A DNA stretch of 64,000 bases from Candidatus Latescibacterota bacterium (GCA_965219995.1 CBDCOX010000002.1:4032001-4096000); one strand, 5' to 3'. Positions 1 to 64,000 are shown, counted from the first letter of the stretch. The notes: a model not told the origin generated them from the letters alone. Numbers and translations are program-made.

Positions 1-618
1 GAATACTACACGATCAACTGCCTGAACCCGGACGGGACGGCGCGGTGGCGTCGGAGCACCGGCTGCGTCTCACCGACGATTCTCGCGGCCGACCTGGACG
101 GCGACGGGTCAATCGAGGTGGTCTACGGGGACTGGCGGGCCGTAAACGCGGCGTCGAGCGGGGAGTTGTTCGGCCAGACCGGGTTGGGCGGCAGCGGCAA
201 GTTCGCGGGGCCGGGGACCTACAGCAGCCGTCCCGGCAGGATGGGCGCCCTGTCATGGCGCGTGAATATGGGCGGCGAGGTGGAGGATATCGCCCTGGCG
301 GACGTGGACGGCGACGGGAATCCGGAGGTGATCGCCGGCAGCGACGTGGGACAACTGGTCTGCATCGCGGGCGACGGCAACGTCGTCTGGCGGCACGACC
401 TGGTGGACAAGATCACGTGGCTGACACCCGTCGACCGCGGCACCGAGGTGAAGATCCTGGTGGGTTTCGATACGGGGGAAATCCGGACGTTCGACGAGAA
501 AGGCGATCTTGCCGCCGTGGATCGGGTGGACGGAGAAGTCACCCATCTTCGAGCCGCCGGCGACACGGTCGTGTGTGCGACGTCCGCGGGTACCGTGACG
601 GCGTTCCGTCCGGTCTGA
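1..618 (+). CDS. C-terminal part (5' partial) of an FG-GAP/PQQ-like beta-propeller protein, probable paralog of 46048..49716
   Basis: Frame is open from base 1: EYYTINCLNPDGTARW...ADLDGDGSIEVVYG...ADVDGDGNPEVIAG. This matches EYYTSNLLESDGRIRW...ADLNGDGVKEAIYG in 46048..49716. Confidence 0.8.
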   Translation, partial: EYYTINCLNPDGTARWRRSTGCVSPTILAADLDGDGSIEVVYGDWRAVNAASSGELFGQTGLGGSGKFAGPGTYSSRPGRMGALSWRVNMGGEVEDIALADVDGDGNPEVIAGSDVGQLVCIAGDGNVVWRHDLVDKITWLTPVDRGTEVKILVGFDTGEIRTFDEKGDLAAVDRVDGEVTHLRAAGDTVVCATSAGTVTAFRPV

Positions 619-650
619 CAGGTCACCAACCGGCGCGTGAAGAAAGCTTT

Positions 651-1514
651 ATGGCAGGGTTGAGCGAAAATCAGCGATCCACGTATCTCAACGACGGCTA
701 TCTCCTGCTGGAAGACGTGTTGTCGCCCGCGGACCTGCAGCCGTTGATCGACGACATCAACGCGGGGATTGACGGGAAGGCAGGGGAGGCCGTTGCGCTC
801 GGTCGTCTGCGCGGTCCGTTCGAGGATGTACCCTTCGACCGGCGACTGGCCTGTATCCGCGACGCGATGGACGATTCGTCGGAAATCGAGCGGGAGGTAA
901 CTGGGAAGCGTCTGAAGACGGCCGGGATGTTTTCGCTGATCACGCACCCGGCGATCCTGGACATCGTGGAGTCGATCATCGGACCCGAGATCCTGGCCCA
1001 TCCCCAGTTCAACTGCCAGGCGAAAATGCCCAATGAAACCCGGTCGCAGATCCCCTGGCACCAGGACCTGGGATTCCTGCATCCCGAGGCGGAAGCGACG
1101 TTTATGGTCAACTTCTGGATTCCGCTGGTGGACGTAACCGTTGAAAACGGATGCCTGGAGGTGATTCCAGGGAGTCATCGCGCAGGTCTGATGCCGCACG
1201 GAGAGGTTCGCGGGTATCCGAACGAGGGAATCCAGGAAGGGTACGTACCCGTCGGGCGGCAGGTTCCCTGTCCCGTGCGAAGAGGAGGCGTGGTGGTGTT
1301 CCAGCACAAGACCGCGCACCGCTCGTTCCCAAACCGGACGGACCGCATCCGGTGGAGCGTGGACGTCCGTTATTCCGATCCTTCAAAGCCAACGGGGCGT
1401 GATGAGGTGCCGGGATTTGTGGTGCGGAGCCAGGCCCACCCCGAGCGTACGGCGAAGTCCCACCTGGACTGGCTGAAACGGATGCAGGGGGTGGATGAGC
1501 TTCTCTACGAATAG
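651..1514 (+). CDS. Phytanoyl-CoA dioxygenase (PhyH) family Fe(II)/2-oxoglutarate oxygenase, 287 aa
   Basis: ATG at 651 (MAGLSENQRSTYLNDGYLLLEDVL); WHQD iron motif, NFWIPL, NGCLEVIPGSH, distal His in TAHRS, and R in IRWSVDVRY. Confidence 0.9.
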   Translation: MAGLSENQRSTYLNDGYLLLEDVLSPADLQPLIDDINAGIDGKAGEAVALGRLRGPFEDVPFDRRLACIRDAMDDSSEIEREVTGKRLKTAGMFSLITHPAILDIVESIIGPEILAHPQFNCQAKMPNETRSQIPWHQDLGFLHPEAEATFMVNFWIPLVDVTVENGCLEVIPGSHRAGLMPHGEVRGYPNEGIQEGYVPVGRQVPCPVRRGGVVVFQHKTAHRSFPNRTDRIRWSVDVRYSDPSKPTGRDEVPGFVVRSQAHPERTAKSHLDWLKRMQGVDELLYE

Positions 1515-1548
1515 CTCCCCTGCACTGCCCGCAGGGTTGCATTCGCCG

Positions 1549-2382
1549 CTACGCGGGAACCGGAAAATCGGGCTTTCCGTAAAACATGTGGTGAAACGCC
1601 TGCCAGAAGGATTCGCCTTTGCATCGGACCGTAAAGTCGTCCACGCGCTCAACCCCTTCCCGCACGGAAAGTCGGTTGGGTTCGGGACGGGTCATCTCTA
1701 CCGCCACGGGACTTTTTGCAACAATCGGTTCGATGCCTTTTGCGACCGCTACGGCTTCCTGAACGCGCGTCTTGATCAGTTCGCGGGCATCCGCCGGCGC
1801 CATGTGAAGGGCGCATAACTCTCCCAGGCCTTCTTTTACAGGCGCCGTGACAATGCCGCTGACCCAGCGCTCGGATTCGGTGCAGGCGTGCAGGTCGCCC
1901 GATGTAAAGACCCAGGGGATGCCCAGATGTCCGCACAGATATGCGGCCATTTCCATTTCGCCGACTTCGGCGCCGTTGACGCGGTAGATCGTATCACGGC
2001 TCATCGAATGTGCGAGGCATCCGTCGGGCGTGCCGGTCATTGCGTGCATGCCGACCTGGATCAATGCGTCGAATCCGGGCGATAGGCCCGGCAGCCAGCA
2101 CGGCCGATTGACACCCTGCACCAGTTTCACGCCCGAGACCAGTTCTTCCGACAGAATTGTGCGCCCCGCCCCGTGCGCGTCATTGATGATCACTTCTTCG
2201 ACGCCGGCTGCAAAAAGGCCTTCGGCTGCGGCGTTGACTTCGCCCGTCAACAGGCGCTGCATCTCGGCGCGGTCGTACACGCCCTTCGCCGTTGTCGCAT
2301 CTTCCCGGTGTCTCGGGTCCCAGTCATCGACGCCGGCGACGCCTTCCAGATCGGTCATCATATAAACGGATTTTACGACCAT
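1549..2382 (-). CDS. M55 family D-aminopeptidase (DppA-like), 277 aa
   Basis: MVVKSVYMMTDLEGVAG, NDAHG, GMHA, LAHS and GEME zinc motifs; RBS CAGGAG upstream of ATG 2382. Confidence 0.85.
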   Translation of the reverse strand: MVVKSVYMMTDLEGVAGVDDWDPRHREDATTAKGVYDRAEMQRLLTGEVNAAAEGLFAAGVEEVIINDAHGAGRTILSEELVSGVKLVQGVNRPCWLPGLSPGFDALIQVGMHAMTGTPDGCLAHSMSRDTIYRVNGAEVGEMEMAAYLCGHLGIPWVFTSGDLHACTESERWVSGIVTAPVKEGLGELCALHMAPADARELIKTRVQEAVAVAKGIEPIVAKSPVAVEMTRPEPNRLSVREGVERVDDFTVRCKGESFWQAFHHMFYGKPDFPVPA

Positions 2383-2441
2383 GGGATTCTCCTGCGTTTT
2401 GGATATCTCCGCGAACTCTTGCATTGCCAGTGATGCCGCTG

Positions 2442-4262
2442 TCAGCTTCCCGCGTGCGCAAGGGCCTTGTCGACCCTTTCTGTCCAGGGGTCTGCGACGC
2501 GGGCTTCGTATCTGCCGTCGTTGAAGTAGGCGGCTTTGGGCATATTGCGGTCTTCCAGAATCGCCTGGCGATGTGACTTCCTGAGGCGCGGCCTGAGTCT
2601 GCGAAGGCCAGCGGCCATCCGGCTCGCCTCGGGTCCGGCAGGCATTGCGCATAATTCGTCGGCGACATGCCAGCCGCGGATGAGGGTTGCGGGAAAGGGG
2701 AACCAGCGGCGGACGTAGTCGATTCTCAGCCGGACGAGCGGGTCCCGCGTGGCGTTATAGGCGCGGCCGAGGGTGGTTTCCAGGGTATCCACGTCGTCGG
2801 TGGTGAAACAGTCGACCTGGTCGTACAGTCCCCGGAGTCCCTGGAACCACCGGCCCTGCCGGGGACGGCGCCAGATGGTCTCGAGGTGATCGTAAAAGGC
2901 GCGGACTTCGCCGGCGGCGCCGCGGAACAGGCGCGTGAAGAAATCGTCGAGCAGCTTCTCCGCGTCCTGGTCCGCGTTCCACCAGAGCTTGGATGCCAGC
3001 CAGATCTGCGGTCCGAAGCCGGGCCAGTGCGGATAGGCCTCGGCGTAGAATCCTTTGACGCCGGCCTGGTGCTGGAACTTGATGTCGTCGGCCATCAGGC
3101 CCGGGAAATAACGCGGCAGCACCCAGCCCAGGCCGTAGTAGTCGTACTTGCAGACGTGGTCGCACTGCTTGAGCCATGAGAGGATGAACTCCCGGTCTTT
3201 GTCCCGGTACTCCGGATCCAGGTGCTGCGCCGTGTCCTGCGTGAGGTAGATGGCCGCGTTGGGCTCCAGGCGATCGATGCGTTTCGGGGTCTCCTCCACG
3301 TTGTGATAGGCCAGGCATCCCACGAATTTTCCGGGATGGGACTCCTGTAAGGCGCGGGCGACTGTGTTGAAATAGGTGAACCACCGGTCGGAGTAGATCG
3401 GACGCCCCCGGAACTCCAGACCGGGTATATCCAGCGCGCGGCAGTTGGCGCACAGGCAGAAGTTCCCGTTGTCGTTCATCCCGAGTGAGAAACAGTGCGC
3501 CTCCGGGTTTTCGTCAAAATAGGCTCGCGTGGCCCTGATGGTGATATCCACGACCTCGGGGTTGCTGGTGCAGGGCTGTCCGAACAGGCCGTTGCTCACG
3601 TTGTCGCTCTCCGGTACGAGCCGCTCCCCGTCGATGAGCGCGTAGTACTCCGGGTGGGTTTTTCCGTATCTGGCGACCGGGAAGATCTTGTACAGGGCGT
3701 GGTGGAAGCCGGCATAAGGCAGTTCGTGCCTGCGGCTGGAAACGCGGTTGCGGCGTTCCCAGCGATGTCCCTCCGATCCGGCGATTCCGCTGAACACGCG
3801 GAAGAGGAAGTGGGGCGTCTTCGTTTCGTCGACAGGCTCGATTTTGAGCGTGGTTTGCACCGGGACGTCTTCGAAGAGCTCGCCGGGCATGAACCAGCGT
3901 ACGCCCAGGTGGTCTTCCAGAAAGCCGTATACGCCGTATACAGTGCCGGCTTCGCTGCCGCCGAGGATGAATAGGTCCCTGCCGGCGGTATGGATGCGGT
4001 AGCCCTCCACGCCGGCGTCTCCGGCATCGAGGTTCAGCTCTCGGGCGTACGCAGTGGCTCCCACGTGGATGGCTGTTCTCCCGCGGGGCGCGGGTTTTCC
4101 GCTGTCGGTACCCATCGGGGGCGACATCCCGATGATTTTCTCCAGGATTGCCTGCAGGTCTGCGGCGGCGTCGCAAAGCGCGTCTCCGGCGCCATCGGGC
4201 ACGACGATGGTGCTCCGTGGCTGACCATTTTCTGCGAGGGTGAGGGTTCTGTATCGGCGCAT
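2442..4262 (-). CDS. DUF4838-type putative glycoside hydrolase-like protein, 606 aa
   Basis: N-terminal hexosaminidase/GH67-like domain (EGYRI...GTVYGVYGFLEDHLGVRWFMPG), HPEYYAL..G.R, QPCTSNPEV, SLGMND..FC.C..C. No signal peptide seen. Confidence 0.75.
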   Translation of the reverse strand: MRRYRTLTLAENGQPRSTIVVPDGAGDALCDAAADLQAILEKIIGMSPPMGTDSGKPAPRGRTAIHVGATAYARELNLDAGDAGVEGYRIHTAGRDLFILGGSEAGTVYGVYGFLEDHLGVRWFMPGELFEDVPVQTTLKIEPVDETKTPHFLFRVFSGIAGSEGHRWERRNRVSSRRHELPYAGFHHALYKIFPVARYGKTHPEYYALIDGERLVPESDNVSNGLFGQPCTSNPEVVDITIRATRAYFDENPEAHCFSLGMNDNGNFCLCANCRALDIPGLEFRGRPIYSDRWFTYFNTVARALQESHPGKFVGCLAYHNVEETPKRIDRLEPNAAIYLTQDTAQHLDPEYRDKDREFILSWLKQCDHVCKYDYYGLGWVLPRYFPGLMADDIKFQHQAGVKGFYAEAYPHWPGFGPQIWLASKLWWNADQDAEKLLDDFFTRLFRGAAGEVRAFYDHLETIWRRPRQGRWFQGLRGLYDQVDCFTTDDVDTLETTLGRAYNATRDPLVRLRIDYVRRWFPFPATLIRGWHVADELCAMPAGPEASRMAAGLRRLRPRLRKSHRQAILEDRNMPKAAYFNDGRYEARVADPWTERVDKALAHAGS

Positions 4263-4263
4263 G

Positions 4264-5502
4264 TCAGTTTCCCCCCTGATGAGGTTGAGAGTGGTTCTGA
4301 AGGAACCGTGGGGTCAGGCGACGGCTGATTTCCGGATAGACGGCGATGAAGTGGTCCCGCATGGTTGGAAACTGAAAGGCATCGGCGGTCTCGAATTCCG
4401 TTTCGAGATCCTGTTTCCGGGGCATGTGGCAGTCGATGCAGTTGGACTGCATCGCGTCACCGAGTTCGGCCGTCAACCCGCAGACGTGGGTCTGGTGGCA
4501 TGCGGCGCAGCGCCGGGAGAACAGGGCCAGGTTTCCACGTTCCAGGGCGTGCGGGTCGTGGCAGGTGATGCAGGTCATCGCCGTACTTTGCTGGAAACAC
4601 TTCGATTTGGTCAGACGCGGCAGCTGGTTGGTGCTGTGGACGCCGATTCTGTTCTGTTCTTCGTGGGCGTCCAGTTCGAGATAATCGCTCAGGTGCTCTC
4701 CGGGACGGAAGGAAAAGGGCCGCTGAAGCGGATTGCCCACGCCGGAATGGCATTGCGCGCAGAGGTCGATCAATCGCGGCGGGTCCAGCGTTCCGGGGTG
4801 CAGGATGTGGGGCATTTCCTTCGCATCGGGATTGGCGCGCTGATAGGCGGCGTGGTCCGCGCCGGGTCCGTGGCATCGCTCGCATGAAACGCCAAGAACC
4901 AGGTGGTCCCTGTTGTATGCGTTACTGGAATAGGATTCCGATTCGGAATAGGTTGTATGACATTCAAGGCATCGGGGGACAACGCCGCGTGAGAAGTTCA
5001 CCTCGCCGTCCGGATAGCCCGGGCTGTTAATCCACCGGTGCTGCTGCGTGAAGTAGGAAATGGGCAACTGAAAGAGGCGGTCGCCCTGCCAGAAGAGATA
5101 GGTCTGGCCGATTTTTCCGGACCCGGTGACAATGTCGATGCGTTCGGTCCGCCGGTAGGTGCCGTCCCCCTTTCCGATCACGGCGGTTTGATAGAATCCA
5201 TCTGCTGCGGACGTGACTTCGAAGCGGAGATTGGGATTCCGGGTCCGGACGACGGCGCGATCGGGAGAGAAACTGCCGAGAATCGCTTCGGCTTCGGGCA
5301 GGCGGGAGGTGAGATGGTGGGCGGTGCGCCGGAACGACTCGAACCGGTCCCGGTGACACTCCGCGCAGGCCTGCGCGCCGATGTAGCCCGGTGAACGGGT
5401 TTCGCCGTCCGCGTCTCCGGCATTTCCGAAAAGAAGCGGACCGCCCAGCCCCAGGCATACCGCAGAGCCGAGTAACACCGATCTGAAGAGAACCCTTGCC
5501 AT
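4264..5502 (-). CDS. Multiheme cytochrome c (c554-like) with signal peptide, 412 aa
   Basis: Seven CxxCH motifs (CAECH, CLECH, CERCH, CAQCH, CITCH, CAACH, CIDCH) and a hydrophobic N-terminus. Confidence 0.88.
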   Translation of the reverse strand: MARVLFRSVLLGSAVCLGLGGPLLFGNAGDADGETRSPGYIGAQACAECHRDRFESFRRTAHHLTSRLPEAEAILGSFSPDRAVVRTRNPNLRFEVTSAADGFYQTAVIGKGDGTYRRTERIDIVTGSGKIGQTYLFWQGDRLFQLPISYFTQQHRWINSPGYPDGEVNFSRGVVPRCLECHTTYSESESYSSNAYNRDHLVLGVSCERCHGPGADHAAYQRANPDAKEMPHILHPGTLDPPRLIDLCAQCHSGVGNPLQRPFSFRPGEHLSDYLELDAHEEQNRIGVHSTNQLPRLTKSKCFQQSTAMTCITCHDPHALERGNLALFSRRCAACHQTHVCGLTAELGDAMQSNCIDCHMPRKQDLETEFETADAFQFPTMRDHFIAVYPEISRRLTPRFLQNHSQPHQGGN

Positions 5503-5564
5503 CGCCCTGCCATTTCGATTGGAAGGTGGGAGGGTTTCTCAAACCGTACGTCTTCCACGTCCGG

Positions 5565-6590
5565 ATGTCAAACGAAAACTCGAAAGGAAGCGTCGTGTTG
5601 AAAGAACGGATTGCGAATCGATGGTCCTGCCGGGTCGCCAACGGCGTTCGCCTCGTGACGGCGGTTGTCGTCGCCGCGATGAGTTGGGTTGTAATCCCCC
5701 TGCCGTTGAACGCGCAGGGTCAGGACGGGTTCTATCTGCGGGGCGATTTTGGCGACTCGGACGCGCTGACCGTTCGGGGGAGCATCGAGGGCGTCGATCA
5801 GCCGACGCGTTGCGACCGGCTGCTGCATCCGGATGCGGCCACGATCCCGCGCGATCCGGCATGCTCCGGAGTCGCATCCGGCGTGCTTGCGACAGTGGCG
5901 TTTGATCGGGGCGCAGAGACGATGACCAGCGCAACCGCTTTCGCGGTGGGGTACTCCCGTGGTTGGCTCCGGCTGGAAGCCGAATTGAGCAATACGGTAC
6001 TGGGCGCAACCTCGGCGCCGCTGCTGGACGTTGGCCGGCTGGCGCCGGAAAGAGTGAATGAGTGGAGCGGGGTCGAACAACCTCGAGCCAGAATTTCGGG
6101 GTTCAACATCACGGACATGTTCGCGAACGTAATCCTCGACTTCAATAATTCTTCCCGCTTCACGCCGTTCGTCGGCGTTGGAGGCGGCGTGTCCAATGTC
6201 ATTCTCGTCTTTGACGGTTTGCGGGTGCGGCGAACGCTCGCCAACGGATTCGCTCCGGCGGGCGGCGTAGATCCTGCCTCGGACGTCGCAATTCCTGTGT
6301 GGCAGACACGAGCTGCTGGCACGACCGATGCCGTGTCGCTCCCTTTGGCAGAATCGACACAGGGATCGAATCTGATCGGCGGGGTGGCGTTTGAGGCAGA
6401 CGAGCGATTCAGCATTGCGCTCAGGGGGCGCTATGCCCGTTACCGGGATGTCCGGAAGCAGGGAAAGTGGGACCTGGTGCGAAGTCACTCGCCGGTGCTC
6501 GCGGACGGGACGACGCCTGCGACTTTCGACCTGGTGCTCAGCGGCATCGTGTTCTATGCGGTCTCCGTCTCGTTCGTGTACGACATCTAA
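5565..6590 (+). CDS. Outer-membrane beta-barrel protein (OmpA/OmpW/Msp4-like), start codon uncertain
   Basis: Signal-like segment ending LNA-QGQ, then GFYLRGD, LRLEAE, FANVILDF...RFTPFVGVGGG, and a terminal amphipathic strand VSVSFVYDI. Confidence 0.75.
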   Translation: MSNENSKGSVVLKERIANRWSCRVANGVRLVTAVVVAAMSWVVIPLPLNAQGQDGFYLRGDFGDSDALTVRGSIEGVDQPTRCDRLLHPDAATIPRDPACSGVASGVLATVAFDRGAETMTSATAFAVGYSRGWLRLEAELSNTVLGATSAPLLDVGRLAPERVNEWSGVEQPRARISGFNITDMFANVILDFNNSSRFTPFVGVGGGVSNVILVFDGLRVRRTLANGFAPAGGVDPASDVAIPVWQTRAAGTTDAVSLPLAESTQGSNLIGGVAFEADERFSIALRGRYARYRDVRKQGKWDLVRSHSPVLADGTTPATFDLVLSGIVFYAVSVSFVYDI

Positions 6591-6785
6591 CCTTGATTCG
6601 CCATTTTTCGGGGACGTTAATTCGAATATACACAAGAGAACAAGGGCGATTTGAAGTAAAATTTCCAGGATCCTTCCGGTCACTGAACGTGAACGGAAAG
6701 AATGCCCTTCCGGACGATCTTTACGCCCCGTTTCGGAAGGTTTCTCCACAGCGTCGGTTTGTCGGATTTTTCGATGTAAGGCAAA

Positions 6786-6927
6786 TTGCCACAAGAGGCA
6801 CAAAAACAGCGATCCAGTTAAAGGGCGTATCGCCGAAAGACAAGGAAATCACTGCAGGGTCACGTCGTTACGGTACACGCCGTTTCGCACCGAACCCTTT
6901 TGTGACTTTTGTGCTTTTTGTGGCTAA
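6786..6927. repeat. Imperfect inverted-repeat element with (G)CACAAAA-type tandem units at its ends
   Basis: ttgccacaagaggcacaaaaac at ~6786-6807 versus ttttgtgacttttgtgctttttgtggctaa at ~6898-6927 (reverse complement ttagccacaaaaagcacaaaagtcacaaaa). Confidence 0.65.
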
Positions 6928-6980
6928 TGTAACGGTTGTCTTTTTTCGAATTAAGGCTAAGATTGACAAGGGTGTCTATC

Positions 6981-8036
6981 ATGTCGAAAGTACGAATCGC
7001 GGTTGTCGGAGCGGGGAACATGGCCCGGGTTCGCGGCCACGCGTTTCTGGATACCGGCCGTGCGGAAATCTGCGGCGTGGCCGCGCGCAGGCGGGAAACG
7101 GCCGAACGTTGTGCGGCGGAATTGAGGTGCGAGGATTTCTTCGACGACTACCGGCTGTTGGTCGAATCGCGCCCAGACGCGGTCCTGATCGAGGTCCCGC
7201 ATCGCGTTCAGGACGAGGTCTCTCTGTGGGCGCTGGACGCCGGCTATGACGTCCTCATCGGCGGCTGTCTCGCGTCGTCTCTGGAGAACGGGAAGCGGAT
7301 TGTGGAAATGGCGAAGCGGTCGGGACGGATCGTGGAGGCCGGATTTCAGCGCCGGTACGATCCGGCCTGGGAAGAGATCCGGCGCCTGGTGGCGGACGGC
7401 GAACTCGGCGCGCCTGTGATGGCGGTGACCATGGCCCTGTGGAACGCGGATCCGGACGCCTGGTACTATGATCAGGCGGAGAGCGGTGGCATGCCGCTGA
7501 CCCACATGAGCTACTGCTATTTGAATGCCGTTCGCTGGATTCTCGGAAGGCCGACCACCGCGTCCGCAATGGCCAATCGCAAGCGGAATACCGCGCCGGC
7601 TTACGTTACGGAAGAGACCTGTGGGGCCCTGATCGGCTTCGAAAACGGCGCCTTCGCTTCGGCCACGGCCAGCTATATCGGCCCGGATGGCATGTCCGAT
7701 CCGCAGCCGCGGTTCGTCTGCTCGGAGGGCGGTGTCATGCCCAATGCGGACAGCTCGCCAGGCAAGGATTCCATAACGGTTTACAAGGAGGGCCGCTCCG
7801 AGATCCGGGAATTCGAGAATGAGCCGTCGTCGATGGTCCGGCAGGCGCACGCCTTTCTGGATGCCATCGAGAACCGCGGCGAGGCGCGCAATCCTCCGGA
7901 AGACGCCCTGCTGGACGTCGAAATCGCCGAAGGCATCGCAATCTCGGCCAGGGAACACAGGACGGTTTCGCTGGCGGCCCTTACCCCCCGCCCCCCTCTC
8001 CCGTGGGGAGAGGGGGAGAAAACCCGGAGACCCTGA
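6981..8036 (+). CDS. Gfo/Idh/MocA family oxidoreductase, 351 aa
   Basis: RIAVVGAGNMA Rossmann motif, PDAVLIEVP, GFQRRYDP, SGGMPL. The usual EKP motif reads GGC here. The last ~18 codons derive from a REP-like hairpin. Confidence 0.85.
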   Translation: MSKVRIAVVGAGNMARVRGHAFLDTGRAEICGVAARRRETAERCAAELRCEDFFDDYRLLVESRPDAVLIEVPHRVQDEVSLWALDAGYDVLIGGCLASSLENGKRIVEMAKRSGRIVEAGFQRRYDPAWEEIRRLVADGELGAPVMAVTMALWNADPDAWYYDQAESGGMPLTHMSYCYLNAVRWILGRPTTASAMANRKRNTAPAYVTEETCGALIGFENGAFASATASYIGPDGMSDPQPRFVCSEGGVMPNADSSPGKDSITVYKEGRSEIREFENEPSSMVRQAHAFLDAIENRGEARNPPEDALLDVEIAEGIAISAREHRTVSLAALTPRPPLPWGEGEKTRRP

Positions 8037-8083
8037 GCGGGTCACAGTTCCCCCCTCCCGTGGGAAGGGGGAAAGGGGGTAGG
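7980..8083. repeat. REP/REPIN-like doublet of two inverted GC-rich hairpins
   Basis: cttaccccccgcccccctctcccgtggggagaggggga and ttcccccctcccgtgggaagggggaaagggggtagg are each self-complementary and are inverted relative to one another. Confidence 0.75.
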
Positions 8084-8087
8084 TCGG

Positions 8088-8939
8088 ATGGGCGGTGTGA
8101 CCGTGATGGAATTGTGGCCGGACGAGGTCCCCGGAGACGTCGGGATATCCGGTCAGGAGAAAAGCCGAATACACGACTCCAGGTTTGTTGGAAACACACT
8201 GCTGATCACCAACGTCACGCGACCCTCCCTGACGGTACACCTTCCGCCGGCGGAGATGAATACGGGCACGGCGATGGTCATCTGTCCGGGAGGCGGGTAC
8301 TGGGACCTCTTTTGGCAACTGGAAGGCGAGGAGGTTGCGGCCTGGCTGAATTCCCGGGGCATCGCCGGGATCATTCTGAAATACAGGGTCCCGCGACGTC
8401 CGGGCGACGAAAAGGGTGTTCCCCCGTCAGGCCCTCTCTCGGACGCCCAGCGTGCGGTCAGTATGGTCCGCGCATACGCGAGCGAATGGCGTATCGATCC
8501 CTGTCGGATCGGTGTCGTCGGGTTCTCCGCGGGGGGCCACCTCGCGCTGGCGACTGCTACCGGTTTCCGGGACCGAAACTACCGTCAAATTAACGCCATC
8601 GACGCCGTGAGTTGCCGGCCGGACTTTGCCGTGTTATGCTACTCCGGGTACCTGAAGGATAAGGAAAGCGATCGAGTTGCGGAGGGGGTCCACATTCCCG
8701 CCGATACGCCTCCGGTATTTCTGACCCACGCCAGCGATGACAGCGAGTCCGAGGTCGCGCACAGCGTGATCGCGTATCTGGGGTTGCACCGAGCGGGAGT
8801 TCCGGCAGAATTGCACGTCTACGCTTCCGGCGAGCACGATTTCGGCGTCCGCCGCGACGGCAAGCCGCCATCCAGCTGGCCTCAGCTGTGCCTCGATTGG
8901 CTGCGCAGCCTGGGTCTGTACAAGGCGCCATCAGGTTGA
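8088..8939 (+). CDS. Alpha/beta hydrolase (carbohydrate esterase-like), 283 aa
   Basis: ICPGGGY oxyanion loop, GFSAGG nucleophile elbow, PPVFLTHASDD, and GEHDFG catalytic His. Confidence 0.88.
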   Translation: MGGVTVMELWPDEVPGDVGISGQEKSRIHDSRFVGNTLLITNVTRPSLTVHLPPAEMNTGTAMVICPGGGYWDLFWQLEGEEVAAWLNSRGIAGIILKYRVPRRPGDEKGVPPSGPLSDAQRAVSMVRAYASEWRIDPCRIGVVGFSAGGHLALATATGFRDRNYRQINAIDAVSCRPDFAVLCYSGYLKDKESDRVAEGVHIPADTPPVFLTHASDDSESEVAHSVIAYLGLHRAGVPAELHVYASGEHDFGVRRDGKPPSSWPQLCLDWLRSLGLYKAPSG

Positions 8940-8962
8940 CGGGCGTCGAAAGGAAGCAAGAG

Positions 8963-8997
8963 TCAGCAGTCAGCTTTCAGCTCTCAGCAGTCAGCTT
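8963..8997. repeat. Tandem heptamer array (TCAGCWN x5)
   Basis: tcagcag tcagctt tcagctc tcagcag tcagctt. Confidence 0.8.
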
Positions 8998-9067
8998 GAA
9001 GCAATTGCGAAAATCATAATCAAAAGTCAACTTCAACATCCACATCTCCCCAAATTCCCTAAAGGCG

Positions 9068-9212
9068 GGGAGACGTAAGACGGGAGACGGGAGATGATAT
9101 CAGTGCCATATGGTATTTCTTGTCGTTACGATAACGGTAGAGAAACAGGCACGGTTAGCGTGAAAACACGGTGGTAACGTTATCTTCTACCGTCTCACGT
9201 CTACCCTCTTAC
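9068..9212. repeat. Element bounded by inverted heptamer arrays (G..AGAC x4)
   Basis: gggagac gtaagac gggagac gggagat at 9068-9095, and ttctacc gtctcac gtctacc ctcttac at ~9185-9212 in inverted orientation. Confidence 0.65.
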
Positions 9213-9529
9213 CGCATTTAGAATAGTCGCCGCTGGGCGCGGGGCCTGCTATATGCACAGCGCGAATCCCCTCACAGGATGCACAGGATCCTCTGCCCTG
9301 AGACTCTCGGAGGAACATCTAACCGCGTCACTGGACGGATAAGCGCGCTCTGCTCTGGTAGTCCTCCTGTCAGGAAGTACCTTTGTAGACCGATTGACCC
9401 CTGGATGATGAGGACACCAGTTCGCAATAAGCGGCCAGCTTGAAATGAAAATCAGCTCACGCGGTGACACTATCCGTATCGACAAACTCGCCGCGGGCAG
9501 AACAATCAACACATCGAGAATGCATAAGG

Positions 9530-12361
9530 ATGTACAGGGAAAACTATCGAATATTGAGTGCGTTGCGATGTCTGTTCGTCGCGGTGCTTTTCATTGCCGT
9601 CTCAACAAACGCCGAGGAGATCAATACCATGAAGACAGGAGAAGGTGCCAGTGCTCATGCCGGGGCCCGAATTTTTGCATTGGAAGGACAGGTCGTCCTG
9701 CAGGCGGAGGAAGCCGTCATAGACCCCGGTCGGACGGAAATTGTCATGCAAGGTTCGTTCGCCAGTGAGAAAGGCGTTGCGCTCAAGGCTGAAATGGCCA
9801 CCAGCGTGGGTTCGCCGGGGGCCGAACCGGATCTCGTATTCAAGGTGCGGGCGGCCAGGGCGGGGCGGTACGTGATTCGCACGCACGCGGCCACGGACGC
9901 CCGGGGAAGTGAGGCGATGCGCAAGGCCGGGAGCAAATTCGATTCGCTGTTCCTGGCGATCGCCGTGGACGACGGCCGCCCCACCCGGCGCGTGGTGTTC
10001 GTGCCGTGGAGCCGACCGGAGAGCTGTACGCAGAGTACCGGAAAGTTCGATCTCAACGGACGGGAGCAGGAGATCCGGATCTGGCTGCCTGCGGGCGTGC
10101 GCCTCGATTATCTGGAAGTCAGCCCGTACAGGCCGCCGGAAGTCCCATCGACGGCGGCCGACTATCAGCCGTCGGTCGTTCCGCCGGCGTCCCGGCCGCG
10201 TATCTGGGTGAACGAGCAGTCGCTGCCGTGGGTTCGGGCGAACCTGATGAAGGGTGAAAACACGCCGCTGTGGGCCCAGGTCAGGCAAACCGCGGCCGAA
10301 CCATTCGCATTCGAGGTCGAGCCGGGTACGGAAATCAGGTATAACGCGAAACTTGAAAAAGCGGCCGTCGCCAGGGCATTCGTCTACCTGATGACGGGTG
10401 AAGAGACGCCCGGCCGGGAAGCGGTGGCGCTGGTCCGCGACTATCTCGGCGCCGTGGAATTCGGAAATCTGCTCGACATTACCCGGGAAATCGGCCGCGC
10501 CATCTACTCGGCCGCACTCGTTTACGACTGGTGCTATGAACTGATGACACCGGAAGACCGGGAAAGCATCCGCGGCGACCTCATGCGTCTGGCCGACGAC
10601 ATGGAAATCGGCTGGCCGCCGTTCAAGCAGATCATCGTCAACGGCCACGGCAATGAGGCGCAGGTCAACCGCGACCTGCTCTGCATGGCCATTGCCATCT
10701 ACGACGAGGATCCGGTACCCTACCAATACTGTGCGTACCGCATCCTGGAAGAACTGGTGCCCATGCGCCGGTTCGAATACCAGTCTCCGCGCCACAACCA
10801 GGGCGTCAGTTACGGCCCGTACCGGTTCGCCTGGGATATGCACGCCGCCTGGCTGTTCTACCGCATGTCCGGCAAGCGGGTCTTCGACGACAACATCTCG
10901 GACGTCTGCAAGTTCTGGCTCTACATGCGCCTGCCGAACGAAGAGACCTTCCGGGACGGCGACGGATTCTCCGACGGCAGGCCCGCAAGCCTCGGAGCCA
11001 CGGCACTGCTCAGCTACGCCTACAGCAACGATCCCGTCCTCAAGCGCGATTTCGAGCGGCAGGGCGGCCTGCCTTCCGACCCGATTCTGGTGCTGCTGCT
11101 GAACGACCCGGACCTGGAGGCGGCGGAGAATTTCGATTCATTGCCGAGGACCCTGGATTTCGGTCCGGTCATCGGGTCCATGGTTGCCCGGACCGGCTGG
11201 AGTATGGGCTCGGGGGTGTCCGACGTGGTCGTGGAAATGAAGGGCGGGGGTTATCACTTCGGCAATCACCAGCATGCTGACGCGGGGAGTTACCAGATCT
11301 ACTACCGGGGGCTGCAGGCGGCGGATCTCGGGCAGTACCATTTCTATGGCACGCCCTACGACTTCAATTTCTGCAAACGTTCGATTTCTCACAGCATGAT
11401 GCTGGCTGTGGATCCGAATGAGAAGTTCCTTCGCGATACGGCCAATGACGGAGGCGCCCGGTTCATTCAATCCTGCCCCACCACGCCGGAGCAGGCCCGT
11501 ACGGATCCGACATTCGCCAACGGGGAGATTCTGTCGGCCGATTTCGGCCCGTCGCCGCAGCGGCCGTTCTACAGTTACTTCTCGGTGGACCTGACATCGG
11601 CATACAGCGATAAGATCGTTGACTACGTCCGGACCTTCTGCTTCCTGAACCTGGACAACTCAGAGAACCCCGCGGCGCTGATCGTGCTGGATAACATGAC
11701 GACTGCCAGACCGGAGTTCAGGAAATACTGGCAGGTCAACACCCTCAACCCGCCCGAAAAGACGGCCGACGGCGTCATCCTGAGAAACAGCAGCGACGAC
11801 GTGACCGGCAAGGTCGTGCTCCGAATGCTGCGGCCGAAGGCGGGCGAGCGGAACCTGCAGGTCCTGAGCGGCAAGGACGCAAACAGCGTGTTCGGACAGT
11901 TCTTCACGCCGCCGAAACCGGACCGGCCGGAGGCGAACGGCCATCGCGTGATGTTCTCCCGAGCCAGCGAGCAGGAAAACGACGTGTTTCTGACGGTGAT
12001 GTCGATGTCTGACGAACGCGCGCCCGATGTGCCGGTCGATCTTGTGGAACTCCCTGACGCCTTTGTTTTGACGCTTGCCGACCGGGTCGTGGTCCTGAGC
12101 AGGTCCGGCAAGCTGCTCAGGCAGACGCTGCAGGTGAACGTGGGGGAGGATGGGAACTTCCAATTACTGGTGGCGGGCCTGGCTCCGGGCGCGTGGAGTA
12201 TCAGCGACCGGGACGGCAGGGTCCGTTTCAACTCGCGTGTCGACGCAAACAGAAACACCGCCTTCTTCGTGGTTCCGGGCGGGGCATATACGGTTCAGCC
12301 CGAAGCCATCCCCGGCGCACCCGAGTTCCACGCCGCACAGGACTTCATGCCCGCCCGTTGA
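9530..12361 (+). CDS. Secreted heparinase II-like polysaccharide lyase (PL21-like) with an extra N-terminal beta domain, 943 aa
   Basis: Signal peptide (LFVAVLFIAVSTNA). Motifs ALVYDWCY, NGHGNE...RDLL, HNQGVSY, ARTGW, GNHQHADAGSYQIYYRG and RSISHS correspond to heparinase II motifs. Confidence 0.82.
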   Translation: MYRENYRILSALRCLFVAVLFIAVSTNAEEINTMKTGEGASAHAGARIFALEGQVVLQAEEAVIDPGRTEIVMQGSFASEKGVALKAEMATSVGSPGAEPDLVFKVRAARAGRYVIRTHAATDARGSEAMRKAGSKFDSLFLAIAVDDGRPTRRVVFVPWSRPESCTQSTGKFDLNGREQEIRIWLPAGVRLDYLEVSPYRPPEVPSTAADYQPSVVPPASRPRIWVNEQSLPWVRANLMKGENTPLWAQVRQTAAEPFAFEVEPGTEIRYNAKLEKAAVARAFVYLMTGEETPGREAVALVRDYLGAVEFGNLLDITREIGRAIYSAALVYDWCYELMTPEDRESIRGDLMRLADDMEIGWPPFKQIIVNGHGNEAQVNRDLLCMAIAIYDEDPVPYQYCAYRILEELVPMRRFEYQSPRHNQGVSYGPYRFAWDMHAAWLFYRMSGKRVFDDNISDVCKFWLYMRLPNEETFRDGDGFSDGRPASLGATALLSYAYSNDPVLKRDFERQGGLPSDPILVLLLNDPDLEAAENFDSLPRTLDFGPVIGSMVARTGWSMGSGVSDVVVEMKGGGYHFGNHQHADAGSYQIYYRGLQAADLGQYHFYGTPYDFNFCKRSISHSMMLAVDPNEKFLRDTANDGGARFIQSCPTTPEQARTDPTFANGEILSADFGPSPQRPFYSYFSVDLTSAYSDKIVDYVRTFCFLNLDNSENPAALIVLDNMTTARPEFRKYWQVNTLNPPEKTADGVILRNSSDDVTGKVVLRMLRPKAGERNLQVLSGKDANSVFGQFFTPPKPDRPEANGHRVMFSRASEQENDVFLTVMSMSDERAPDVPVDLVELPDAFVLTLADRVVVLSRSGKLLRQTLQVNVGEDGNFQLLVAGLAPGAWSISDRDGRVRFNSRVDANRNTAFFVVPGGAYTVQPEAIPGAPEFHAAQDFMPAR

Positions 12362-12497
12362 CGGGCGGTGGGCGGAAAGCAGGTGGGAAGGTGATATGCA
12401 GCTATCTGTAGATCCGGCCTCGTCCTGTCGCAGATTCGCGTTGTTCAGTCGCAATCGAATACGTTGAAGTGAACGCGCGACCCGTTTAACGATCCCA

Positions 12498-12585
12498 TCA
12501 CTCCCCCCTTGAGGGGGAGTCGCAGAAGCCGAGCCGGTTCCCTGAGCCTGTCGAAGCGGCCGGCGACGGCTGATGCGGTGGGGGG
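12498..12585. repeat. Composite REP-like element between convergent genes
   Basis: Hairpin actccccc-cttga-gggggagt at 12500-12520, plus tccctgagcctgtcgaag at 12539-12556, whose inverse recurs at 51816-51835. Confidence 0.7.
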
Positions 12586-12653
12586 ATTTCAACGCATTGA
12601 CGAATTCAAGCACCAGGAATAAATCTGCATGAGAATTGCATTGAAGTCTTACT

Positions 12654-13823
12654 CTAATATTCCTGGATATCTGCGTTCTGGCGAAACGCTGCCAGGTCGA
12701 GGTCCCCTCGACTGTACGCATCCACGTCCCGCTTCTTGACCTTTAGCACAAGGCCACGCGGGTCGGATGAACTCCTGCCCAATCTGGGCGGAAAGCGCAC
12801 TTCCACTACAATGTATTCCTCGGGTTTGAGGGTGCGCAGCGTATAACCGTAGTTTCCCACGATTTCAACGAGCTCCTTCTTAAACCGATCCTTCGGTTTA
12901 TTTCCAATCTCTATCGCTGTGCCCGGTCTCACCTGATAGGTTACCGCTTTGGAATCATTCTTCCTTCTAACATGAATCGCCGTGCCACGGAACCCGCCTC
13001 TCACGTTTACAAAGAAGATCGCCCCCAGACCTTTCTGGTATATACCAAGAGTCCCGTCCAATCTCCGCACGCTATGTTCGGTTTGCTTCAGCGCCTTGTC
13101 CAGGATCGTAGCCATGACGCCGATCTTTTTCATTGTGGACGCATCCGGCCGGTGGTCGCGAAAGGCAATCCGCTTCCTGAACTCCGCCTCGTCAATTTTC
13201 TCACGGCGGTAAGCGACGATGTCTCTTTTCTTGCTTGTCACCTCCAGGTAGACCGGTTCGGACAACCCTGAATGAGGCTGTTTGTTCCTTACCGCCCCCA
13301 TATGCATCACTTCGCCTGGAATTCCTCTTTCAACACCATACACGACGCCGCGATCAGGCATATGATGGACCATGACAGTTATTTTTTCTTTGTCGTCTAA
13401 CTGGCGGATGCCATCCGCGTACGTTCCCAAGAAATCCACAAGCCGATTCCTGAGGGCAACGCGACGTTTTTTCCGCCGCTCCGCGATGTCCTTCTGGTAA
13501 TCCTTCTCTTCAAACTCCAACCCCTCCAACCCGGACTCTTTAAGTATTCGCATCCGATAATCTAGGCCGGATTCGCCCGGACCACGTTCTTCTTCGATAA
13601 GAAAGATCACGCCGTAATTGTCGAAGTGTAGTCCCCGTACCTGCGGTCCTCGGTGGATGCCAGCAAATCTGGGCGTATTCTGAGCGTGTAGATTCTTCAG
13701 AATGCCTTCCATGATGTCCAGGTCCTGCTTCATCCGCTTTCGGTCGATTTCGGCATCGACGGGGAATGCGGGAAGGGAGAGGCATATGGCGGTTGCGATG
13801 GCGAAAATACGATGGGTCTTCAT
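12654..13823 (-). CDS. Secreted hypothetical protein with two internal repeats, third gene of the ECF operon, 389 aa
   Basis: Signal peptide MKTHRIFAIATAICLSLPAFPVDA. Duplicated unit (DLDIMEGILK..GLHFDNYGVIF..YADGIRQL / KIGVMATILD..GIYQKGLGAIF..YGYTLRTL). Visibly lower GC than the flanks. Confidence 0.75.
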   Translation of the reverse strand: MKTHRIFAIATAICLSLPAFPVDAEIDRKRMKQDLDIMEGILKNLHAQNTPRFAGIHRGPQVRGLHFDNYGVIFLIEEERGPGESGLDYRMRILKESGLEGLEFEEKDYQKDIAERRKKRRVALRNRLVDFLGTYADGIRQLDDKEKITVMVHHMPDRGVVYGVERGIPGEVMHMGAVRNKQPHSGLSEPVYLEVTSKKRDIVAYRREKIDEAEFRKRIAFRDHRPDASTMKKIGVMATILDKALKQTEHSVRRLDGTLGIYQKGLGAIFFVNVRGGFRGTAIHVRRKNDSKAVTYQVRPGTAIEIGNKPKDRFKKELVEIVGNYGYTLRTLKPEEYIVVEVRFPPRLGRSSSDPRGLVLKVKKRDVDAYSRGDLDLAAFRQNADIQEY

Positions 13824-13844
13824 ATTTCAATCTCCCTCAGTTTA

Positions 13845-14555
13845 TCATTCGGTGGTGGGAGGTGCGTACGGATCCGCCTGCGCGTATGTTACCGCAAGCA
13901 GGTGGTGCAGGAGGTCTTCGGTACGTAGAAAGCGGTTCTTCGTCGATCCCTCGATTTCCTGCAGGCCCTGGCCTACGAGCACCAGGTCGCGACGGCGCTG
14001 GGATTCCAGGTCCCGGGCGAACTGTTCGAGGATAAGACCGAGTTCCAGGCGTTGACGGTTGTGCCCGTCGTCGATTAACTCCTGAATCAGCGCCAGGGAC
14101 TGATGTTGGACCTGGATCAACTCGGCCCGCGTGACCGGCGTTTCGCGAACCCCTTCAGAGGGTTCGAGATCTTCAACTGCGGGGAGCCGCAGCTTCACGT
14201 GTAGACCCCCCTCCCCGTCGTATCGCGCCTCGAAGTTCAAGACGGCGAAAACGAGAATGACCGCCGCCAGTCCCAGGGTCACGCCCGGCGCCACCCACCG
14301 CCGGCTGCCCGCGGACGTCCGCCGCGGTAGAATGGCCTTCCACCAGGGGGTTTTCTCGGGCACGAAGACGAGGCTCGCGGGCGGGACTTCATCCGCCCAG
14401 GCGCGCATCAGGGTCCTGGTCCGCCCCAGCCTCTCCAGAGCTTGTGCGCAGGCAGGACAGGTGCTGACGTGGGATTCGATTCCGGCTTTCCCCTCGGCAT
14501 CGACTTCGTCGTAGAGATAGCCTATGAGTTTCTCTCTGGGCAGTTCACATTTCAT
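13845..14555 (-). CDS. Zinc-finger (zf-HC2) transmembrane anti-sigma factor, 236 aa
   Basis: C...LIGYLYDE...HVSTCPAC (HxxxCxxC) and one TM helix; overlaps the stop of the sigma gene. Confidence 0.88.
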   Translation of the reverse strand: MKCELPREKLIGYLYDEVDAEGKAGIESHVSTCPACAQALERLGRTRTLMRAWADEVPPASLVFVPEKTPWWKAILPRRTSAGSRRWVAPGVTLGLAAVILVFAVLNFEARYDGEGGLHVKLRLPAVEDLEPSEGVRETPVTRAELIQVQHQSLALIQELIDDGHNRQRLELGLILEQFARDLESQRRRDLVLVGQGLQEIEGSTKNRFLRTEDLLHHLLAVTYAQADPYAPPTTE

Positions 14556-15135
14556 AGTCGATCGTCTCCCGGGTGATGTTCCATTGGTCCATAACCTTTC
14601 TGAGATTTCCGAGGCCGTAGTAGAGTCGGGATTTTACCGTATTGACCGGCAGTTTCAGAATGTCGGCGATTTCGGTGAATTTCAGACGCTGGTATTCCTT
14701 CATGACGACGATTGTCCGTTGTTCATGCGGAATGCACTGCAACGCCCGGTTGAGCAGATCGCGAAGTTCGCACTCTTGAATTCCGGAATCTGTTTGCGGC
14801 GATGCTCTCGCCATTCCGTCCGGTCGCTGGTCGACGCCGGTTTCCAGACGCTCGAGTGAGATCGTCGGACGCCTCTTCCTTCTCCTCAGTTCGTCCCGGC
14901 ACGTATTGACCGCGATCTGATAGATCCAGGTGGAGAACTTTTCGGGATCCCGCAGCCGGCGGAGGTTTCGGTGAGCTTTGATGAGGACCTTCTGGCTCAG
15001 GTCATGCGCTTCCTCTCGGTCTCCGACCTGGCGCAGGATGAAGTTATAGAGCCTGCTTTGCCACCGCCCAACCAGTCCGTTAAAGGCATGCGACTCGCCG
15101 TTGCGGAATCGCCTGATCAACTGGGCGTCCGTCAT
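14545..15135 (-). CDS. ECF RNA polymerase sigma factor, 196 aa
   Basis: MTDAQLI...AFNGLVGRW...AHDLSQ...FSTWIYQIAVN (region 2); EIADILKLPVNTVKSRLYYG (region 4); RBS GGAGG. Confidence 0.93.
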   Translation of the reverse strand: MTDAQLIRRFRNGESHAFNGLVGRWQSRLYNFILRQVGDREEAHDLSQKVLIKAHRNLRRLRDPEKFSTWIYQIAVNTCRDELRRRKRRPTISLERLETGVDQRPDGMARASPQTDSGIQECELRDLLNRALQCIPHEQRTIVVMKEYQRLKFTEIADILKLPVNTVKSRLYYGLGNLRKVMDQWNITRETIDYEM

Positions 15136-15184
15136 CTGTCCTCCGGTGCGGAAAATCGCGGATTCCTGAAGTCCTCTGCATGTG

Positions 15185-15210
15185 TGACGACGAGATTGAC
15201 GGAAAAGTTC
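15185..15210 (-). promoter_or_regulatory. Putative ECF-type (autoregulatory) promoter GAACTT-N16-GTCA
   Basis: The minus strand reads gaactt ttccgtcaatctcgtc gtca, 50 nt upstream of the sigma ATG. It matches the AAC/(C)GTC pattern of ECF promoters. Confidence 0.6.
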
Positions 15211-15488
15211 TGTGGCGCTGTCAAAGACTCTGTATTTTTTTCGAAGTGAGTTAAACCGTTCGCATAACGGAATCCACGAAGCAGCCAGGATCACGGGTAT
15301 GTGTCAGGATACCGATTGACATCATAAGGGATTTTAATCATGGTTGGATCCGAGTTGCACCTTGCACATCGGTTCCGCGGGATTTCGATCTGCGTGAGCA
15401 CGCAATAGGTGGCGGCAATGACGTGTCTAACCTGCGAGACCTTCTTGGGATCCTGGCGGGGAGAATGCACGATAACAGGAGAACGTGA

Positions 15489-16283
15489 ATGATATCGACT
15501 TTGCGGCAGGAATATGATGAGAAGGGTTTTTGCATCTCGCGGGGGGCCATCGACGCGGGTCTTGCGGCCGAAACGGTCGAGCACGTGCAGTGGTTGGTCA
15601 AAAGGCATCCCGACACCCGGCCCGAGAAATTGCACCATCGATTGCTTGTGGACGATCCGTTTATGCACCGCGTGGTCTGCGACGACCGGCTGCTGGATAT
15701 TGCAGCACAATTCATCGGACCCAACGTGGCCATGTTCGGCGCGCATTATATCGCCAAGAAACCCGAGACCGGGCAAGCCGTGCGTTGGCACCAGGACGGG
15801 TCCTACTGGCCGCTGGAGCCGATGGAGGTGACGACGCTGTGGGTCGCCGGCACGGACTCCACCGTGGAAAACGGGTGCATGCGGGTCCTGCCGGGGTCGC
15901 ACACCCGGCAACTTCTGGATGCCTCGGAGATGGTGAAACTGGACACCGAAAAGTACGTTCTCGGCATTGGGATGCGCCCCGATCAGATCGATGAAGCCGA
16001 CGCCGTCGACATCGAACTCAAGGCAGGGGATATTTCCATCCACCATCCCAACATCATCCACGGATCGAACAGCAATACGTCGGACCAGTGGCGTGTGGGG
16101 CTCACCCTTCGCTATATTCCCACCAGCACTCGCGTCACACGGAAAGAACAGCGGTCCATCCTGTGCTGCGGGGAGGTGGTCCCCGAGGTCGGAAACCACT
16201 ATGTGCCGCGGCCGAAATACGTCGAAGGAAAACACATGCCGTTCGCCGGGTGTGAGGCGTGGGTGGGGGATGACTGCCGGTAG
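15489..16283 (+). CDS. PhyH family Fe(II)/2OG oxygenase, 264 aa
   Basis: WHQDGSYW, TLWVA, NGCMRVLPGSH, IIHGS and RVGLTLRY motifs; RBS AGGAG. Confidence 0.92.
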   Translation: MISTLRQEYDEKGFCISRGAIDAGLAAETVEHVQWLVKRHPDTRPEKLHHRLLVDDPFMHRVVCDDRLLDIAAQFIGPNVAMFGAHYIAKKPETGQAVRWHQDGSYWPLEPMEVTTLWVAGTDSTVENGCMRVLPGSHTRQLLDASEMVKLDTEKYVLGIGMRPDQIDEADAVDIELKAGDISIHHPNIIHGSNSNTSDQWRVGLTLRYIPTSTRVTRKEQRSILCCGEVVPEVGNHYVPRPKYVEGKHMPFAGCEAWVGDDCR

Positions 16284-16296
16284 AGGAGAGCATGTC

Positions 16297-16581
16297 ATGG
16301 CGACGAACCAGTACCAGCCCGATTACGCGGTTCCACCCGGTTGGATCCTGGAGGAACGCCTTCCAGCCCATGGCATTTCGCCTGCTGAGTTCGCAAGCAG
16401 ATGCGACAGATCGGCCAAGCTAATCAGCGAGATTGTCACCGGAAAGGCACCTATCGAACCGAAGACGGCACTGCAGTTCGACAGGGTATTGGGAGTCAAT
16501 GCCGGTATCTGGCTCGGTATCGAGGACGATTATAAGTTGCACCAGAACCGCGATATGGATCCTCGGCGCGAAAATAAGTGA
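16297..16581 (+). CDS. higA: HigA-family HTH antitoxin, orphan and possibly truncated, 94 aa
   Basis: YQPDYAVPPGWILEERL...SPAEFA...LISEIVTGKAPI....ALQFDRVLG.....WL; RBS GAGGAG. No higB adjacent. Confidence 0.72.
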   Translation: MATNQYQPDYAVPPGWILEERLPAHGISPAEFASRCDRSAKLISEIVTGKAPIEPKTALQFDRVLGVNAGIWLGIEDDYKLHQNRDMDPRRENK

Positions 16582-16817
16582 TACAGTTTCCGCTTAAGAA
16601 CCAGGCAACAATTGAGGGGCGAAGAACGATGGGGGATGCATCAGTAGCGGTTCTTGGGCAAAACAGAATGCAGAACGCCGGTGTGACGCCACATGTCTCG
16701 GGTCTGTCCGAGCAGATTCCGCATGTGGAGAATGTGGTGACGGTCACGCGGCGTCGGTTCACGAAGCAATGTGAGCACACTCCTGAGGAGACCGCAGCGC
16801 AATGAGGAGGAAATCTG

Positions 16818-17042
16818 ATGTCAGGGCAAGGTTCGGCCGGCAATGTCCTTGCGGCTCTATGTAGTTTATTCGTACCCGGTTTGGGCCAGTTGCTTCAAGG
16901 ACGTTTGCTCATGGCCCTCATCCAGTTTTGCACGGCGGCCCTGCTGTGGTTCGTCCTGTTGGGGTGGGTGATTCACCTGTGGTCAATTCTGGACGCGGCT
17001 CGGTGGAAGCCGCCGGATGATCCAACTCGTGCGAGCGGTTGA
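16818..17042 (+). CDS. Small membrane protein, 74 aa
   Basis: RBS GAGGAGG; LAALCSLFVPGLGQLLQGR motif followed by hydrophobic helices and HLWSILDAA. Confidence 0.75.
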   Translation: MSGQGSAGNVLAALCSLFVPGLGQLLQGRLLMALIQFCTAALLWFVLLGWVIHLWSILDAARWKPPDDPTRASG

Positions 17043-17272
17043 GGCGATGGCACGGGCTTCTCGCTCGCATGCGATTCTGCGTCAATCCGGAAAACAGGGC
17101 GAGGGAAGTTGCCGCGATCGACGCACCGGTGTCTAGAACATCGTTCCTTGGATGCGGCATCTCGTGGCGAGGATGGGTCGAAACCTTAGCTGGCGTATGA
17201 TGTAAACATACCTATATTCAATACAACACAACCCAGCGGTCCGTGCAGAGCGGCCGATGTGAGTTTTTTTTG

Positions 17273-17305
17273 ACGCCCGGCGCGCGCGGTTCCGGGCGTA
17301 TTTTT
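17273..17305 (+). terminator. Terminator-like hairpin just upstream of the 24-kb plus-strand gene run
   Basis: acgcccgg-N11-ccgggcgt followed by attttt. Confidence 0.4.
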
Positions 17306-17348
17306 ATTGCGGCCGAGAGGGTTTTCGAGTCGCGAGGAGGGCTGTACG

Positions 17349-20300
17349 ATGGCATTTTCACCTGCGGTTCACGAGACGGATCTGGGGCAGGGGGTCTGCA
17401 TATCGGCGCCTGCGGGGGAATCCTACCAGGATGCGTCCGGTCGTTTGAAAGAGACCCTGGAGGGCGCGCTATCGGCGCCCGTGGACGTGCTTCCCGACGG
17501 GGAACTGGATGCCGGCGGCCGGCACGTGATTGCGCTCGGGAATATGATGGACAGCGCGTTCCTGAAAACGCTCTACTTCCGGGCTTACGACCTCACCGAC
17601 CGGGTGTGGCCGGGCCCCGGGGGATGGGTCGTACGCACGGTGCCTCATTCATTGGACGGTGTGTCTCAGGTCCTCGTGGCGGGCGTGAGCAGCGCGGAGG
17701 ACGCCGGCGAAGCGGCCGGCGCGCTTGCGGGCGCGATCGCGGAGAGTGGTCCAATCCTGCCGATTCAATACCAGGTCCATCCGGGAAGCTGGTCGGACCT
17801 GTACGTGACGCCGGCGAACGAGCTGATCGCAAAGAGCGAAAGGGACCTCGAGCAGGAATCCATCGGCGGGGGATCGGGCGACTGGACCTATATGATGGTT
17901 GTGGCCGATATGGGGATGCTCGCGGTGCAGACGGGAAACGAAGCGTTGATGTCAACGTTCTGCCGGCAGATCTGCCACTTTGCCCGGACGCGCTGGTTCG
18001 AGCGGACGCTGGAGGACCCGACGTTGATTCACGGCTTCATCCGGGTTCTTCTGCTGCCGTTCACGATCCTGGAAAACCATCCCGCGCTTTCCGCCTCACT
18101 CCGGGAGCAGACGCTGGAGGCGCTGCTGGGGCTCTTCAGGTCGGCGGAAGGGGCCGGCAATTCCGGGTTGCTGTCCTGCGTGGGCGTGGACAGGGTGCGC
18201 CAGAACCATCAGACCCGTTCCGCACTGGATATGTTCTACGGAGGCCGCTATTTCCACCAGGTGCATGGGCTCGCGGAGGGATTGGCGTGGATGAAGCTGG
18301 CGGAGGTCTTCTTTGCGCCGCAGATGGGATCGAACAAGCCCGTGTGCGACTCGTGGGGCCATCAGTGGGGGGCTTCGCTGTTCAACACCGCGGATTACGC
18401 GCTGGCGGCGGGGAAGACCGACTACTTTTCGAGCCAGGCCTATCTCGAGGGCGTGGACCGGGCGCTCGTCGCGCACAGCAACCTGGAGCGCGGCCCGGAA
18501 CAGTACTGCCGCATGGCCGCGGCGGTGACGGGCAACGACGAATACCTGCAGCTTTGTGAATCCATCGACGAAGAGGCTGTAGCGGAGCGGACCATTCGAG
18601 GGGCCGAAGAGCCTTTGCGGACCTGGGTGACGGGAAGGCGAGCGGCGGCGCCGGAACGGTTGGGACGCGTCGGCGTGGCCCCTCTCTCGCGGCTGTTCTA
18701 CGATTCGATCGAAGAATATACCACGTTTGCGCCGGAGAATGGCGTGTATCTGCGGAATCTGCCCTACGAACAGACGTTTGACAAGGTGTACTTCCGGTCC
18801 GGATGGACGGACCAGGACGACTACCTGCTGCTGGACGGGATCTCGGGTGGCTCGCACTCCTACCAGGACGGCAACTGCATCGTGCGTTATACCAGCCGGG
18901 GCGCGTCCTGGTTCAGGTTTGCCGGAGGCCACCAGCCGGCGACGGTTCGGGACTACACGGGCGTGAGCGTTTCGGTAGACGGCGCGGGGCCGGGCTGCGA
19001 ATCCAGGTATTCGGCGCTGCGGTATCTGCACGAAGGGGAGAACCTTGCCGTGGCCGGCACGTCGATGACCTATCCTGAGCAGGGCGACTGGTACCGGCAT
19101 ATCGTGTACAGCAGAGAGGGATGGTTTCTGGTGATCGACGAGATCTGGCCCGCCGTGGCGGGAGAATTTCTCGTGGAGTGCCGGTGGCACATTCTGGGCG
19201 ACACGACGCTGACAGACGGCCTGTTGCGGTCGGTTCAGGGAGACGCACAATTGAACATGCGCCACGCGGGGAGCGGGCGCAGGGAACTGGCGGCATCGGA
19301 CTACTGGTGCGCGGAAGACCACTCGCGGTGGATCCAGCGTTCCCTGGCGGCGCTTCGGCCGGGAACGGGGATCCGGTTCGGGACGCTTTTCTGGACCGAC
19401 GCGGTGGGAGATGGAAGGGATTTCAGCCTGGTCGAGGAGAAAAGCGGCTTCCGGATCGAGGGCGGCGGCGACAACGTCAGGATCGTCCTGGAGGAGGGGG
19501 AAGAGAACCCGGCTGTGACCGCCTCCGGCGCGACATTGCCAACAGCCGGTCGTCATGTCGTTGCGTCCGATTCCACGCCATTTCGAACTGTTGGCGGGGA
19601 TGCGAAGCCTGAATGGAGTACGCGGTGTGCGGATGTCGTGACCGCGCTGGATATCGGGTCGGAGAGATGGTTCGGCGGCGACGGCGGCGGGGTGACCGCG
19701 TTCGATCCCGGCGGAGACGTACTCTGGAAGCGAGAGATCGAAGGCGGCGTCCGGGCGCTCGCGGCCCTGAATGACGGCGGTGCGGCGGCGGGCGGCGACG
19801 AGGAGACCGTACACCGGCTGGATGCATCCGGAGAAACCCTCTGGTCGGTTCGGATCCAGTGGCAGTCCATGAACTGGGATAGCTGGTCCAGGAAGAATTG
19901 TGTGGTTTTGAGTCTGGCCGCGGGCGATATCGACGGGGACGGACGGGAGGAGATCCTGGTGGGATGCGCGGACCGTCACGTGTATGCGTTTGATGGCGAG
20001 GGCAATCAATTATGGCGTTCCCCCTGCCAGTGGGGACCGCCGGTTTGCCTGGATACCGCCCGGCTGACGGACGGGCCGGGACGGCAGACGCTCGCCGGCC
20101 TCGCGGATCCCGCCATCCACGCGCACACCCTGGTCTTCGGCAGGGACGGGACGCTGGGGCGGCCGCTGCGGCGGCCGGATATCGTCAGCTGGTCGATTCC
20201 TTCGTGGTCCCGGTGCCTGAGGGTGGCGGACGTGGACGGCGACGGCGGTGACGAGGTGATCAGCGGGGTGGATACCAACCACAGGCAGTTGATTGTGTAC

Positions 20301-20663
20301 GGGCGCGGCGGCGAGGTGATCTGGGACGCGGACATGGGCGGCGGGGTGCTCGCGGCCGAAGCCTTTGACGGGCGGGTATACGCGGGGGCGTCGAACGGAT
20401 TCGTGCAGTGCTTCGACGCCGGGGGTGCGCGTCTGTGGAGCCGGTTTCTGACCGAACGGGTGGCCGGTCTCGCGCCAGGTGGAGATGGAGGCTGTCTGGC
20501 GGCCCTTCGAGGCGGAACCGTCGTGGGTCTGGACGGAAACGGAGAGGTCCGGAAGGCGCACTCCGGAAACCCGGAGATTGCGGTAACGGACTGGGCGTCG
20601 GGATGGCCGGACGGGGGCCTGCTGGTGGGCCGGAAGGATGGGACCATCGAATTCTACCGGTAG
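17349..20663 (+). CDS. Lyase-propeller protein 1 (heparinase II/III-like core + FG-GAP/PQQ-like propeller), 1104 aa
   Basis: RBS GAGGAGG and ATG at 17349; RQNHQT, FDKVYFRSGWTDQDDYLLLDGISGGSHSYQDGN, DIDGDGREEI and DVDGDGGDEV. No signal peptide. Confidence 0.8.
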   Translation: MAFSPAVHETDLGQGVCISAPAGESYQDASGRLKETLEGALSAPVDVLPDGELDAGGRHVIALGNMMDSAFLKTLYFRAYDLTDRVWPGPGGWVVRTVPHSLDGVSQVLVAGVSSAEDAGEAAGALAGAIAESGPILPIQYQVHPGSWSDLYVTPANELIAKSERDLEQESIGGGSGDWTYMMVVADMGMLAVQTGNEALMSTFCRQICHFARTRWFERTLEDPTLIHGFIRVLLLPFTILENHPALSASLREQTLEALLGLFRSAEGAGNSGLLSCVGVDRVRQNHQTRSALDMFYGGRYFHQVHGLAEGLAWMKLAEVFFAPQMGSNKPVCDSWGHQWGASLFNTADYALAAGKTDYFSSQAYLEGVDRALVAHSNLERGPEQYCRMAAAVTGNDEYLQLCESIDEEAVAERTIRGAEEPLRTWVTGRRAAAPERLGRVGVAPLSRLFYDSIEEYTTFAPENGVYLRNLPYEQTFDKVYFRSGWTDQDDYLLLDGISGGSHSYQDGNCIVRYTSRGASWFRFAGGHQPATVRDYTGVSVSVDGAGPGCESRYSALRYLHEGENLAVAGTSMTYPEQGDWYRHIVYSREGWFLVIDEIWPAVAGEFLVECRWHILGDTTLTDGLLRSVQGDAQLNMRHAGSGRRELAASDYWCAEDHSRWIQRSLAALRPGTGIRFGTLFWTDAVGDGRDFSLVEEKSGFRIEGGGDNVRIVLEEGEENPAVTASGATLPTAGRHVVASDSTPFRTVGGDAKPEWSTRCADVVTALDIGSERWFGGDGGGVTAFDPGGDVLWKREIEGGVRALAALNDGGAAAGGDEETVHRLDASGETLWSVRIQWQSMNWDSWSRKNCVVLSLAAGDIDGDGREEILVGCADRHVYAFDGEGNQLWRSPCQWGPPVCLDTARLTDGPGRQTLAGLADPAIHAHTLVFGRDGTLGRPLRRPDIVSWSIPSWSRCLRVADVDGDGGDEVISGVDTNHRQLIVYGRGGEVIWDADMGGGVLAAEAFDGRVYAGASNGFVQCFDAGGARLWSRFLTERVAGLAPGGDGGCLAALRGGTVVGLDGNGEVRKAHSGNPEIAVTDWASGWPDGGLLVGRKDGTIEFYR

Positions 20664-20805
20664 GGGACGACATAGCGATTTGACACGAATCCGCCGGGTC
20701 GAAAGCACTATTGCGTTAATCGGGGTTTTATCCTGTCCATCCTGTTCATCCATGTGAATTCCCGCGTTATGACATAGAAGCTGCACACGGAGAAAGGATT
20801 GCGAT
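20664..20805 (+). repeat. 142-bp intergenic direct repeat, copy 1
   Basis: Same length as 24112..24253 with about 10 mismatches by eye. Contains atcctgtccatcctgttcatccatgtg. Confidence 0.92.
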
Positions 20806-23800
20806 ATGAATTTCCGCAAACCGATCCACCAGACGGATCTCACATCGGGCGTCTGCATATCGGCGCCGGATGCCGAGCCGTATCGGGCGGCGGCGCAGCG
20901 TCTTCAATCTGCCCTGCGAGGCGCGGTTTCCGGCAGCGTGGAGATTATTCCCGACGCGCGGCTCGACGCGGGCAGACGCCACGTGATCGCGTTGGGAAAC
21001 ATGATGGACAGCGCGTTCCTGAGAACGCTGTATTTCCGGGCATACGATCTGACCGACAGGGTCTGGCCCGGACCCGGCGGGTGGGCGGTCCGCACAGCGC
21101 CGGATTCCCTGGAAGACGTGGGGCACGTGATTGTTGTTGGGGTGAGCGGCGCGGAGGACATTGTCGGGGCCGCGAATGCCCTCTGCAACGCGATCGAAGG
21201 CGCCGGTACCACGCTACCTTTCCAATACCGGGTACATCCGGGGAGGTGGTCGGATCTGTATCTGACGCCGGCGAGGGAACGGCTGGAGGCAGGCGATGCG
21301 GACCTGGAACGGGAATATACCAGCGGCGCCGGCGACTGGGACTATATGCACGCGATTGCAGACATCGGGATGCTGGCGGTACGGACCGGTCAGGAGGCGC
21401 TGATGGAGATGTTCTGCCGGCAGGTCTGCCATTTTGGACGTACGCGGTGGTTCGAGCGCCATCTGCCGGACCCGCCGCAGATCCACGGGTTCCTGAGGTC
21501 GATGCTGCTGCCGTTTACGATCCTGGAAAATCATCCGTCCATTCCTGCAACCCTGCGAGAGGAGACGCTGGAGGTCTTGCTGGAGCTGTACCGATCCGGG
21601 GAAGGGGCCGGGAACACCGGGTTTCTGAGCCACGTCGGCGTGAACAGGGTTCGGCAGAACCACCAGACCCGGTCGGCGCTGGACCTTTTCTATGGAGGAC
21701 GATATTTCCACCAGGTGCATGGTTTGGCCGAGGGAAGGGCATGGATGAAGCTGGCGGAGGTCTTCTTCGCGCCGCAGATGACGTCCAACAAACCGGTTTG
21801 CGACTCGTGGGGGCACCAGTGGACCGCGTCTCTCTTCAATACGGCGGATTATGCGCTGGCGTCGGGGAGACTGGAATACGTTTCGAGCAGACCGTTCCTG
21901 GAGGGCGTGGACCGGGCGCTGATTGCGCACAGCAACATGGAAGGGGGGCCGCAGCAGTACTTTATGATGGCCGCGGCGGCGACGGGGAACGATGAGTATC
22001 TGCACCTCTGCGGCGTATCCGACGAAGATGCCCTGGCGAAGAATGCCATAAGGGGACGGGAAGAGCCGCTTCGGGGGTGGGTGACAGGGCGACGCGCGCT
22101 GGCTCCGGAGAGGTTGGGAAGGGTGGGCGCGGCGCCGCTCTCGCGGCTGTTCTACGATTCGCTCGAGGGCTTCAGCGGTTTTGCGCCCGAGGGCGTGTAC
22201 CTGCGCGACGTGCCGTTCGAGCAGGCGTTCGACAAGATCTTCTTCCGCTCGGGCTGGACGGATGACGACGACTATTTGCTGTTGGATGGCATCTCGGGCG
22301 GGTCCCATTCGTATCAGGACGGCAACTGCATTGTGCGGTATACGGGGCGGGGAAGGAACTGGTTCGGAGATCGCGTGGGTCCGGCCTCGGTGCGCGACCA
22401 CAACGGAGTGAACATCGCAGTGGACGGGGCGGGCCCCGGACGTGAGTCCCGATACGCCGCATTGAAATACGTTGAGGAGGGTGCAGCGTTTTCGGTGGCG
22501 GGCACTTCGATGCGATATCCCGGTCAGGGCGACTGGTTTCGGCATATCGTATACGGCACGGCGGGGTGGTTTCTCGTGGTCGACGAGATTCGGGCGCGGG
22601 TGGCGGGAGAGTTCCTGGTTGAGGGCCGCTGGCACGTACTCGGGGAGGTGACGCTGTCCGACGGGGTCCTGAGTTCGGTTCAGGGGAATGCGACACTGAA
22701 TATGCGGCACGCGGGCAGCGCGTCGCAGGACCTGATGCGGGTAACCGCAGCCCTTGAAAAGGGTGGCATGCGATGGATCCAGCGCTCATTGAAGGCGCTT
22801 CAGCCGGGCGAAGGGGTGAGGTACGCGACACTTTTCTGGAGTGACAATGTGGAGCAGGCCCGGTCGTACGCGCTGGAACCGGAAGGGTCGGGCTATCGCA
22901 TCGAGGGGCAGGGCAGGTTGGTGACGGTCTCGTTCTCCAAGGACAACGAAGGCGTGAACCTGGAAGCCGATGCAGTCGTACTCCCAGCGGCCGGCCGCAT
23001 CGTCGAAACAACGGACCCGGGGCCGTTTGTAGTCACACAGGCCGAGTCGAAGCCGGTGTGGAGCGGGGCATGCGGCGGAAGGGTGGCGTCGGTCGATGCG
23101 GGGGAGGGGGGCTGCTTCGCGGGCGACGACAGAGGAGGCATCACGGCCTTCGACCTGAACGGCGGTATACGATGGACCCATTCGATATCGGGAGGCGTCC
23201 GGACGGTGCTGGCCCTTGCCGACGGCGGGGTCGTGGCCGGCGGGGAGGCAGAAGCCGTACACCGGCTGGACGGATCGGGCCGTGAGGTATGGTCCTGTCA
23301 ACTCGAGTGGCAGCCGATGAACTGGGACTACTGGACGTGGCTGAACTGTAAGGTCCTCAGCCTCGCGGCCGCCGATATCGACGGCGACGGTCGGGAGGAG
23401 ATTCTGGCCGGCTGCGCCGATCGTCACGTGTACGCGTTCGACGAGGGCGGCGCGTTGTTGTGGCGGTCCGCCTGCCAGTGGGGCCCGCCCACGTGCCTGG
23501 CGGTGGTGCGGTTGCCGGACGGGAAAAGCCGGCATGTGCTGGCGGGAATGGCGGACCCGTCGATTCATGGGTGCGTGCGGGTGTTCGATGCCGAAGGCGA
23601 GTGCGTGGAGACGCTGTCGCGACCGGATATCATGAGCTGGTCGATCCCCTCGTGGTCGAAATGCCTTCGGGCGGCGGACCTGAACGTGGACGGCCTCGAC
23701 GAGGTGATCAGCGGGGTGGATACGAATCACAGGCAGTTGATCGTGTACGGGCACGGCGGCGAGGTGATCTGGGATGCGGACATGGGCGGCGGGGTGCTCG

Positions 23801-24111
23801 CGGCGGAGGTCTGTGGCGGAAGGGTTTACGCAGGCGCGTCGAACGGATTCGTGCAGTGCTTCGACGCTGGCGGCAGGCGGTTATGGAGCAGCTTCCTGGC
23901 CGGACCGGTGGCCGGCCTGGCCCCAGATGGCGATGGAGGTTGTCTGGCGGCCTTGCGAACCGGAACGGTGGTCGTCCTGGACGGTTCCGGAGAGATACGG
24001 ACGACGCACCGCGGAAACTCGAACGTTACGGCGGCGGGCTGGTCCTCCGAGTGGCCGGACGGCGGGTTGCTGGTGGGCCGAAAGGATGGGGCCATCGAAT
24101 TCTACCGGTAG
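20806..24111 (+). CDS. Lyase-propeller protein 2 (mosaic of paralogs 1 and 3), 1101 aa
   Basis: Same motifs as 17349. N-terminus MNFRK as in paralog 3; C-terminus GLLVGRKDG.IEFYR as in paralog 1. Confidence 0.82.
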   Translation: MNFRKPIHQTDLTSGVCISAPDAEPYRAAAQRLQSALRGAVSGSVEIIPDARLDAGRRHVIALGNMMDSAFLRTLYFRAYDLTDRVWPGPGGWAVRTAPDSLEDVGHVIVVGVSGAEDIVGAANALCNAIEGAGTTLPFQYRVHPGRWSDLYLTPARERLEAGDADLEREYTSGAGDWDYMHAIADIGMLAVRTGQEALMEMFCRQVCHFGRTRWFERHLPDPPQIHGFLRSMLLPFTILENHPSIPATLREETLEVLLELYRSGEGAGNTGFLSHVGVNRVRQNHQTRSALDLFYGGRYFHQVHGLAEGRAWMKLAEVFFAPQMTSNKPVCDSWGHQWTASLFNTADYALASGRLEYVSSRPFLEGVDRALIAHSNMEGGPQQYFMMAAAATGNDEYLHLCGVSDEDALAKNAIRGREEPLRGWVTGRRALAPERLGRVGAAPLSRLFYDSLEGFSGFAPEGVYLRDVPFEQAFDKIFFRSGWTDDDDYLLLDGISGGSHSYQDGNCIVRYTGRGRNWFGDRVGPASVRDHNGVNIAVDGAGPGRESRYAALKYVEEGAAFSVAGTSMRYPGQGDWFRHIVYGTAGWFLVVDEIRARVAGEFLVEGRWHVLGEVTLSDGVLSSVQGNATLNMRHAGSASQDLMRVTAALEKGGMRWIQRSLKALQPGEGVRYATLFWSDNVEQARSYALEPEGSGYRIEGQGRLVTVSFSKDNEGVNLEADAVVLPAAGRIVETTDPGPFVVTQAESKPVWSGACGGRVASVDAGEGGCFAGDDRGGITAFDLNGGIRWTHSISGGVRTVLALADGGVVAGGEAEAVHRLDGSGREVWSCQLEWQPMNWDYWTWLNCKVLSLAAADIDGDGREEILAGCADRHVYAFDEGGALLWRSACQWGPPTCLAVVRLPDGKSRHVLAGMADPSIHGCVRVFDAEGECVETLSRPDIMSWSIPSWSKCLRAADLNVDGLDEVISGVDTNHRQLIVYGHGGEVIWDADMGGGVLAAEVCGGRVYAGASNGFVQCFDAGGRRLWSSFLAGPVAGLAPDGDGGCLAALRTGTVVVLDGSGEIRTTHRGNSNVTAAGWSSEWPDGGLLVGRKDGAIEFYR

Positions 24112-24253
24112 GGGACGACATAGCGATTCGACACGAATCCGCCGGGTCGAAAGCACTATTGCGTTTATCGGGTTTTTATCCTGTCCATCCTGTTCATCCA
24201 TGTGAATTCTCGCTCTGTGACATAACAGTTGCACACGGAGAAAGGATTGCGAT
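24112..24253 (+). repeat. 142-bp intergenic direct repeat, copy 2
   Basis: Near-identical to 20664..20805. Confidence 0.92.
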
Positions 24254-27200
24254 ATGAACTTCCGCAAAGCGATCCACGAAACGGATCTGTCTTCGGGCAT
24301 CTGCATATCCGCGCCGGATATCCAGCAATACCAGGAAGCGGCGCAGCGTCTTCAATCTGTCCTGGGAGGCGCGGTTTCCGGCAACGTGGAGATTTTGACG
24401 GACACGCGGCTCGACGCGGATGGACGCCACGTGATCGCGTTGGGAAACATGATGGACAGCGCGTTCTTGAAGACACTGTACTTCCGGGCATACGATCTGA
24501 CCGACAGGGTCTGGCCCGGTCCGGGCGGGTGGGCGGTCCGCACCGCGCCGGACTCCCTGGACAACGTAGGGCACGTGATCGTCGTTGGTGTGAGTGGCGC
24601 TGACGACGTTTCCGAGGCGGCGTATGCGCTTTCCCGTACGATTGAGTCCGAGGGCGCCACCCTCCCGTATCAGCAACGGGTGAAGCTCGGCAAGTGGGCG
24701 GACCTGTATCGGAAGCCGGCGCGTGATCGGCTGGACCAGGGGGACGAGGCTCTGGAGCGGGAGTTCACGAGCGGCCCCGGGGACTGGACCTACATGTGGG
24801 CCATCGCAGAGATCGGGATGCTGGCGATACAGACGGGCAGGGAGGATCTGATCCCGATGTTCTGCCGTCAGGTCTGTAACTTCGCGCGCACGCGGTGGTT
24901 CGAGCGCCACCTGCCGGACCCGCCGCAGATCCACGGATTTCTGAGGACCATGCTTCTGCCCTTCACCATTCTGGAGAATCATCCCGCCCTTTCCTGTAAC
25001 CAGCGACAGGAGACGCTGGAGGCATTCCTGGGGCTCTACAGGTCCACGGAGGGCGCCGGAAATTCCGGGTTTCTCAGCCACGTTGGGGTCGACCGCGTGC
25101 GGCAGAACCATCAGACGATGTCGGGGCTGGATCTGTATTATGGAGGACGGTATTTCCACCAGGTACACGGATTGGCCGAAGGGCGGGCGTGGATGAAACT
25201 CGCGGACGTGTTCTTCGCGCCTCAGATGGCGTCGAACAAGCCGGTCTGCGACTCATGGGGGCACCAGTGGGCGTTTTCGCTCTTCAATACCGCCGATTAT
25301 GCATTGGCTTCCGGAAAGATGGACTATTTTTCCAGCAAACCGTACCTGGAAGGCGTGGACCGGGCGCTGATCGCGCACAGCAATCTGGAAGGAGGGCCGC
25401 ATCAGTACATGCTGATGGCCGCGGCGGTCACGGGAAACGACGAATACCTCCGGCTTTGCGGGGCGTCGGATAGCGACGCCCTGGCGGAGAGGGCCGTGCG
25501 GCCGAACGTGGAGCCCTTCCGGACCTGGGTGACCGGACGCGACGCCGCAACGCCGGAGCGGATGGGCCGTGTGGGCGTTGCGCCGCTCTCGCGGCTGTTT
25601 TACGATTCCCTCGAGGATCTCGGTGGATTCGCGCCGGAGGGCGTGTACCTGCGTGACGTTCCATACGAACAGACGTTCGACAAGGTGTATTTCAGGTCCG
25701 GTTGGACGGATGACGACGACTATCTGCTTCTCTGCGGCATATCGGGCGGCTCCCATTCCTACCAGGACGGCAACTGCATCGTCCGGTATACCGGTCGCGG
25801 GCGGAACTGGTTCGGAGGGCGCGTGGGTCCGGCCTCGGTAAGGGATCACAACGGGGTCAGCATCGCGGTTGACGGCGCGGGGCCGGGTTGCGAGTCCCGG
25901 TACGCCGCCCTTCGATACCTGGAGGAGGGAGATGGCCTGTCCGCGGCCGGGACGTCGATGGGTTATCCCGGACAGGCGGACTGGTACCGGCATATCGTAC
26001 ACGGCAGGCAGGGGTGGTTTCTGGTTATCGACGAGGTCTGGGCGAAGGCGGAAGGCGAGTACCTGATCGAGTGCCGCTGGCACGTGTACGGAGACGTGGA
26101 AACGGTCGACGGCGGGATTCGTTCAGTCCAGGACGACGCGAAGCTGGAAATGCGGCATTCGGGAAGCGGATCCCGGGAGTTGATTCCGGTGACCTCGGCG
26201 CTGGCAAACGAAGGAACGCGGTGGGTGCAGCGCTCGCTGAAATCGCTTCGGGCCGGAGAAGGCGTGCGGTTCGCGACACTTTTCTGGAGTGACCAAGAGG
26301 CGCGGCCCCGGAATTACGCACTGGTACCGGAAGCGTCAGGTTACCGGATTGAAGGCGAGGGCGAGGCGTCCACGATTTCGCTTTCGGCAGGATGTGAGGA
26401 TGTCAACATCGAGGCTCAGGTGGCCGTACTTCCAACTACCGGTAACGCCGAGGATGCGTCGGACGCCGGGCCGTTCATTGCTTCGGGCGGAGACGCGAGG
26501 ACGGCCTGGCGCGGACAGTGTGGCTCGGCCGTGAAAACGGTGGACGTTTGGGCGGGAGGATGTTTCGCGGGTGACGAGAGCGGCGGCATCACGGCATTCG
26601 ACCGGAACGGCGGGAAACGGTGGACCCATTCCGTGTCAGGGAGAATCCGGACGGTCCTTGCCCTTGCCGACGGCGGGGTGGTGGCCGGCGGGGATGGCGA
26701 AGCCGTTCATCGGCTGGACGCGTCGGGCAGGGAAGTGTGGGCGTATCAGCTCGAGTGGCAGCCCATGAACTGGGACTACTGGACGTGGCTGAACTGCAAA
26801 GTCCTCAGCCTCGCGGCCGCCGATATCGACGGTGACGGCCGGGAGGAGATCCTGGCGGGTTGCGCGGATCGTCACGTGTACGTGTTCGACGAGGACGGCG
26901 CGCTGTTGTGGCGTTCGGCCTGCCAGTGGGGTCCCCCCACGTGCCTTGAGGTGGCGCGGCTGCGTGACGGGGAGAGCCGGCATGTGCTGGCGGGGATGGC
27001 GGACCCGTCGATTCACGGATGCGTGCGGGTGTTCGATTCCGACGGGGCGTGTGTGGAGACGCTGTCGCGGCCGGATATCATGAGCTGGTCGATCCCCTCG
27101 TGGTCGAAGTGCCTTCGGACGGGGGACCTGGACGGGGACGGCCTCGACGAGGTGATCAGCGGCGTGGATACGAATCACAGGCAGTTGATCGTCTATAGCG

Positions 27201-27547
27201 GGGACGGCGAGGTGATGTGGGATGCGGACGTCGGGGGTGCCGTGCTATCCATCGCGGTTGCCGGCGGGAGGGTGTACGCGGGTGCTTCGAATGGTTACGT
27301 ACAGTGTTTCGAGTCGGATGGCGTGCGGATGTGGTACCGGTTTCTGGCGGCGCCAGTGGTCGGCCTGTCGCCCCGGGGCGGCGGTGGATGCCTGGCGGCC
27401 CTGGGGGATGGACGAACTGCCGGACTGAATGGCAACGGCGGGATGGCGTGGGCCGGTGGCGGCACTGCGATCGCCGCGGCGGCGGCGTGGCTGGAGGGGG
27501 GGCTGCTGGTGGGCAGGCGGGACGGATCGGTGGAGTGCTTCGGATAG
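24254..27547 (+). CDS. Lyase-propeller protein 3, 1097 aa
   Basis: RQNHQT, FDKVYFRSGWTDDDDYLLLCGISGGSHSYQDGN and FG-GAP DxDGDG repeats. No signal peptide. Confidence 0.82.
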   Translation: MNFRKAIHETDLSSGICISAPDIQQYQEAAQRLQSVLGGAVSGNVEILTDTRLDADGRHVIALGNMMDSAFLKTLYFRAYDLTDRVWPGPGGWAVRTAPDSLDNVGHVIVVGVSGADDVSEAAYALSRTIESEGATLPYQQRVKLGKWADLYRKPARDRLDQGDEALEREFTSGPGDWTYMWAIAEIGMLAIQTGREDLIPMFCRQVCNFARTRWFERHLPDPPQIHGFLRTMLLPFTILENHPALSCNQRQETLEAFLGLYRSTEGAGNSGFLSHVGVDRVRQNHQTMSGLDLYYGGRYFHQVHGLAEGRAWMKLADVFFAPQMASNKPVCDSWGHQWAFSLFNTADYALASGKMDYFSSKPYLEGVDRALIAHSNLEGGPHQYMLMAAAVTGNDEYLRLCGASDSDALAERAVRPNVEPFRTWVTGRDAATPERMGRVGVAPLSRLFYDSLEDLGGFAPEGVYLRDVPYEQTFDKVYFRSGWTDDDDYLLLCGISGGSHSYQDGNCIVRYTGRGRNWFGGRVGPASVRDHNGVSIAVDGAGPGCESRYAALRYLEEGDGLSAAGTSMGYPGQADWYRHIVHGRQGWFLVIDEVWAKAEGEYLIECRWHVYGDVETVDGGIRSVQDDAKLEMRHSGSGSRELIPVTSALANEGTRWVQRSLKSLRAGEGVRFATLFWSDQEARPRNYALVPEASGYRIEGEGEASTISLSAGCEDVNIEAQVAVLPTTGNAEDASDAGPFIASGGDARTAWRGQCGSAVKTVDVWAGGCFAGDESGGITAFDRNGGKRWTHSVSGRIRTVLALADGGVVAGGDGEAVHRLDASGREVWAYQLEWQPMNWDYWTWLNCKVLSLAAADIDGDGREEILAGCADRHVYVFDEDGALLWRSACQWGPPTCLEVARLRDGESRHVLAGMADPSIHGCVRVFDSDGACVETLSRPDIMSWSIPSWSKCLRTGDLDGDGLDEVISGVDTNHRQLIVYSGDGEVMWDADVGGAVLSIAVAGGRVYAGASNGYVQCFESDGVRMWYRFLAAPVVGLSPRGGGGCLAALGDGRTAGLNGNGGMAWAGGGTAIAAAAAWLEGGLLVGRRDGSVECFG

Positions 27548-27579
27548 ATTGCGGCAGGACCTGGAAGGAGGGATCGGCG

Positions 27580-30500
27580 ATGAATATCGAACGGCCGCGC
27601 ACGCTCGAACCGGAAACCCCTTTGCGTACGCCAACGCAGGTGCTCGTGGCGGCGCCGCGGTCCGGACACGGCCGGGCGGCGGCGGAAGGCATCTGCCGGG
27701 CGTTGCGGGACCTGAGCGTTCGCGTCGAACTTCTGGATGATCCCACCGGCGACGTGATGACCGCGGCCAACGGTCCGGTGATCGTCGTCGGCAACCTGGC
27801 GGACAGCCGGTGCGTGCGCGAACTCTACTTCCGCTTGCTGTGCGCAACGGACCTGTGGTACCCGGGCCCTGGTGGTTATGAACTCCGCACGCTGTGCAAC
27901 CCGTTCGGGACGGGCAACAATATCATCCAGGTGGGATACAGCGACGCCGCCGGTGCCGTGAAGGGTACGGAGGCGTTTCTTTCCCGCCTGGACGACCCCA
28001 TTCCGCACCTGGCCGATCTCGAGGTCACCCGGCTTCCGATGTCGGCGCACGAGGCGGCGCAGGTCCGGGCGGAGCCGCTGCCGCCAACGGCGTGGCAGAT
28101 CGCGAATACGATGCAGGGAGACCAGAAAGGGTATCTCTACTATCTGACGGGAGACCCCGATCTCGGAGTGGAATACCGCCGGGCGTGGGAGGCCGTTGTC
28201 GAGAGCGGGTACGTAAAGTCGGAGAAAATCGTCCAGGCCCACCTGTACAGCCTCGGCCGCCTGCAGCCCTGGCGGCTGGTGGAACACATGGACCTGTTCA
28301 GCGAAGCGGAACGGCTCGATATCACCCGGTTCATCTACGGATGGGCGGAAAGCGAGGAGGGCTGGCGCCACGTCCAACGCTGTCCCCGCGTGGTGAGCAT
28401 GCACGTTCCAAGGCAGAACCACGAACTCATTCCCGCCCTGGCGTTGACGTACGCGGCCGGCTATTTCCGGATGTATTTCCCCGAACTGCCCGGACCGGAA
28501 CAGTGGGAGCAGGTCGCAAATCGAGCATATGCTCCCTACGGATCTTCCTGGAAGCCGCTGTGCGACGGGCTCTGCCACGGATGGTGGATGTCGCAGCCGG
28601 TGATGGTCGAGTACGGCCTGAACGATCCGGAACACGCATTCTTCGAGCAGGGCGGCGCCAGACAGGCCGCGGATGCGGCGCTGGCCGTGGTGAACAACGA
28701 GGGATGGCTTCCGTCGGCGGGTGACAGCGACCTGAACCGGCAGTTTCCCGGGCCGAGCCTGCGTACGGCGGCGGCCTGGTTCAATGACGGGCGGTACCGG
28801 TTCGTCCACGACCTCGCGCCCCCGGAACGTCGACTGGTCAGCCTGACGTCACTGCCGAGGGCATTCGACGCCGGCGTGGATCCGGTAGTGCCGGACGACA
28901 GGGTGGGCGTAACCGTCGTTCCGGTGGACCCGCTTCTGTACCACTCCTGGGAACGGGACCCCCAGGGTGCGCCGGGCGTGGTGACCACGCCCCCACCGGC
29001 GCCGATCGACCGGTGTTTCGACAAGCTCTCGGTGCGTACGGGATGGGAGCCCGACGATGACTTTCTCCTGATCGACGGACTTGGCGGCGGCAGCCACTCG
29101 TACGACGACGCGGGCGGCATTCTGGACTACGCGCGTCTGGGTCTCTCGCTGATCGTGCAGGAGGACAGCTTCGTACACTCCGCGCCCGAGCATATGTCGG
29201 CCGTTACGGTCGTCCGGGACGGTGAATTCGGGGAGATCCCGGGATTCGCGGTTCTGGAGGCGAACGAGACCGACGCCGATGGCAACGTTTATCTGCGGAT
29301 CCGGCTTAAGGACTACGCGGGCGCGGACTGGGTGAGGGAGGTCTACCTGAGCCCGGGGTGCTGCGTTGTTTTCAACGATACGGTTATTGCGAACCAGGCG
29401 GGAGACTTTGCGGTGGAAGCCCGCTTCCGATCCCCCGCGCGGCTGGTTCTTAACGGGAACGAGGCGCGTTGTGCGAGGCGGAGCCCCACCGCCGGGGACG
29501 TGACGTTCCGGATCCGGAGCCTGGGCGAGGCCGCTTCGCTGGCGGTGGAGGAAGATCCGGTCCATCTGCGGTACAAGAACGCGGTGGACCGGGAACTCTG
29601 GAAGGAGCGGTACCATACCGACGACGTCGTGCTTTCCACGTTTGTGGCGCGGCGCGCCCAGCGCCTGGAAGCCGGAGAGGGCGTGCGCCTCACCCACGTC
29701 GCGCAGGCGTGCGGACCGGGAGAAGCCACGGTCCGCTTTCTGGAGAAGAAAGGCGAGGTTTGCCTCGTGCAGGACGGGACCTCGCGGCGGCTGGAGACGC
29801 TGCCGGTGAGGACGCCCGCGGCCGGGAGATTGACGGGTGACGCTCGTTCGGAACCGGCCGATGCCGCGCTGGTTTTCACCGCCGGGGATCGCATCCGCGC
29901 AATCCGCCCGCTGGCGGACGGGTCTGTGGTCGTGGGCGCCGAAAGCGGCGGTGTCACCTTCCTCGATCCGGACGGGCGGCCGATCTGGTCGGCGGCGCTG
30001 GACGACCCCCTGTACGACATCGGCGCCGCGGAGGGAGAGGCGACGGTCCTGGCGGTCGGGCACGGCCCGAGCCGGTTGACGGGGCTCGATGTCGGAGGCC
30101 GGCAAATATGGCAGACGGACATCGAACGGGAGCCGTGCCCGTGGCCGTGGTGGGAACTGCCGACCCCGGCGCCCGTGCAGGTGGAGGGCGGCATACACGA
30201 GGGTTCGGCCTTCTTTGCCGTCGGGTGCGGGGACATACAGATCCGCGGCTTCGACGGCGAAGGCCGGGAGCGGTGGCGGCAGCGCTACAATGAAGGGGTG
30301 CCCGGGCGCATCCGGGTGGTGGACGTGGACGGGTGCGGCGGGCCGGAAATCGTCGCCGGGGGCGAAGTGCTCAGTGACACGTCCAAATGCCGTATCCTGG
30401 ACCCCAAGGGGAATTTTCTCGCCCACCTGGACGTGGAGGGATGGACGAGTATTCTGACGGCGCTGGCGTTCGCCGAATTCGAAGGACGCCGCGCCATCGG

Positions 30501-30903
30501 ATGCGGCGCAAATCGGGGCTGGAACCTGCACGTGTTCGAACACGGTGAGGGTGAGGGTTGGCATCGGCGCTGGAGGAAACGTCTGGGCGGTCGGGTTACG
30601 GGCATCCGTTTTCTCGGAACCGATCGTCGTGTGATCGCCGGTACCAGCCAGGGATTCCTTTTGGGTTACGATCCGGACGGGAATCCGGTCTGGCACCGTC
30701 TCTGCGAACAGGGCATCCGGCACCTGGCGCCGTTTGGAGACGAAACGCTCGTCATTGACGACACCGGGAATCTCAGTGCGGTGTGCGCGTCCGGGAACGG
30801 CCGGACGCTCGGCAGGATGCCGCGACCGTGCGCCATCGCGGAACCCTGCGGAGCAGGGGTGCTCCTGGCGTGCGGGCGCGAGATCTGGCGCATCGATGTT
30901 TGA
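27580..30903 (+). CDS. Lyase-propeller protein 4 (divergent paralog), 1107 aa
   Basis: RBS AAGGAGG and ATG at 27580; WYPGPGGYELRT, PRQNHE, FDKLSVRTGWEPDDDFLLIDGLGGGSHSYDD, and a C-terminal propeller with DVDGCG.PEI. Confidence 0.8.
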   Translation: MNIERPRTLEPETPLRTPTQVLVAAPRSGHGRAAAEGICRALRDLSVRVELLDDPTGDVMTAANGPVIVVGNLADSRCVRELYFRLLCATDLWYPGPGGYELRTLCNPFGTGNNIIQVGYSDAAGAVKGTEAFLSRLDDPIPHLADLEVTRLPMSAHEAAQVRAEPLPPTAWQIANTMQGDQKGYLYYLTGDPDLGVEYRRAWEAVVESGYVKSEKIVQAHLYSLGRLQPWRLVEHMDLFSEAERLDITRFIYGWAESEEGWRHVQRCPRVVSMHVPRQNHELIPALALTYAAGYFRMYFPELPGPEQWEQVANRAYAPYGSSWKPLCDGLCHGWWMSQPVMVEYGLNDPEHAFFEQGGARQAADAALAVVNNEGWLPSAGDSDLNRQFPGPSLRTAAAWFNDGRYRFVHDLAPPERRLVSLTSLPRAFDAGVDPVVPDDRVGVTVVPVDPLLYHSWERDPQGAPGVVTTPPPAPIDRCFDKLSVRTGWEPDDDFLLIDGLGGGSHSYDDAGGILDYARLGLSLIVQEDSFVHSAPEHMSAVTVVRDGEFGEIPGFAVLEANETDADGNVYLRIRLKDYAGADWVREVYLSPGCCVVFNDTVIANQAGDFAVEARFRSPARLVLNGNEARCARRSPTAGDVTFRIRSLGEAASLAVEEDPVHLRYKNAVDRELWKERYHTDDVVLSTFVARRAQRLEAGEGVRLTHVAQACGPGEATVRFLEKKGEVCLVQDGTSRRLETLPVRTPAAGRLTGDARSEPADAALVFTAGDRIRAIRPLADGSVVVGAESGGVTFLDPDGRPIWSAALDDPLYDIGAAEGEATVLAVGHGPSRLTGLDVGGRQIWQTDIEREPCPWPWWELPTPAPVQVEGGIHEGSAFFAVGCGDIQIRGFDGEGRERWRQRYNEGVPGRIRVVDVDGCGGPEIVAGGEVLSDTSKCRILDPKGNFLAHLDVEGWTSILTALAFAEFEGRRAIGCGANRGWNLHVFEHGEGEGWHRRWRKRLGGRVTGIRFLGTDRRVIAGTSQGFLLGYDPDGNPVWHRLCEQGIRHLAPFGDETLVIDDTGNLSAVCASGNGRTLGRMPRPCAIAEPCGAGVLLACGREIWRIDV

Positions 30904-30938
30904 GACGTTTATCTTCCATGTAAATTAAGGAGGGACGT

Positions 30939-31823
30939 ATGGACGCCTATGAGCGATATCATTTCGACGTGAACGGTTACATTGTGGTCGAGGACATACT
31001 GACGCCGGACGAGGTGGCGGCGCTGAACGAGGCGATTGACCACAATCCGGATCAGGTCCACATCCGAAAGGGCGAATTGCTGCTGTCCGGCGCGGCCAAA
31101 CAGCACGGAGGCAAGGCAGCACCGCTATTGAAGGGCACCCATGGCCGTGGGGACATCATGGATATACTGAAGTGGCCCAAACCCTGGTGCCAGCCCTTCC
31201 GGGACCTGCTGACGCATCCGCGGGCGATGCGGTACATGCTGGATCTGATCGGCGACGGGTTTCGCTACGGCAACGCCAACGGGATCAGCATGACGGCCGG
31301 CGCCGAGGGGTTTCTCTTTCATGGTGGAGGCACCCCCAGGGGTCCCTACTATTACGATTTTCAGGATGGGCGGATGTGGAACGGGCTGATGGCCGTCTGC
31401 TATCAGTTGACAGACGTCGGTCCGGGAGACGGAGGGTACGCCTGCATCCCCGGCAGCCACCGGGCGAACTATCCCTGCCCCAGTGACGTCCGGCGCCTGG
31501 ATGCCCACCCGGAGTGGTTCAAACATCTTCCCATGAAGGCGGGATCGGCGCTGATCTTCACCGAGGCGCTCACCCACGGCACATTTCCATGGACGGCACC
31601 CCACGAACGCAGAACCCTGCTCTACAGGTACGGCGCTGGTGATATGGTGTTCGGGTCCGGACCGGCCATCCACCCGGCCGGTTACGAGTCGTTCAAGGAC
31701 GAGTTGACGCCCTTGCAGCGCGCGCTGATGGAGCCGCCCTACGCCAGCAGGCGACCCAGTCTCGTGCCGCTGATGGAAGAAGACGAGCGACGACGGGAAG
31801 CCGCGCAATCCGCAACCGCCTGA
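30939..31823 (+). CDS. PhyH-like Fe(II)/2OG enzyme with HxG in place of HxD, 294 aa
   Basis: FDVNGYIVVEDIL, FLFHGGG, YQLTDV...GGYACIPGSH, FTEALTHGT and RRTLLYRY; RBS AAGGAGG. Confidence 0.85.
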   Translation: MDAYERYHFDVNGYIVVEDILTPDEVAALNEAIDHNPDQVHIRKGELLLSGAAKQHGGKAAPLLKGTHGRGDIMDILKWPKPWCQPFRDLLTHPRAMRYMLDLIGDGFRYGNANGISMTAGAEGFLFHGGGTPRGPYYYDFQDGRMWNGLMAVCYQLTDVGPGDGGYACIPGSHRANYPCPSDVRRLDAHPEWFKHLPMKAGSALIFTEALTHGTFPWTAPHERRTLLYRYGAGDMVFGSGPAIHPAGYESFKDELTPLQRALMEPPYASRRPSLVPLMEEDERRREAAQSATA

Positions 31824-31854
31824 AACCCCCGACCGGTTATTCGGAGAGGTTCGG

Positions 31855-34245
31855 ATGTTTTGTTTTGCAAATCCGGACGCCGCGATTTTGGAAATTGGCC
31901 TCCTGACGATCTCCGTCGTCCTGCCCTGCCTCGGCGCGGTGTTCACCCTTGCGCCGAACGGCGACGACACGGGGTCGGGCGGGCGCGCGTCACCCTGGAG
32001 AAGCATCCGCCGGGCAAACGGAGCCTTGAGGCCGGGCGATACCCTGGTCTTCCTCCCAGGGGTATACGAGGGCACGATCGCCCCGGAGCACGGAGGGACG
32101 CCGGATGCTCCCATCCACTGCCGGTCTGACGTCAGGCACCGGGCCGTGCTCGCGGGTGGAGGCGACAGTCAGCCCGCGGTGGATCTTCAGGAGAAGCACA
32201 ATATCCGAATCGAAGGGTTTCGGATCGCGCCCGGCGAAGGGCGTTGGCTGCGCGCCGATGGATGCGACCGGCTTGCCGTAGCGGGGTGTTACATGGAGAA
32301 AGCCGGTAACGCGACGCCGTTCGTGCTGACCGGGTGTACGCACGTGCGGCTCATCGACAACGTGTTCCGCAAGGATCGCGTTGGCGGCAATATGTGCCAG
32401 GTCGTGGAGTGCACGTACGTGCTGATCGAGGGGAACGCGTTCTCGCGGGTCGGGCACTGCCCGCTGCAGATTTCGATGACGAACAACCTGGTCGTTCGGT
32501 CGAATTGCTTCCACAACCCCTGGGGGCGCAACTACGAATTCTGGGCTTCCGGGAGGGTGCTGGTCGAGGGAAATATCGTTACCGAGGCGCTCGACAGCGC
32601 GCATTCGGCGGACAGCCGCGCGAAGAATCTGTTGATCGACGGCATCGTCCGCTTCAACCGGGTCTACGGCAACCTGCATACGCCCCTCAATTCATCGAGC
32701 TACGTGCCCGTCAATTACCACGTGCGCGATCCATTCCGCTTCGTCAATTCCAGGGTGTACCACAATACGATTGCGGACAACCTCGGGTACGGATGGGAGA
32801 TCACCGGGGTCAACGTGAGTTCGAACGTGTTTGTGAACAACATCTTTTGCAGGAATGACAAGTACGGCGGAAATGTACAGATCGCGAGGGGAGACGGTAT
32901 TGCGGGCGACAACCTGTTTTTGAGCAACGTGTTCCGGGGTACGGAGGCCGGACAGCGGGTGGTGCGGTACGGTGACCGGTTCCGGACGGTGGACGAGGCC
33001 AACAGGGCGTCGGTCGTGAGGGGGCACTGGCGGGAATTCGAGGAGAACCTGGACGTGGACCCCTGTTTCGTGGATTCGGAAAACCGGGATTTTCGCCTGC
33101 GTCCGGGCAGTCCGTGCATTCATGCGGGGCGTGCCCTGACCGTGACGAGACGGGCCGGGCGGGGCCGGGAGGTCCCGGTCGACGACGGCAGATACTTCTA
33201 CGACGGGTTCGGCATTGAAGGTGAGATGGGCGACAGGGTCGCCGTAGGAAGGGCGGACCGGATCGCCCGTATTGAAAAAGTCCTGCTCAACTACTATCAG
33301 CCGGACCTGCTCGTTCTGGACCGGGAGATGCAATGGGACGCCGGCGCGCCGGTCAGCCTGCCCTGGTGCGGGGAGGCGCCGGATATCGGCGCGTACGAAC
33401 GGGGCCTCCCGGGATCCGGACGGGGGATTGCACGGGCGGAACCGGTCGACACCGAACCGGGGCGGGAGGTGAGGTTCTACGCAGAGCCGGCGGGAAGAGC
33501 CGTCGCGTCCGTCCGGTGGGATTTCGGCGACGGGGAGACCGCACAGGGGTGCGAAGCGGTACACGTCTATTCGGATTGCGGCCATCATCCTGCGCGGGTT
33601 CGAGTGCGTTATGAGGATGGCGACGACGAGGCGGACGTCGTCTTTGAAAGGGTGAATCAGCCGGTTGACCCCTGCGCGCCGATGCTCGTGGTTGATTTCG
33701 AAGAAGAGACGACGCTGGAGTGGGGGTACCTGTTCAAGATCTATCGGGGAAACCGGCTGACAGGACACGAATTCGTCGCGGACGGTTTCGGAGGCGGCAG
33801 ATGCGTCCGGCTGTTCGCGGAGGCGGACGGCTCCGACCTGGGCTGCAGTCTCGCTCCCGGAGATTGGGATATCGACACCTATCCGTTCATCCGTTTTGCC
33901 TACCGGATTCCCAGGGGGGTACCGGTGGGGCTGTGGCTTCAGGCGTTTCCCTCGGAAGCGTACGGCGAGGGCGTCGTCATTGCGGGAGGGACGTCGTCGC
34001 GCGAGTCCGGACCGTATCCGGACACGGGTGCCTGTACATTGATGGACGACGGCCGCTGGCACGCTGCAATACTGGATGCAAGGACGATACGGGAACAGAT
34101 CGGCGGGGTCCGTTATCTTCGCCGTTTCCGGTTCTATACGCACGGGAACGCGAAAGAAGGACACCAGTTCTGGTTCGACGAGTTCGAGATTTCGCCGGCT
34201 GGTAGATTGGATCCCACAGAATCGCACGGAAAACCGCAAATATGA
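31855..34245 (+). CDS. Right-handed parallel beta-helix protein with PKD domain and C-terminal CBM-like domain, 796 aa
   Basis: APNGDD..SG....PWRSI..A...L.PGDTLVFLPGVY; Asn-ladder repeats; DP.FVD....DFRL.PGSPCI; PDIGAYE; WDFGDG (PKD). Probable signal peptide. Confidence 0.82.
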   Translation: MFCFANPDAAILEIGLLTISVVLPCLGAVFTLAPNGDDTGSGGRASPWRSIRRANGALRPGDTLVFLPGVYEGTIAPEHGGTPDAPIHCRSDVRHRAVLAGGGDSQPAVDLQEKHNIRIEGFRIAPGEGRWLRADGCDRLAVAGCYMEKAGNATPFVLTGCTHVRLIDNVFRKDRVGGNMCQVVECTYVLIEGNAFSRVGHCPLQISMTNNLVVRSNCFHNPWGRNYEFWASGRVLVEGNIVTEALDSAHSADSRAKNLLIDGIVRFNRVYGNLHTPLNSSSYVPVNYHVRDPFRFVNSRVYHNTIADNLGYGWEITGVNVSSNVFVNNIFCRNDKYGGNVQIARGDGIAGDNLFLSNVFRGTEAGQRVVRYGDRFRTVDEANRASVVRGHWREFEENLDVDPCFVDSENRDFRLRPGSPCIHAGRALTVTRRAGRGREVPVDDGRYFYDGFGIEGEMGDRVAVGRADRIARIEKVLLNYYQPDLLVLDREMQWDAGAPVSLPWCGEAPDIGAYERGLPGSGRGIARAEPVDTEPGREVRFYAEPAGRAVASVRWDFGDGETAQGCEAVHVYSDCGHHPARVRVRYEDGDDEADVVFERVNQPVDPCAPMLVVDFEEETTLEWGYLFKIYRGNRLTGHEFVADGFGGGRCVRLFAEADGSDLGCSLAPGDWDIDTYPFIRFAYRIPRGVPVGLWLQAFPSEAYGEGVVIAGGTSSRESGPYPDTGACTLMDDGRWHAAILDARTIREQIGGVRYLRRFRFYTHGNAKEGHQFWFDEFEISPAGRLDPTESHGKPQI

Positions 34246-36227
34246 AGCCATCCGGGCCGAAGTCTCCGACGGAGGCGCAGGCCTCGAAATTGAGGGAGGG
34301 GATCACCCTCAGGGCAGTGGTCATCGGCGTGCTCGCCGTGGTCGCCATCAATCTCTGGGTGACCTACGCGGAGACGGTGGTACGGTCCTCCCGGCTCAAT
34401 CTGAGTTTCTTTCAACTCACCCTGCTGAGTATTTTCATCGCGCTGGTGGGCGGCGTGAACCCGTTGCTCAGGCGAGTCAGGCCCCGCTCCGTTCTGTCTC
34501 CGTCCGAGTTGTTGACAGTGGCTGCAATCGGCATGGTCGGGTCGGTGGTGCCGACTTCCGGAGTTACCGGGTTCCTGGTGGGCGTGATCGGCAGCCCCAT
34601 CTATTTTGCAACGCCCGAGAACGGGTGGGCGGAGTACTATCACCCGCATCTGAAGCCGTGGATGGTGCCGTCGGACAGCGGCGCCCTGCGGGCCTTCTTC
34701 GAAGGCGGCGCCGGCGGCGTTGTGGCGTGGAAGACCTGGATGGCGCCGCTGGCGTGGTGGAGCAGCCTCGTCGCGGCCCTTCTCGTGGGCTCAGCGTGCG
34801 TGATGGTGATTCTGCGGCGGCAATGGGCGGAGCACGAGAAACTGGTGTATCCCCTTGCCGCCGTGCCAATCGAAATGGCGGAGGGCGCGTCGTCCCGAAG
34901 TGCGTTGCCCGATTTCATGAAAGGCAAGCTCTTCTGGCTGGGGGCGATTCTTGCGTTCGGGCTCTTCGCCTGGCACGCGACGTCCTGGTTCTTTCACGGG
35001 ATGCCGGGCATCCGGTTCTTTCCCCACGCCGGCTACTTTCGCTTCACCCGCTATTCCCCCGGCGTCTATATTCAGCCCCTGCAGTTCTATACGATCGGGT
35101 TCGCGTATTTCGCCAACCTGCAGGTGTTGTTCAGCATCTGGTTCTTCTTCCTGGTGCACGTGGTGGAGGGCGGCATCTTCAACCGCCTCGGGTATCAGAT
35201 CGAACGGTCCACCGATACCTTCAGCGCGGACCCGCCCACCGAAGCGTGGCAGTGCTTCGGCGCACTGGCATGCCTGGTCGCCTGGCGCCTCTGGGTGGCC
35301 CGGACACACCTGCGGGACGTGTTCCTCAAGGCGATGCGGGCGGACCATCCGCTCGACGACGGCCGGGAGGTCCTTTCGTACCGGGCATCGGTCCTGGGGC
35401 TGCTGTTGAGCGCGGTCTATGCGCTGTTCTGGCTCCAGCGGTCCGGTATGGACGCGGTATCGGCGGCGATGTTCCTGTTCGCCCTCGGCATTATATACAT
35501 CGGCCTGGCGCGAGTCGTATCGGAGGCGGGGGTGGCCTACGCCCAGGGCACGGTAACGCCGCAGGCCTTCGTGATGGACCTCCGGGGCACCTACGGGCTC
35601 TCCGGCGCCTGCCTGACGTCCATCGCGCTCTCCTACGCGCTGATCGACTATATGCGCGGGCTCTTCACACCCGGTCTGGCGCAGGCCGTGCGTATTGCGG
35701 ACCGGATCCGGGGGAACCGGCGCCTCCTGCTGTTCTGTGTGACCGTGGGGGTGTTCGCGGGGCTCGCGTCATCGGTCTGGTTCACGCTCCACCTGGGCCA
35801 TACGCACGGCGCGTACAATTTCTCGCGCCTGTTTTTCAACGGGAACCCCAAGGCCGTCTTTTCCACCACGCTGGGACAGATGCGAACGCCGGGGGCGCCC
35901 GAGTTGAGCCGGGTGCTGTTTTTCGGCATCGGCGCGGGCCTGATGGGGGCGCTCACCTTCCTTCGCTACCGGTACTCCTGGTGGCCGGTCCATCCCATCG
36001 GGCTGGCCGTCGCCGCCGCCGATAACGTGTACAGCCTTGCGATGCCGGTGTTCATGGCCTGGGCCGCCAAGTCGGTGGTCATGCGGGTGGGCGGGGTCTC
36101 CCTCTACCGGCGGTCAAAGCCGCTGTTCCTGGGCCTGCTGGTGGGATATACGGCAGGCGTCGTGCTGGCCTTTACGGTCGACGCCGTGTGGTTTTCGGGC
36201 CAGGGACACCAGGTGCACTGGTGGTAG
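34242..36227 (+). CDS. DUF6785/DUF6784-type polytopic membrane protein, putative transporter (paralog 1), 661 aa
   Basis: Many TM helices; TLRAVVIG, YFATPENGW, ILRRQW.E.EKLVYPLA and WWPVHPIG. ATGA overlap with the upstream gene. Confidence 0.78.
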   Translation: MKPSGPKSPTEAQASKLREGITLRAVVIGVLAVVAINLWVTYAETVVRSSRLNLSFFQLTLLSIFIALVGGVNPLLRRVRPRSVLSPSELLTVAAIGMVGSVVPTSGVTGFLVGVIGSPIYFATPENGWAEYYHPHLKPWMVPSDSGALRAFFEGGAGGVVAWKTWMAPLAWWSSLVAALLVGSACVMVILRRQWAEHEKLVYPLAAVPIEMAEGASSRSALPDFMKGKLFWLGAILAFGLFAWHATSWFFHGMPGIRFFPHAGYFRFTRYSPGVYIQPLQFYTIGFAYFANLQVLFSIWFFFLVHVVEGGIFNRLGYQIERSTDTFSADPPTEAWQCFGALACLVAWRLWVARTHLRDVFLKAMRADHPLDDGREVLSYRASVLGLLLSAVYALFWLQRSGMDAVSAAMFLFALGIIYIGLARVVSEAGVAYAQGTVTPQAFVMDLRGTYGLSGACLTSIALSYALIDYMRGLFTPGLAQAVRIADRIRGNRRLLLFCVTVGVFAGLASSVWFTLHLGHTHGAYNFSRLFFNGNPKAVFSTTLGQMRTPGAPELSRVLFFGIGAGLMGALTFLRYRYSWWPVHPIGLAVAAADNVYSLAMPVFMAWAAKSVVMRVGGVSLYRRSKPLFLGLLVGYTAGVVLAFTVDAVWFSGQGHQVHWW

Positions 36228-36346
36228 CCGGGAACGGACGTCGATCCGCACCGGCGGTACCAGGTGATACGCCGCCGTCCGCGCATTCGCAAGCAACGAT
36301 TGCGCGCTCCGGACTTCCCGTCTGAAACACGTTCGAAACGAATTCC

Positions 36347-38317
36347 ATGGAATCGTCGCCGATACATACCGGGGCGCCACACACCGGAAACCGCGAGGAC
36401 AAACCTGGCGGAGTCACCCCGAGGTCGGTGGGAATCGGCCTTCTCATGGTGGTGTTCGTCAACTTCTGGATCCTGTACTCGCTGTACCTGATCCGGGCTT
36501 CCTGGCTGCAGGTGACCCATTTCCCGATGGGACTGTTCGTGCCCTTCATGCTCCTGGCGCTGTTTGTGAATCCCGCGCTCAAGGCGCTGGGGCACGGCAG
36601 GGGCCTGTCCCGGTCGGAGATTCTGGTGGTGGCAGCGATGGGCCTGGCCGGCGCGATGGTGCCCGGGTTCAGCCTGATGACCACGCTCCTGGGGACCATC
36701 TCGGTTCCATACTACATGGCGACCCCGGAAAACCAGTGGAGCGCCTTTTTCCATCTCCACATGCCGGACTGGATCGCGCCGTCGAACCGCGGCGGTACGA
36801 TGCGGATGCTGTTCGAAGGCCTCCCGTCGAGGGACATGCCGATTCCCCTTGGCGCCTGGGCCGGTCCATTGACCTGGTGGATGGCCCTGGTGGGCGCGTT
36901 CGCGTTCGCTTCGATGTGCCTGATGGTGATCCTGCGCCGGCAGTGGGTGGAGTACGAACGCCTGGTGTACCCCCTCGCGCAGGTGGCAGCCGACATGGCC
37001 GGCGACGAGAGGGACGGGCGTTCGCTTCCGGGGTTCATGCGCACCCGTGCGTTCAAGTTCGGGTTCGGGGCGGCCACCCTGGTCATGACCTGGAACATGA
37101 TGTCTCATTTCGCGCCGGGGTTTCCCGAGATACCGCTCGGCATCCCGTCGCGATGGACCACGTTCTTCAAGGGATTTCCGCCGCTCCACACGACCATCAA
37201 CTTCTACACGATCGGATTCGCGTATCTGGCCAACCTGGACGTGCTCTTCAGCATCTGGTTCTTTCACTTCATGGCAATGTGGGAGGTCTTCGCCTTCGGA
37301 AGGCTGGGCGTGGGGGGCATCTCCGGCGCGGCGGCCGTATCGTGGCAGAGCATCGGTGCGTTGTGCACCCTGGTGGTGTGGGGGCTGTGGACCGCCCGGA
37401 AACACCTGCACCAGGTTCTCAGAGGGGCGCTCCATCCATCCGGCGACGATGATCAGGAGATCCTTTCCTACCGGACGGCCGCGTGCGGCGCGGCGCTGAG
37501 TCTGATCTTTATCGTTGCCTGGTTTTACAATACGGGCATGGGCCTGCTTCTTTCATCTGTGCTGGTGCTTCTCTTCTTCATTACCTATCTGGGCATCGCG
37601 CGGGTGGTGGCGCAGTCGGGCCTGCTGTACGTCAGCTCCCCGATGTTTCCGCAATCCGCGATCCTGCGCGCCGTCGGCCCTGCCGCGATTCCCGGGCGCG
37701 CAATGACGGCGTTGGCCTTCTCCTTCGCCCTGCGCAACGACGGCCGCGGCCTATTCATGCCCGCCCTGGCGCACGTGGCGAAAATCGGCGACCTGATCGG
37801 CGGGGACCGGCGTCGGCTCGGTTACGCCGTGGCGCTGGGCCTTGTCGGCGCCGTAGCGACCTCGGTCGGTCTGACACTCTACTGGGGATATACGATCGGC
37901 GCGTACAATTTCGGCAGCATCGCGCTGCTTCGGCGGACGGTTCCCACCTTCAACTGGTTTGTGGGGATGATGTCCAGCCCGGACCCGGTGAAGCCGGAGG
38001 TATTCGGGTATTTCGGCGCCGGTTGCGTGGCAATGCTCGCGCTGACTTTTCTTCGCTACCGAGTTCCGTGGTGGCCGTTGCACCCATTGGGGCTTGCCGT
38101 GACCTGGTCGGGAATGACGGTGCATTCGGTGCTCTCGGTTTTTCTCGCATGGTCGGTAAAAGCGATCTTGCTGAAGGCGGGCGGCGTTTTTCTGTACCGG
38201 CGTTCCATTCCTTTTTTCCTGGGGTTGATGGTCGGATATGCGCTCAACGTGGGCGTTTCGTTCGTGCTGGACATCACGTATTTCGGCGGGGAGGGACACG
38301 GCGTACATGCCTATTGA
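36347..38317 (+). CDS. DUF6785/DUF6784-type polytopic membrane protein (paralog 2), 656 aa
   Basis: YMATPENQW, ILRRQWVEYERLVYPLA, IGFAYLANL and WWPLHPLG. Confidence 0.78.
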   Translation: MESSPIHTGAPHTGNREDKPGGVTPRSVGIGLLMVVFVNFWILYSLYLIRASWLQVTHFPMGLFVPFMLLALFVNPALKALGHGRGLSRSEILVVAAMGLAGAMVPGFSLMTTLLGTISVPYYMATPENQWSAFFHLHMPDWIAPSNRGGTMRMLFEGLPSRDMPIPLGAWAGPLTWWMALVGAFAFASMCLMVILRRQWVEYERLVYPLAQVAADMAGDERDGRSLPGFMRTRAFKFGFGAATLVMTWNMMSHFAPGFPEIPLGIPSRWTTFFKGFPPLHTTINFYTIGFAYLANLDVLFSIWFFHFMAMWEVFAFGRLGVGGISGAAAVSWQSIGALCTLVVWGLWTARKHLHQVLRGALHPSGDDDQEILSYRTAACGAALSLIFIVAWFYNTGMGLLLSSVLVLLFFITYLGIARVVAQSGLLYVSSPMFPQSAILRAVGPAAIPGRAMTALAFSFALRNDGRGLFMPALAHVAKIGDLIGGDRRRLGYAVALGLVGAVATSVGLTLYWGYTIGAYNFGSIALLRRTVPTFNWFVGMMSSPDPVKPEVFGYFGAGCVAMLALTFLRYRVPWWPLHPLGLAVTWSGMTVHSVLSVFLAWSVKAILLKAGGVFLYRRSIPFFLGLMVGYALNVGVSFVLDITYFGGEGHGVHAY

Positions 38318-38336
38318 AAGACGGGAGAAGCGTAGA

Positions 38337-39590
38337 ATGCAGATGGGTAGATGGTTACCGTTGGCCTGGTTCTTCGTTTCCGCGCTAACCGCCTGCGGCG
38401 GGTCCGATGATGGATCGTCCGGCGGAAAGGTGACGCTCAGAATCGCCTGGATGGGCCCCGAACGGGAAGCGTTCCGGGCGTGGAAGAAGGGATTTGAAGC
38501 GGAACACCCCGGTGTGAAGATCGAGCAGCGGTTCATCCCGTACGATCAGGGGCCGACGGTTTACAATACCATGATTCAGGGCGGAAACCTTCCGGACCTG
38601 GGATATCTGTTCATGGGGATGATTTCGGAGTATGCGGAGCGGGGGGTACTGGAGCCGCTGGACGACTATATGACGGATGACGAACGCAACGCGTGGATTT
38701 CCACGGCGCTCAGCGCCGGCGAGTACCGGGGAAAGACGTACGGGGTGCCGCTATGGGGCGCCAACCGGGTTCTCTACGTCCGCAGAGACTGGATGGAAGA
38801 GGCAGGGGTGAGCGCGCCGCCCGATACGTGGGAGGCGGTCCGGGAACTGGCAATCAGGCTGAACAGGCCGCCCGAGCGCTACGGGATCTGTGTGGGCGCG
38901 GGAAGGCCGAAGCACCTGATGCAGGAGCAGATCGCCATGATGTGGGGGTTTGGCGCCGACTTCTTCGACCGGGACGGCAGGCTGGCGATCAACAGCCCAG
39001 AGGCGGTGGCGTACGTGAAGTTTCTGACGGAGTTGCATCTGGTGGACGGGGCCATGCCGCCGGGCATCCTGAATCTGAACGCGGATGATTGCTATGCGGT
39101 TATGGACGCGGGAAAGGCGGGTCTTACGTTCAGCGGGCCGTGGCAGTACGAGCGGTGCCGGAATGCCGGGATCGCGTGCGAGCCGCTGATGACGCCGGCG
39201 GGACGCGACCGGAAGATGCTGCTGATTCTGGATATTCTTTCCGTGTTTTCCACGTCGAAACGGAAAGACCTGGCGTACGACTTCATCCGCTTTACGCAGC
39301 GGCCGGAAAACCGGGAGTTGATGGACGTGGAGAACGGGGGCGTGCCGGTGACCAAAGCGGTGTCGGAACACGCGTATTACCGGACCGTGCCGATCCGCAA
39401 TTACCTGGCGCAGGCGGACCTGATCAAACTGACGCCGAAGCACCCGGAATGGACGAAGATCCAGGACGGGTGGGGAGAGGCGATCCAGATGGTTCTGGCG
39501 GGTACGGCGTCTCCGCGTGAGGCGCTGGATACGGTCTATGCACGTCTGATGAGGGAACTGGAAGACCCCACGCTACCCCGCGAGGATTGA
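38337..39590 (+). CDS. Sugar ABC transporter substrate-binding lipoprotein, ~417 aa
   Basis: Lipobox LTAC, FEAEHPGVKI, GNLPDL, GKTYGVP and PPDTWE (CUT1-type binding protein). Confidence 0.9.
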   Translation: MQMGRWLPLAWFFVSALTACGGSDDGSSGGKVTLRIAWMGPEREAFRAWKKGFEAEHPGVKIEQRFIPYDQGPTVYNTMIQGGNLPDLGYLFMGMISEYAERGVLEPLDDYMTDDERNAWISTALSAGEYRGKTYGVPLWGANRVLYVRRDWMEEAGVSAPPDTWEAVRELAIRLNRPPERYGICVGAGRPKHLMQEQIAMMWGFGADFFDRDGRLAINSPEAVAYVKFLTELHLVDGAMPPGILNLNADDCYAVMDAGKAGLTFSGPWQYERCRNAGIACEPLMTPAGRDRKMLLILDILSVFSTSKRKDLAYDFIRFTQRPENRELMDVENGGVPVTKAVSEHAYYRTVPIRNYLAQADLIKLTPKHPEWTKIQDGWGEAIQMVLAGTASPREALDTVYARLMRELEDPTLPRED

Positions 39591-39599
39591 GGAAGGCTT

Positions 39600-40466
39600 A
39601 TGGAGCGGGAGAAACAACGGCTGGCGTACCTTTACGTTGCCCCCGCGGCGGTGTGGTTGTTTCTGTTTATGGGGGTTCCCATTCTGGACGTGATGGAGAC
39701 GAGTCTCTATCACACGTCCTACAAGGGAGAGACGTTTGCCGGTTTGGGGAATTACCGCGGACTTCTGCAGGACGATCTGTTTCTGCTGGTGCTGAAGAAC
39801 ACGGCGTTGTGGACCGCCCTGGCGGTCGTGATGAACGTGGGATTGGGGCTGGGCGTGGCGCTGTTGTTGAGCCGCGCGTCGGTTTTCAGCGAATGGGTCA
39901 GGGGCCTGCTGATCCTCGCGTGGGCAATGCCGCTGGTGGTGGCGGCGATCACCTGGAAGTGGATGTACAACGGCGAGTACGGGCACCTGAATTCGCTTCT
40001 GCTGGGCCTGCAACTCATCGATACGCCGGTTCAGTGGCTGACGGACGCTTCAACGGCCTTTGCCGGGGCGCTGGTCGCCCGGTTGTGGACGGCCCTTCCG
40101 TTTACCACGTTCGCATTCCTTTCCGCGCTGCAGTCGATCCCCGGCGATCTTTACGAGGCTTCCACGATCGACGGGGCCACGGGTTTCCGGCAGTTCCGTC
40201 ATATCACGCTGCCGCTGCTGCGCCCGGTCACGCTGGCGGTTCTGCTGGTCAGCGTAATCTGGTCGTTCAACAGCTTCGTCTTCATCTATGTCATTACGGC
40301 GGGAGGACCGGCGAACCAGACCCAGATTATGGTTACGGAAATCTACCGGCGTGCGTTCGGTTACTTCAACTTCGGACAGGCGAGCGCCCTTACCGTTCTG
40401 GCGTTCCTTCTGCTGCTCGGGATCAGTCTTCTCCAGTGGCGGGTATTCTACAGGAGGGAAATATAA
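39600..40466 (+). CDS. Sugar ABC transporter permease (MalF/UgpA-like), 288 aa
   Basis: GLGNY, LQSIPGDLYEASTIDGA (EAA loop) and TAGGP. Confidence 0.92.
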   Translation: MEREKQRLAYLYVAPAAVWLFLFMGVPILDVMETSLYHTSYKGETFAGLGNYRGLLQDDLFLLVLKNTALWTALAVVMNVGLGLGVALLLSRASVFSEWVRGLLILAWAMPLVVAAITWKWMYNGEYGHLNSLLLGLQLIDTPVQWLTDASTAFAGALVARLWTALPFTTFAFLSALQSIPGDLYEASTIDGATGFRQFRHITLPLLRPVTLAVLLVSVIWSFNSFVFIYVITAGGPANQTQIMVTEIYRRAFGYFNFGQASALTVLAFLLLLGISLLQWRVFYRREI

Positions 40467-40468
40467 CC

Positions 40469-41305
40469 TTGGGACCGGTCCGTGTGCGGCCTTCGGGGGT
40501 ATTGCGGGCGCTCCTGATCGCGGGCGTCGCCGCGTTCGCGCTGTTTCCGTTTCTGGTCGTCGCGGGGACTTCCCTGAAGACGCTGGGCGAAGTGTTTCAG
40601 TCGCCGGCGACGCTGGTGCCCAGACTGTTTGCGTGGCAGAATTATGTGGATATCTTCGTCCGGATTCCAATGACGCGCCATCTGGCGAACAGTCTGATCA
40701 TCGCTGTGGGAACCACGGTTCTGAACATTGCCGTGGCGACTCCGGCGGCCTACGCGATGGCGCGCATCCGGTTTCGCGGCCGCGGGGCGTTCGGGCTGGG
40801 CATCCTCGTGATGCAGATGTTTTCCCCCGTGATCGTTCTGATTCCCCTGTTCAAGGTGATGAAGTCGCTTCATCTTCTGGACACGTACAGCGGCCTGATT
40901 CTGGTGAATACCGCCGTTACCCTGCCGTTTTCGATATGGATCCTGGCTGGGTTCTTCAGGCGCATTCCGGAAGAACTGGAAGATGCCGCGATGATCGACG
41001 GCCTATCCAGAACGGGGATGCTGTTCAGGATCGCCCTGCCGCTGACCGGGCCTGGGCTGGCGACAACCGCGATCTTTGCGTTCGTGACCGCCTGGAACGA
41101 GTTCATCTTCGCCCTGGTACTGGTTTCCCGGAGGGAAATGCAGCCGATCACGATGGCGCTCTATTCGTGGGAAAAGAACAACGTGGTGGAATGGAACCTG
41201 CTGATGGCGACCGCGGTGGTGGCGACGATTCCAACCGTGCTGCTGTTTCTGCTGGTCAGGAAGCGGCTGACGGCGGGTCTGATGGCGGGTGCGGTGAAGT
41301 CCTGA
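40469..41305 (+). CDS. Sugar ABC transporter permease (MalG/UgpE-like), TTG start, 278 aa
   Basis: NSLIIA, AAYAMAR, IPEELEDAAMIDG (EAA loop) and AWNEF; RBS AGGAGG. Confidence 0.9.
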   Translation: MGPVRVRPSGVLRALLIAGVAAFALFPFLVVAGTSLKTLGEVFQSPATLVPRLFAWQNYVDIFVRIPMTRHLANSLIIAVGTTVLNIAVATPAAYAMARIRFRGRGAFGLGILVMQMFSPVIVLIPLFKVMKSLHLLDTYSGLILVNTAVTLPFSIWILAGFFRRIPEELEDAAMIDGLSRTGMLFRIALPLTGPGLATTAIFAFVTAWNEFIFALVLVSRREMQPITMALYSWEKNNVVEWNLLMATAVVATIPTVLLFLLVRKRLTAGLMAGAVKS

Positions 41306-41331
41306 GCGCGCTCGATCCCCGGTTCCGCCGG

Positions 41332-42447
41332 CTATTCGGGCGCATCCGGGAGCAGCGCGGCTTCGGTTTCCCGATCGAAAAAGTGGACGGCGGAGAGGTC
41401 GAATGCCAGGCGGACCTCCTCGTCCACCGAAGGAATGGGTTCCGCGGCCACCCGGGCCACGCAGGAGGCGCGCCCGACGGTCAGGTAGAGGAAGGTCTCA
41501 TGTCCCATCGGTTCGACCACTTCGACTTTCGCGACCACGTCTTCGGATTTGCCGGGTCCGTGAACTGAAGACGCGTAGTGGATGTGCTCGGGACGGATAC
41601 CCAGGATGACGCGGCGGCCGACGCAGCCTGACAGGCTGACCCGGAGTCGATCCGGTATCGGGAGGCGGAGGCCGTCTCCAGAAAATGCCAGACCGTCGTC
41701 CCGAACGAGTTCACCTTCCAGGAAATTCATCGACGGGCTGCCGATAAAACCGGCCACGAACCGGTTTACGGGGCGCCGGTAGAGCTGAACCGGAACGCCG
41801 ATCTGCTGAATTCGTCCGTCTCGCATCACCACGAGCCGGTCGCCCATGGTCATCGCTTCGACCTGGTCGTGGGTGACGTAGATCATCGTGGCCCCGAGCC
41901 GGGTGTGCAGCTTGCCGAGTTCAGTACGCATCTGCACCCTGAGCCCGGCGTCCAGATTGGACAGGGGTTCGTCGAAGAGGAAGGCCTTGGGTTTCCGGAC
42001 GATTGCCCGGCCCACGGCCACCCGCTGACGCTGCCCTCCGGACAGTTCCTTCGGCTTGCGGTCCAGCAGGTCTTCGAGACCCAGGATGTCCGCCGCCTCC
42101 CGCACCCTGGCGTCGATTTCCGCTTTCGGAAATTTCCTGAGTTTCAGCCCGAAGGCCATGTTCCGGTAGACGTCCATATGGGGGTAGAGGGCGTAGTTCT
42201 GAAAGACCATCGCGATGTTCCGGTCTTTGGGCGGCAGATCGTTCGCGAGTTTGCCGTCAATGTAGACGTTACCGCCGGTCACCTCCTCGAGGCCGGCGAC
42301 CAGCCGGAGCGTGGTCGATTTTCCGCAGCCCGAAGGCCCGACGAGCACCACGAACTCCCCATCTTCGATATGGAGGCTGAAGTCCTCCACCGCGACGGTG
42401 TTCCCGTTGTATATTTTCCGGACGTCTTTCAGGGTTACCGTTGCCAT
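41332..42447 (-). CDS. Sugar ABC transporter ATP-binding protein (MalK/UgpC family), 371 aa
   Basis: GPSGCGKST, VFQNYALYPH, LSGGQRQR, FLFDEPLSNLD, YVTHDQ and a C-terminal TOBE domain. Confidence 0.95.
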   Translation of the reverse strand: MATVTLKDVRKIYNGNTVAVEDFSLHIEDGEFVVLVGPSGCGKSTTLRLVAGLEEVTGGNVYIDGKLANDLPPKDRNIAMVFQNYALYPHMDVYRNMAFGLKLRKFPKAEIDARVREAADILGLEDLLDRKPKELSGGQRQRVAVGRAIVRKPKAFLFDEPLSNLDAGLRVQMRTELGKLHTRLGATMIYVTHDQVEAMTMGDRLVVMRDGRIQQIGVPVQLYRRPVNRFVAGFIGSPSMNFLEGELVRDDGLAFSGDGLRLPIPDRLRVSLSGCVGRRVILGIRPEHIHYASSVHGPGKSEDVVAKVEVVEPMGHETFLYLTVGRASCVARVAAEPIPSVDEEVRLAFDLSAVHFFDRETEAALLPDAPE

Positions 42448-42570
42448 CCTGCCCCCGGCTCCGGGTGAGAGGTGGTGGACCGGATAAAGTAAGTATAACC
42501 CTTTGAATTAACAAGCTTCCGAAGGACTCGCGGGGCGTTTACCCTGAACATTCGAGACGAGGACCTTCCA

Positions 42571-42759
42571 ATGGCCGGAACACGGATCGAGACGCTGAAG
42601 GAGATGCACCTGACGACGGACCTCAGGGAGGGGGCGGAGATCGTGGCGCTGTTGAGCGCCGGTGGCGTGACGGCGCTGGCCGATCTGCATCTCACCGGCG
42701 GTCCGGGCCTTCTGGCAGGCACGGACAGGGGTGTGATCACCGCGTTGAGCCGGGCATGA
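42571..42759 (+). pseudogene. Internally deleted remnant (62 codons, in frame) of a lyase-propeller gene
   Basis: The N-part LKEMHLTTDLREGAEI is encoded by 48 bp identical to 46073..46120. The C-part AGGVTAL....GGPGLLAGTDRGVITALS resembles the C-terminus of 46048..49716 (AAGVTVL....GKPGLLVGTDGGILCALS). Confidence 0.8.
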
Positions 42760-45509
42760 TGCGTGTCGTTTCGAAATCCGGACGGGCAGTGGTCTGCATA
42801 CTCGCTGCCTCGGTGTCGGTTGCATGGAGTTCGAGTTTCGGGGGTGAACGTGTGAACATCCGGGACCTGCTGCAAGACCGGGGGATCAGCGGGGCGTTGC
42901 TGGAGGCCGAACGCACGCATCCCTACCTTTTCTTCTCGGCCGAAGACGTGCCGCGTCTGCGCGAAATGGCAAGAAGGGAGCCGTACCGGACGTGCGCCGA
43001 GGGGATCGTCCGGGCGGCCAGGCTGACGCTGAAAAACCCGATTCCGCAAGAACCTCCCGCGGGAGCGGCCGACAGCCGGTTACCCGATGGCAGTTACGAC
43101 GAGTCGTTTCTGAAGTCGACCTACGACTTTCTGTCCTACGCGTACGCGATGCAATACTACGGTCCGTTGTACGCGTTCGCTTACCTGCTGACAGAGGAGG
43201 AGGTCTTCGCGCAACGCGCCAAGGCGTGGGCGCTGGCGTACGCGGGCTGGGAGAACTGGGGTCCGGCGGCCGATCCCTGGGATATGGAGGCGGCCATGAT
43301 CCTGTCGGGAGCGGTGATTGTCTACGATTGGATTCACGATCGGTTCTCCCCGGCGGAACGTGAACGTCTGCTTGCGGGACTGCGCGAGAAAGGGCAGAAG
43401 CTGTGCGAGAAGGATGCGTACTGGCTGACGCGGGACCCGGCGGCGCGACGCGGGTCCCTTGCGAACAACCACAGATGGCGGAGCATACCGCTCGAGGGAC
43501 TGGCGGGGCTGGGGCTGCTCTACGAGGTCGAGGAGGCGAGGGACTGGCTGGATATGGGGCTTGTGCTCACGCGGGATTACCTGCTGCCGGCGGCCTATGG
43601 GAGAGACGGCGAACGGATGGAGGGACGGGGCTGGCTGGGGGTCTGTCTGAGCGACGGGGGGCGGTTCATGGAGGCGCTGGTCCGAAACGGAGGGCCGGAC
43701 CTGTTCGATAGCGGGCCGCTGCGGCGGTTGTCGCACTTTCTGATTTTCGGCATGGAGATGTACCGGTCGCGCGGGCACTTTAACGAGCGGGCGGGCCTTC
43801 TGGCGCATGCCGGAAGGCTTCGGGATCCTGCGCTTCAATGGCTGGCCCTGAAGCACGATCTGGAGCCCGATATGGAGGGTTACCCGGCGTACTGGTACAA
43901 CCGGAATAAAGTTCTCTATCAGCCTGAAACCCTTTATACGGTTTCTCTGCGTTGGGATGCCTGGAACGGCGGGATGCAGATCGAAGTGAACGGCGTCGTT
44001 CGGGACCGGCAGGAGATCGAATGCGTGGAAGGGATCGACAGGGTCGCGTTTCAGGTCGAGGGCGACCGGGTGGAAATCGTCTCTTTTGAGGTCCTCGACG
44101 CCGCCGGAAGTGTCGTGGATCGCCTGGACGGTCCGGTCGTGCTGACGGATGAACGCGGGGAGACGTCCCTCGGGTTCGGCAGCCTTCGCACCGGCGAGAT
44201 CCGGGCTTCCCTCCGCAAGGACCGGTCCGACGCGGGGCAGGCAGTGATGATGCTGACGTCCGGAGGGCGGCGCGTGAGGGGCATCGCATTCACGGATGAC
44301 CACGAGATCGCCAAGGCGGTTGAGGAGTTGGACGGAACGTATACACTGGGAATTGCGGCGGCGAAGGGACTCTATTTCCACGGGCCCTGGGAGTTCCTGT
44401 TCTATAACGAGAGCCTGGCGCCGGCGGCCCCGAAGAAGGATGCGACCGGGTTTCACTTCCGGGACCTGGGGTTGGTGAAGTTGCACGACACGCTGCATGC
44501 GGACGGGGTGCACGTCACGTTCACGTCCGGTCCGGAAGTGAGTAAGGAGCAGGGGGACAAGAATGGGTTTACGCTCACCGCGTTCGGGGAGCGCCTATTG
44601 ACCCGGCTGCGGACCCCGAAGACCGGGGAGGCGGTGCTGACGCAGGCGCAGTACGATCTGACGGCGTGGTACGAGGGCACACCGGGGCGAAACACCATCC
44701 TGGTGGATGGACGGGGGCAACCGACGGTTCACGAGGAAAGTCCGGTGCCGCGTGAGTACGAGCTGCAGTGGCTGGGAGGAGAGGACGTCGCGAAGAGTGG
44801 CCGGATCGAGGAGACCTTCTTTTCCGCGGACTACGATTACGTGCGAGGAGAGGCGGCGCGCGCGTACCGTCCCCTGCTGGAGACCTACCGTCGACAACTG
44901 ATGTTCCTGAAGCCGCACGACGATCCTGACCTGCGGTACCTGTTGCTGTTCGATGAGATCGAAACCGCGGGAGGGCGCCCCAGACAGATCGAGTGGCGGC
45001 TGCTGAGCCCGTACGGAAGTGTGACAATCACAGGCGCGACTTCCAGGATCGAGGGGCGCGCGGCGGCGTTACACGTGAAGCACCTCTGGCCGGAGGCGTC
45101 GACCGTCAGGATCGATTCCACGCCCGCGCCGCGTGATGCGGACCGGCTGCCCTATCTCCGGTTTCCAACGCCGGAGCCGGTGCAAAGGGTAAACTATCTT
45201 CACCTGCTTCAGCCGCTCCGTTCCAGTGAGGCTGAACCGGTTTCGGCGAAGCGGGTGACGGGGCATGGCGGGATCGGCGTCCGGGTAAGCGGCCCTGACG
45301 TGACCGCTCTGGCGGTCTTCAGAACTGGAGATGAAACAGTTACCGCGGGCGGGCTGATCACGGACGCCCGCGCCAGTCTGGTGCGTTGGCGAAAGGACGG
45401 AGGCGGGTCGGTCGTCCTGCACGGCGGGACGTTTGCCGAACTGGACGGAAGACGCGTCTTCAATTCCGACGATGCGGTGAGCGTTCTGGTGGAGTTGCCG
45501 GTTGAGTAG
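42756..45509 (+). CDS. Secreted DUF4962/heparinase II/III-like protein with altered active-site motifs, 917 aa
   Basis: Signal-like N-terminus; HPYLFFS, AVIVYDWIHD, LANNHRW, NTILVDGRGQ, DYVRGEA..AY and YLLLFDEI. Confidence 0.78.
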   Translation: MMRVVSKSGRAVVCILAASVSVAWSSSFGGERVNIRDLLQDRGISGALLEAERTHPYLFFSAEDVPRLREMARREPYRTCAEGIVRAARLTLKNPIPQEPPAGAADSRLPDGSYDESFLKSTYDFLSYAYAMQYYGPLYAFAYLLTEEEVFAQRAKAWALAYAGWENWGPAADPWDMEAAMILSGAVIVYDWIHDRFSPAERERLLAGLREKGQKLCEKDAYWLTRDPAARRGSLANNHRWRSIPLEGLAGLGLLYEVEEARDWLDMGLVLTRDYLLPAAYGRDGERMEGRGWLGVCLSDGGRFMEALVRNGGPDLFDSGPLRRLSHFLIFGMEMYRSRGHFNERAGLLAHAGRLRDPALQWLALKHDLEPDMEGYPAYWYNRNKVLYQPETLYTVSLRWDAWNGGMQIEVNGVVRDRQEIECVEGIDRVAFQVEGDRVEIVSFEVLDAAGSVVDRLDGPVVLTDERGETSLGFGSLRTGEIRASLRKDRSDAGQAVMMLTSGGRRVRGIAFTDDHEIAKAVEELDGTYTLGIAAAKGLYFHGPWEFLFYNESLAPAAPKKDATGFHFRDLGLVKLHDTLHADGVHVTFTSGPEVSKEQGDKNGFTLTAFGERLLTRLRTPKTGEAVLTQAQYDLTAWYEGTPGRNTILVDGRGQPTVHEESPVPREYELQWLGGEDVAKSGRIEETFFSADYDYVRGEAARAYRPLLETYRRQLMFLKPHDDPDLRYLLLFDEIETAGGRPRQIEWRLLSPYGSVTITGATSRIEGRAAALHVKHLWPEASTVRIDSTPAPRDADRLPYLRFPTPEPVQRVNYLHLLQPLRSSEAEPVSAKRVTGHGGIGVRVSGPDVTALAVFRTGDETVTAGGLITDARASLVRWRKDGGGSVVLHGGTFAELDGRRVFNSDDAVSVLVELPVE

Positions 45510-45575
45510 TCGATTGCGTGACTTCGTGTGGTGGGCGAACCCGGGCGACGACGTCCGGTACAACGCCGCGGTTGT

Positions 45576-45626
45576 TCAGGCCGCATCTTTGACGTCGTAG
45601 AGATATTTCAGCATCTCAGCGTCCAT
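45576..45626 (-). pseudogene. Truncated HEPN (HepT/DUF86-like) toxin start, 16 codons
   Basis: MDAEMLKYLYDVKDAA* overlaps the end of the MNT gene, which is the position and N-terminal pattern expected of the HepT partner. Confidence 0.6.
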
Positions 45627-45912
45627 AGATGTTCATCCTTTCGTCAAGGATGCTGCGACGAAAGTAGGGGTTCTTGAGTCCGTTGAATGTAAGCAGATCT
45701 ACTCTGCAATTCAGCTTGTCCTCAAGATGGTGAAGAAGCCCGAAAAACCTCGTCGAAGGCAGCGTCGTTGGGTCTTCAAACTCCACGATTAGATCCACGT
45801 CGCTGACAGCAGTCCCCTGGTCTCGGCTCAGAGATCCAAAGAGATCCAGTCTTTTCACCCTGAATTCCCGACACGCCGGCCCTGCGATTTCTTTTATTCT
45901 CTCAATTGTCAC
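45616..45912 (-). CDS. Minimal nucleotidyltransferase (MNT/MntA-like antitoxin), GTG start, 98 aa
   Basis: VKRLDLFGSLSRD......SDVDLIVEF (GS-x10-DxD) and CRVDLLT...LKNPYF. Lower GC than the flanks. Confidence 0.85.
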   Translation of the reverse strand: MTIERIKEIAGPACREFRVKRLDLFGSLSRDQGTAVSDVDLIVEFEDPTTLPSTRFFGLLHHLEDKLNCRVDLLTFNGLKNPYFRRSILDERMNIYGR

Positions 45913-46047
45913 CGGCAGGAATCTCCGAATTGAGGTAAAGATACTATTACCATTAAGATACGCGAATCGACGCAAACTGTCACGCACATTCCGCGCATAC
46001 AAACGCGAAATCCCTGTACTCTGGAATTCCATCAATAGGAATGTACA

Positions 46048-49000
46048 TTGGCCGAGCGAAAGATCGACAGGTTGAAGGAGATGCACCTGACGACGGACCT
46101 CAGGGAGGGGGCGGAGATCGCGGCGCCGGTGGACCCGGACTGGGCGCCTCTTGGCAGGCGGTTTCAGGAGATGGTCCGCGCGCATGCGGGAGTGGACCTG
46201 GCTGTCGTGGATCCGGCCTGCCTGCCGCCCCTGCCCGACGGCCGCCACCGCGTCCTGCTGGGCAATGCGATGGTAAACGACTCGATCATGGCGCTGTACC
46301 GGCGGCAATACGCGTACGTGGACGAGTTTTATCCGGGAGGGGACGGGTATGCGGTCCGGACGGTGCACAACCCGGAGAACTGCGGCCGCAACGTGCTGCT
46401 GGTGGGCGCAAGCAGCGTGGAGGGCGCGGCCGCGGCGCTCGAGGCGCTGGAGGGCGTCCTAAAGGAGACCGGTGGGCGTCTGGGGTATACCAATCTGTCG
46501 CAGTCGGAGGTCCACCAAACGCTCCTGCCGGAGATGACGCCGGATGCGTTCCGGGCGTGGGTGGCGGAAATGTACCGGGACAATCTCAGCTATTACCCGG
46601 TGGAGCAGGCGACGTTCCTGGGGCTGGTCCACCATCTGACGAACGATCCCGGCTGCGCCCGGATGTTCCGGGATGCCCTGTTTTACTACGAGGACCTGGT
46701 GAGGAACCGCTACGGTGGGAACTGGCTGTTCGAGCATATGCTGTTCATCTATTCCTGGGCATGGCGGCTGTTCATGGTCTGGGACCTCATAGAGGAAAGC
46801 GATGCGTTTACGGACGTGGAACGACTCCGCATCACCAATGTATTGTGGGGACTGGCGAATTACGTGGCCGGTACGCGCTATTTCGAGGGCGAGACGCCGC
46901 CCCCGTCCGAGATCCGGCAGAACCACTGGACGTTTGCGGGGCTGAGCGGGTCGTTCTGCGCACGGTATTTCGAGGATTATTACGGGATCGGGAGATTCGA
47001 GAAGCAGATCCGGTTCTCGCAGGCGGTTTTCGACGGTCAGGCGGACAGCTACAAGCCGAACGACGACGCGGGAGGCGGATGGTGGGGTTACTGCTGGTTG
47101 GCGCCATATCACCAGGTAATCTACGATCTGAAGCGGGACGACTTCCGCTTCCTGGAGAACGGCCAGCTTCGCGCCTTTGCCGACTACGGCATCCAGGTGA
47201 CGGACAATCTCGGCGTGCCGGTGAGCTTTGGCGATATGTGGTCCTACGTTGAGCAGGGACGTTATGCGGTGGCGCTGAAGAGCAAGACCATCTCGCTCGA
47301 GTTGGCAATGGCCCTGTGTACGGCGGCCTGGTACTATGAGGACGGGAGCTATCTGTGGGCGCTGGACTGGATGGGGGGCGCGCCGTATCCGGGCTGTTTC
47401 TACAGGGCGCTGCCGAAGCGGCCGCCCGACCGGCTGACCGGGGTCACCGTTGCGCCGTTCAACCGTTCGCTCTACGACTGGGTGGAGCGTTACGCGCCGA
47501 CCGGAGCGAACGTGCCGATCGAAGAGGCGTTCGACAAGCTGGTCCTGCGCGGTGGGTTCGACAGGGACGACGAATATCTGTTGCTGGACGGGACGTCGAC
47601 GTTCGCGCACGGACACGAGGACGGCAACTCGATCGGGCGGCTGACGTGGAAGGGGCGGATGTGGCTGGCGGAACTGGACTACATCTGGAAGCGGCCCCGG
47701 CACCACTGTTCCGTTGTGTCGATCTGTGGTGGCGAAACCGCGCCGATGCCGCCGCTGGTGGCGTTGAAGTGGGCGGAGGCGTTCGGCGGGACGTCATTGA
47801 CGCGCACCGTTGCGCCCGGATATAACGGCCTGGACTGGACGCGGGATATCTTCTGGGTAAAGGGCCGGTTCTTTCTGGTTGCGGACTCGCTAAGGCTGCT
47901 TCGTGACGCGGATTACGATCTCAAGTGCCTCTGGCGGACGCTTGGCGACATCCGGCAGAAAGGTCGTGAGCTGATCGTGGAACAGGAGGGAGTACACTTC
48001 CGGATTCTGAACGCGGACGATTCGGAACCGTCCCTCCTGACGGAAGAAGCCCGCGTTGCCGGAACCGACCCATACGAATTGTACCCGTACGCGGACGGCC
48101 CGATCCGGATTTTCAGCCAGCACAAGGCGCTGCATGGCCGTCCCGGAGACGTGGAGCGATTCTTCAACCTGATGGCGGCGGGGTCGGAGGCGGAGATCGA
48201 TGCATGGCGAATCGATCGCATCGAAGAGGGCCTTGTGAAGGCGGCGCATCCGGACGGGTCCACTGTCGTGGGTGTTGTCGACGGGGAGGCGGAGATAGGA
48301 GGCTTAAGGATCGCCGCCGAGGTCGTGGTGCTGACCGAAACGTCCGTAGTGCTGCTCGACGCGACGGTTCTCCGGGCGGATGACGCCATGTTCGAGAGCG
48401 AGGCTCCGGTGCATCTGGCTCTGTATCCAGGTGAGAGACGCGGGGAAGTTCGTGTAAGGGAAGAGATTGGCGTCCGAACCAGGGGCGTCTCTTTTGACGG
48501 GGCGGGACCTGCACCGGACAGCCTTCCGGCCGGGACGCACGAGATCAGCATCGAAACCGGCCTTCAGGATGTCATTCACGAGGCCCTTCGGGCCGGCACG
48601 CCCTACGTACATCGAAGAGCGCCGAGAGCGCATGGGTTTGTCCCGAAGGATATGTCCATCGCGCGTCTCTGGGAAGCGCAGGTCGGGGGACCGGTCCGGT
48701 GTATCGAAGCGAGGGGTGAATCGACAGCCGTCGGCACAGCCGCGGGACAGGTGCTTTTGCTGGACCGGGAAGCGCGAGTCAGATGGACGCGCGAGACCGG
48801 CGCCGGGGTGCGCGCCGTGCATCTCACCGGCCTGGGGGAAGGACGCCTTCTGGCCGGCGGCCGGGACCGTGCGTTGACGATGTTCGATGCCGACGGGGAG
48901 ATTTGTTGGCGACGGGCGTTCTCAGAGTCTCACGGGGTGGACCAGAATGTGAACGCGGTGACGACGGCGGACCTGACCGGCGATGGAAAACCGGTCATCC

Positions 49001-49716
49001 TGACGGCGACGGACGGCTGGCTGGTGTGGGCGCTGGCGCCGGATGGCGAGGAAGTCTGGCAGCGGCAGATCGAACACCACGCCGCACGGACCCTGGTGAT
49101 CGGAGACGTGGAGGGCGACGGAAAGCAGGAAATCCTGGTGGGCGCCGAATATTACACGTCGAATCTGCTGGAGTCCGACGGAAGGATCCGGTGGACGGTG
49201 AACGGGGGCCCCTGTTTTTCGGCCCTGGCCCTCGCGGACCTGAACGGCGACGGAGTGAAGGAAGCGATTTACGGGGCCATGGACGGGAACGTCTACGCGG
49301 TGGATTCAATATCCGGAAAGATCCTCTGGACGGCCAACCTGGGAGACGACGTCCGTCACGGCGTGACGGTTGGTGGGAAGGGATTCGCGGCGGGAAGTGA
49401 GAGCGGCCACGTGGCGCTGCTGAACGGCCGGGGCAAGAAGCGCTGGCGACGCGACCTGGACGGCGGCGTGACGGGAATGGTTCTTCTGGAGGCCGCCGGC
49501 GAAAAGATGATCGCGGCGGGGACCTCCGACGGGTGGGTCGTGTTCCTGTCCATCGATGGGGAGGTTCTCGGCAGCCACCGCATGGCAGCGGGCGTGACCG
49601 TGTTATCCCGCCTGTCGTCGCCCGGGAAGCCCGGTCTGCTGGTGGGGACGGACGGGGGCATATTGTGCGCGCTCAGTACCGGTGCGGCGCCTTTGGAATT
49701 GCGAATGAATCCGTGA
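46048..49716 (+). CDS. Lyase-propeller protein 5 (divergent paralog), TTG start, 1222 aa
   Basis: FYPGGDGYAVRTVHNP, IRQNHW, FDKLVLRGGFDRDDEYLLLDGTSTFAHGHEDGNSI, and DLTGDG/DVEGDG/DLNGDG repeats. No signal peptide. Confidence 0.82.
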   Translation: MAERKIDRLKEMHLTTDLREGAEIAAPVDPDWAPLGRRFQEMVRAHAGVDLAVVDPACLPPLPDGRHRVLLGNAMVNDSIMALYRRQYAYVDEFYPGGDGYAVRTVHNPENCGRNVLLVGASSVEGAAAALEALEGVLKETGGRLGYTNLSQSEVHQTLLPEMTPDAFRAWVAEMYRDNLSYYPVEQATFLGLVHHLTNDPGCARMFRDALFYYEDLVRNRYGGNWLFEHMLFIYSWAWRLFMVWDLIEESDAFTDVERLRITNVLWGLANYVAGTRYFEGETPPPSEIRQNHWTFAGLSGSFCARYFEDYYGIGRFEKQIRFSQAVFDGQADSYKPNDDAGGGWWGYCWLAPYHQVIYDLKRDDFRFLENGQLRAFADYGIQVTDNLGVPVSFGDMWSYVEQGRYAVALKSKTISLELAMALCTAAWYYEDGSYLWALDWMGGAPYPGCFYRALPKRPPDRLTGVTVAPFNRSLYDWVERYAPTGANVPIEEAFDKLVLRGGFDRDDEYLLLDGTSTFAHGHEDGNSIGRLTWKGRMWLAELDYIWKRPRHHCSVVSICGGETAPMPPLVALKWAEAFGGTSLTRTVAPGYNGLDWTRDIFWVKGRFFLVADSLRLLRDADYDLKCLWRTLGDIRQKGRELIVEQEGVHFRILNADDSEPSLLTEEARVAGTDPYELYPYADGPIRIFSQHKALHGRPGDVERFFNLMAAGSEAEIDAWRIDRIEEGLVKAAHPDGSTVVGVVDGEAEIGGLRIAAEVVVLTETSVVLLDATVLRADDAMFESEAPVHLALYPGERRGEVRVREEIGVRTRGVSFDGAGPAPDSLPAGTHEISIETGLQDVIHEALRAGTPYVHRRAPRAHGFVPKDMSIARLWEAQVGGPVRCIEARGESTAVGTAAGQVLLLDREARVRWTRETGAGVRAVHLTGLGEGRLLAGGRDRALTMFDADGEICWRRAFSESHGVDQNVNAVTTADLTGDGKPVILTATDGWLVWALAPDGEEVWQRQIEHHAARTLVIGDVEGDGKQEILVGAEYYTSNLLESDGRIRWTVNGGPCFSALALADLNGDGVKEAIYGAMDGNVYAVDSISGKILWTANLGDDVRHGVTVGGKGFAAGSESGHVALLNGRGKKRWRRDLDGGVTGMVLLEAAGEKMIAAGTSDGWVVFLSIDGEVLGSHRMAAGVTVLSRLSSPGKPGLLVGTDGGILCALSTGAAPLELRMNP

Positions 49717-49801
49717 TCGCATAAATTAGGGGGTCACTCGACCCGCGCCCGATCAACGCGGCATTGCACCGTCGTCAAACCCGCATTCGGAGAACGATTC
49801 G

Positions 49802-50743
49802 ATGAAATTTGCACTCGTCCTGAGTCCCCTCAATGAAGAACGAATGGCCCTGGCCCGCCAGATCGGCGTGACCGACCTGGTAACCACACTCCCCAATGGC
49901 GGCCCAATCTGGGACTTTGACGCCATTGTACACCACAAGCAGCGCATTGCCGACGCGGGTCTCACGTGGTCCGTGGTGGAGTCTGTCCCGATCTCGAACC
50001 GCGTCACGCTGGGTCTGGACGGCCGGGACGAAGACATCGACGCGTACTGCCAGACCATCCGCAACCTGGGCGCGGCCGGAATCGGGATCATGTGCTGGAA
50101 CTGGATGGCTGTGTTCAACTGGATGCGCACCTCCTTTACGACGCGAGGACGGGGCGATGCATTTGTAAGCAGCTACGATGACACGCTGATGCAGGACGCG
50201 CCCCCGACGAATTACGGGGAAATCAGTGAAGAGCTGCTGTGGGAAACCCTGGAGTATTTTCTCGAACGGGTCATCCCGGTGGCCGAGGAAGCTGGCGTCA
50301 AACAGGCGCTGCATCCCGACGATCCGCCCCTGTCGCCCGTTCGGGGAATCGGCCGCATCATCACCAGCGTGGACGCGTTCCAGCGCGTCGTCGACATGGT
50401 TCCCAGCGACTATAACGGAATTACCTTCTGCCAGGGCAACTTCGCGGCGATGGGAGCTGACGTGCCGACCGCCATCCGCCGGTTTGCGGACAAGATCCAC
50501 TTTTCCCACTTCCGCGACGTGAGAGGCACCGTGCCCAGCTTCGAGGAAACCTTCCACGACGAGGGCGACACGGACATGGCGGAGTGCATCCGGGCGTATA
50601 AAGACATCGGTTTCACCGGCCCCATCCGCCCCGACCACGTTCCCGTGCTGTCCGGCGAGGCAAACGACCCGCCCGGTTACACCCTGATGGGCAGGCTCTA
50701 TGCCATCGGCTATATGAAAGGGCTGCTTGACGGTACGGCCTGA
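49802..50743 (+). CDS. uxuA: Mannonate dehydratase, 313 aa
   Basis: ARQIGV, WSVVES.P, CWNWM, LWETLEYFL..VIPVAEEAGVKQALHPDDPP, GITFCQG, HFRDV, RPDHVP and GRLYAIGYMKGL. Confidence 0.93.
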   Translation: MKFALVLSPLNEERMALARQIGVTDLVTTLPNGGPIWDFDAIVHHKQRIADAGLTWSVVESVPISNRVTLGLDGRDEDIDAYCQTIRNLGAAGIGIMCWNWMAVFNWMRTSFTTRGRGDAFVSSYDDTLMQDAPPTNYGEISEELLWETLEYFLERVIPVAEEAGVKQALHPDDPPLSPVRGIGRIITSVDAFQRVVDMVPSDYNGITFCQGNFAAMGADVPTAIRRFADKIHFSHFRDVRGTVPSFEETFHDEGDTDMAECIRAYKDIGFTGPIRPDHVPVLSGEANDPPGYTLMGRLYAIGYMKGLLDGTA

Positions 50744-50834
50744 CGCCCTTGCCCGAATCCCGGCGGAGTTGCCCATGAGGGCGGAACCGTCAGATCGAGA
50801 CCAGGCGTATCGTTAGCGGCAGGATCGACAATCC

Positions 50835-51803
50835 ATGCGCGACATCAGAATCGGCGCCGCCCAGTTCGAAGCGAGAGACGCCGATAAGCCGTACAACCTG
50901 TCCCGTATCGAGGCCCTCACGAAGCGGGCAGTCGACGCGGGCGCAGAAGTCGTTTCCTTCCACGAGTGCAGCATTCCCGGTTACACCTTTCTGCAGACCC
51001 TCTCCCGTTCCCGCATCGCCGAACTCGCCGAACCCGTTCCAGGGGGACCCTCCACGAAACGCCTGACCGAAATCGCAAGGGAGTACGACGTCGCCGTGCT
51101 GGCAGGCCTCGTGGAAATCGAAAGCGACACCCTTTACAATACGTACGTCGCCGTGGGTCCGAACGGCTTCATCGCGAAACACCGCAAGCTGCACGCGTTC
51201 ATCAGCAGATTCATCGACTCGGGTGACGCGTTTACCGTCTTCGACCTCTGCGGCTGCCGCGTGGGCATCCTGATCTGTTATGACAACAACCTGCCCGAGA
51301 ACGTGCGCCTGACCGCCATGATGGGCGCCGAAATCGTGTTCATGCCGCACGTCACCTGCGGGCTGCCCTCCTCCATGCCGGGCCGGGGTGTCATCGACCG
51401 CGCCCTGTGGGAGAACCGTCACCGCGATCCCGTGTCCCTCCGCCAGGAGTTCAACGGGCCGAAGGGACGGGGTTGGCTCATGCGCTGGCTGCCGGCGCGG
51501 GCGTACGAGAACGGTGTATACGCCGTATACACCAATCCTATCGGCATCGACCACGACACCGTCAAGAACGGCAATGCGATGATTCTGGACCCGTTCGGTG
51601 AGATCGTGGTCGAATCCGACGCCCTCGAAGACGACGTGGTGGTGGGCCTGCTCACCCCCGAAAAGATACCCGTCTCGTCAGGGTACCGATATCTTCGCGC
51701 GCGCCGCCCCGACCTTTACGGTAAGCTGACGGACCCCCTGCCGTCCGACATGCAGGCGGGCACGAATCCGGGCTGGAAACTGAAGGACCCGGATGATGGC
51801 TAG
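50835..51803 (+). CDS. Carbon-nitrogen hydrolase (nitrilase superfamily), 322 aa
   Basis: Catalytic triad intact: FHEC (E), HRKLH (K) and ILICYDN (C); also ARAYENG and RRPDLY. Confidence 0.9.
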   Translation: MRDIRIGAAQFEARDADKPYNLSRIEALTKRAVDAGAEVVSFHECSIPGYTFLQTLSRSRIAELAEPVPGGPSTKRLTEIAREYDVAVLAGLVEIESDTLYNTYVAVGPNGFIAKHRKLHAFISRFIDSGDAFTVFDLCGCRVGILICYDNNLPENVRLTAMMGAEIVFMPHVTCGLPSSMPGRGVIDRALWENRHRDPVSLRQEFNGPKGRGWLMRWLPARAYENGVYAVYTNPIGIDHDTVKNGNAMILDPFGEIVVESDALEDDVVVGLLTPEKIPVSSGYRYLRARRPDLYGKLTDPLPSDMQAGTNPGWKLKDPDDG

Positions 51804-51815
51804 GCCCTTCGCCGA

Positions 51816-51835
51816 CCCTTCGACAAGCTCAGGGA
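51816..51835. repeat. Short dispersed repeat CCCTTCGACAAGCTCAGGGA
   Basis: Reverse complement tccctgagcttgtcgaaggg versus tccctgagcctgtcgaagcg at 12539-12558 (2 mismatches). Confidence 0.7.
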
Positions 51836-51903
51836 GCGGCTCAGTGCCCGGATCGGCCATCCCTCTCCAACTGGCGCTTACCAGGACCCATTGAAAGGAA
51901 AAG

Positions 51904-53883
51904 ATGGCGCAGAGTTCCGCAGCACAGACAGCGTCCGGGTCCCACGCCGCGCCGCAATCCGACGCGGTGACGCTTCGCGCCGTCGCCATCGGCCTGCTGC
52001 TGGTGCTCGTCGTCAATTTCTGGATCTCAATCACCGAGTACGTCATCCACGCCTCGCGGATGCAACTCTCCTTTTTCCCCCTCGCCCTCTTCGCCACCTT
52101 CCTCCTGCTGGTCATCGCCAACGGATTCGTCCGCCGGATCCGGCCGCACAGCGCCCTTCAGTCGTCGGAACTGCTCACCGTCCTGGCAATGGGATTCGTC
52201 GGCGCCGTAGTGCCCACCTCGGGCATCACGGGATTTCTCCTGGGCATTCTATCCGGCGTCTACTATTTCGCTACCCCGGAGAACCAGTGGGCGAACTATC
52301 TGCATCCGAATATGCCCGGCTGGGCCGTGCCTTCGAACGAAAATCACGCGATGACCTGGTTTTACGAGGGCCTGCCCGAGGGGCAGCAGGCGCCGTACCA
52401 GGCCTGGATTGCGCCGCTCATCAGCTGGGTTTTCTTCCTGTTCGCCCTTTGCACGCTCCTGTTCTGCATCGCGGTGATCCTCCGCAAACAGTGGGTTCGG
52501 AACGAGCGACTGGTCTTTCCGCTTGCTTCCGTGGGGGCCACGCTGACGCGCGCCGACCGGGGCGGTTTTCTGCCCGATGCCCTTCGCGGTGGCCTCTTCT
52601 GGGGTGGCTTCGGCGTGGGGTTCGGCGCCATTTCCTGGAATATCCTCAATTACTTCTGGCCGGTGGTCCCCAGGATTCCCCTCCAGGGCAAATGGGTCGT
52701 CTTTGCGAAGGGCTTTCCGCGCGTAAACACCCGCATCAACTTTCTCACCGCGGGATTCGCGTACTTCGCGAACCTGAATATCCTGTTCTCCATCTGGGTT
52801 TTCTTCGTCCTCTTCTTCTGGTTTGAAAACGGCATCATCAACCGCATCGGCTACGTCATCCCGCGCAAGCCGCTCAACTTTTCGGCCGAGACCGAAGTCA
52901 CCGCCTGGCAGGGATTCGGCGCGCTGACCGTGCTGGTGCTGTGGAACCTCTGGACCGCGCGCACGCATATCAGGGCCGTCTTCGCCAGGGCGTTCGGGAA
53001 AGGCGATGCCGACGATGCCGGGGAACTGCTTTCCTACAGGTTCGCCGTGTTCGGACTCGTCGGCAGCCTCGTCTTCATCTGCGCCTTCTTTGCCCGACTG
53101 GGTATGCAGGGCAAGCTCGTCGCGCTGCTCGTGCCGGCTCTGATCGTCAACTATCTCTCCATCGCCCGCATCGTCTGCGAGACCGGACTGGCCTATATGC
53201 GGACCACGCTGACCGAACAGTACGCCGCCCTGTACACGATCGGCACCAGGGCGCTTTCGCCCGCAAGCATGTCCGGCGTCAGTCTCACGTACAGCCTTGT
53301 CTGCCAGGGCAAGGGCACGTTCATGTCCCCCTTCATGCACGTGGTCCGACTCGCGGACCTCATCCGACGGAACAGGCGGCGGCTCGTCCCCGCCCTGGCG
53401 CTGGTGGTCGTCGTGGGCCTCGCGGCCGACTTCGCCCTCACGATCTTCCTGGGTTATCGGACCGGCGCGTTCAACTTCAATGCGTGGCCCTTCTCCAGCG
53501 CAGGCCGATTCGCCTACGACCTGACGGTGACGCAGATGCGGAGTCCCTTCGACACCAGTTGGGAGCGCCTGGCCGTCTTCTGCGTTGGCGCCGCCGCAAT
53601 GTCTCTGCTTACTTTTCTGCACTATCGTCTGCCGTGGTGGCCGTTCCATCCCATCGCGTTTCCGATTGCCTTTTCCTGGAACACCCAGCTTACCGTCTTT
53701 TCCATTTTCGTCGTCTGGGCCATCAAGGCCATCCTGCTCAAGGTCGGCGGCGTCAACCTGTACCGGAAGTGGCAACCCGCCTTTCTGGGGCTGCTGACCG
53801 GATATGTTCTGGCGATCACGTTATCCTTCGTCGTGGACGCGATCTGGTTTCCCGGCCAGGGACACGGCGTGCACAATTACTAG
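51904..53883 (+). CDS. DUF6785/DUF6784-type polytopic membrane protein (paralog 3), 659 aa
   Basis: TLRAVAIG, YFATPENQW, ILRKQW...ERLVFPLA and WWPFHPIA; ends in WFPGQGH.VH like paralog 1. Confidence 0.78.
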   Translation: MAQSSAAQTASGSHAAPQSDAVTLRAVAIGLLLVLVVNFWISITEYVIHASRMQLSFFPLALFATFLLLVIANGFVRRIRPHSALQSSELLTVLAMGFVGAVVPTSGITGFLLGILSGVYYFATPENQWANYLHPNMPGWAVPSNENHAMTWFYEGLPEGQQAPYQAWIAPLISWVFFLFALCTLLFCIAVILRKQWVRNERLVFPLASVGATLTRADRGGFLPDALRGGLFWGGFGVGFGAISWNILNYFWPVVPRIPLQGKWVVFAKGFPRVNTRINFLTAGFAYFANLNILFSIWVFFVLFFWFENGIINRIGYVIPRKPLNFSAETEVTAWQGFGALTVLVLWNLWTARTHIRAVFARAFGKGDADDAGELLSYRFAVFGLVGSLVFICAFFARLGMQGKLVALLVPALIVNYLSIARIVCETGLAYMRTTLTEQYAALYTIGTRALSPASMSGVSLTYSLVCQGKGTFMSPFMHVVRLADLIRRNRRRLVPALALVVVVGLAADFALTIFLGYRTGAFNFNAWPFSSAGRFAYDLTVTQMRSPFDTSWERLAVFCVGAAAMSLLTFLHYRLPWWPFHPIAFPIAFSWNTQLTVFSIFVVWAIKAILLKVGGVNLYRKWQPAFLGLLTGYVLAITLSFVVDAIWFPGQGHGVHNY

Positions 53884-53909
53884 CCTCCTAAAGCCAACAA
53901 CCGGAACCA

Positions 53910-53988
53910 ACATGGATGGACAGGATAGACAGGATGAAAACCTAAAGACTGGAATACACCCGATTCGTGCTACAGCGTTGATTTCGAC
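53910..53988. repeat. Inverted copy of the period-9 CAGGATGRA element found in the 142-bp repeats
   Basis: acatggatggacaggatagacaggatgaaaacc...cccgatt...tttcgac versus the reverse complement of 20698-20755 (acatggatgaacaggatggacaggataaaacc ccgatt...tttcgac). Confidence 0.72.
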
Positions 53989-54009
53989 AGCCCTTGGTAG
54001 CAAATAAAG

Positions 54010-54036
54010 AGGGCCGACGAATGTCTCGTCGGCCCT
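54010..54036. terminator. Probable bidirectional intrinsic terminator
   Basis: Perfect 11-bp stem agggccgacga/tcgtcggccct with a 5-nt loop, between convergent genes; A-rich on the left side. Confidence 0.7.
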
Positions 54037-54082
54037 TCCTGTCCTGCCTGTTGTCGAGCGAGGCTCACGTCTACCCGCAAGG

Positions 54083-56116
54083 TCACGGCATCACCCGGAA
54101 TACCGCGGAACTCGTCGCACGGCTCTTTGCCCGCAAGTCCTCCACGACCACCCTGAAGGCCCAGGGTCCGGGTTTCGACCCTTCCATGTCCAGGGTGAGA
54201 TAATGCGGCTGCCAGTCCCGGGTCTCGTTGTACGAGTTGGTCACGGCCGTGGTCCACTCAGGTATCGCGTCGTCGTCTTCCTTCCACTTCTCCGGCAGCA
54301 GGCGGGTCTGGTACGTGATCCGGTAGCTTGTGGCGCCGAACTCATCCCGCTTCAGATTGTAAACCTCGAAATAGAACGACATGCTTGCGTCCCGCTGGCA
54401 CTGCTTCAAAGGATTGGGCAACACCATAAATCGGTCCCGACCGAACGGCCGGTCGTCGTGTTCGACAACCCGCTGAGCCAGCAGCAGATCGCTGATCTGC
54501 AGTCCGTCTCTGCCGAATCTGCCGATCTCCAACGACTCGCGAAAGGTCCCGAGGCTGTGCCGGCCGAGATCCTCCGTCTCAACCGACAGATGGTACGTCC
54601 CCGGATCCATCGACAGACGCTCGCCCCAGAAGAGGTATCCGTCACGAACGGCGTTGCCTTCGATCCACGGCATTCTGTGAATGGGTGAAATGGTCTTTCG
54701 GACTTCCTTCCACGCCTCGTCGAACAGGAACAGGCCCTGCTTGAGATCCACCGCCTGTATACCGGAACTGACCTCCCGGTGCGCTACATGTTCGCCGGCA
54801 AGCGCATAGTACAGCTCCACGCGGGTTTTTCCGTTCTCTCCCCGGAACTGCGCGATCTCGAACGGCGCGTCGTACCGCTTCAGCCAGTACGGGTCGCTGT
54901 AGTACTCGGGGATCCGCGCCAACAGGTCCTTGAACCTGCTTCTGACCGAACCGCGGATCGTGACCTGCAGCACCTCCCAGTTTTTTTCTCCGAGGCGCTC
55001 GAACGTCACGCTGAAACCGGGATAGCTCCACGTCTCGCGGAGCAGCACGTAGTTCATCCGGTCCAGATAGATGTTTCGCGCATCGGGATGCCCGTAACGT
55101 ATGTACACCTGGCCGCGGTCCGTCTCCCAGCCTTCGACGCCCCGGTCCGGATCGGCGAACCTGAGATTGGCGTATGCCACCCGCCTGCAGTGTTCCAGCA
55201 TCCGCTCGTTCCCGGGAGTCAGAAACAACGGATCCCGTCCTGTCCAGAACCGCCGCAGGGTTTCTTCGTCCGGCAGCTCGCCGCCGTCTTTCAACGCTTC
55301 CCGGTCCGTCAACACCACCACGGACCGGATGAACTGCTGTTCCAGCGGCGACATCAGGTCCAGACCTACCGAATAGAGGTCAAACGCCTTATCCAGGTCC
55401 TCGCGATTCTGGTAACCCAGCCCCGTGAAGAAGTACGCATCCCAGTCTTCCGGGTGGCGCTGAGCATAGTCTTCGAACAGATCCACGAGCCGATCGGCCA
55501 TGTGTCCTTCCAGGTAGACCTGGCCGAGCAGAATCCGCGCTGGACGGTGTTCCGGATCCACCTCCAGCACGCGGGTCAGATAGCCGATCGCCTGCTCCCG
55601 CATCCCCCTGCCGTAATTCCCGTAGTGGAACCTTCGCTTGCGCTCCGGTCCCGACTTCAGGGTTTCCCGTTCCAGATTGTACATCATTTCCCTGGCGGCG
55701 TATCTGCCGGCCTGATAGAGGGCGTCGACGTTATTGGGCGACAGCGCGATCGCCCGCCGGATCTGCACGTAGAACTCTTTGCGCGACCCCGCCTGCCAGT
55801 AGATCTCCGCATACGTCTTCACGTAAGCCGCGTTCTCCGGCTCCCGCTTCATCGCCCGTTGCACCCACTGCCGAGCGAACCGCCTGGACAACACGGTGCC
55901 GCGACTCAGATAGTGCCTGGCCAGGGCGTGCATCGCCCTTCCGGACGGATCGTATCGAACCGCCCGCTCCATCAGCGATACGCGCTTCATGTGCGACAGG
56001 GTGGTATCCGCCGCGGAGGCAAGAAGGGCGGCCACCTTGTACGCGTCCCGCTTGGCCGCCGGCGAGGGCGCGGCGAAGCAAAGGATGGTGGGGATCAACA
56101 GCGCAAGACGCAACAT
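54083..56116 (-). CDS. GWxTD domain protein with TPR repeats and signal peptide, 677 aa
   Basis: MLRLALLIPTILCFAAPSPA; TPR-like helices; FWTGRDP, RRVAYANLRF and GWETDRGQVYIRYGHPD. Confidence 0.87.
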   Translation of the reverse strand: MLRLALLIPTILCFAAPSPAAKRDAYKVAALLASAADTTLSHMKRVSLMERAVRYDPSGRAMHALARHYLSRGTVLSRRFARQWVQRAMKREPENAAYVKTYAEIYWQAGSRKEFYVQIRRAIALSPNNVDALYQAGRYAAREMMYNLERETLKSGPERKRRFHYGNYGRGMREQAIGYLTRVLEVDPEHRPARILLGQVYLEGHMADRLVDLFEDYAQRHPEDWDAYFFTGLGYQNREDLDKAFDLYSVGLDLMSPLEQQFIRSVVVLTDREALKDGGELPDEETLRRFWTGRDPLFLTPGNERMLEHCRRVAYANLRFADPDRGVEGWETDRGQVYIRYGHPDARNIYLDRMNYVLLRETWSYPGFSVTFERLGEKNWEVLQVTIRGSVRSRFKDLLARIPEYYSDPYWLKRYDAPFEIAQFRGENGKTRVELYYALAGEHVAHREVSSGIQAVDLKQGLFLFDEAWKEVRKTISPIHRMPWIEGNAVRDGYLFWGERLSMDPGTYHLSVETEDLGRHSLGTFRESLEIGRFGRDGLQISDLLLAQRVVEHDDRPFGRDRFMVLPNPLKQCQRDASMSFYFEVYNLKRDEFGATSYRITYQTRLLPEKWKEDDDAIPEWTTAVTNSYNETRDWQPHYLTLDMEGSKPGPWAFRVVVEDLRAKSRATSSAVFRVMP

Positions 56117-56225
56117 GACGTACACCACGTGAATCGGCGGAGACGGAAAACCGGCGACAGGCGGGATGAAGGCGCCCGCCGCATCCGTTTGCAAATTATC
56201 CCTTACGTACCCCGTGTACCATTTG

Positions 56226-56252
56226 TAGACCCTGAAATGGAACGAAAGGTTC
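56226..56252 (-). promoter_or_regulatory. Putative ECF-type promoter GAACCT-N16-GTCTA upstream of the GWxTD gene
   Basis: The minus strand reads (g)gaacct ttcgttccatttcagg gtcta, with the same geometry as 15185..15210. Confidence 0.55.
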
Positions 56253-56301
56253 CGCCGGCGTGTCCATCGACGCTTCGACCGGCGAGCCATCCGCGAGTCG
56301 G

Positions 56302-58422
56302 CTACCATCGCACGCGAAAACGGGTCATGGACTCGGCCTCGGCGTCCGCCAGCAGATCCTCGACGATCACCCGGAAGGCGCGCAATCCCGGCGCCGTATC
56401 GGCCATATCCACCCGCAGATACCGGGGTTCCCAATCCCTGGCGCCCCGGTACGTATATGACACCGCCGTGGTCCACTCCGGCCGCGGGTCATCCAGTCTG
56501 CTCCTCTCGGGGATCACCTGGGTCTGATAGCCAATCCTGTAATGTGTGGCGCCGAAGGTATCGCGCGCCAGGTTGTACACCTCAAAATAAAACCACGCGC
56601 TTCCGTCGCGCGAGCACTCCCGCAGCGGATTGGGCAGCACCATGAAACGGGCGCGGTCCATCGGCCACTCGTCCCGCTCCACGATGCGCCGCGCCATCAG
56701 CAGGCTGCTGATTTCCAGCGAATCGGCGCTGAACCGCCTGACCCGCAACCGGTCCCGGAACGTGCCCACTTTCCTGGTGGCCTGGTCCTCCGCCTCTCCC
56801 GCCAGGTTATAGTCTCCGGGCGCCAGCGTCAGCTGCTCGCTCGCGAGCAGGTATCCCCTCCTGGTCGAGACGTAATGTATCCAGGGCATGCGCCGTACCC
56901 GGCCGACATCCCGCCGCAGCGTATCCCAGGCCGTGTCGAACAGGAACATCGCCTGCAACACGTCCACCGCGCGGACCCCGGGATTGACCTCTTCATGCGC
57001 GACCTGGTCGCCGGGAAGCGCATAGTATACTTCCACGCCGGTCTTCCCGCCATCGCGCCTGAATTGAGCGACCTGATAGGGCACGCTGTACTGATAGGGG
57101 TAGCGGTAGTAGTCCGGAACCGCTTTGACCAGTTCGCTGAAATTGAGGGTCCGGCCGCCCAGCTTCGACTTGCCGAATCGCCACGAATCCCAGGAATTGG
57201 TGTTCAGGAACGACACCTCGAACCCCTCGTACGTCCACGTATCCTTTCGAGGATGGAACTCGAAGATCCCACCTGACGGGCGCCACTGCCGCCGCCTCAT
57301 CTCCGCTTCCTCTTCGATGGTCTTCGTCAGGCCCAGATCGATGTCCGCGGGCGTCATGTGCCGCGCGACGGGGTCGCCGTACCGGATGTACGCCTGACCC
57401 CGGGCCGTTTCCCATCCGGCGTATCCGTTGATCGGGTCCCCGAATCGCAGGTTCGCGAAGGCCACCCGCCGGCATTGCTCCAGCATCCGTTCGTTGATCT
57501 CGCTCAGATACAGCGGATCCTTCCCGAACCAGAACTTCCGGATCGCTTCCTCGTCCGGCGGGGGCTCGTCGTTCTTCCAGGATTTCCTGTCCCGCATCAG
57601 AAAGACCGACTGCATGAACCGGCGCTGCCGGTCGGACAGCCGCGCCAGCCCGTCCACGTAGGCGCGATAGGCTGCTTCCGGATCACCCTTCTCCTGGTGG
57701 CCGAGCCCCTTGAAGAACCAGGCGTCCGCGCGGCCTTCATTTCGTTCGATTTGTTCGTTAAACAGGGAGATCAGCGCATCCGGCCTGCGCGCCAGATAAT
57801 ATGCCAGCCCAAGATGCACGCGGGACGGCCAGTGGTCCGGATCCAGCCACAGGGCGCGGCTCAGATAGTCGATCCCGACGTCCACGTCCATGTCCGCGTA
57901 GCCGCGCTGCGCGAACGTGCGCCCCGCGGTCACGTCTCCGTCCCCTGCCACACGAGCCTCGTCGCCCGCTCCCTCCCGCGTGAAAAACGTCATTTCCCAC
58001 GACCAGACCACGAACCGCCCCGCCCAATAGTAGGCGCGCACGTTTTTCGGATCCAGCGCGATGGCCTCCCTCGCCCTTTTGTACGAGCCGGACCGCGGGC
58101 CGGTGCGCCAGAGCAGTTCCGCGAAGGACGCCACGTATTCCGAGTTATCGGGCTCACGCTCCAGCGCCCGCTTCAAGAGCGACCGCGCCTGCTGGCGCGA
58201 ATACGTCGTGCCTTTTTCCAGCCGCAACCGCGCGAGCGCATGCAGGGCCCTTCCCGTCCTGTCGAGTTCGATCGCGTTCTTCAACAGGTCCCTGCGTCGG
58301 TCCATCCCCAGCGAGGTATCCGTGGATGCCTGAACGAGCGAATCCACCGTCGCCAGGTCCCCTTGCGCGGCCTGCGCAGGGACCGATAACAACAACAGGC
58401 AAACGAACGTCCGAAAGGTCAT
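56302..58422 (-). CDS. GWxTD domain protein paralog (GWETA variant) with TPR repeats and signal peptide, 706 aa
   Basis: MTFRTFVCLLLLSVPAQA; FWFGKDP, RRVAFANLRF and GWETARGQAYIRYGDP. Colinear with 54083..56116. Confidence 0.85.
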   Translation of the reverse strand: MTFRTFVCLLLLSVPAQAAQGDLATVDSLVQASTDTSLGMDRRRDLLKNAIELDRTGRALHALARLRLEKGTTYSRQQARSLLKRALEREPDNSEYVASFAELLWRTGPRSGSYKRAREAIALDPKNVRAYYWAGRFVVWSWEMTFFTREGAGDEARVAGDGDVTAGRTFAQRGYADMDVDVGIDYLSRALWLDPDHWPSRVHLGLAYYLARRPDALISLFNEQIERNEGRADAWFFKGLGHQEKGDPEAAYRAYVDGLARLSDRQRRFMQSVFLMRDRKSWKNDEPPPDEEAIRKFWFGKDPLYLSEINERMLEQCRRVAFANLRFGDPINGYAGWETARGQAYIRYGDPVARHMTPADIDLGLTKTIEEEAEMRRRQWRPSGGIFEFHPRKDTWTYEGFEVSFLNTNSWDSWRFGKSKLGGRTLNFSELVKAVPDYYRYPYQYSVPYQVAQFRRDGGKTGVEVYYALPGDQVAHEEVNPGVRAVDVLQAMFLFDTAWDTLRRDVGRVRRMPWIHYVSTRRGYLLASEQLTLAPGDYNLAGEAEDQATRKVGTFRDRLRVRRFSADSLEISSLLMARRIVERDEWPMDRARFMVLPNPLRECSRDGSAWFYFEVYNLARDTFGATHYRIGYQTQVIPERSRLDDPRPEWTTAVSYTYRGARDWEPRYLRVDMADTAPGLRAFRVIVEDLLADAEAESMTRFRVRW

Positions 58423-58488
58423 TCGCAACTCCGAAACCCCCGGCGGATTTCGATTCTCCCGGCATCGATCCATTCGATTCGCTGCCGG

Positions 58489-59601
58489 CTACGCGGCGTG
58501 AATCGTCTCGTGCGCGCGGCTGTATCGCGCCACGGCGTCCATATTCAGTTCGCACCCCAGCCCGGGGTCCATGGGAACCGGCGCGAATCCGTCCGCAAAC
58601 GCGATCTGCTCCCGGATCAGGTTGCTCTCCCGGACCCAGCTTCCCACAATATCCGACGCCATGGTGCAGTTGGGCGCCGCCGAGACCGCGTGTACGTACG
58701 ACGCTTCGAGGATGCCCAGGTCGACCCCGGATCCGTGCCAGCAGCGCAGCCCGGCCGCCTCCGCTACGGCGGCGCTTTTCACGAAGCCCGTCATGCTCCC
58801 GCCCAGGTTCACGCAGTCCACCACGCCGGCCTTCACCGCCCGAATGACGTCCGACCCGCTCCCCAGGTGCATCGCAATGGGGATATTGACGGCCTCGTAA
58901 ATGGCAACGTAGCCCTCCAGGTCCGACTTGGGAATCGGGTCTTCGAATACCTCCACGTTGCCCAGGGGCTCGAGTTGCCCGGCGAGCTCGATCGTCTGCT
59001 CGGCCGTACGGAACCGCTCGTTGGGGTCCACGGTGACCTTGAACTCCGGGCCTGCGACGTCCCGGATGGCCCGCAGCCGTTCCAGCATCGGTTCCTCGAT
59101 CTTGCACTTGATCTTGATCCCCTTGAAGCCGTTCTCAAGCGCCCGTGCGACGGTCCGCTTTCCGTCCTCGGGCGTCTGGGACCCCATCCAGTAGTCCGTA
59201 CGCACCCGGTCGCGCACGGCCCCGCCGAGCAGGGCGTGTACGGGCATTCGGCGCGCGCGGCCGATCAGGTCGAATACGGCCATCTCGAGGGCATGATACG
59301 CGGGGCCCGTTCCCACTTCCAGCATCTTCTCGGCGCCGTCGGTGCGGGCTTCGTAGACATTCTGCAACGTCACGGTTTCGGGGTCCCGTCCCAGAACCAG
59401 GTCCGCGCCCGCGCGCACGTCCTCGATGGGCACACCCCGGCCGGACTCTCCCAGCCCGTAGGTTTCGGTGTCCGTATTGATCCGGAGGATATGCTTGGGC
59501 ACCACGTCCCACCCGACTTCGGGGACCCATTCGGGACTGTTCACGCGCCCCGGGAGACTGGGCACCACCACGGTCCATACGTCCATCGACGTCATTTTCA
59601 T
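58489..59601 (-). CDS. Mandelate racemase/muconate lactonizing enzyme family protein (enolase superfamily), 370 aa
   Basis: GLGES, ALEMAVFDL.GR....PVHALLGG, KIK, VDPN, FEDP and AMH; RBS GAGGAG. Confidence 0.9.
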   Translation of the reverse strand: MKMTSMDVWTVVVPSLPGRVNSPEWVPEVGWDVVPKHILRINTDTETYGLGESGRGVPIEDVRAGADLVLGRDPETVTLQNVYEARTDGAEKMLEVGTGPAYHALEMAVFDLIGRARRMPVHALLGGAVRDRVRTDYWMGSQTPEDGKRTVARALENGFKGIKIKCKIEEPMLERLRAIRDVAGPEFKVTVDPNERFRTAEQTIELAGQLEPLGNVEVFEDPIPKSDLEGYVAIYEAVNIPIAMHLGSGSDVIRAVKAGVVDCVNLGGSMTGFVKSAAVAEAAGLRCWHGSGVDLGILEASYVHAVSAAPNCTMASDIVGSWVRESNLIREQIAFADGFAPVPMDPGLGCELNMDAVARYSRAHETIHAA

Positions 59602-59639
59602 CGTTCGCTCCTCGGTTATTGGATTTCGGATTAAACCAT

Positions 59640-59689
59640 TTGACATCTGCCTGTGTCTACTGTATATTGAAAGTAATACACTAATACAC
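59640..59689 (+). promoter_or_regulatory. Sigma70 promoter overlapped by a YtrA/GntR-type operator
   Basis: TTGACA (59640-45), N17, TATATT (59663-68). Palindrome TGTAT-N10-ATACA at 59661-59680, extended by gtgt...acac. Confidence 0.72.
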
Positions 59690-59705
59690 TTTGGAGAACC
59701 GACCC

Positions 59706-60098
59706 GTGCTGATTGCAATCGACCACCACAGCGGCGTGCCGGTCTACCGGCAGTTGATGGACCAGATCAAGTTTCATATCGCGAGCGGCCTGTTGAATGC
59801 CGGCGAAAAACTGCCCACCACCCGCTCCCTCTCGGCAGAACTGGGCGTGAACCCGATGACGGTCAGCAAAGCCTACGGCTATCTGGAGGCCGAGGGCATC
59901 CTGGAGCGGAGGCGCGGACTTCCGCTGACCGTGAGTTACCTGAGACCCGAAAAGATCGAAGTTCAAAAGCTCAATCGGCTCCGGCAGAGCCTGGCGCCTA
60001 TTGTAGCCATCGCAAGACAACTCGGCGTCGAAAAATCGCAGGCCCTGGAGCTGTTCGGCCGGATGCTGGACGATGCCGAGGATCAGGAGGAATCATAA
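59706..60098 (+). CDS. GntR family (YtrA subfamily) regulator, GTG start at 59706 (alternative TTG 59691), 130 aa
   Basis: SGVPVYRQL..QIK..IASG.L..GEKLPT.R.LS.ELGVNPMTVSKAY..LE.EG; GGAG at 59693. Confidence 0.92.
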   Translation: MLIAIDHHSGVPVYRQLMDQIKFHIASGLLNAGEKLPTTRSLSAELGVNPMTVSKAYGYLEAEGILERRRGLPLTVSYLRPEKIEVQKLNRLRQSLAPIVAIARQLGVEKSQALELFGRMLDDAEDQEES

Positions 60099-60099
60099 T

Positions 60100-60984
60100 A
60101 TGGAATCCGCATTTGAAGTCAAGAACCTGACGAAGACGTTTGGAGACGTCACCGCGCTGGACAACGTGAGCGCTTCCGTACCCGGCCCGGCGGTTGTGGG
60201 CCTCATCGGCAGAAACGGAAGCGGAAAGACAACGCTGCTTCGCCACGTCATCGGCCTTTACCTGCCAACCAGCGGGCAATGCACTACCTTTGGATGCCCC
60301 AGCGACAAACTGGGTTCCGACGAACTCTCGCGCATCGGCGTCGTGCACCAGGAGAACCGGTTCCTGGAGTGGATGAAGGTGGAGCAGCAACTGCGCTATG
60401 TCTCCTCGTTCTACAAACGTTGGGACCGGGACCTCGAAGAGCGCCTGATCGACGAACTGGAACTGGAGCCCTCGGCACGCGTGGGGACGCTTTCGCCCGG
60501 CAACGCGCAGAAGCTGGGCATCATTCTTGCCGTCTGCCACCGCCCGGACCTGCTGATCCTGGACGAACCGATCAGCGGCCTGGACCCCATCACGCGCGAG
60601 CAATTCCTGAGATTCCTCCTCGAACTCCTCCATCAGGACGCGAATACGATCGTCATTTCGTCACACGTCCTGCGCGACGTCGAGAAAGTCATCAACCGCG
60701 TGATCTGCCTCGACAAGGGCCGGATCAAGGCGGATGCCTCGCTGGACGACCTCCAGGAGCAATTCGCCGAGTGGCGGGTGACCGTCAAGGCCGGCAGACT
60801 CCGCACACATTTCGAAGAAAACTACGTCGTGTCACAGGAGGTGGACAGCTACCAGGCCCGACTGCTCGTGAAAGGAGCATCGGACAACCTGGACGCATTC
60901 AAATCGAAATACGGGGTGGACGTCGACAACAGACCGCTCAACCTGGAAAGTATGTTTCCGCTTCTCCTGGAGGAGAACGGATGA
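60100..60984 (+). CDS. ABC transporter ATP-binding protein (YtrB-like), 294 aa
   Basis: GRNGSGKTT, LSPGN, LLILDEPISGLDP and ISSH. Confidence 0.92.
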   Translation: MESAFEVKNLTKTFGDVTALDNVSASVPGPAVVGLIGRNGSGKTTLLRHVIGLYLPTSGQCTTFGCPSDKLGSDELSRIGVVHQENRFLEWMKVEQQLRYVSSFYKRWDRDLEERLIDELELEPSARVGTLSPGNAQKLGIILAVCHRPDLLILDEPISGLDPITREQFLRFLLELLHQDANTIVISSHVLRDVEKVINRVICLDKGRIKADASLDDLQEQFAEWRVTVKAGRLRTHFEENYVVSQEVDSYQARLLVKGASDNLDAFKSKYGVDVDNRPLNLESMFPLLLEENG

Positions 60985-62384
60985 TGGGGTTCTACGCGTT
61001 GTTCGGATTGCTGTGGCGCAAATGGACCGTCCTGTACCTCTTCGGCCAGGGATTGCCGATCGCGTATTTCCTGTTTTCCTATGCGGACCAGCCATTCCCC
61101 GGCACACCCACGCCAGGCCGTCTCAATTTTCTCAGCTTTCTCATCGCGGCATTTATTGGACAGGATCTTGGGTTTGCCTTGCGCGAGCTTCAGCACACCC
61201 TGATCTCGTGGACGCTGCCCAAGCTGCGAAGGCGACTCTTCATTTCATTGCTATTGGCCGGCATCGTCACCGCGATGACTGTGACGTGCGCATATAAATC
61301 GCTCGGCGGTCCTGGACCATCGCTCGCGATTCTCGCGTCTGTTCTTCTCTGGTATAGTATGGGAGTGGCCGTCGGAAGAGGTTCAATACCGAGATTTTGG
61401 AGTTTACGCATCTCCTATGACCAACTTTCGACTCTAACTCTGTTTCTATTGGTCGTTGCCGGTTTTTCGATCAATCACATCGTCGATTTTTGCGGCGCCC
61501 ACGCCCTTCTGTGCGCCTTCGTGGCAATGCTGGGCGCCTCGTTCTTCCTCCATAGAAATCTCTCTGTCAACGTTGCCCGGCGGAATTCACAGATCTCCAT
61601 AGCGGAACTGACGGCATGGAAGGGAGTTTCGAGGCGGAAATGGCAGCAAAGACGTCCGATTACCGGCCTGTTCAACTGGATCCGAGCCGGGGCATACGAA
61701 AACCACGGTTTCGTCCGCGGAGGATGGCCGGTCATCGCCGTCGGAATGTCATGCATTGCCGCGCTAATTGTGACCGGTATGGCATACTACAAGGGATACA
61801 GCACGGGATCTCATGAAATGGGGATTCAGTTCATATACACTGCCATATTCGATGCTTCATCGGTAAGGAATATACCCGTACTCATATCGATCTTTCCCGC
61901 CATGTTTGTTGCTTTCCATGCCGTGATCGGATCGTGTCATCTCAAGGGTAATTTGCACTATCCGCTTGCCCGTCACCAATTGGCAAGGCTCGCGTATTGG
62001 GGTAGTCTCGTTCACAACGCTGTTTTCTGTGGGATGCTGCTACTGACCTTTCACCTTTCGGGAAGCCTGGCCTGGTTCAATACAGGAGGGGTGGCACCGT
62101 TCAAGTTTGTCCCTGATTCTGCCCTTCCACTCATCCTGATGTTTGCCTTCAGCCCGTTTCTTTCCTGGATGTGCCTGCGATATGGACAAAGTTCGCCTTC
62201 GAATGTAGTAATTCTGCTTCTCTACACACTTGTCGTTGGGTTGTTGGGTGTGCTATGGCTCGAAGAGGGTTCCGGCATTTCGGATCTCTATGGGATCACA
62301 GGGGGCATTGCTCTCATCCTCCTGTCCCAGTTCCTCTTCCGCTACAAGATCGAAAGGTATTTCAAGACCGCCGATCTCGTCTGA
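60981..62384 (+). CDS. Polytopic membrane protein, probable ABC permease of the Ytr-like operon, 467 aa
   Basis: ATGA overlap with the ATPase gene, about 12 hydrophobic segments, and markedly lower GC. Confidence 0.75.
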   Translation: MMGFYALFGLLWRKWTVLYLFGQGLPIAYFLFSYADQPFPGTPTPGRLNFLSFLIAAFIGQDLGFALRELQHTLISWTLPKLRRRLFISLLLAGIVTAMTVTCAYKSLGGPGPSLAILASVLLWYSMGVAVGRGSIPRFWSLRISYDQLSTLTLFLLVVAGFSINHIVDFCGAHALLCAFVAMLGASFFLHRNLSVNVARRNSQISIAELTAWKGVSRRKWQQRRPITGLFNWIRAGAYENHGFVRGGWPVIAVGMSCIAALIVTGMAYYKGYSTGSHEMGIQFIYTAIFDASSVRNIPVLISIFPAMFVAFHAVIGSCHLKGNLHYPLARHQLARLAYWGSLVHNAVFCGMLLLTFHLSGSLAWFNTGGVAPFKFVPDSALPLILMFAFSPFLSWMCLRYGQSSPSNVVILLLYTLVVGLLGVLWLEEGSGISDLYGITGGIALILLSQFLFRYKIERYFKTADLV

Positions 62385-62419
62385 CGATGCGATGCGTGGC
62401 GGCGGCGTTGTGGTATACT

Positions 62420-64000
62420 CTATGGCAGTTCCTCGAATTCACTCCAGATAGCCCCCGCTTTTGCCGCTTCGAGTCTGGTGGTCGGCAGGAGGAAAAAGAG
62501 CCCCTGAATCCGTTCCCCGGGCCCCATCCACCGATCCAGGTTGCCATTGAGAAAGCATCCGACCTTGCCCAGGGCGAACCCTGCGGCGCGCGCCCCCTCC
62601 CCGGCCGCGCTCAGGAACAATGCCTCTCCGTTCTCCCCGACGAGACCGCCCCATTTCCAGTTTCCGCCGCTGGTCCAGTGGGGCGCCGCCCGTGTCGAGA
62701 CTGACGCTTCGGTCCCGTTGTAAAACGTCGCGGTCCCGGGTGAGGCGGCGAATGCCGGCCAGATTTCGAAGCCCACGTCCCCATCGGCGCCGATTCCCAG
62801 TTCGTCCCGACAGGTCACGCGAACAGCCAGAACGTCCGCGCCGGGCGCGAGCAGGTATTCCAGCGAAATCGACTGACCGCGGGCATGCTCCTGCGCGATA
62901 CGGCAATGGACGCGCACCCCGCGCCAGACCAGTCCCTGGTGCCCCTTCTGTTCGATCACCCGGTACCGGAACCGTTCCTTGTGGAGCGTATCCTCGAGCC
63001 GGTCGTACTCCGGCGAGATGCCTCCGTGCCAGGGGTTCATCCAGGCGCGCGGCTCTGCGTCCGGATACGGGCTGTTGAGATACTCCACGCCGTCCCGTTG
63101 CAGAGAAATCACGGAACCCAGGAAAGAAGGCGCGACCTTCACCGTCAAGATCCCATTGTCGACCAGGATGATGCGGCCCTTCCCCAGGCGCGACACCGAG
63201 ACGTCGCGAGCGTCCGCGGGAAGGACCAGCGCCTTTTCGCTGAACCTGTAGACTGCCTCCTCCGTCTCGAATCGAACGCCGATTTCCTTCGCGCCGGACC
63301 GGACTTGCTCCGTGGTGCGAAAGGCCACCTTATGAATCACCGGTTTCGATTCGCAGAGCCCCCGTACCTTGACGGTTGTAACGCCCGTGTACAGACCGCC
63401 GGACGGTTCAATGATAAGTTCGCCGTCCAGCGTATGCCTGCCGACGTGATCGAGGCGCAATGTGGCATCGGTGCGCTCTCCCGCCACCAGCAGCGGGTGC
63501 GGTTCGATGCGGCACTCGATCGGCCTTCGCGTGGGCGCAGCGGACGTCTCGTTCTCCGGGACGTTGCCGCACAGGGTCCGCCACCAGGCCCGGACCGTCT
63601 GCCAGTTCCCGTCTCCAACAAAGGCGTTGACGGGGTCCAGCGACCTTGATTCCCCCGGCTTCACGCGAACAGCTCGAGTTCGAAGACTGCCCCAGGCGCC
63701 GGGGCTCACCCGCTCGGCCCTGTCCCACAGAATTCCCGTGGCGCAGCCATCCTCTCTATCGACGCAGAACCATCCCTCCGGCCACGCGTCCGCTTCCTCC
63801 GAAAGCCTGAGGTCGTCCAGGTCCCGTCCTCCCGATCCGAACGCCTGCCGGGCAACCCCTTGTCTTCCGGGCACGACCAGAGAAGCAACGCGTCCCATTT
63901 GCATCCACCAGCTTTGCGACACAGACAGGTCCAGCGGCAGCGAAGTTCCGTTGATTACCGTATCCTGTACCCTGACCAGCGGGCCCTGGCCAACCCGGAC
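62420..64000 (-). CDS. C-terminal part (5' partial) of a large hypothetical protein, possibly a long GNAT-fused family
   Basis: Frame is open to the window edge (VRVGQGPLVRVQDTVING...). VDNGIL.VKVAP.F...YLNSPYP....WMNPWHGGI recalls the tail of ~1000-aa GNAT-domain proteins (from memory, unverified). Confidence 0.6.
   Translation of the reverse strand, partial: VRVGQGPLVRVQDTVINGTSLPLDLSVSQSWWMQMGRVASLVVPGRQGVARQAFGSGGRDLDDLRLSEEADAWPEGWFCVDREDGCATGILWDRAERVSPGAWGSLRTRAVRVKPGESRSLDPVNAFVGDGNWQTVRAWWRTLCGNVPENETSAAPTRRPIECRIEPHPLLVAGERTDATLRLDHVGRHTLDGELIIEPSGGLYTGVTTVKVRGLCESKPVIHKVAFRTTEQVRSGAKEIGVRFETEEAVYRFSEKALVLPADARDVSVSRLGKGRIILVDNGILTVKVAPSFLGSVISLQRDGVEYLNSPYPDAEPRAWMNPWHGGISPEYDRLEDTLHKERFRYRVIEQKGHQGLVWRGVRVHCRIAQEHARGQSISLEYLLAPGADVLAVRVTCRDELGIGADGDVGFEIWPAFAASPGTATFYNGTEASVSTRAAPHWTSGGNWKWGGLVGENGEALFLSAAGEGARAAGFALGKVGCFLNGNLDRWMGPGERIQGLFFLLPTTRLEAAKAGAIWSEFEELP

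Follow-up and report, generated by a model that had tools for sequence, protein, structure and literature searches.

A putative SusCD-free island for acidic glycan use in a Latescibacterota family, combining lyase-propeller proteins with DUF6785 membrane proteins

The window analysed here is a 64,000-nt stretch of the genome of a Candidatus Latescibacterota bacterium (GCA_965219995.1, CBDCOX010000002.1:4032001-4096000). Its features are collected in Table 1, and genes are named below by their start positions. Eleven co-directional plus-strand genes fill 17349-41305 with intergenic gaps of -4 to 142 nt, and this overlap and spacing are compatible with a single operon. The run reported in the first-pass annotation was recovered with its lyase-propeller (LP) proteins, PhyH enzyme, beta-helix/PKD protein, DUF6785 proteins, and ABC binding protein and permeases, except that the ABC ATPase lies outside it on the minus strand. 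The second block reported there (LP, UxuA, carbon-nitrogen hydrolase, DUF6785) is also real and spans 46081-53883; its start was moved from 46048, where a TTG is a less likely LP start than the ATG at 46081 with GGAG upstream. A partial block at 1-1514 does contain LP and PhyH genes, and the supposed propeller at 1-618 is the tail of a sixth, complete LP of 1287 aa, which starts at C2:4028755, 3245 nt ahead of the window. A scan for promoters and terminators stayed at chance level (3 vs 3.4; 13 vs 11.7). Three RNA-library runs contained 6% of sampled words. Of 30 bins, RNA-library contigs of relatives covered 30, 19, and 22; in one run, 30939/31855 and 34242/36347 were spanned by individual contigs, DNA carry-over being possible in both cases.

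Table 1. Features of the window (LP, lyase-propeller protein; HY clade, see text)
Feature	Position	Strand	Details
End of sixth LP	1..618	+	Tyr kept, Gln for second His
PhyH-family oxygenase	651..1514	+	H-Q-D
Signal-bearing heparinase II (PL21)-like lyase	9530..12361	+	2fut, E 6e-105
PhyH-family oxygenase	15489..16283	+	H-Q-D; absent from first-pass annotation
LP, HY clade	17349..20663	+	Motifs RQNH, KPVCDSWGHQW, GSHSYQD
LP, HY clade, copy used for model	20806..24111	+	N285, H286, H337, H501, Y503
LP, HY clade	24254..27547	+	73% identity to 20806
LP, divergent HY clade member	27580..30903	+	~25% identity to other three tandem copies
PhyH-family Fe(II)/2-oxoglutarate oxygenase	30939..31823	+	PF05721; H-G-G for H-x-D/E
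Right-handed beta-helix + PKD protein	31855..34245	+	PF13229, PF18911
DUF6785+DUF6784 membrane protein	34242..36227	+	OPT/Yellow-Stripe fold (model, fold match)
DUF6785+DUF6784 paralogue	36347..38317	+	Copy retained in cassette across three genera
Sugar-type ABC solute-binding protein	38337..39590	+	
ABC permeases	39600..40466 and 40484..41305	+	
MalK/UgpC-type ABC ATPase	41332..42447	-	Convergent with 11-gene run
Signal-bearing DUF4962/Hepar_II_III protein	42756..45509	+	N-N-H kept
LP, canonical residue set	46081..49716	+	RQNH, G-Y-C-W, H-G-H-E-D
UxuA-family dehydratase	49802..50743	+	Above NCBIfam cut-offs NF003027 and TIGR00695
Carbon-nitrogen hydrolase	50835..51803	+	
DUF6785+DUF6784 paralogue	51904..53883	+	

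The window forms the downstream portion of an island of about 100 kb, which holds 9 of the 13 LP paralogs of the genome together with four Hepar_II_III genes, the HepII-like gene 9530, and GFO oxidoreductases; none of the 20 sulfatases of the genome lies in it. As had been stated from the sequence, the window is free of SusC/SusD and TonB-dependent receptors: SusD_RagB (PF07980) has no match anywhere in the genome, which is 98.6% complete, and the 27 TonB plug domains of the genome all lie elsewhere, the nearest at C2:3964325 and C2:4163530. Approximately 55 heparinase-fold genes are present in the genome, and with a hydrophobic N-terminus in 10 of 42, most of their products look cytoplasmic.

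All five LPs have a heparinase II/III-type core followed by a C-terminal propeller, in the order GH20b-like N-domain, helical toroid, beta-sandwich, and propeller. The model of LP 20806 (pLDDT 93.1; core at residues 165-720, propeller at 745-1101) matched HepC, Atu3025, GAGase II, exoHep, DS-epi1, and Alg17c, and the core matched heparinase II/III-fold lyases with E values of 1e-15 to 4e-12 and TM scores by target of 0.46-0.64. Atlas neighbours of the LPs at 0.94-0.97 included Hepar_II_III/DUF4962 clusters. The lyase fold first read from the sequence was borne out, together with lyase-type catalytic motifs, by structure prediction, Foldseek, and alignments. The cores of the five LPs had no match in Pfam or NCBIfam, including Hepar_II_III_C, DUF4962, and HepB, and the best PDB match of the LP profile reached only E 5e-4, to HepC. 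All matches listed by a structural alignment search with the whole model were propellers, headed by generic WD40/BamB-type ones. By Pfam, the propeller matched that of lambda-carrageenase. For the N-terminal domain, PDB and Pfam gave no significant match, and a comparison with the DUF4838 N-domain encoded in the window gave a probability of 87. The LPs belong to a large family of at least 709 clusters at E<=1e-30, probably a new lyase family. None of the 13 LPs of the genome has a hydrophobic N-terminus, which is consistent with the cytoplasmic location proposed earlier for the LP paralogs.

The putative catalytic residues were then compared over 171 aligned LP rows, in which N285 was kept in 159, H286 in 168, and H501 in 169, with Tyr at position 337 in 136; the Tyr+His set occurred in 125 of 150 LP representatives. 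A PL15-like paralogue links H501 with Atu3025 His531 (hhalign probability 98), and 3afl (H531A) places the catalytic His first in the H-x-H motif. Position 337 is weakly assigned as the catalytic-Tyr position on the basis of motif, spacing, and profile alignments of probability 30-50; the spacing is 51/164 in LP, compared to 54/166 in Atu3025 and 53/165 in exoHep (PMC12088678 Table 4, PMC7904915). The catalytic Tyr is found in LP 46081, which bears H-x-H-x-D, and in the majority of the family, and is absent from the four tandem copies. In these copies, His takes the catalytic-Tyr position and Tyr/Phe replaces the metal-site His; they belong to what we call the HY clade, which was monophyletic for 31 of 31 tips (FastTree). 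Among HY LPs, His occupied the catalytic-Tyr position in 74 of 80 aligned rows, His337 was near-invariant down to ~35% identity, and the Asn-His pair and His501 were fully kept. A reciprocal Tyr-to-His and His-to-Tyr swap was considered and rejected. As the catalytic His is the first of H-x-H, Tyr503 substitutes for the second, metal-site His, and since position 503 accepts Phe (15 of 74), it is not the catalytic Tyr relocated. Both changes mark a single clade, so they do not amount to independent co-variation.

An alternative that we consider quite doubtful is that the four HY LPs do not cleave chains and use their uronate site for C5 epimerisation, for hydration or removal of unsaturated caps in place of GH88, or for binding only. 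Consistent with this, all nine toroid-fold lyases in PMC12088678 Table 4 use the Tyr that the HY clade replaces, and the second His of H-x-H-x-D, lost in the clade, has a counterpart in GAGase II, His403, that is required for activity (PMC12088678). The fold is also common to DS-epi1, and GH88 is missing from the genome though 9530 would be expected to yield capped oligomers. However, the intact Asn-His pair and His501 and the near-invariance of His337 argue for catalysis, and histidine is able to serve as a general acid.

Protein 9530, proposed earlier as an exported lyase, is predicted to be a signal-bearing heparinase II relative in which the equivalents of 2fut His202, Glu205, Tyr257, His406, and His408 are all kept; its score against NF045571 (HepB equivalog) was 424 bits, under the cut-off of 600. 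The same role had been suggested for 42756 and was not upheld: the catalytic His is absent and Tyr apparently too, and a canonical active lyase is doubtful here. Beta-helix 31855, whose N-terminus was compared with those of orthologues, has a hydrophobic stretch without a basic n-region, possibly an export signal. It matched PelN weakly, and its PDB matches comprised the PKD domain and, weakly, a xylosidase N-terminus. In PhyH 30939, H-G-G was kept in all 11 orthologue alignments spanning the site, a pattern known from Fe/2OG halogenases, and H-x-G/A occurred in 17 of 77 PhyH of the genome.

The downstream genes were also surveyed. KduI, UxaC, and over-cutoff GH88 were not found in the genome (absent or below cut-off); among 12 family members, KduI was found in none and GH88 above cut-off in one (27.2 bits, partial). 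The textbook lyase route is therefore incomplete, and the presence of so many heparinase-fold genes without these enzymes implies an undescribed downstream route. UxuA, with seven paralogues in the genome, serves the saturated-uronate route and not lyase products. KDPG aldolase is present in a single copy.

The DUF6785 proteins had been proposed as oligomer importers, and what stands of this is their predicted transporter shape. The model of 34242 (pLDDT 92.7) matched YS1 in Foldseek (7wst, E 1.8e-9; TM 0.62-0.69) and aligned over the whole chain with the Yellow-Stripe/OPT fold of 7wsr (YS1; Z 22.4, rmsd 4.3, 555 aligned), the next match having Z 5.1. A PF03169 (OPT) match at E<=1 was found in 0 of 74 members, and Atlas neighbours named as peptide/OPT transporters (0.77-0.79) serve as a lead only. 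Characterised OPT-fold carriers transport peptides and metal chelates (PMC3061005, PMC9691689), and the proton site of YS1 involves Asp residues (PMC9691689). For one subcluster of bacterial OPT proteins, uptake of oligosaccharides was inferred from their context (PMC3061005). A literature search covering few subscription journals found nothing on DUF6785 or DUF6784.

To assess co-localisation, gene distances were compared with a gene-order rotation null. An LP lay no more than 5 genes away from five of the 23 DUF6785 genes, where 0.48 were expected (p 0.002); all five are in the island, and none of the other 18 is near an LP. For any heparinase-fold gene within 5 genes, the count was 9 of 23 against 2.4 (p 0.002), and outside the island 4 of 18 against 1.5 (p 0.085). 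PhyH proximity to LPs was marginal within 3 genes (5 of 13 against 1.3, p 0.045), with p 0.11 within 5 (5 of 13 against 2.0). An HY LP, PhyH 30939, the beta-helix protein, DUF6785 36347, and LP 46081 occurred together in G122, G065, and G150, three genera of the same family, in the same order and with 74-92% identity, which may reflect shared ancestry. The ABC genes were absent from the cassette stretches examined in G065 and G150; orthologues of the ABC system adjoin an LP in four genomes of one genus (g18) of another family, and the suggested tie of this system to the LPs is supported in that genus.

Beyond the family, a general module of LP, DUF6785, and PhyH, as first envisaged, did not hold, an outcome that the first-pass annotation had itself named as refuting. 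Among the distant LP loci, one of 31 from genomes and one of 34 from metagenomes had a DUF6785 gene close by, and the two appear to be the same locus. Many of these loci were <20 kb, and the 14 full-length ones from DUF6785-bearing genomes gave 1 match with ~1 expected by chance. A universal LP+DUF6785 module was accordingly rejected outside the family. PhyH genes were near LPs in 6 of 31 and 9 of 34 of these loci and belonged to other PhyH subfamilies, not orthologous to those of the window. The distant LP neighbours are carbohydrate-type: by raw count, enolase-superfamily genes occurred in 11 of 31 genome loci, and sulfatases and DUF2961 in 5 each of 14 partly scanned metagenome loci, which also had single GH95, GH20, GH106, and alpha-L-arabinofuranosidase-domain genes.

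These counts bear on a rather unlikely explanation, in which the island is a meeting of independently expanded catabolic families: the LP array would have arisen by tandem duplication, DUF6785 and PhyH would be general-purpose without need of a shared substrate, and the cargo of the DUF6785 carriers may be peptides, chelates, or further small organic compounds. The genome-wide abundance of DUF6785 (23 copies, with 20-48 per genome among family members) and of PhyH (78 of ~3955 called genes) fits it, as do the lack of LPs near non-island DUF6785 genes, the rarity of DUF6785 and the non-orthologous PhyH genes at distant LP loci, and the missing ABC genes in G065 and G150. DUF6785 was moreover found in 23 of 30 LP-bearing genomes with 4 to at least 35 matches and in none of the seven of family f10, and the non-island DUF6785 genes here are neighboured by, among others, aminotransferases, amidohydrolases, methyltransferases, and FtsX/M28 giants. 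In contrast, the gene order conserved in three genera, the operon-like spacing, and the enrichment of DUF6785 near heparinase-fold genes, weaker outside the island, argue against it.

We therefore lean, with modest confidence, towards a PUL-like island, free of SusCD and specific to a single Latescibacterota family, for which acidic (uronate-containing, possibly sulfated) glycans are the putative substrates. From the genes, folds, residues, and family-level conservation observed, we infer activity, substrate, location, import, co-transcription, and downstream route. Polymer would be cut outside the cell by exported 9530, upstream PL15-like genes, and perhaps beta-helix 31855; oligomers would be imported by the sugar ABC system, with a less certain contribution from the OPT-fold DUF6785 carriers, and cytoplasmic LPs would then split them by beta-elimination. 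The Asn-His pair would grip the carboxylate and invariant His501 abstract the C5 proton; the proton for the leaving group would come from Tyr in 46081 and, in the four tandem copies, from His337. As no clear GH88 or KduI was found, the likeliest sequel is exo-type cleavage to monomers, which reduction or dehydration would convert to 2-keto-3-deoxy acids for KDPG aldolase. It is quite doubtful that OPT-fold import of acidic oligosaccharides, His/His elimination or hydration replacing the GH88/KduI steps, and pre-modification of the sugar by the H-x-G Fe/2OG oxygenase act together.

Testable functions are thus proposed for two large unannotated families, LP and DUF6785, of an uncultured lineage. 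The HY clade offers a direct test of whether the heparinase II/III fold can do without the Tyr acid, any new specificity among the LPs could serve in the analysis of glycosaminoglycans or algal glycans, and DUF6785 would represent an OPT-fold family of bacteria whose cargo may be carbohydrate.

Compared with known systems, the LPs share the toroid and beta-sandwich core of PL12 HepC (4mmh), PL15 Atu3025 (3a0o) and exoHep (6lja), PL17 Alg17c (4ojz), PL21 HepII (2fut), and PL35 GAGase II (8khv), with Asn-His, Tyr, and H-x-H-x-D motifs at like spacing. They differ in having 10-13% identity, a GH20b-like N-domain, a C-terminal propeller, and no export signal; in the HY LPs, moreover, Tyr is replaced by His and the second His by Tyr/Phe. 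Dermatan-sulfate epimerase 1 (6hzn) has the same core fold (E 2e-12, TM 0.54 by target) and is eukaryotic and biosynthetic, whereas the neighbours of the LPs are catabolic. A literature search, again with most subscription journals outside its coverage, found nothing on a toroid/propeller lyase family or this locus. DUF6785 matches the OPT/Yellow-Stripe fold (barley YS1, 7wsr/7wst; PF03169) over its whole length at 10-15% identity, and the PhyH expansion is close to that of Poribacteria, >1.9% (PMC3909097). Like the SusC/SusD PULs of Bacteroidota, the island brings together importers and glycan-cleaving enzymes, both exported and internal, but it does so in a genome without SusD and with inner-membrane ABC and OPT-fold carriers.

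The window belongs to a 5.44 Mb genome (G000, completeness 98.6%) and covers the downstream portion of a ~100-kb island. Upstream of the window, the island holds three further DUF4962/Hepar_II_III genes, four further lyase-propeller (LP) genes, one of which ends at window position 618, and several GFO oxidoreductases. The gene list of the first-pass annotation was correct apart from small corrections, and further features are listed in the table. Across the genome, we counted 13 LP, 42 Hepar_II_III_C, 78 PhyH, 20 sulfatase, and 23 DUF6785 proteins, with 27 TonB plug matches and no match to SusD_RagB. In three genomes of the same family but different genera (G122, G065, and G150), the order of an LP with His at the catalytic-Tyr position, PhyH 30939 (genes are named by window start), the beta-helix protein, DUF6785 36347, and LP 46081 was preserved; among these three, the ABC genes were seen only in G122. 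The 15 closest loci came from MAGs labelled Candidatus Latescibacterota (11), Gemmatimonadota (3), and uncultured bacterium (1). The island is real, conserved in the family, free of SusCD, and predicted to be glycan-catabolic.

Further features of the window and upstream of it (C2, contig CBDCOX010000002.1; L017, a fetched locus)
Feature	Position	Remark
DUF6785, M28-like/FtsX giant (1571 aa), second DUF6785	G000:C2:3997582-4006298 (L017:5543-14298)	directly 5ʹ of two LPs
Peptidase M55; DUF4838 with GH20b/GH67N-like N-domain	within window 1549-8939	
Multiheme cytochrome c	window 4264-5502	
Oxidoreductase-like gene	window, start 6981	
Pectin-acetylesterase-like esterase	window, start 8088	
ECF sigma factor and zinc-finger anti-sigma gene	window 12654-15135	divergent from island genes
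Two GWxTD/TPR proteins and enolase-superfamily (MR_MLE) gene	window 54083-59586	minus strand

In the model of LP 20806 (80-row alignment, pLDDT 93.1, pTM 0.91), an alpha/beta N-domain is followed by a helical region (~150-455), then a beta-sandwich, and finally a propeller (745-1101). The core of the model matched HepC, Atu3025, GAGase II/VII, exoHep, DS-epi1, and Alg17c at 10-13% identity (Foldseek), and the propeller resembled eight-bladed propellers of generic type (Z up to 37.8). The N-domain resembled the GH20b-like domain found in the DUF4838 protein of the window (probability 87) and, searched on its own, had no significant matches in Pfam or PDB. A core profile of 11 paralogues retrieved 1401 clusters at E ≤ 1e-3, 1062 at 1e-10, and 709 at 1e-30, and, among 151 genomes of the phylum, detected LPs in 65 when 8 candidates were scored in each. 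Copy numbers in five family members were 13, 12, 10, 5, and 4, and most of 30 more distant genomes carried one.

His/Tyr/His sets for the heparinase-type fold are given in PMC12088678 (including Table 4) and PMC7904915. We aligned 171 LP cores (13 own, 150 representatives among the matches listed, and 8 added relatives with His at the Tyr position), in which N285, H286, R481, and H501 (LP 20806 numbering) were conserved in 159, 168, 171, and 169 rows, respectively. H501 aligned with the leading His of the S-H-S-H motif of a PL15-like paralogue (probability 98), which is Atu3025 His531; position 337 aligned weakly with the catalytic Tyr (probability 30 and 50), and the spacing matches. Of the 150 representatives, 125 had Tyr/His at positions 337/503, 15 had His/Tyr, 1 had His/Phe, and 9 had other combinations. 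In a midpoint-rooted FastTree built after removal of these two diagnostic columns, all 31 rows with Tyr or Phe at 503 formed one clade with no other tips, with support of 0.68 for all 31 and 0.98 for 30 of them; the four tandem LPs (17349, 20806, 24254, and 27580) fell inside this clade and LP 46081 outside. Two paralogues outside the window (C2:4006360-4010061 and C2:2183876-2188108), which have S-R-H in place of Q-N-H and an Arg where the catalytic His501 would be, look degenerate by sequence and are possibly non-catalytic.

The first-pass annotation had proposed a candidate non-Bacteroidetes glycan-utilisation system of LP, DUF6785, and PhyH proteins. The LP-DUF6785 link was significant within the genome, but this was due to the one island. 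At 31 LP loci outside the family (26 genomes; neighbours found by BLAST to seed proteins of G000), we found PhyH at 6, enolase-superfamily genes at 11, and Hepar_II_III at 3 (raw counts). PhyH also occurred at 9 of 34 metagenome loci of the His-for-Tyr clade, two pairs being redundant. These distant PhyH genes best matched paralogues other than the window's. DUF6785 lay near an LP at 1 of the 31 genome loci and 1 of the 34 metagenome loci, apparently the same locus, with GNAT, MscS, and SulP genes in between in the metagenome. Seven LP-bearing genomes of another family, f10, had no DUF6785 at all. A system is favoured by four genomes of one genus (g18) of another family, in which an LP adjoins orthologues of binding protein 38337 (67-71%) and permeases (74-80%), which together count as one independent case. 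The three families do not constitute a general module. We scanned 116 chosen neighbours, drawn from 3 genome loci and from 14 of the 34 metagenome loci; of these 14, sulfatases were present at 5 and DUF2961 at 5 (raw counts).

For the island itself, we lean slightly towards a uronate-glycan mechanism. HepII-like 9530 could be aligned with heparinase II across 690 residues and retains the catalytic set; 42756 lacks the catalytic His and apparently the Tyr of the heparinase-type set. By a hydrophobicity heuristic (not SignalP), none of the 13 LPs was predicted to be exported, and 10 of the 42 Hepar_II_III proteins were. KduI and UxaC were not found in G000, which has one KDPG aldolase and a single GH88 match, below cut-off. 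KduI was present in 2 and GH88 above cut-off in 5 of 22 chosen genomes, and in 0 and 1 of the 12 family members, respectively. Exo-lyases acting on polyuronates are not known to require GH88 or KduI, whereas degradation of hetero-glycans such as heparan requires an enzyme for uncapping. The gap is the chief point lacking explanation, and because of it we retain the alternative that LPs with His for Tyr act as a hydratase or epimerase. PhyH 30939 carries H-G-G, and H-x-G/A, a mark of Fe/2OG halogenases, replaces H-x-D/E in 17 of 77 aligned PhyH proteins genome-wide.

The ECF sigma/anti-sigma pair is a possible regulator; such genes also lie near the cassette in G065. A TonB-dependent receptor at C2:3964325, ~15 kb before the island's first heparinase-fold gene, could provide its outer-membrane step. 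M55 peptidases also adjoin His-for-Tyr LPs at two loci (L123 and L125), a DUF4838 orthologue adjoins an LP in two g18 genomes, and MR_MLE genes frequently flank distant LPs. Two short ORFs (window 16297-16581 and 45616-45858) are presumably HTH antitoxin-like and minimal nucleotidyltransferase-like fragments, respectively.

The spacers at window 20664-20805 and 24112-24253, each 142 nt, are 93% identical, and the flanking genes share 64-73% protein identity, which suggests recent conversion or duplication. Each contains a ~40-nt repeat, also present at 53899-53946, with about 90 genome matches; another short intergenic repeat family (51805-51850) has about 70. A 65-nt relic (42585-42649) matches the start of the LP 46081 gene at 94% identity, and G122 and G065 carry LP-like sequence there; an LP gene has therefore probably been lost from this site by deletion.

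DUF6785 is expanded lineage-wide. FtsX/M28 giants are flanked by 4 of the 23 copies in G000, the window's three not among them, and similar pairs occur at two other loci (L020 and L023). The DUF6785 34242 model (117 rows, pLDDT 92.7) had barley YS1 as its sole match (E 1.8e-9 and 3e-8, next 0.075; Z 22.4, next 5.1), and none of 74 members matched Pfam OPT. YS1 is a proton-driven elevator carrier for Fe(III)-phytosiderophore (PMC9691689); prokaryotic OPTs were uncharacterised in 2011 and mostly inferred to be peptide carriers, with xylan oligosaccharides the inferred cargo of one subcluster (PMC3061005).

The strongest novel element of the island is the LP family, together with the His-for-Tyr clade within it. 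The available text of PMC4454575, PMC8163846, PMC3909097, PMC12993501, and PMC8546597, the last with nothing of relevance, describes neither LP nor DUF6785, although these genes could be listed in supplements of the MAG papers. Lake Latescibacteria are reported to have PL12/PL21 lyases and also GH88 (PMC4454575), Poribacteria a PhyH expansion (PMC3909097), and sponge Latescibacterota MAGs alginate lyases (PMC12993501); class UBA2968 of the Latescibacteria is named as one of the sponge lineages that degrade polysaccharides (PMC8163846).
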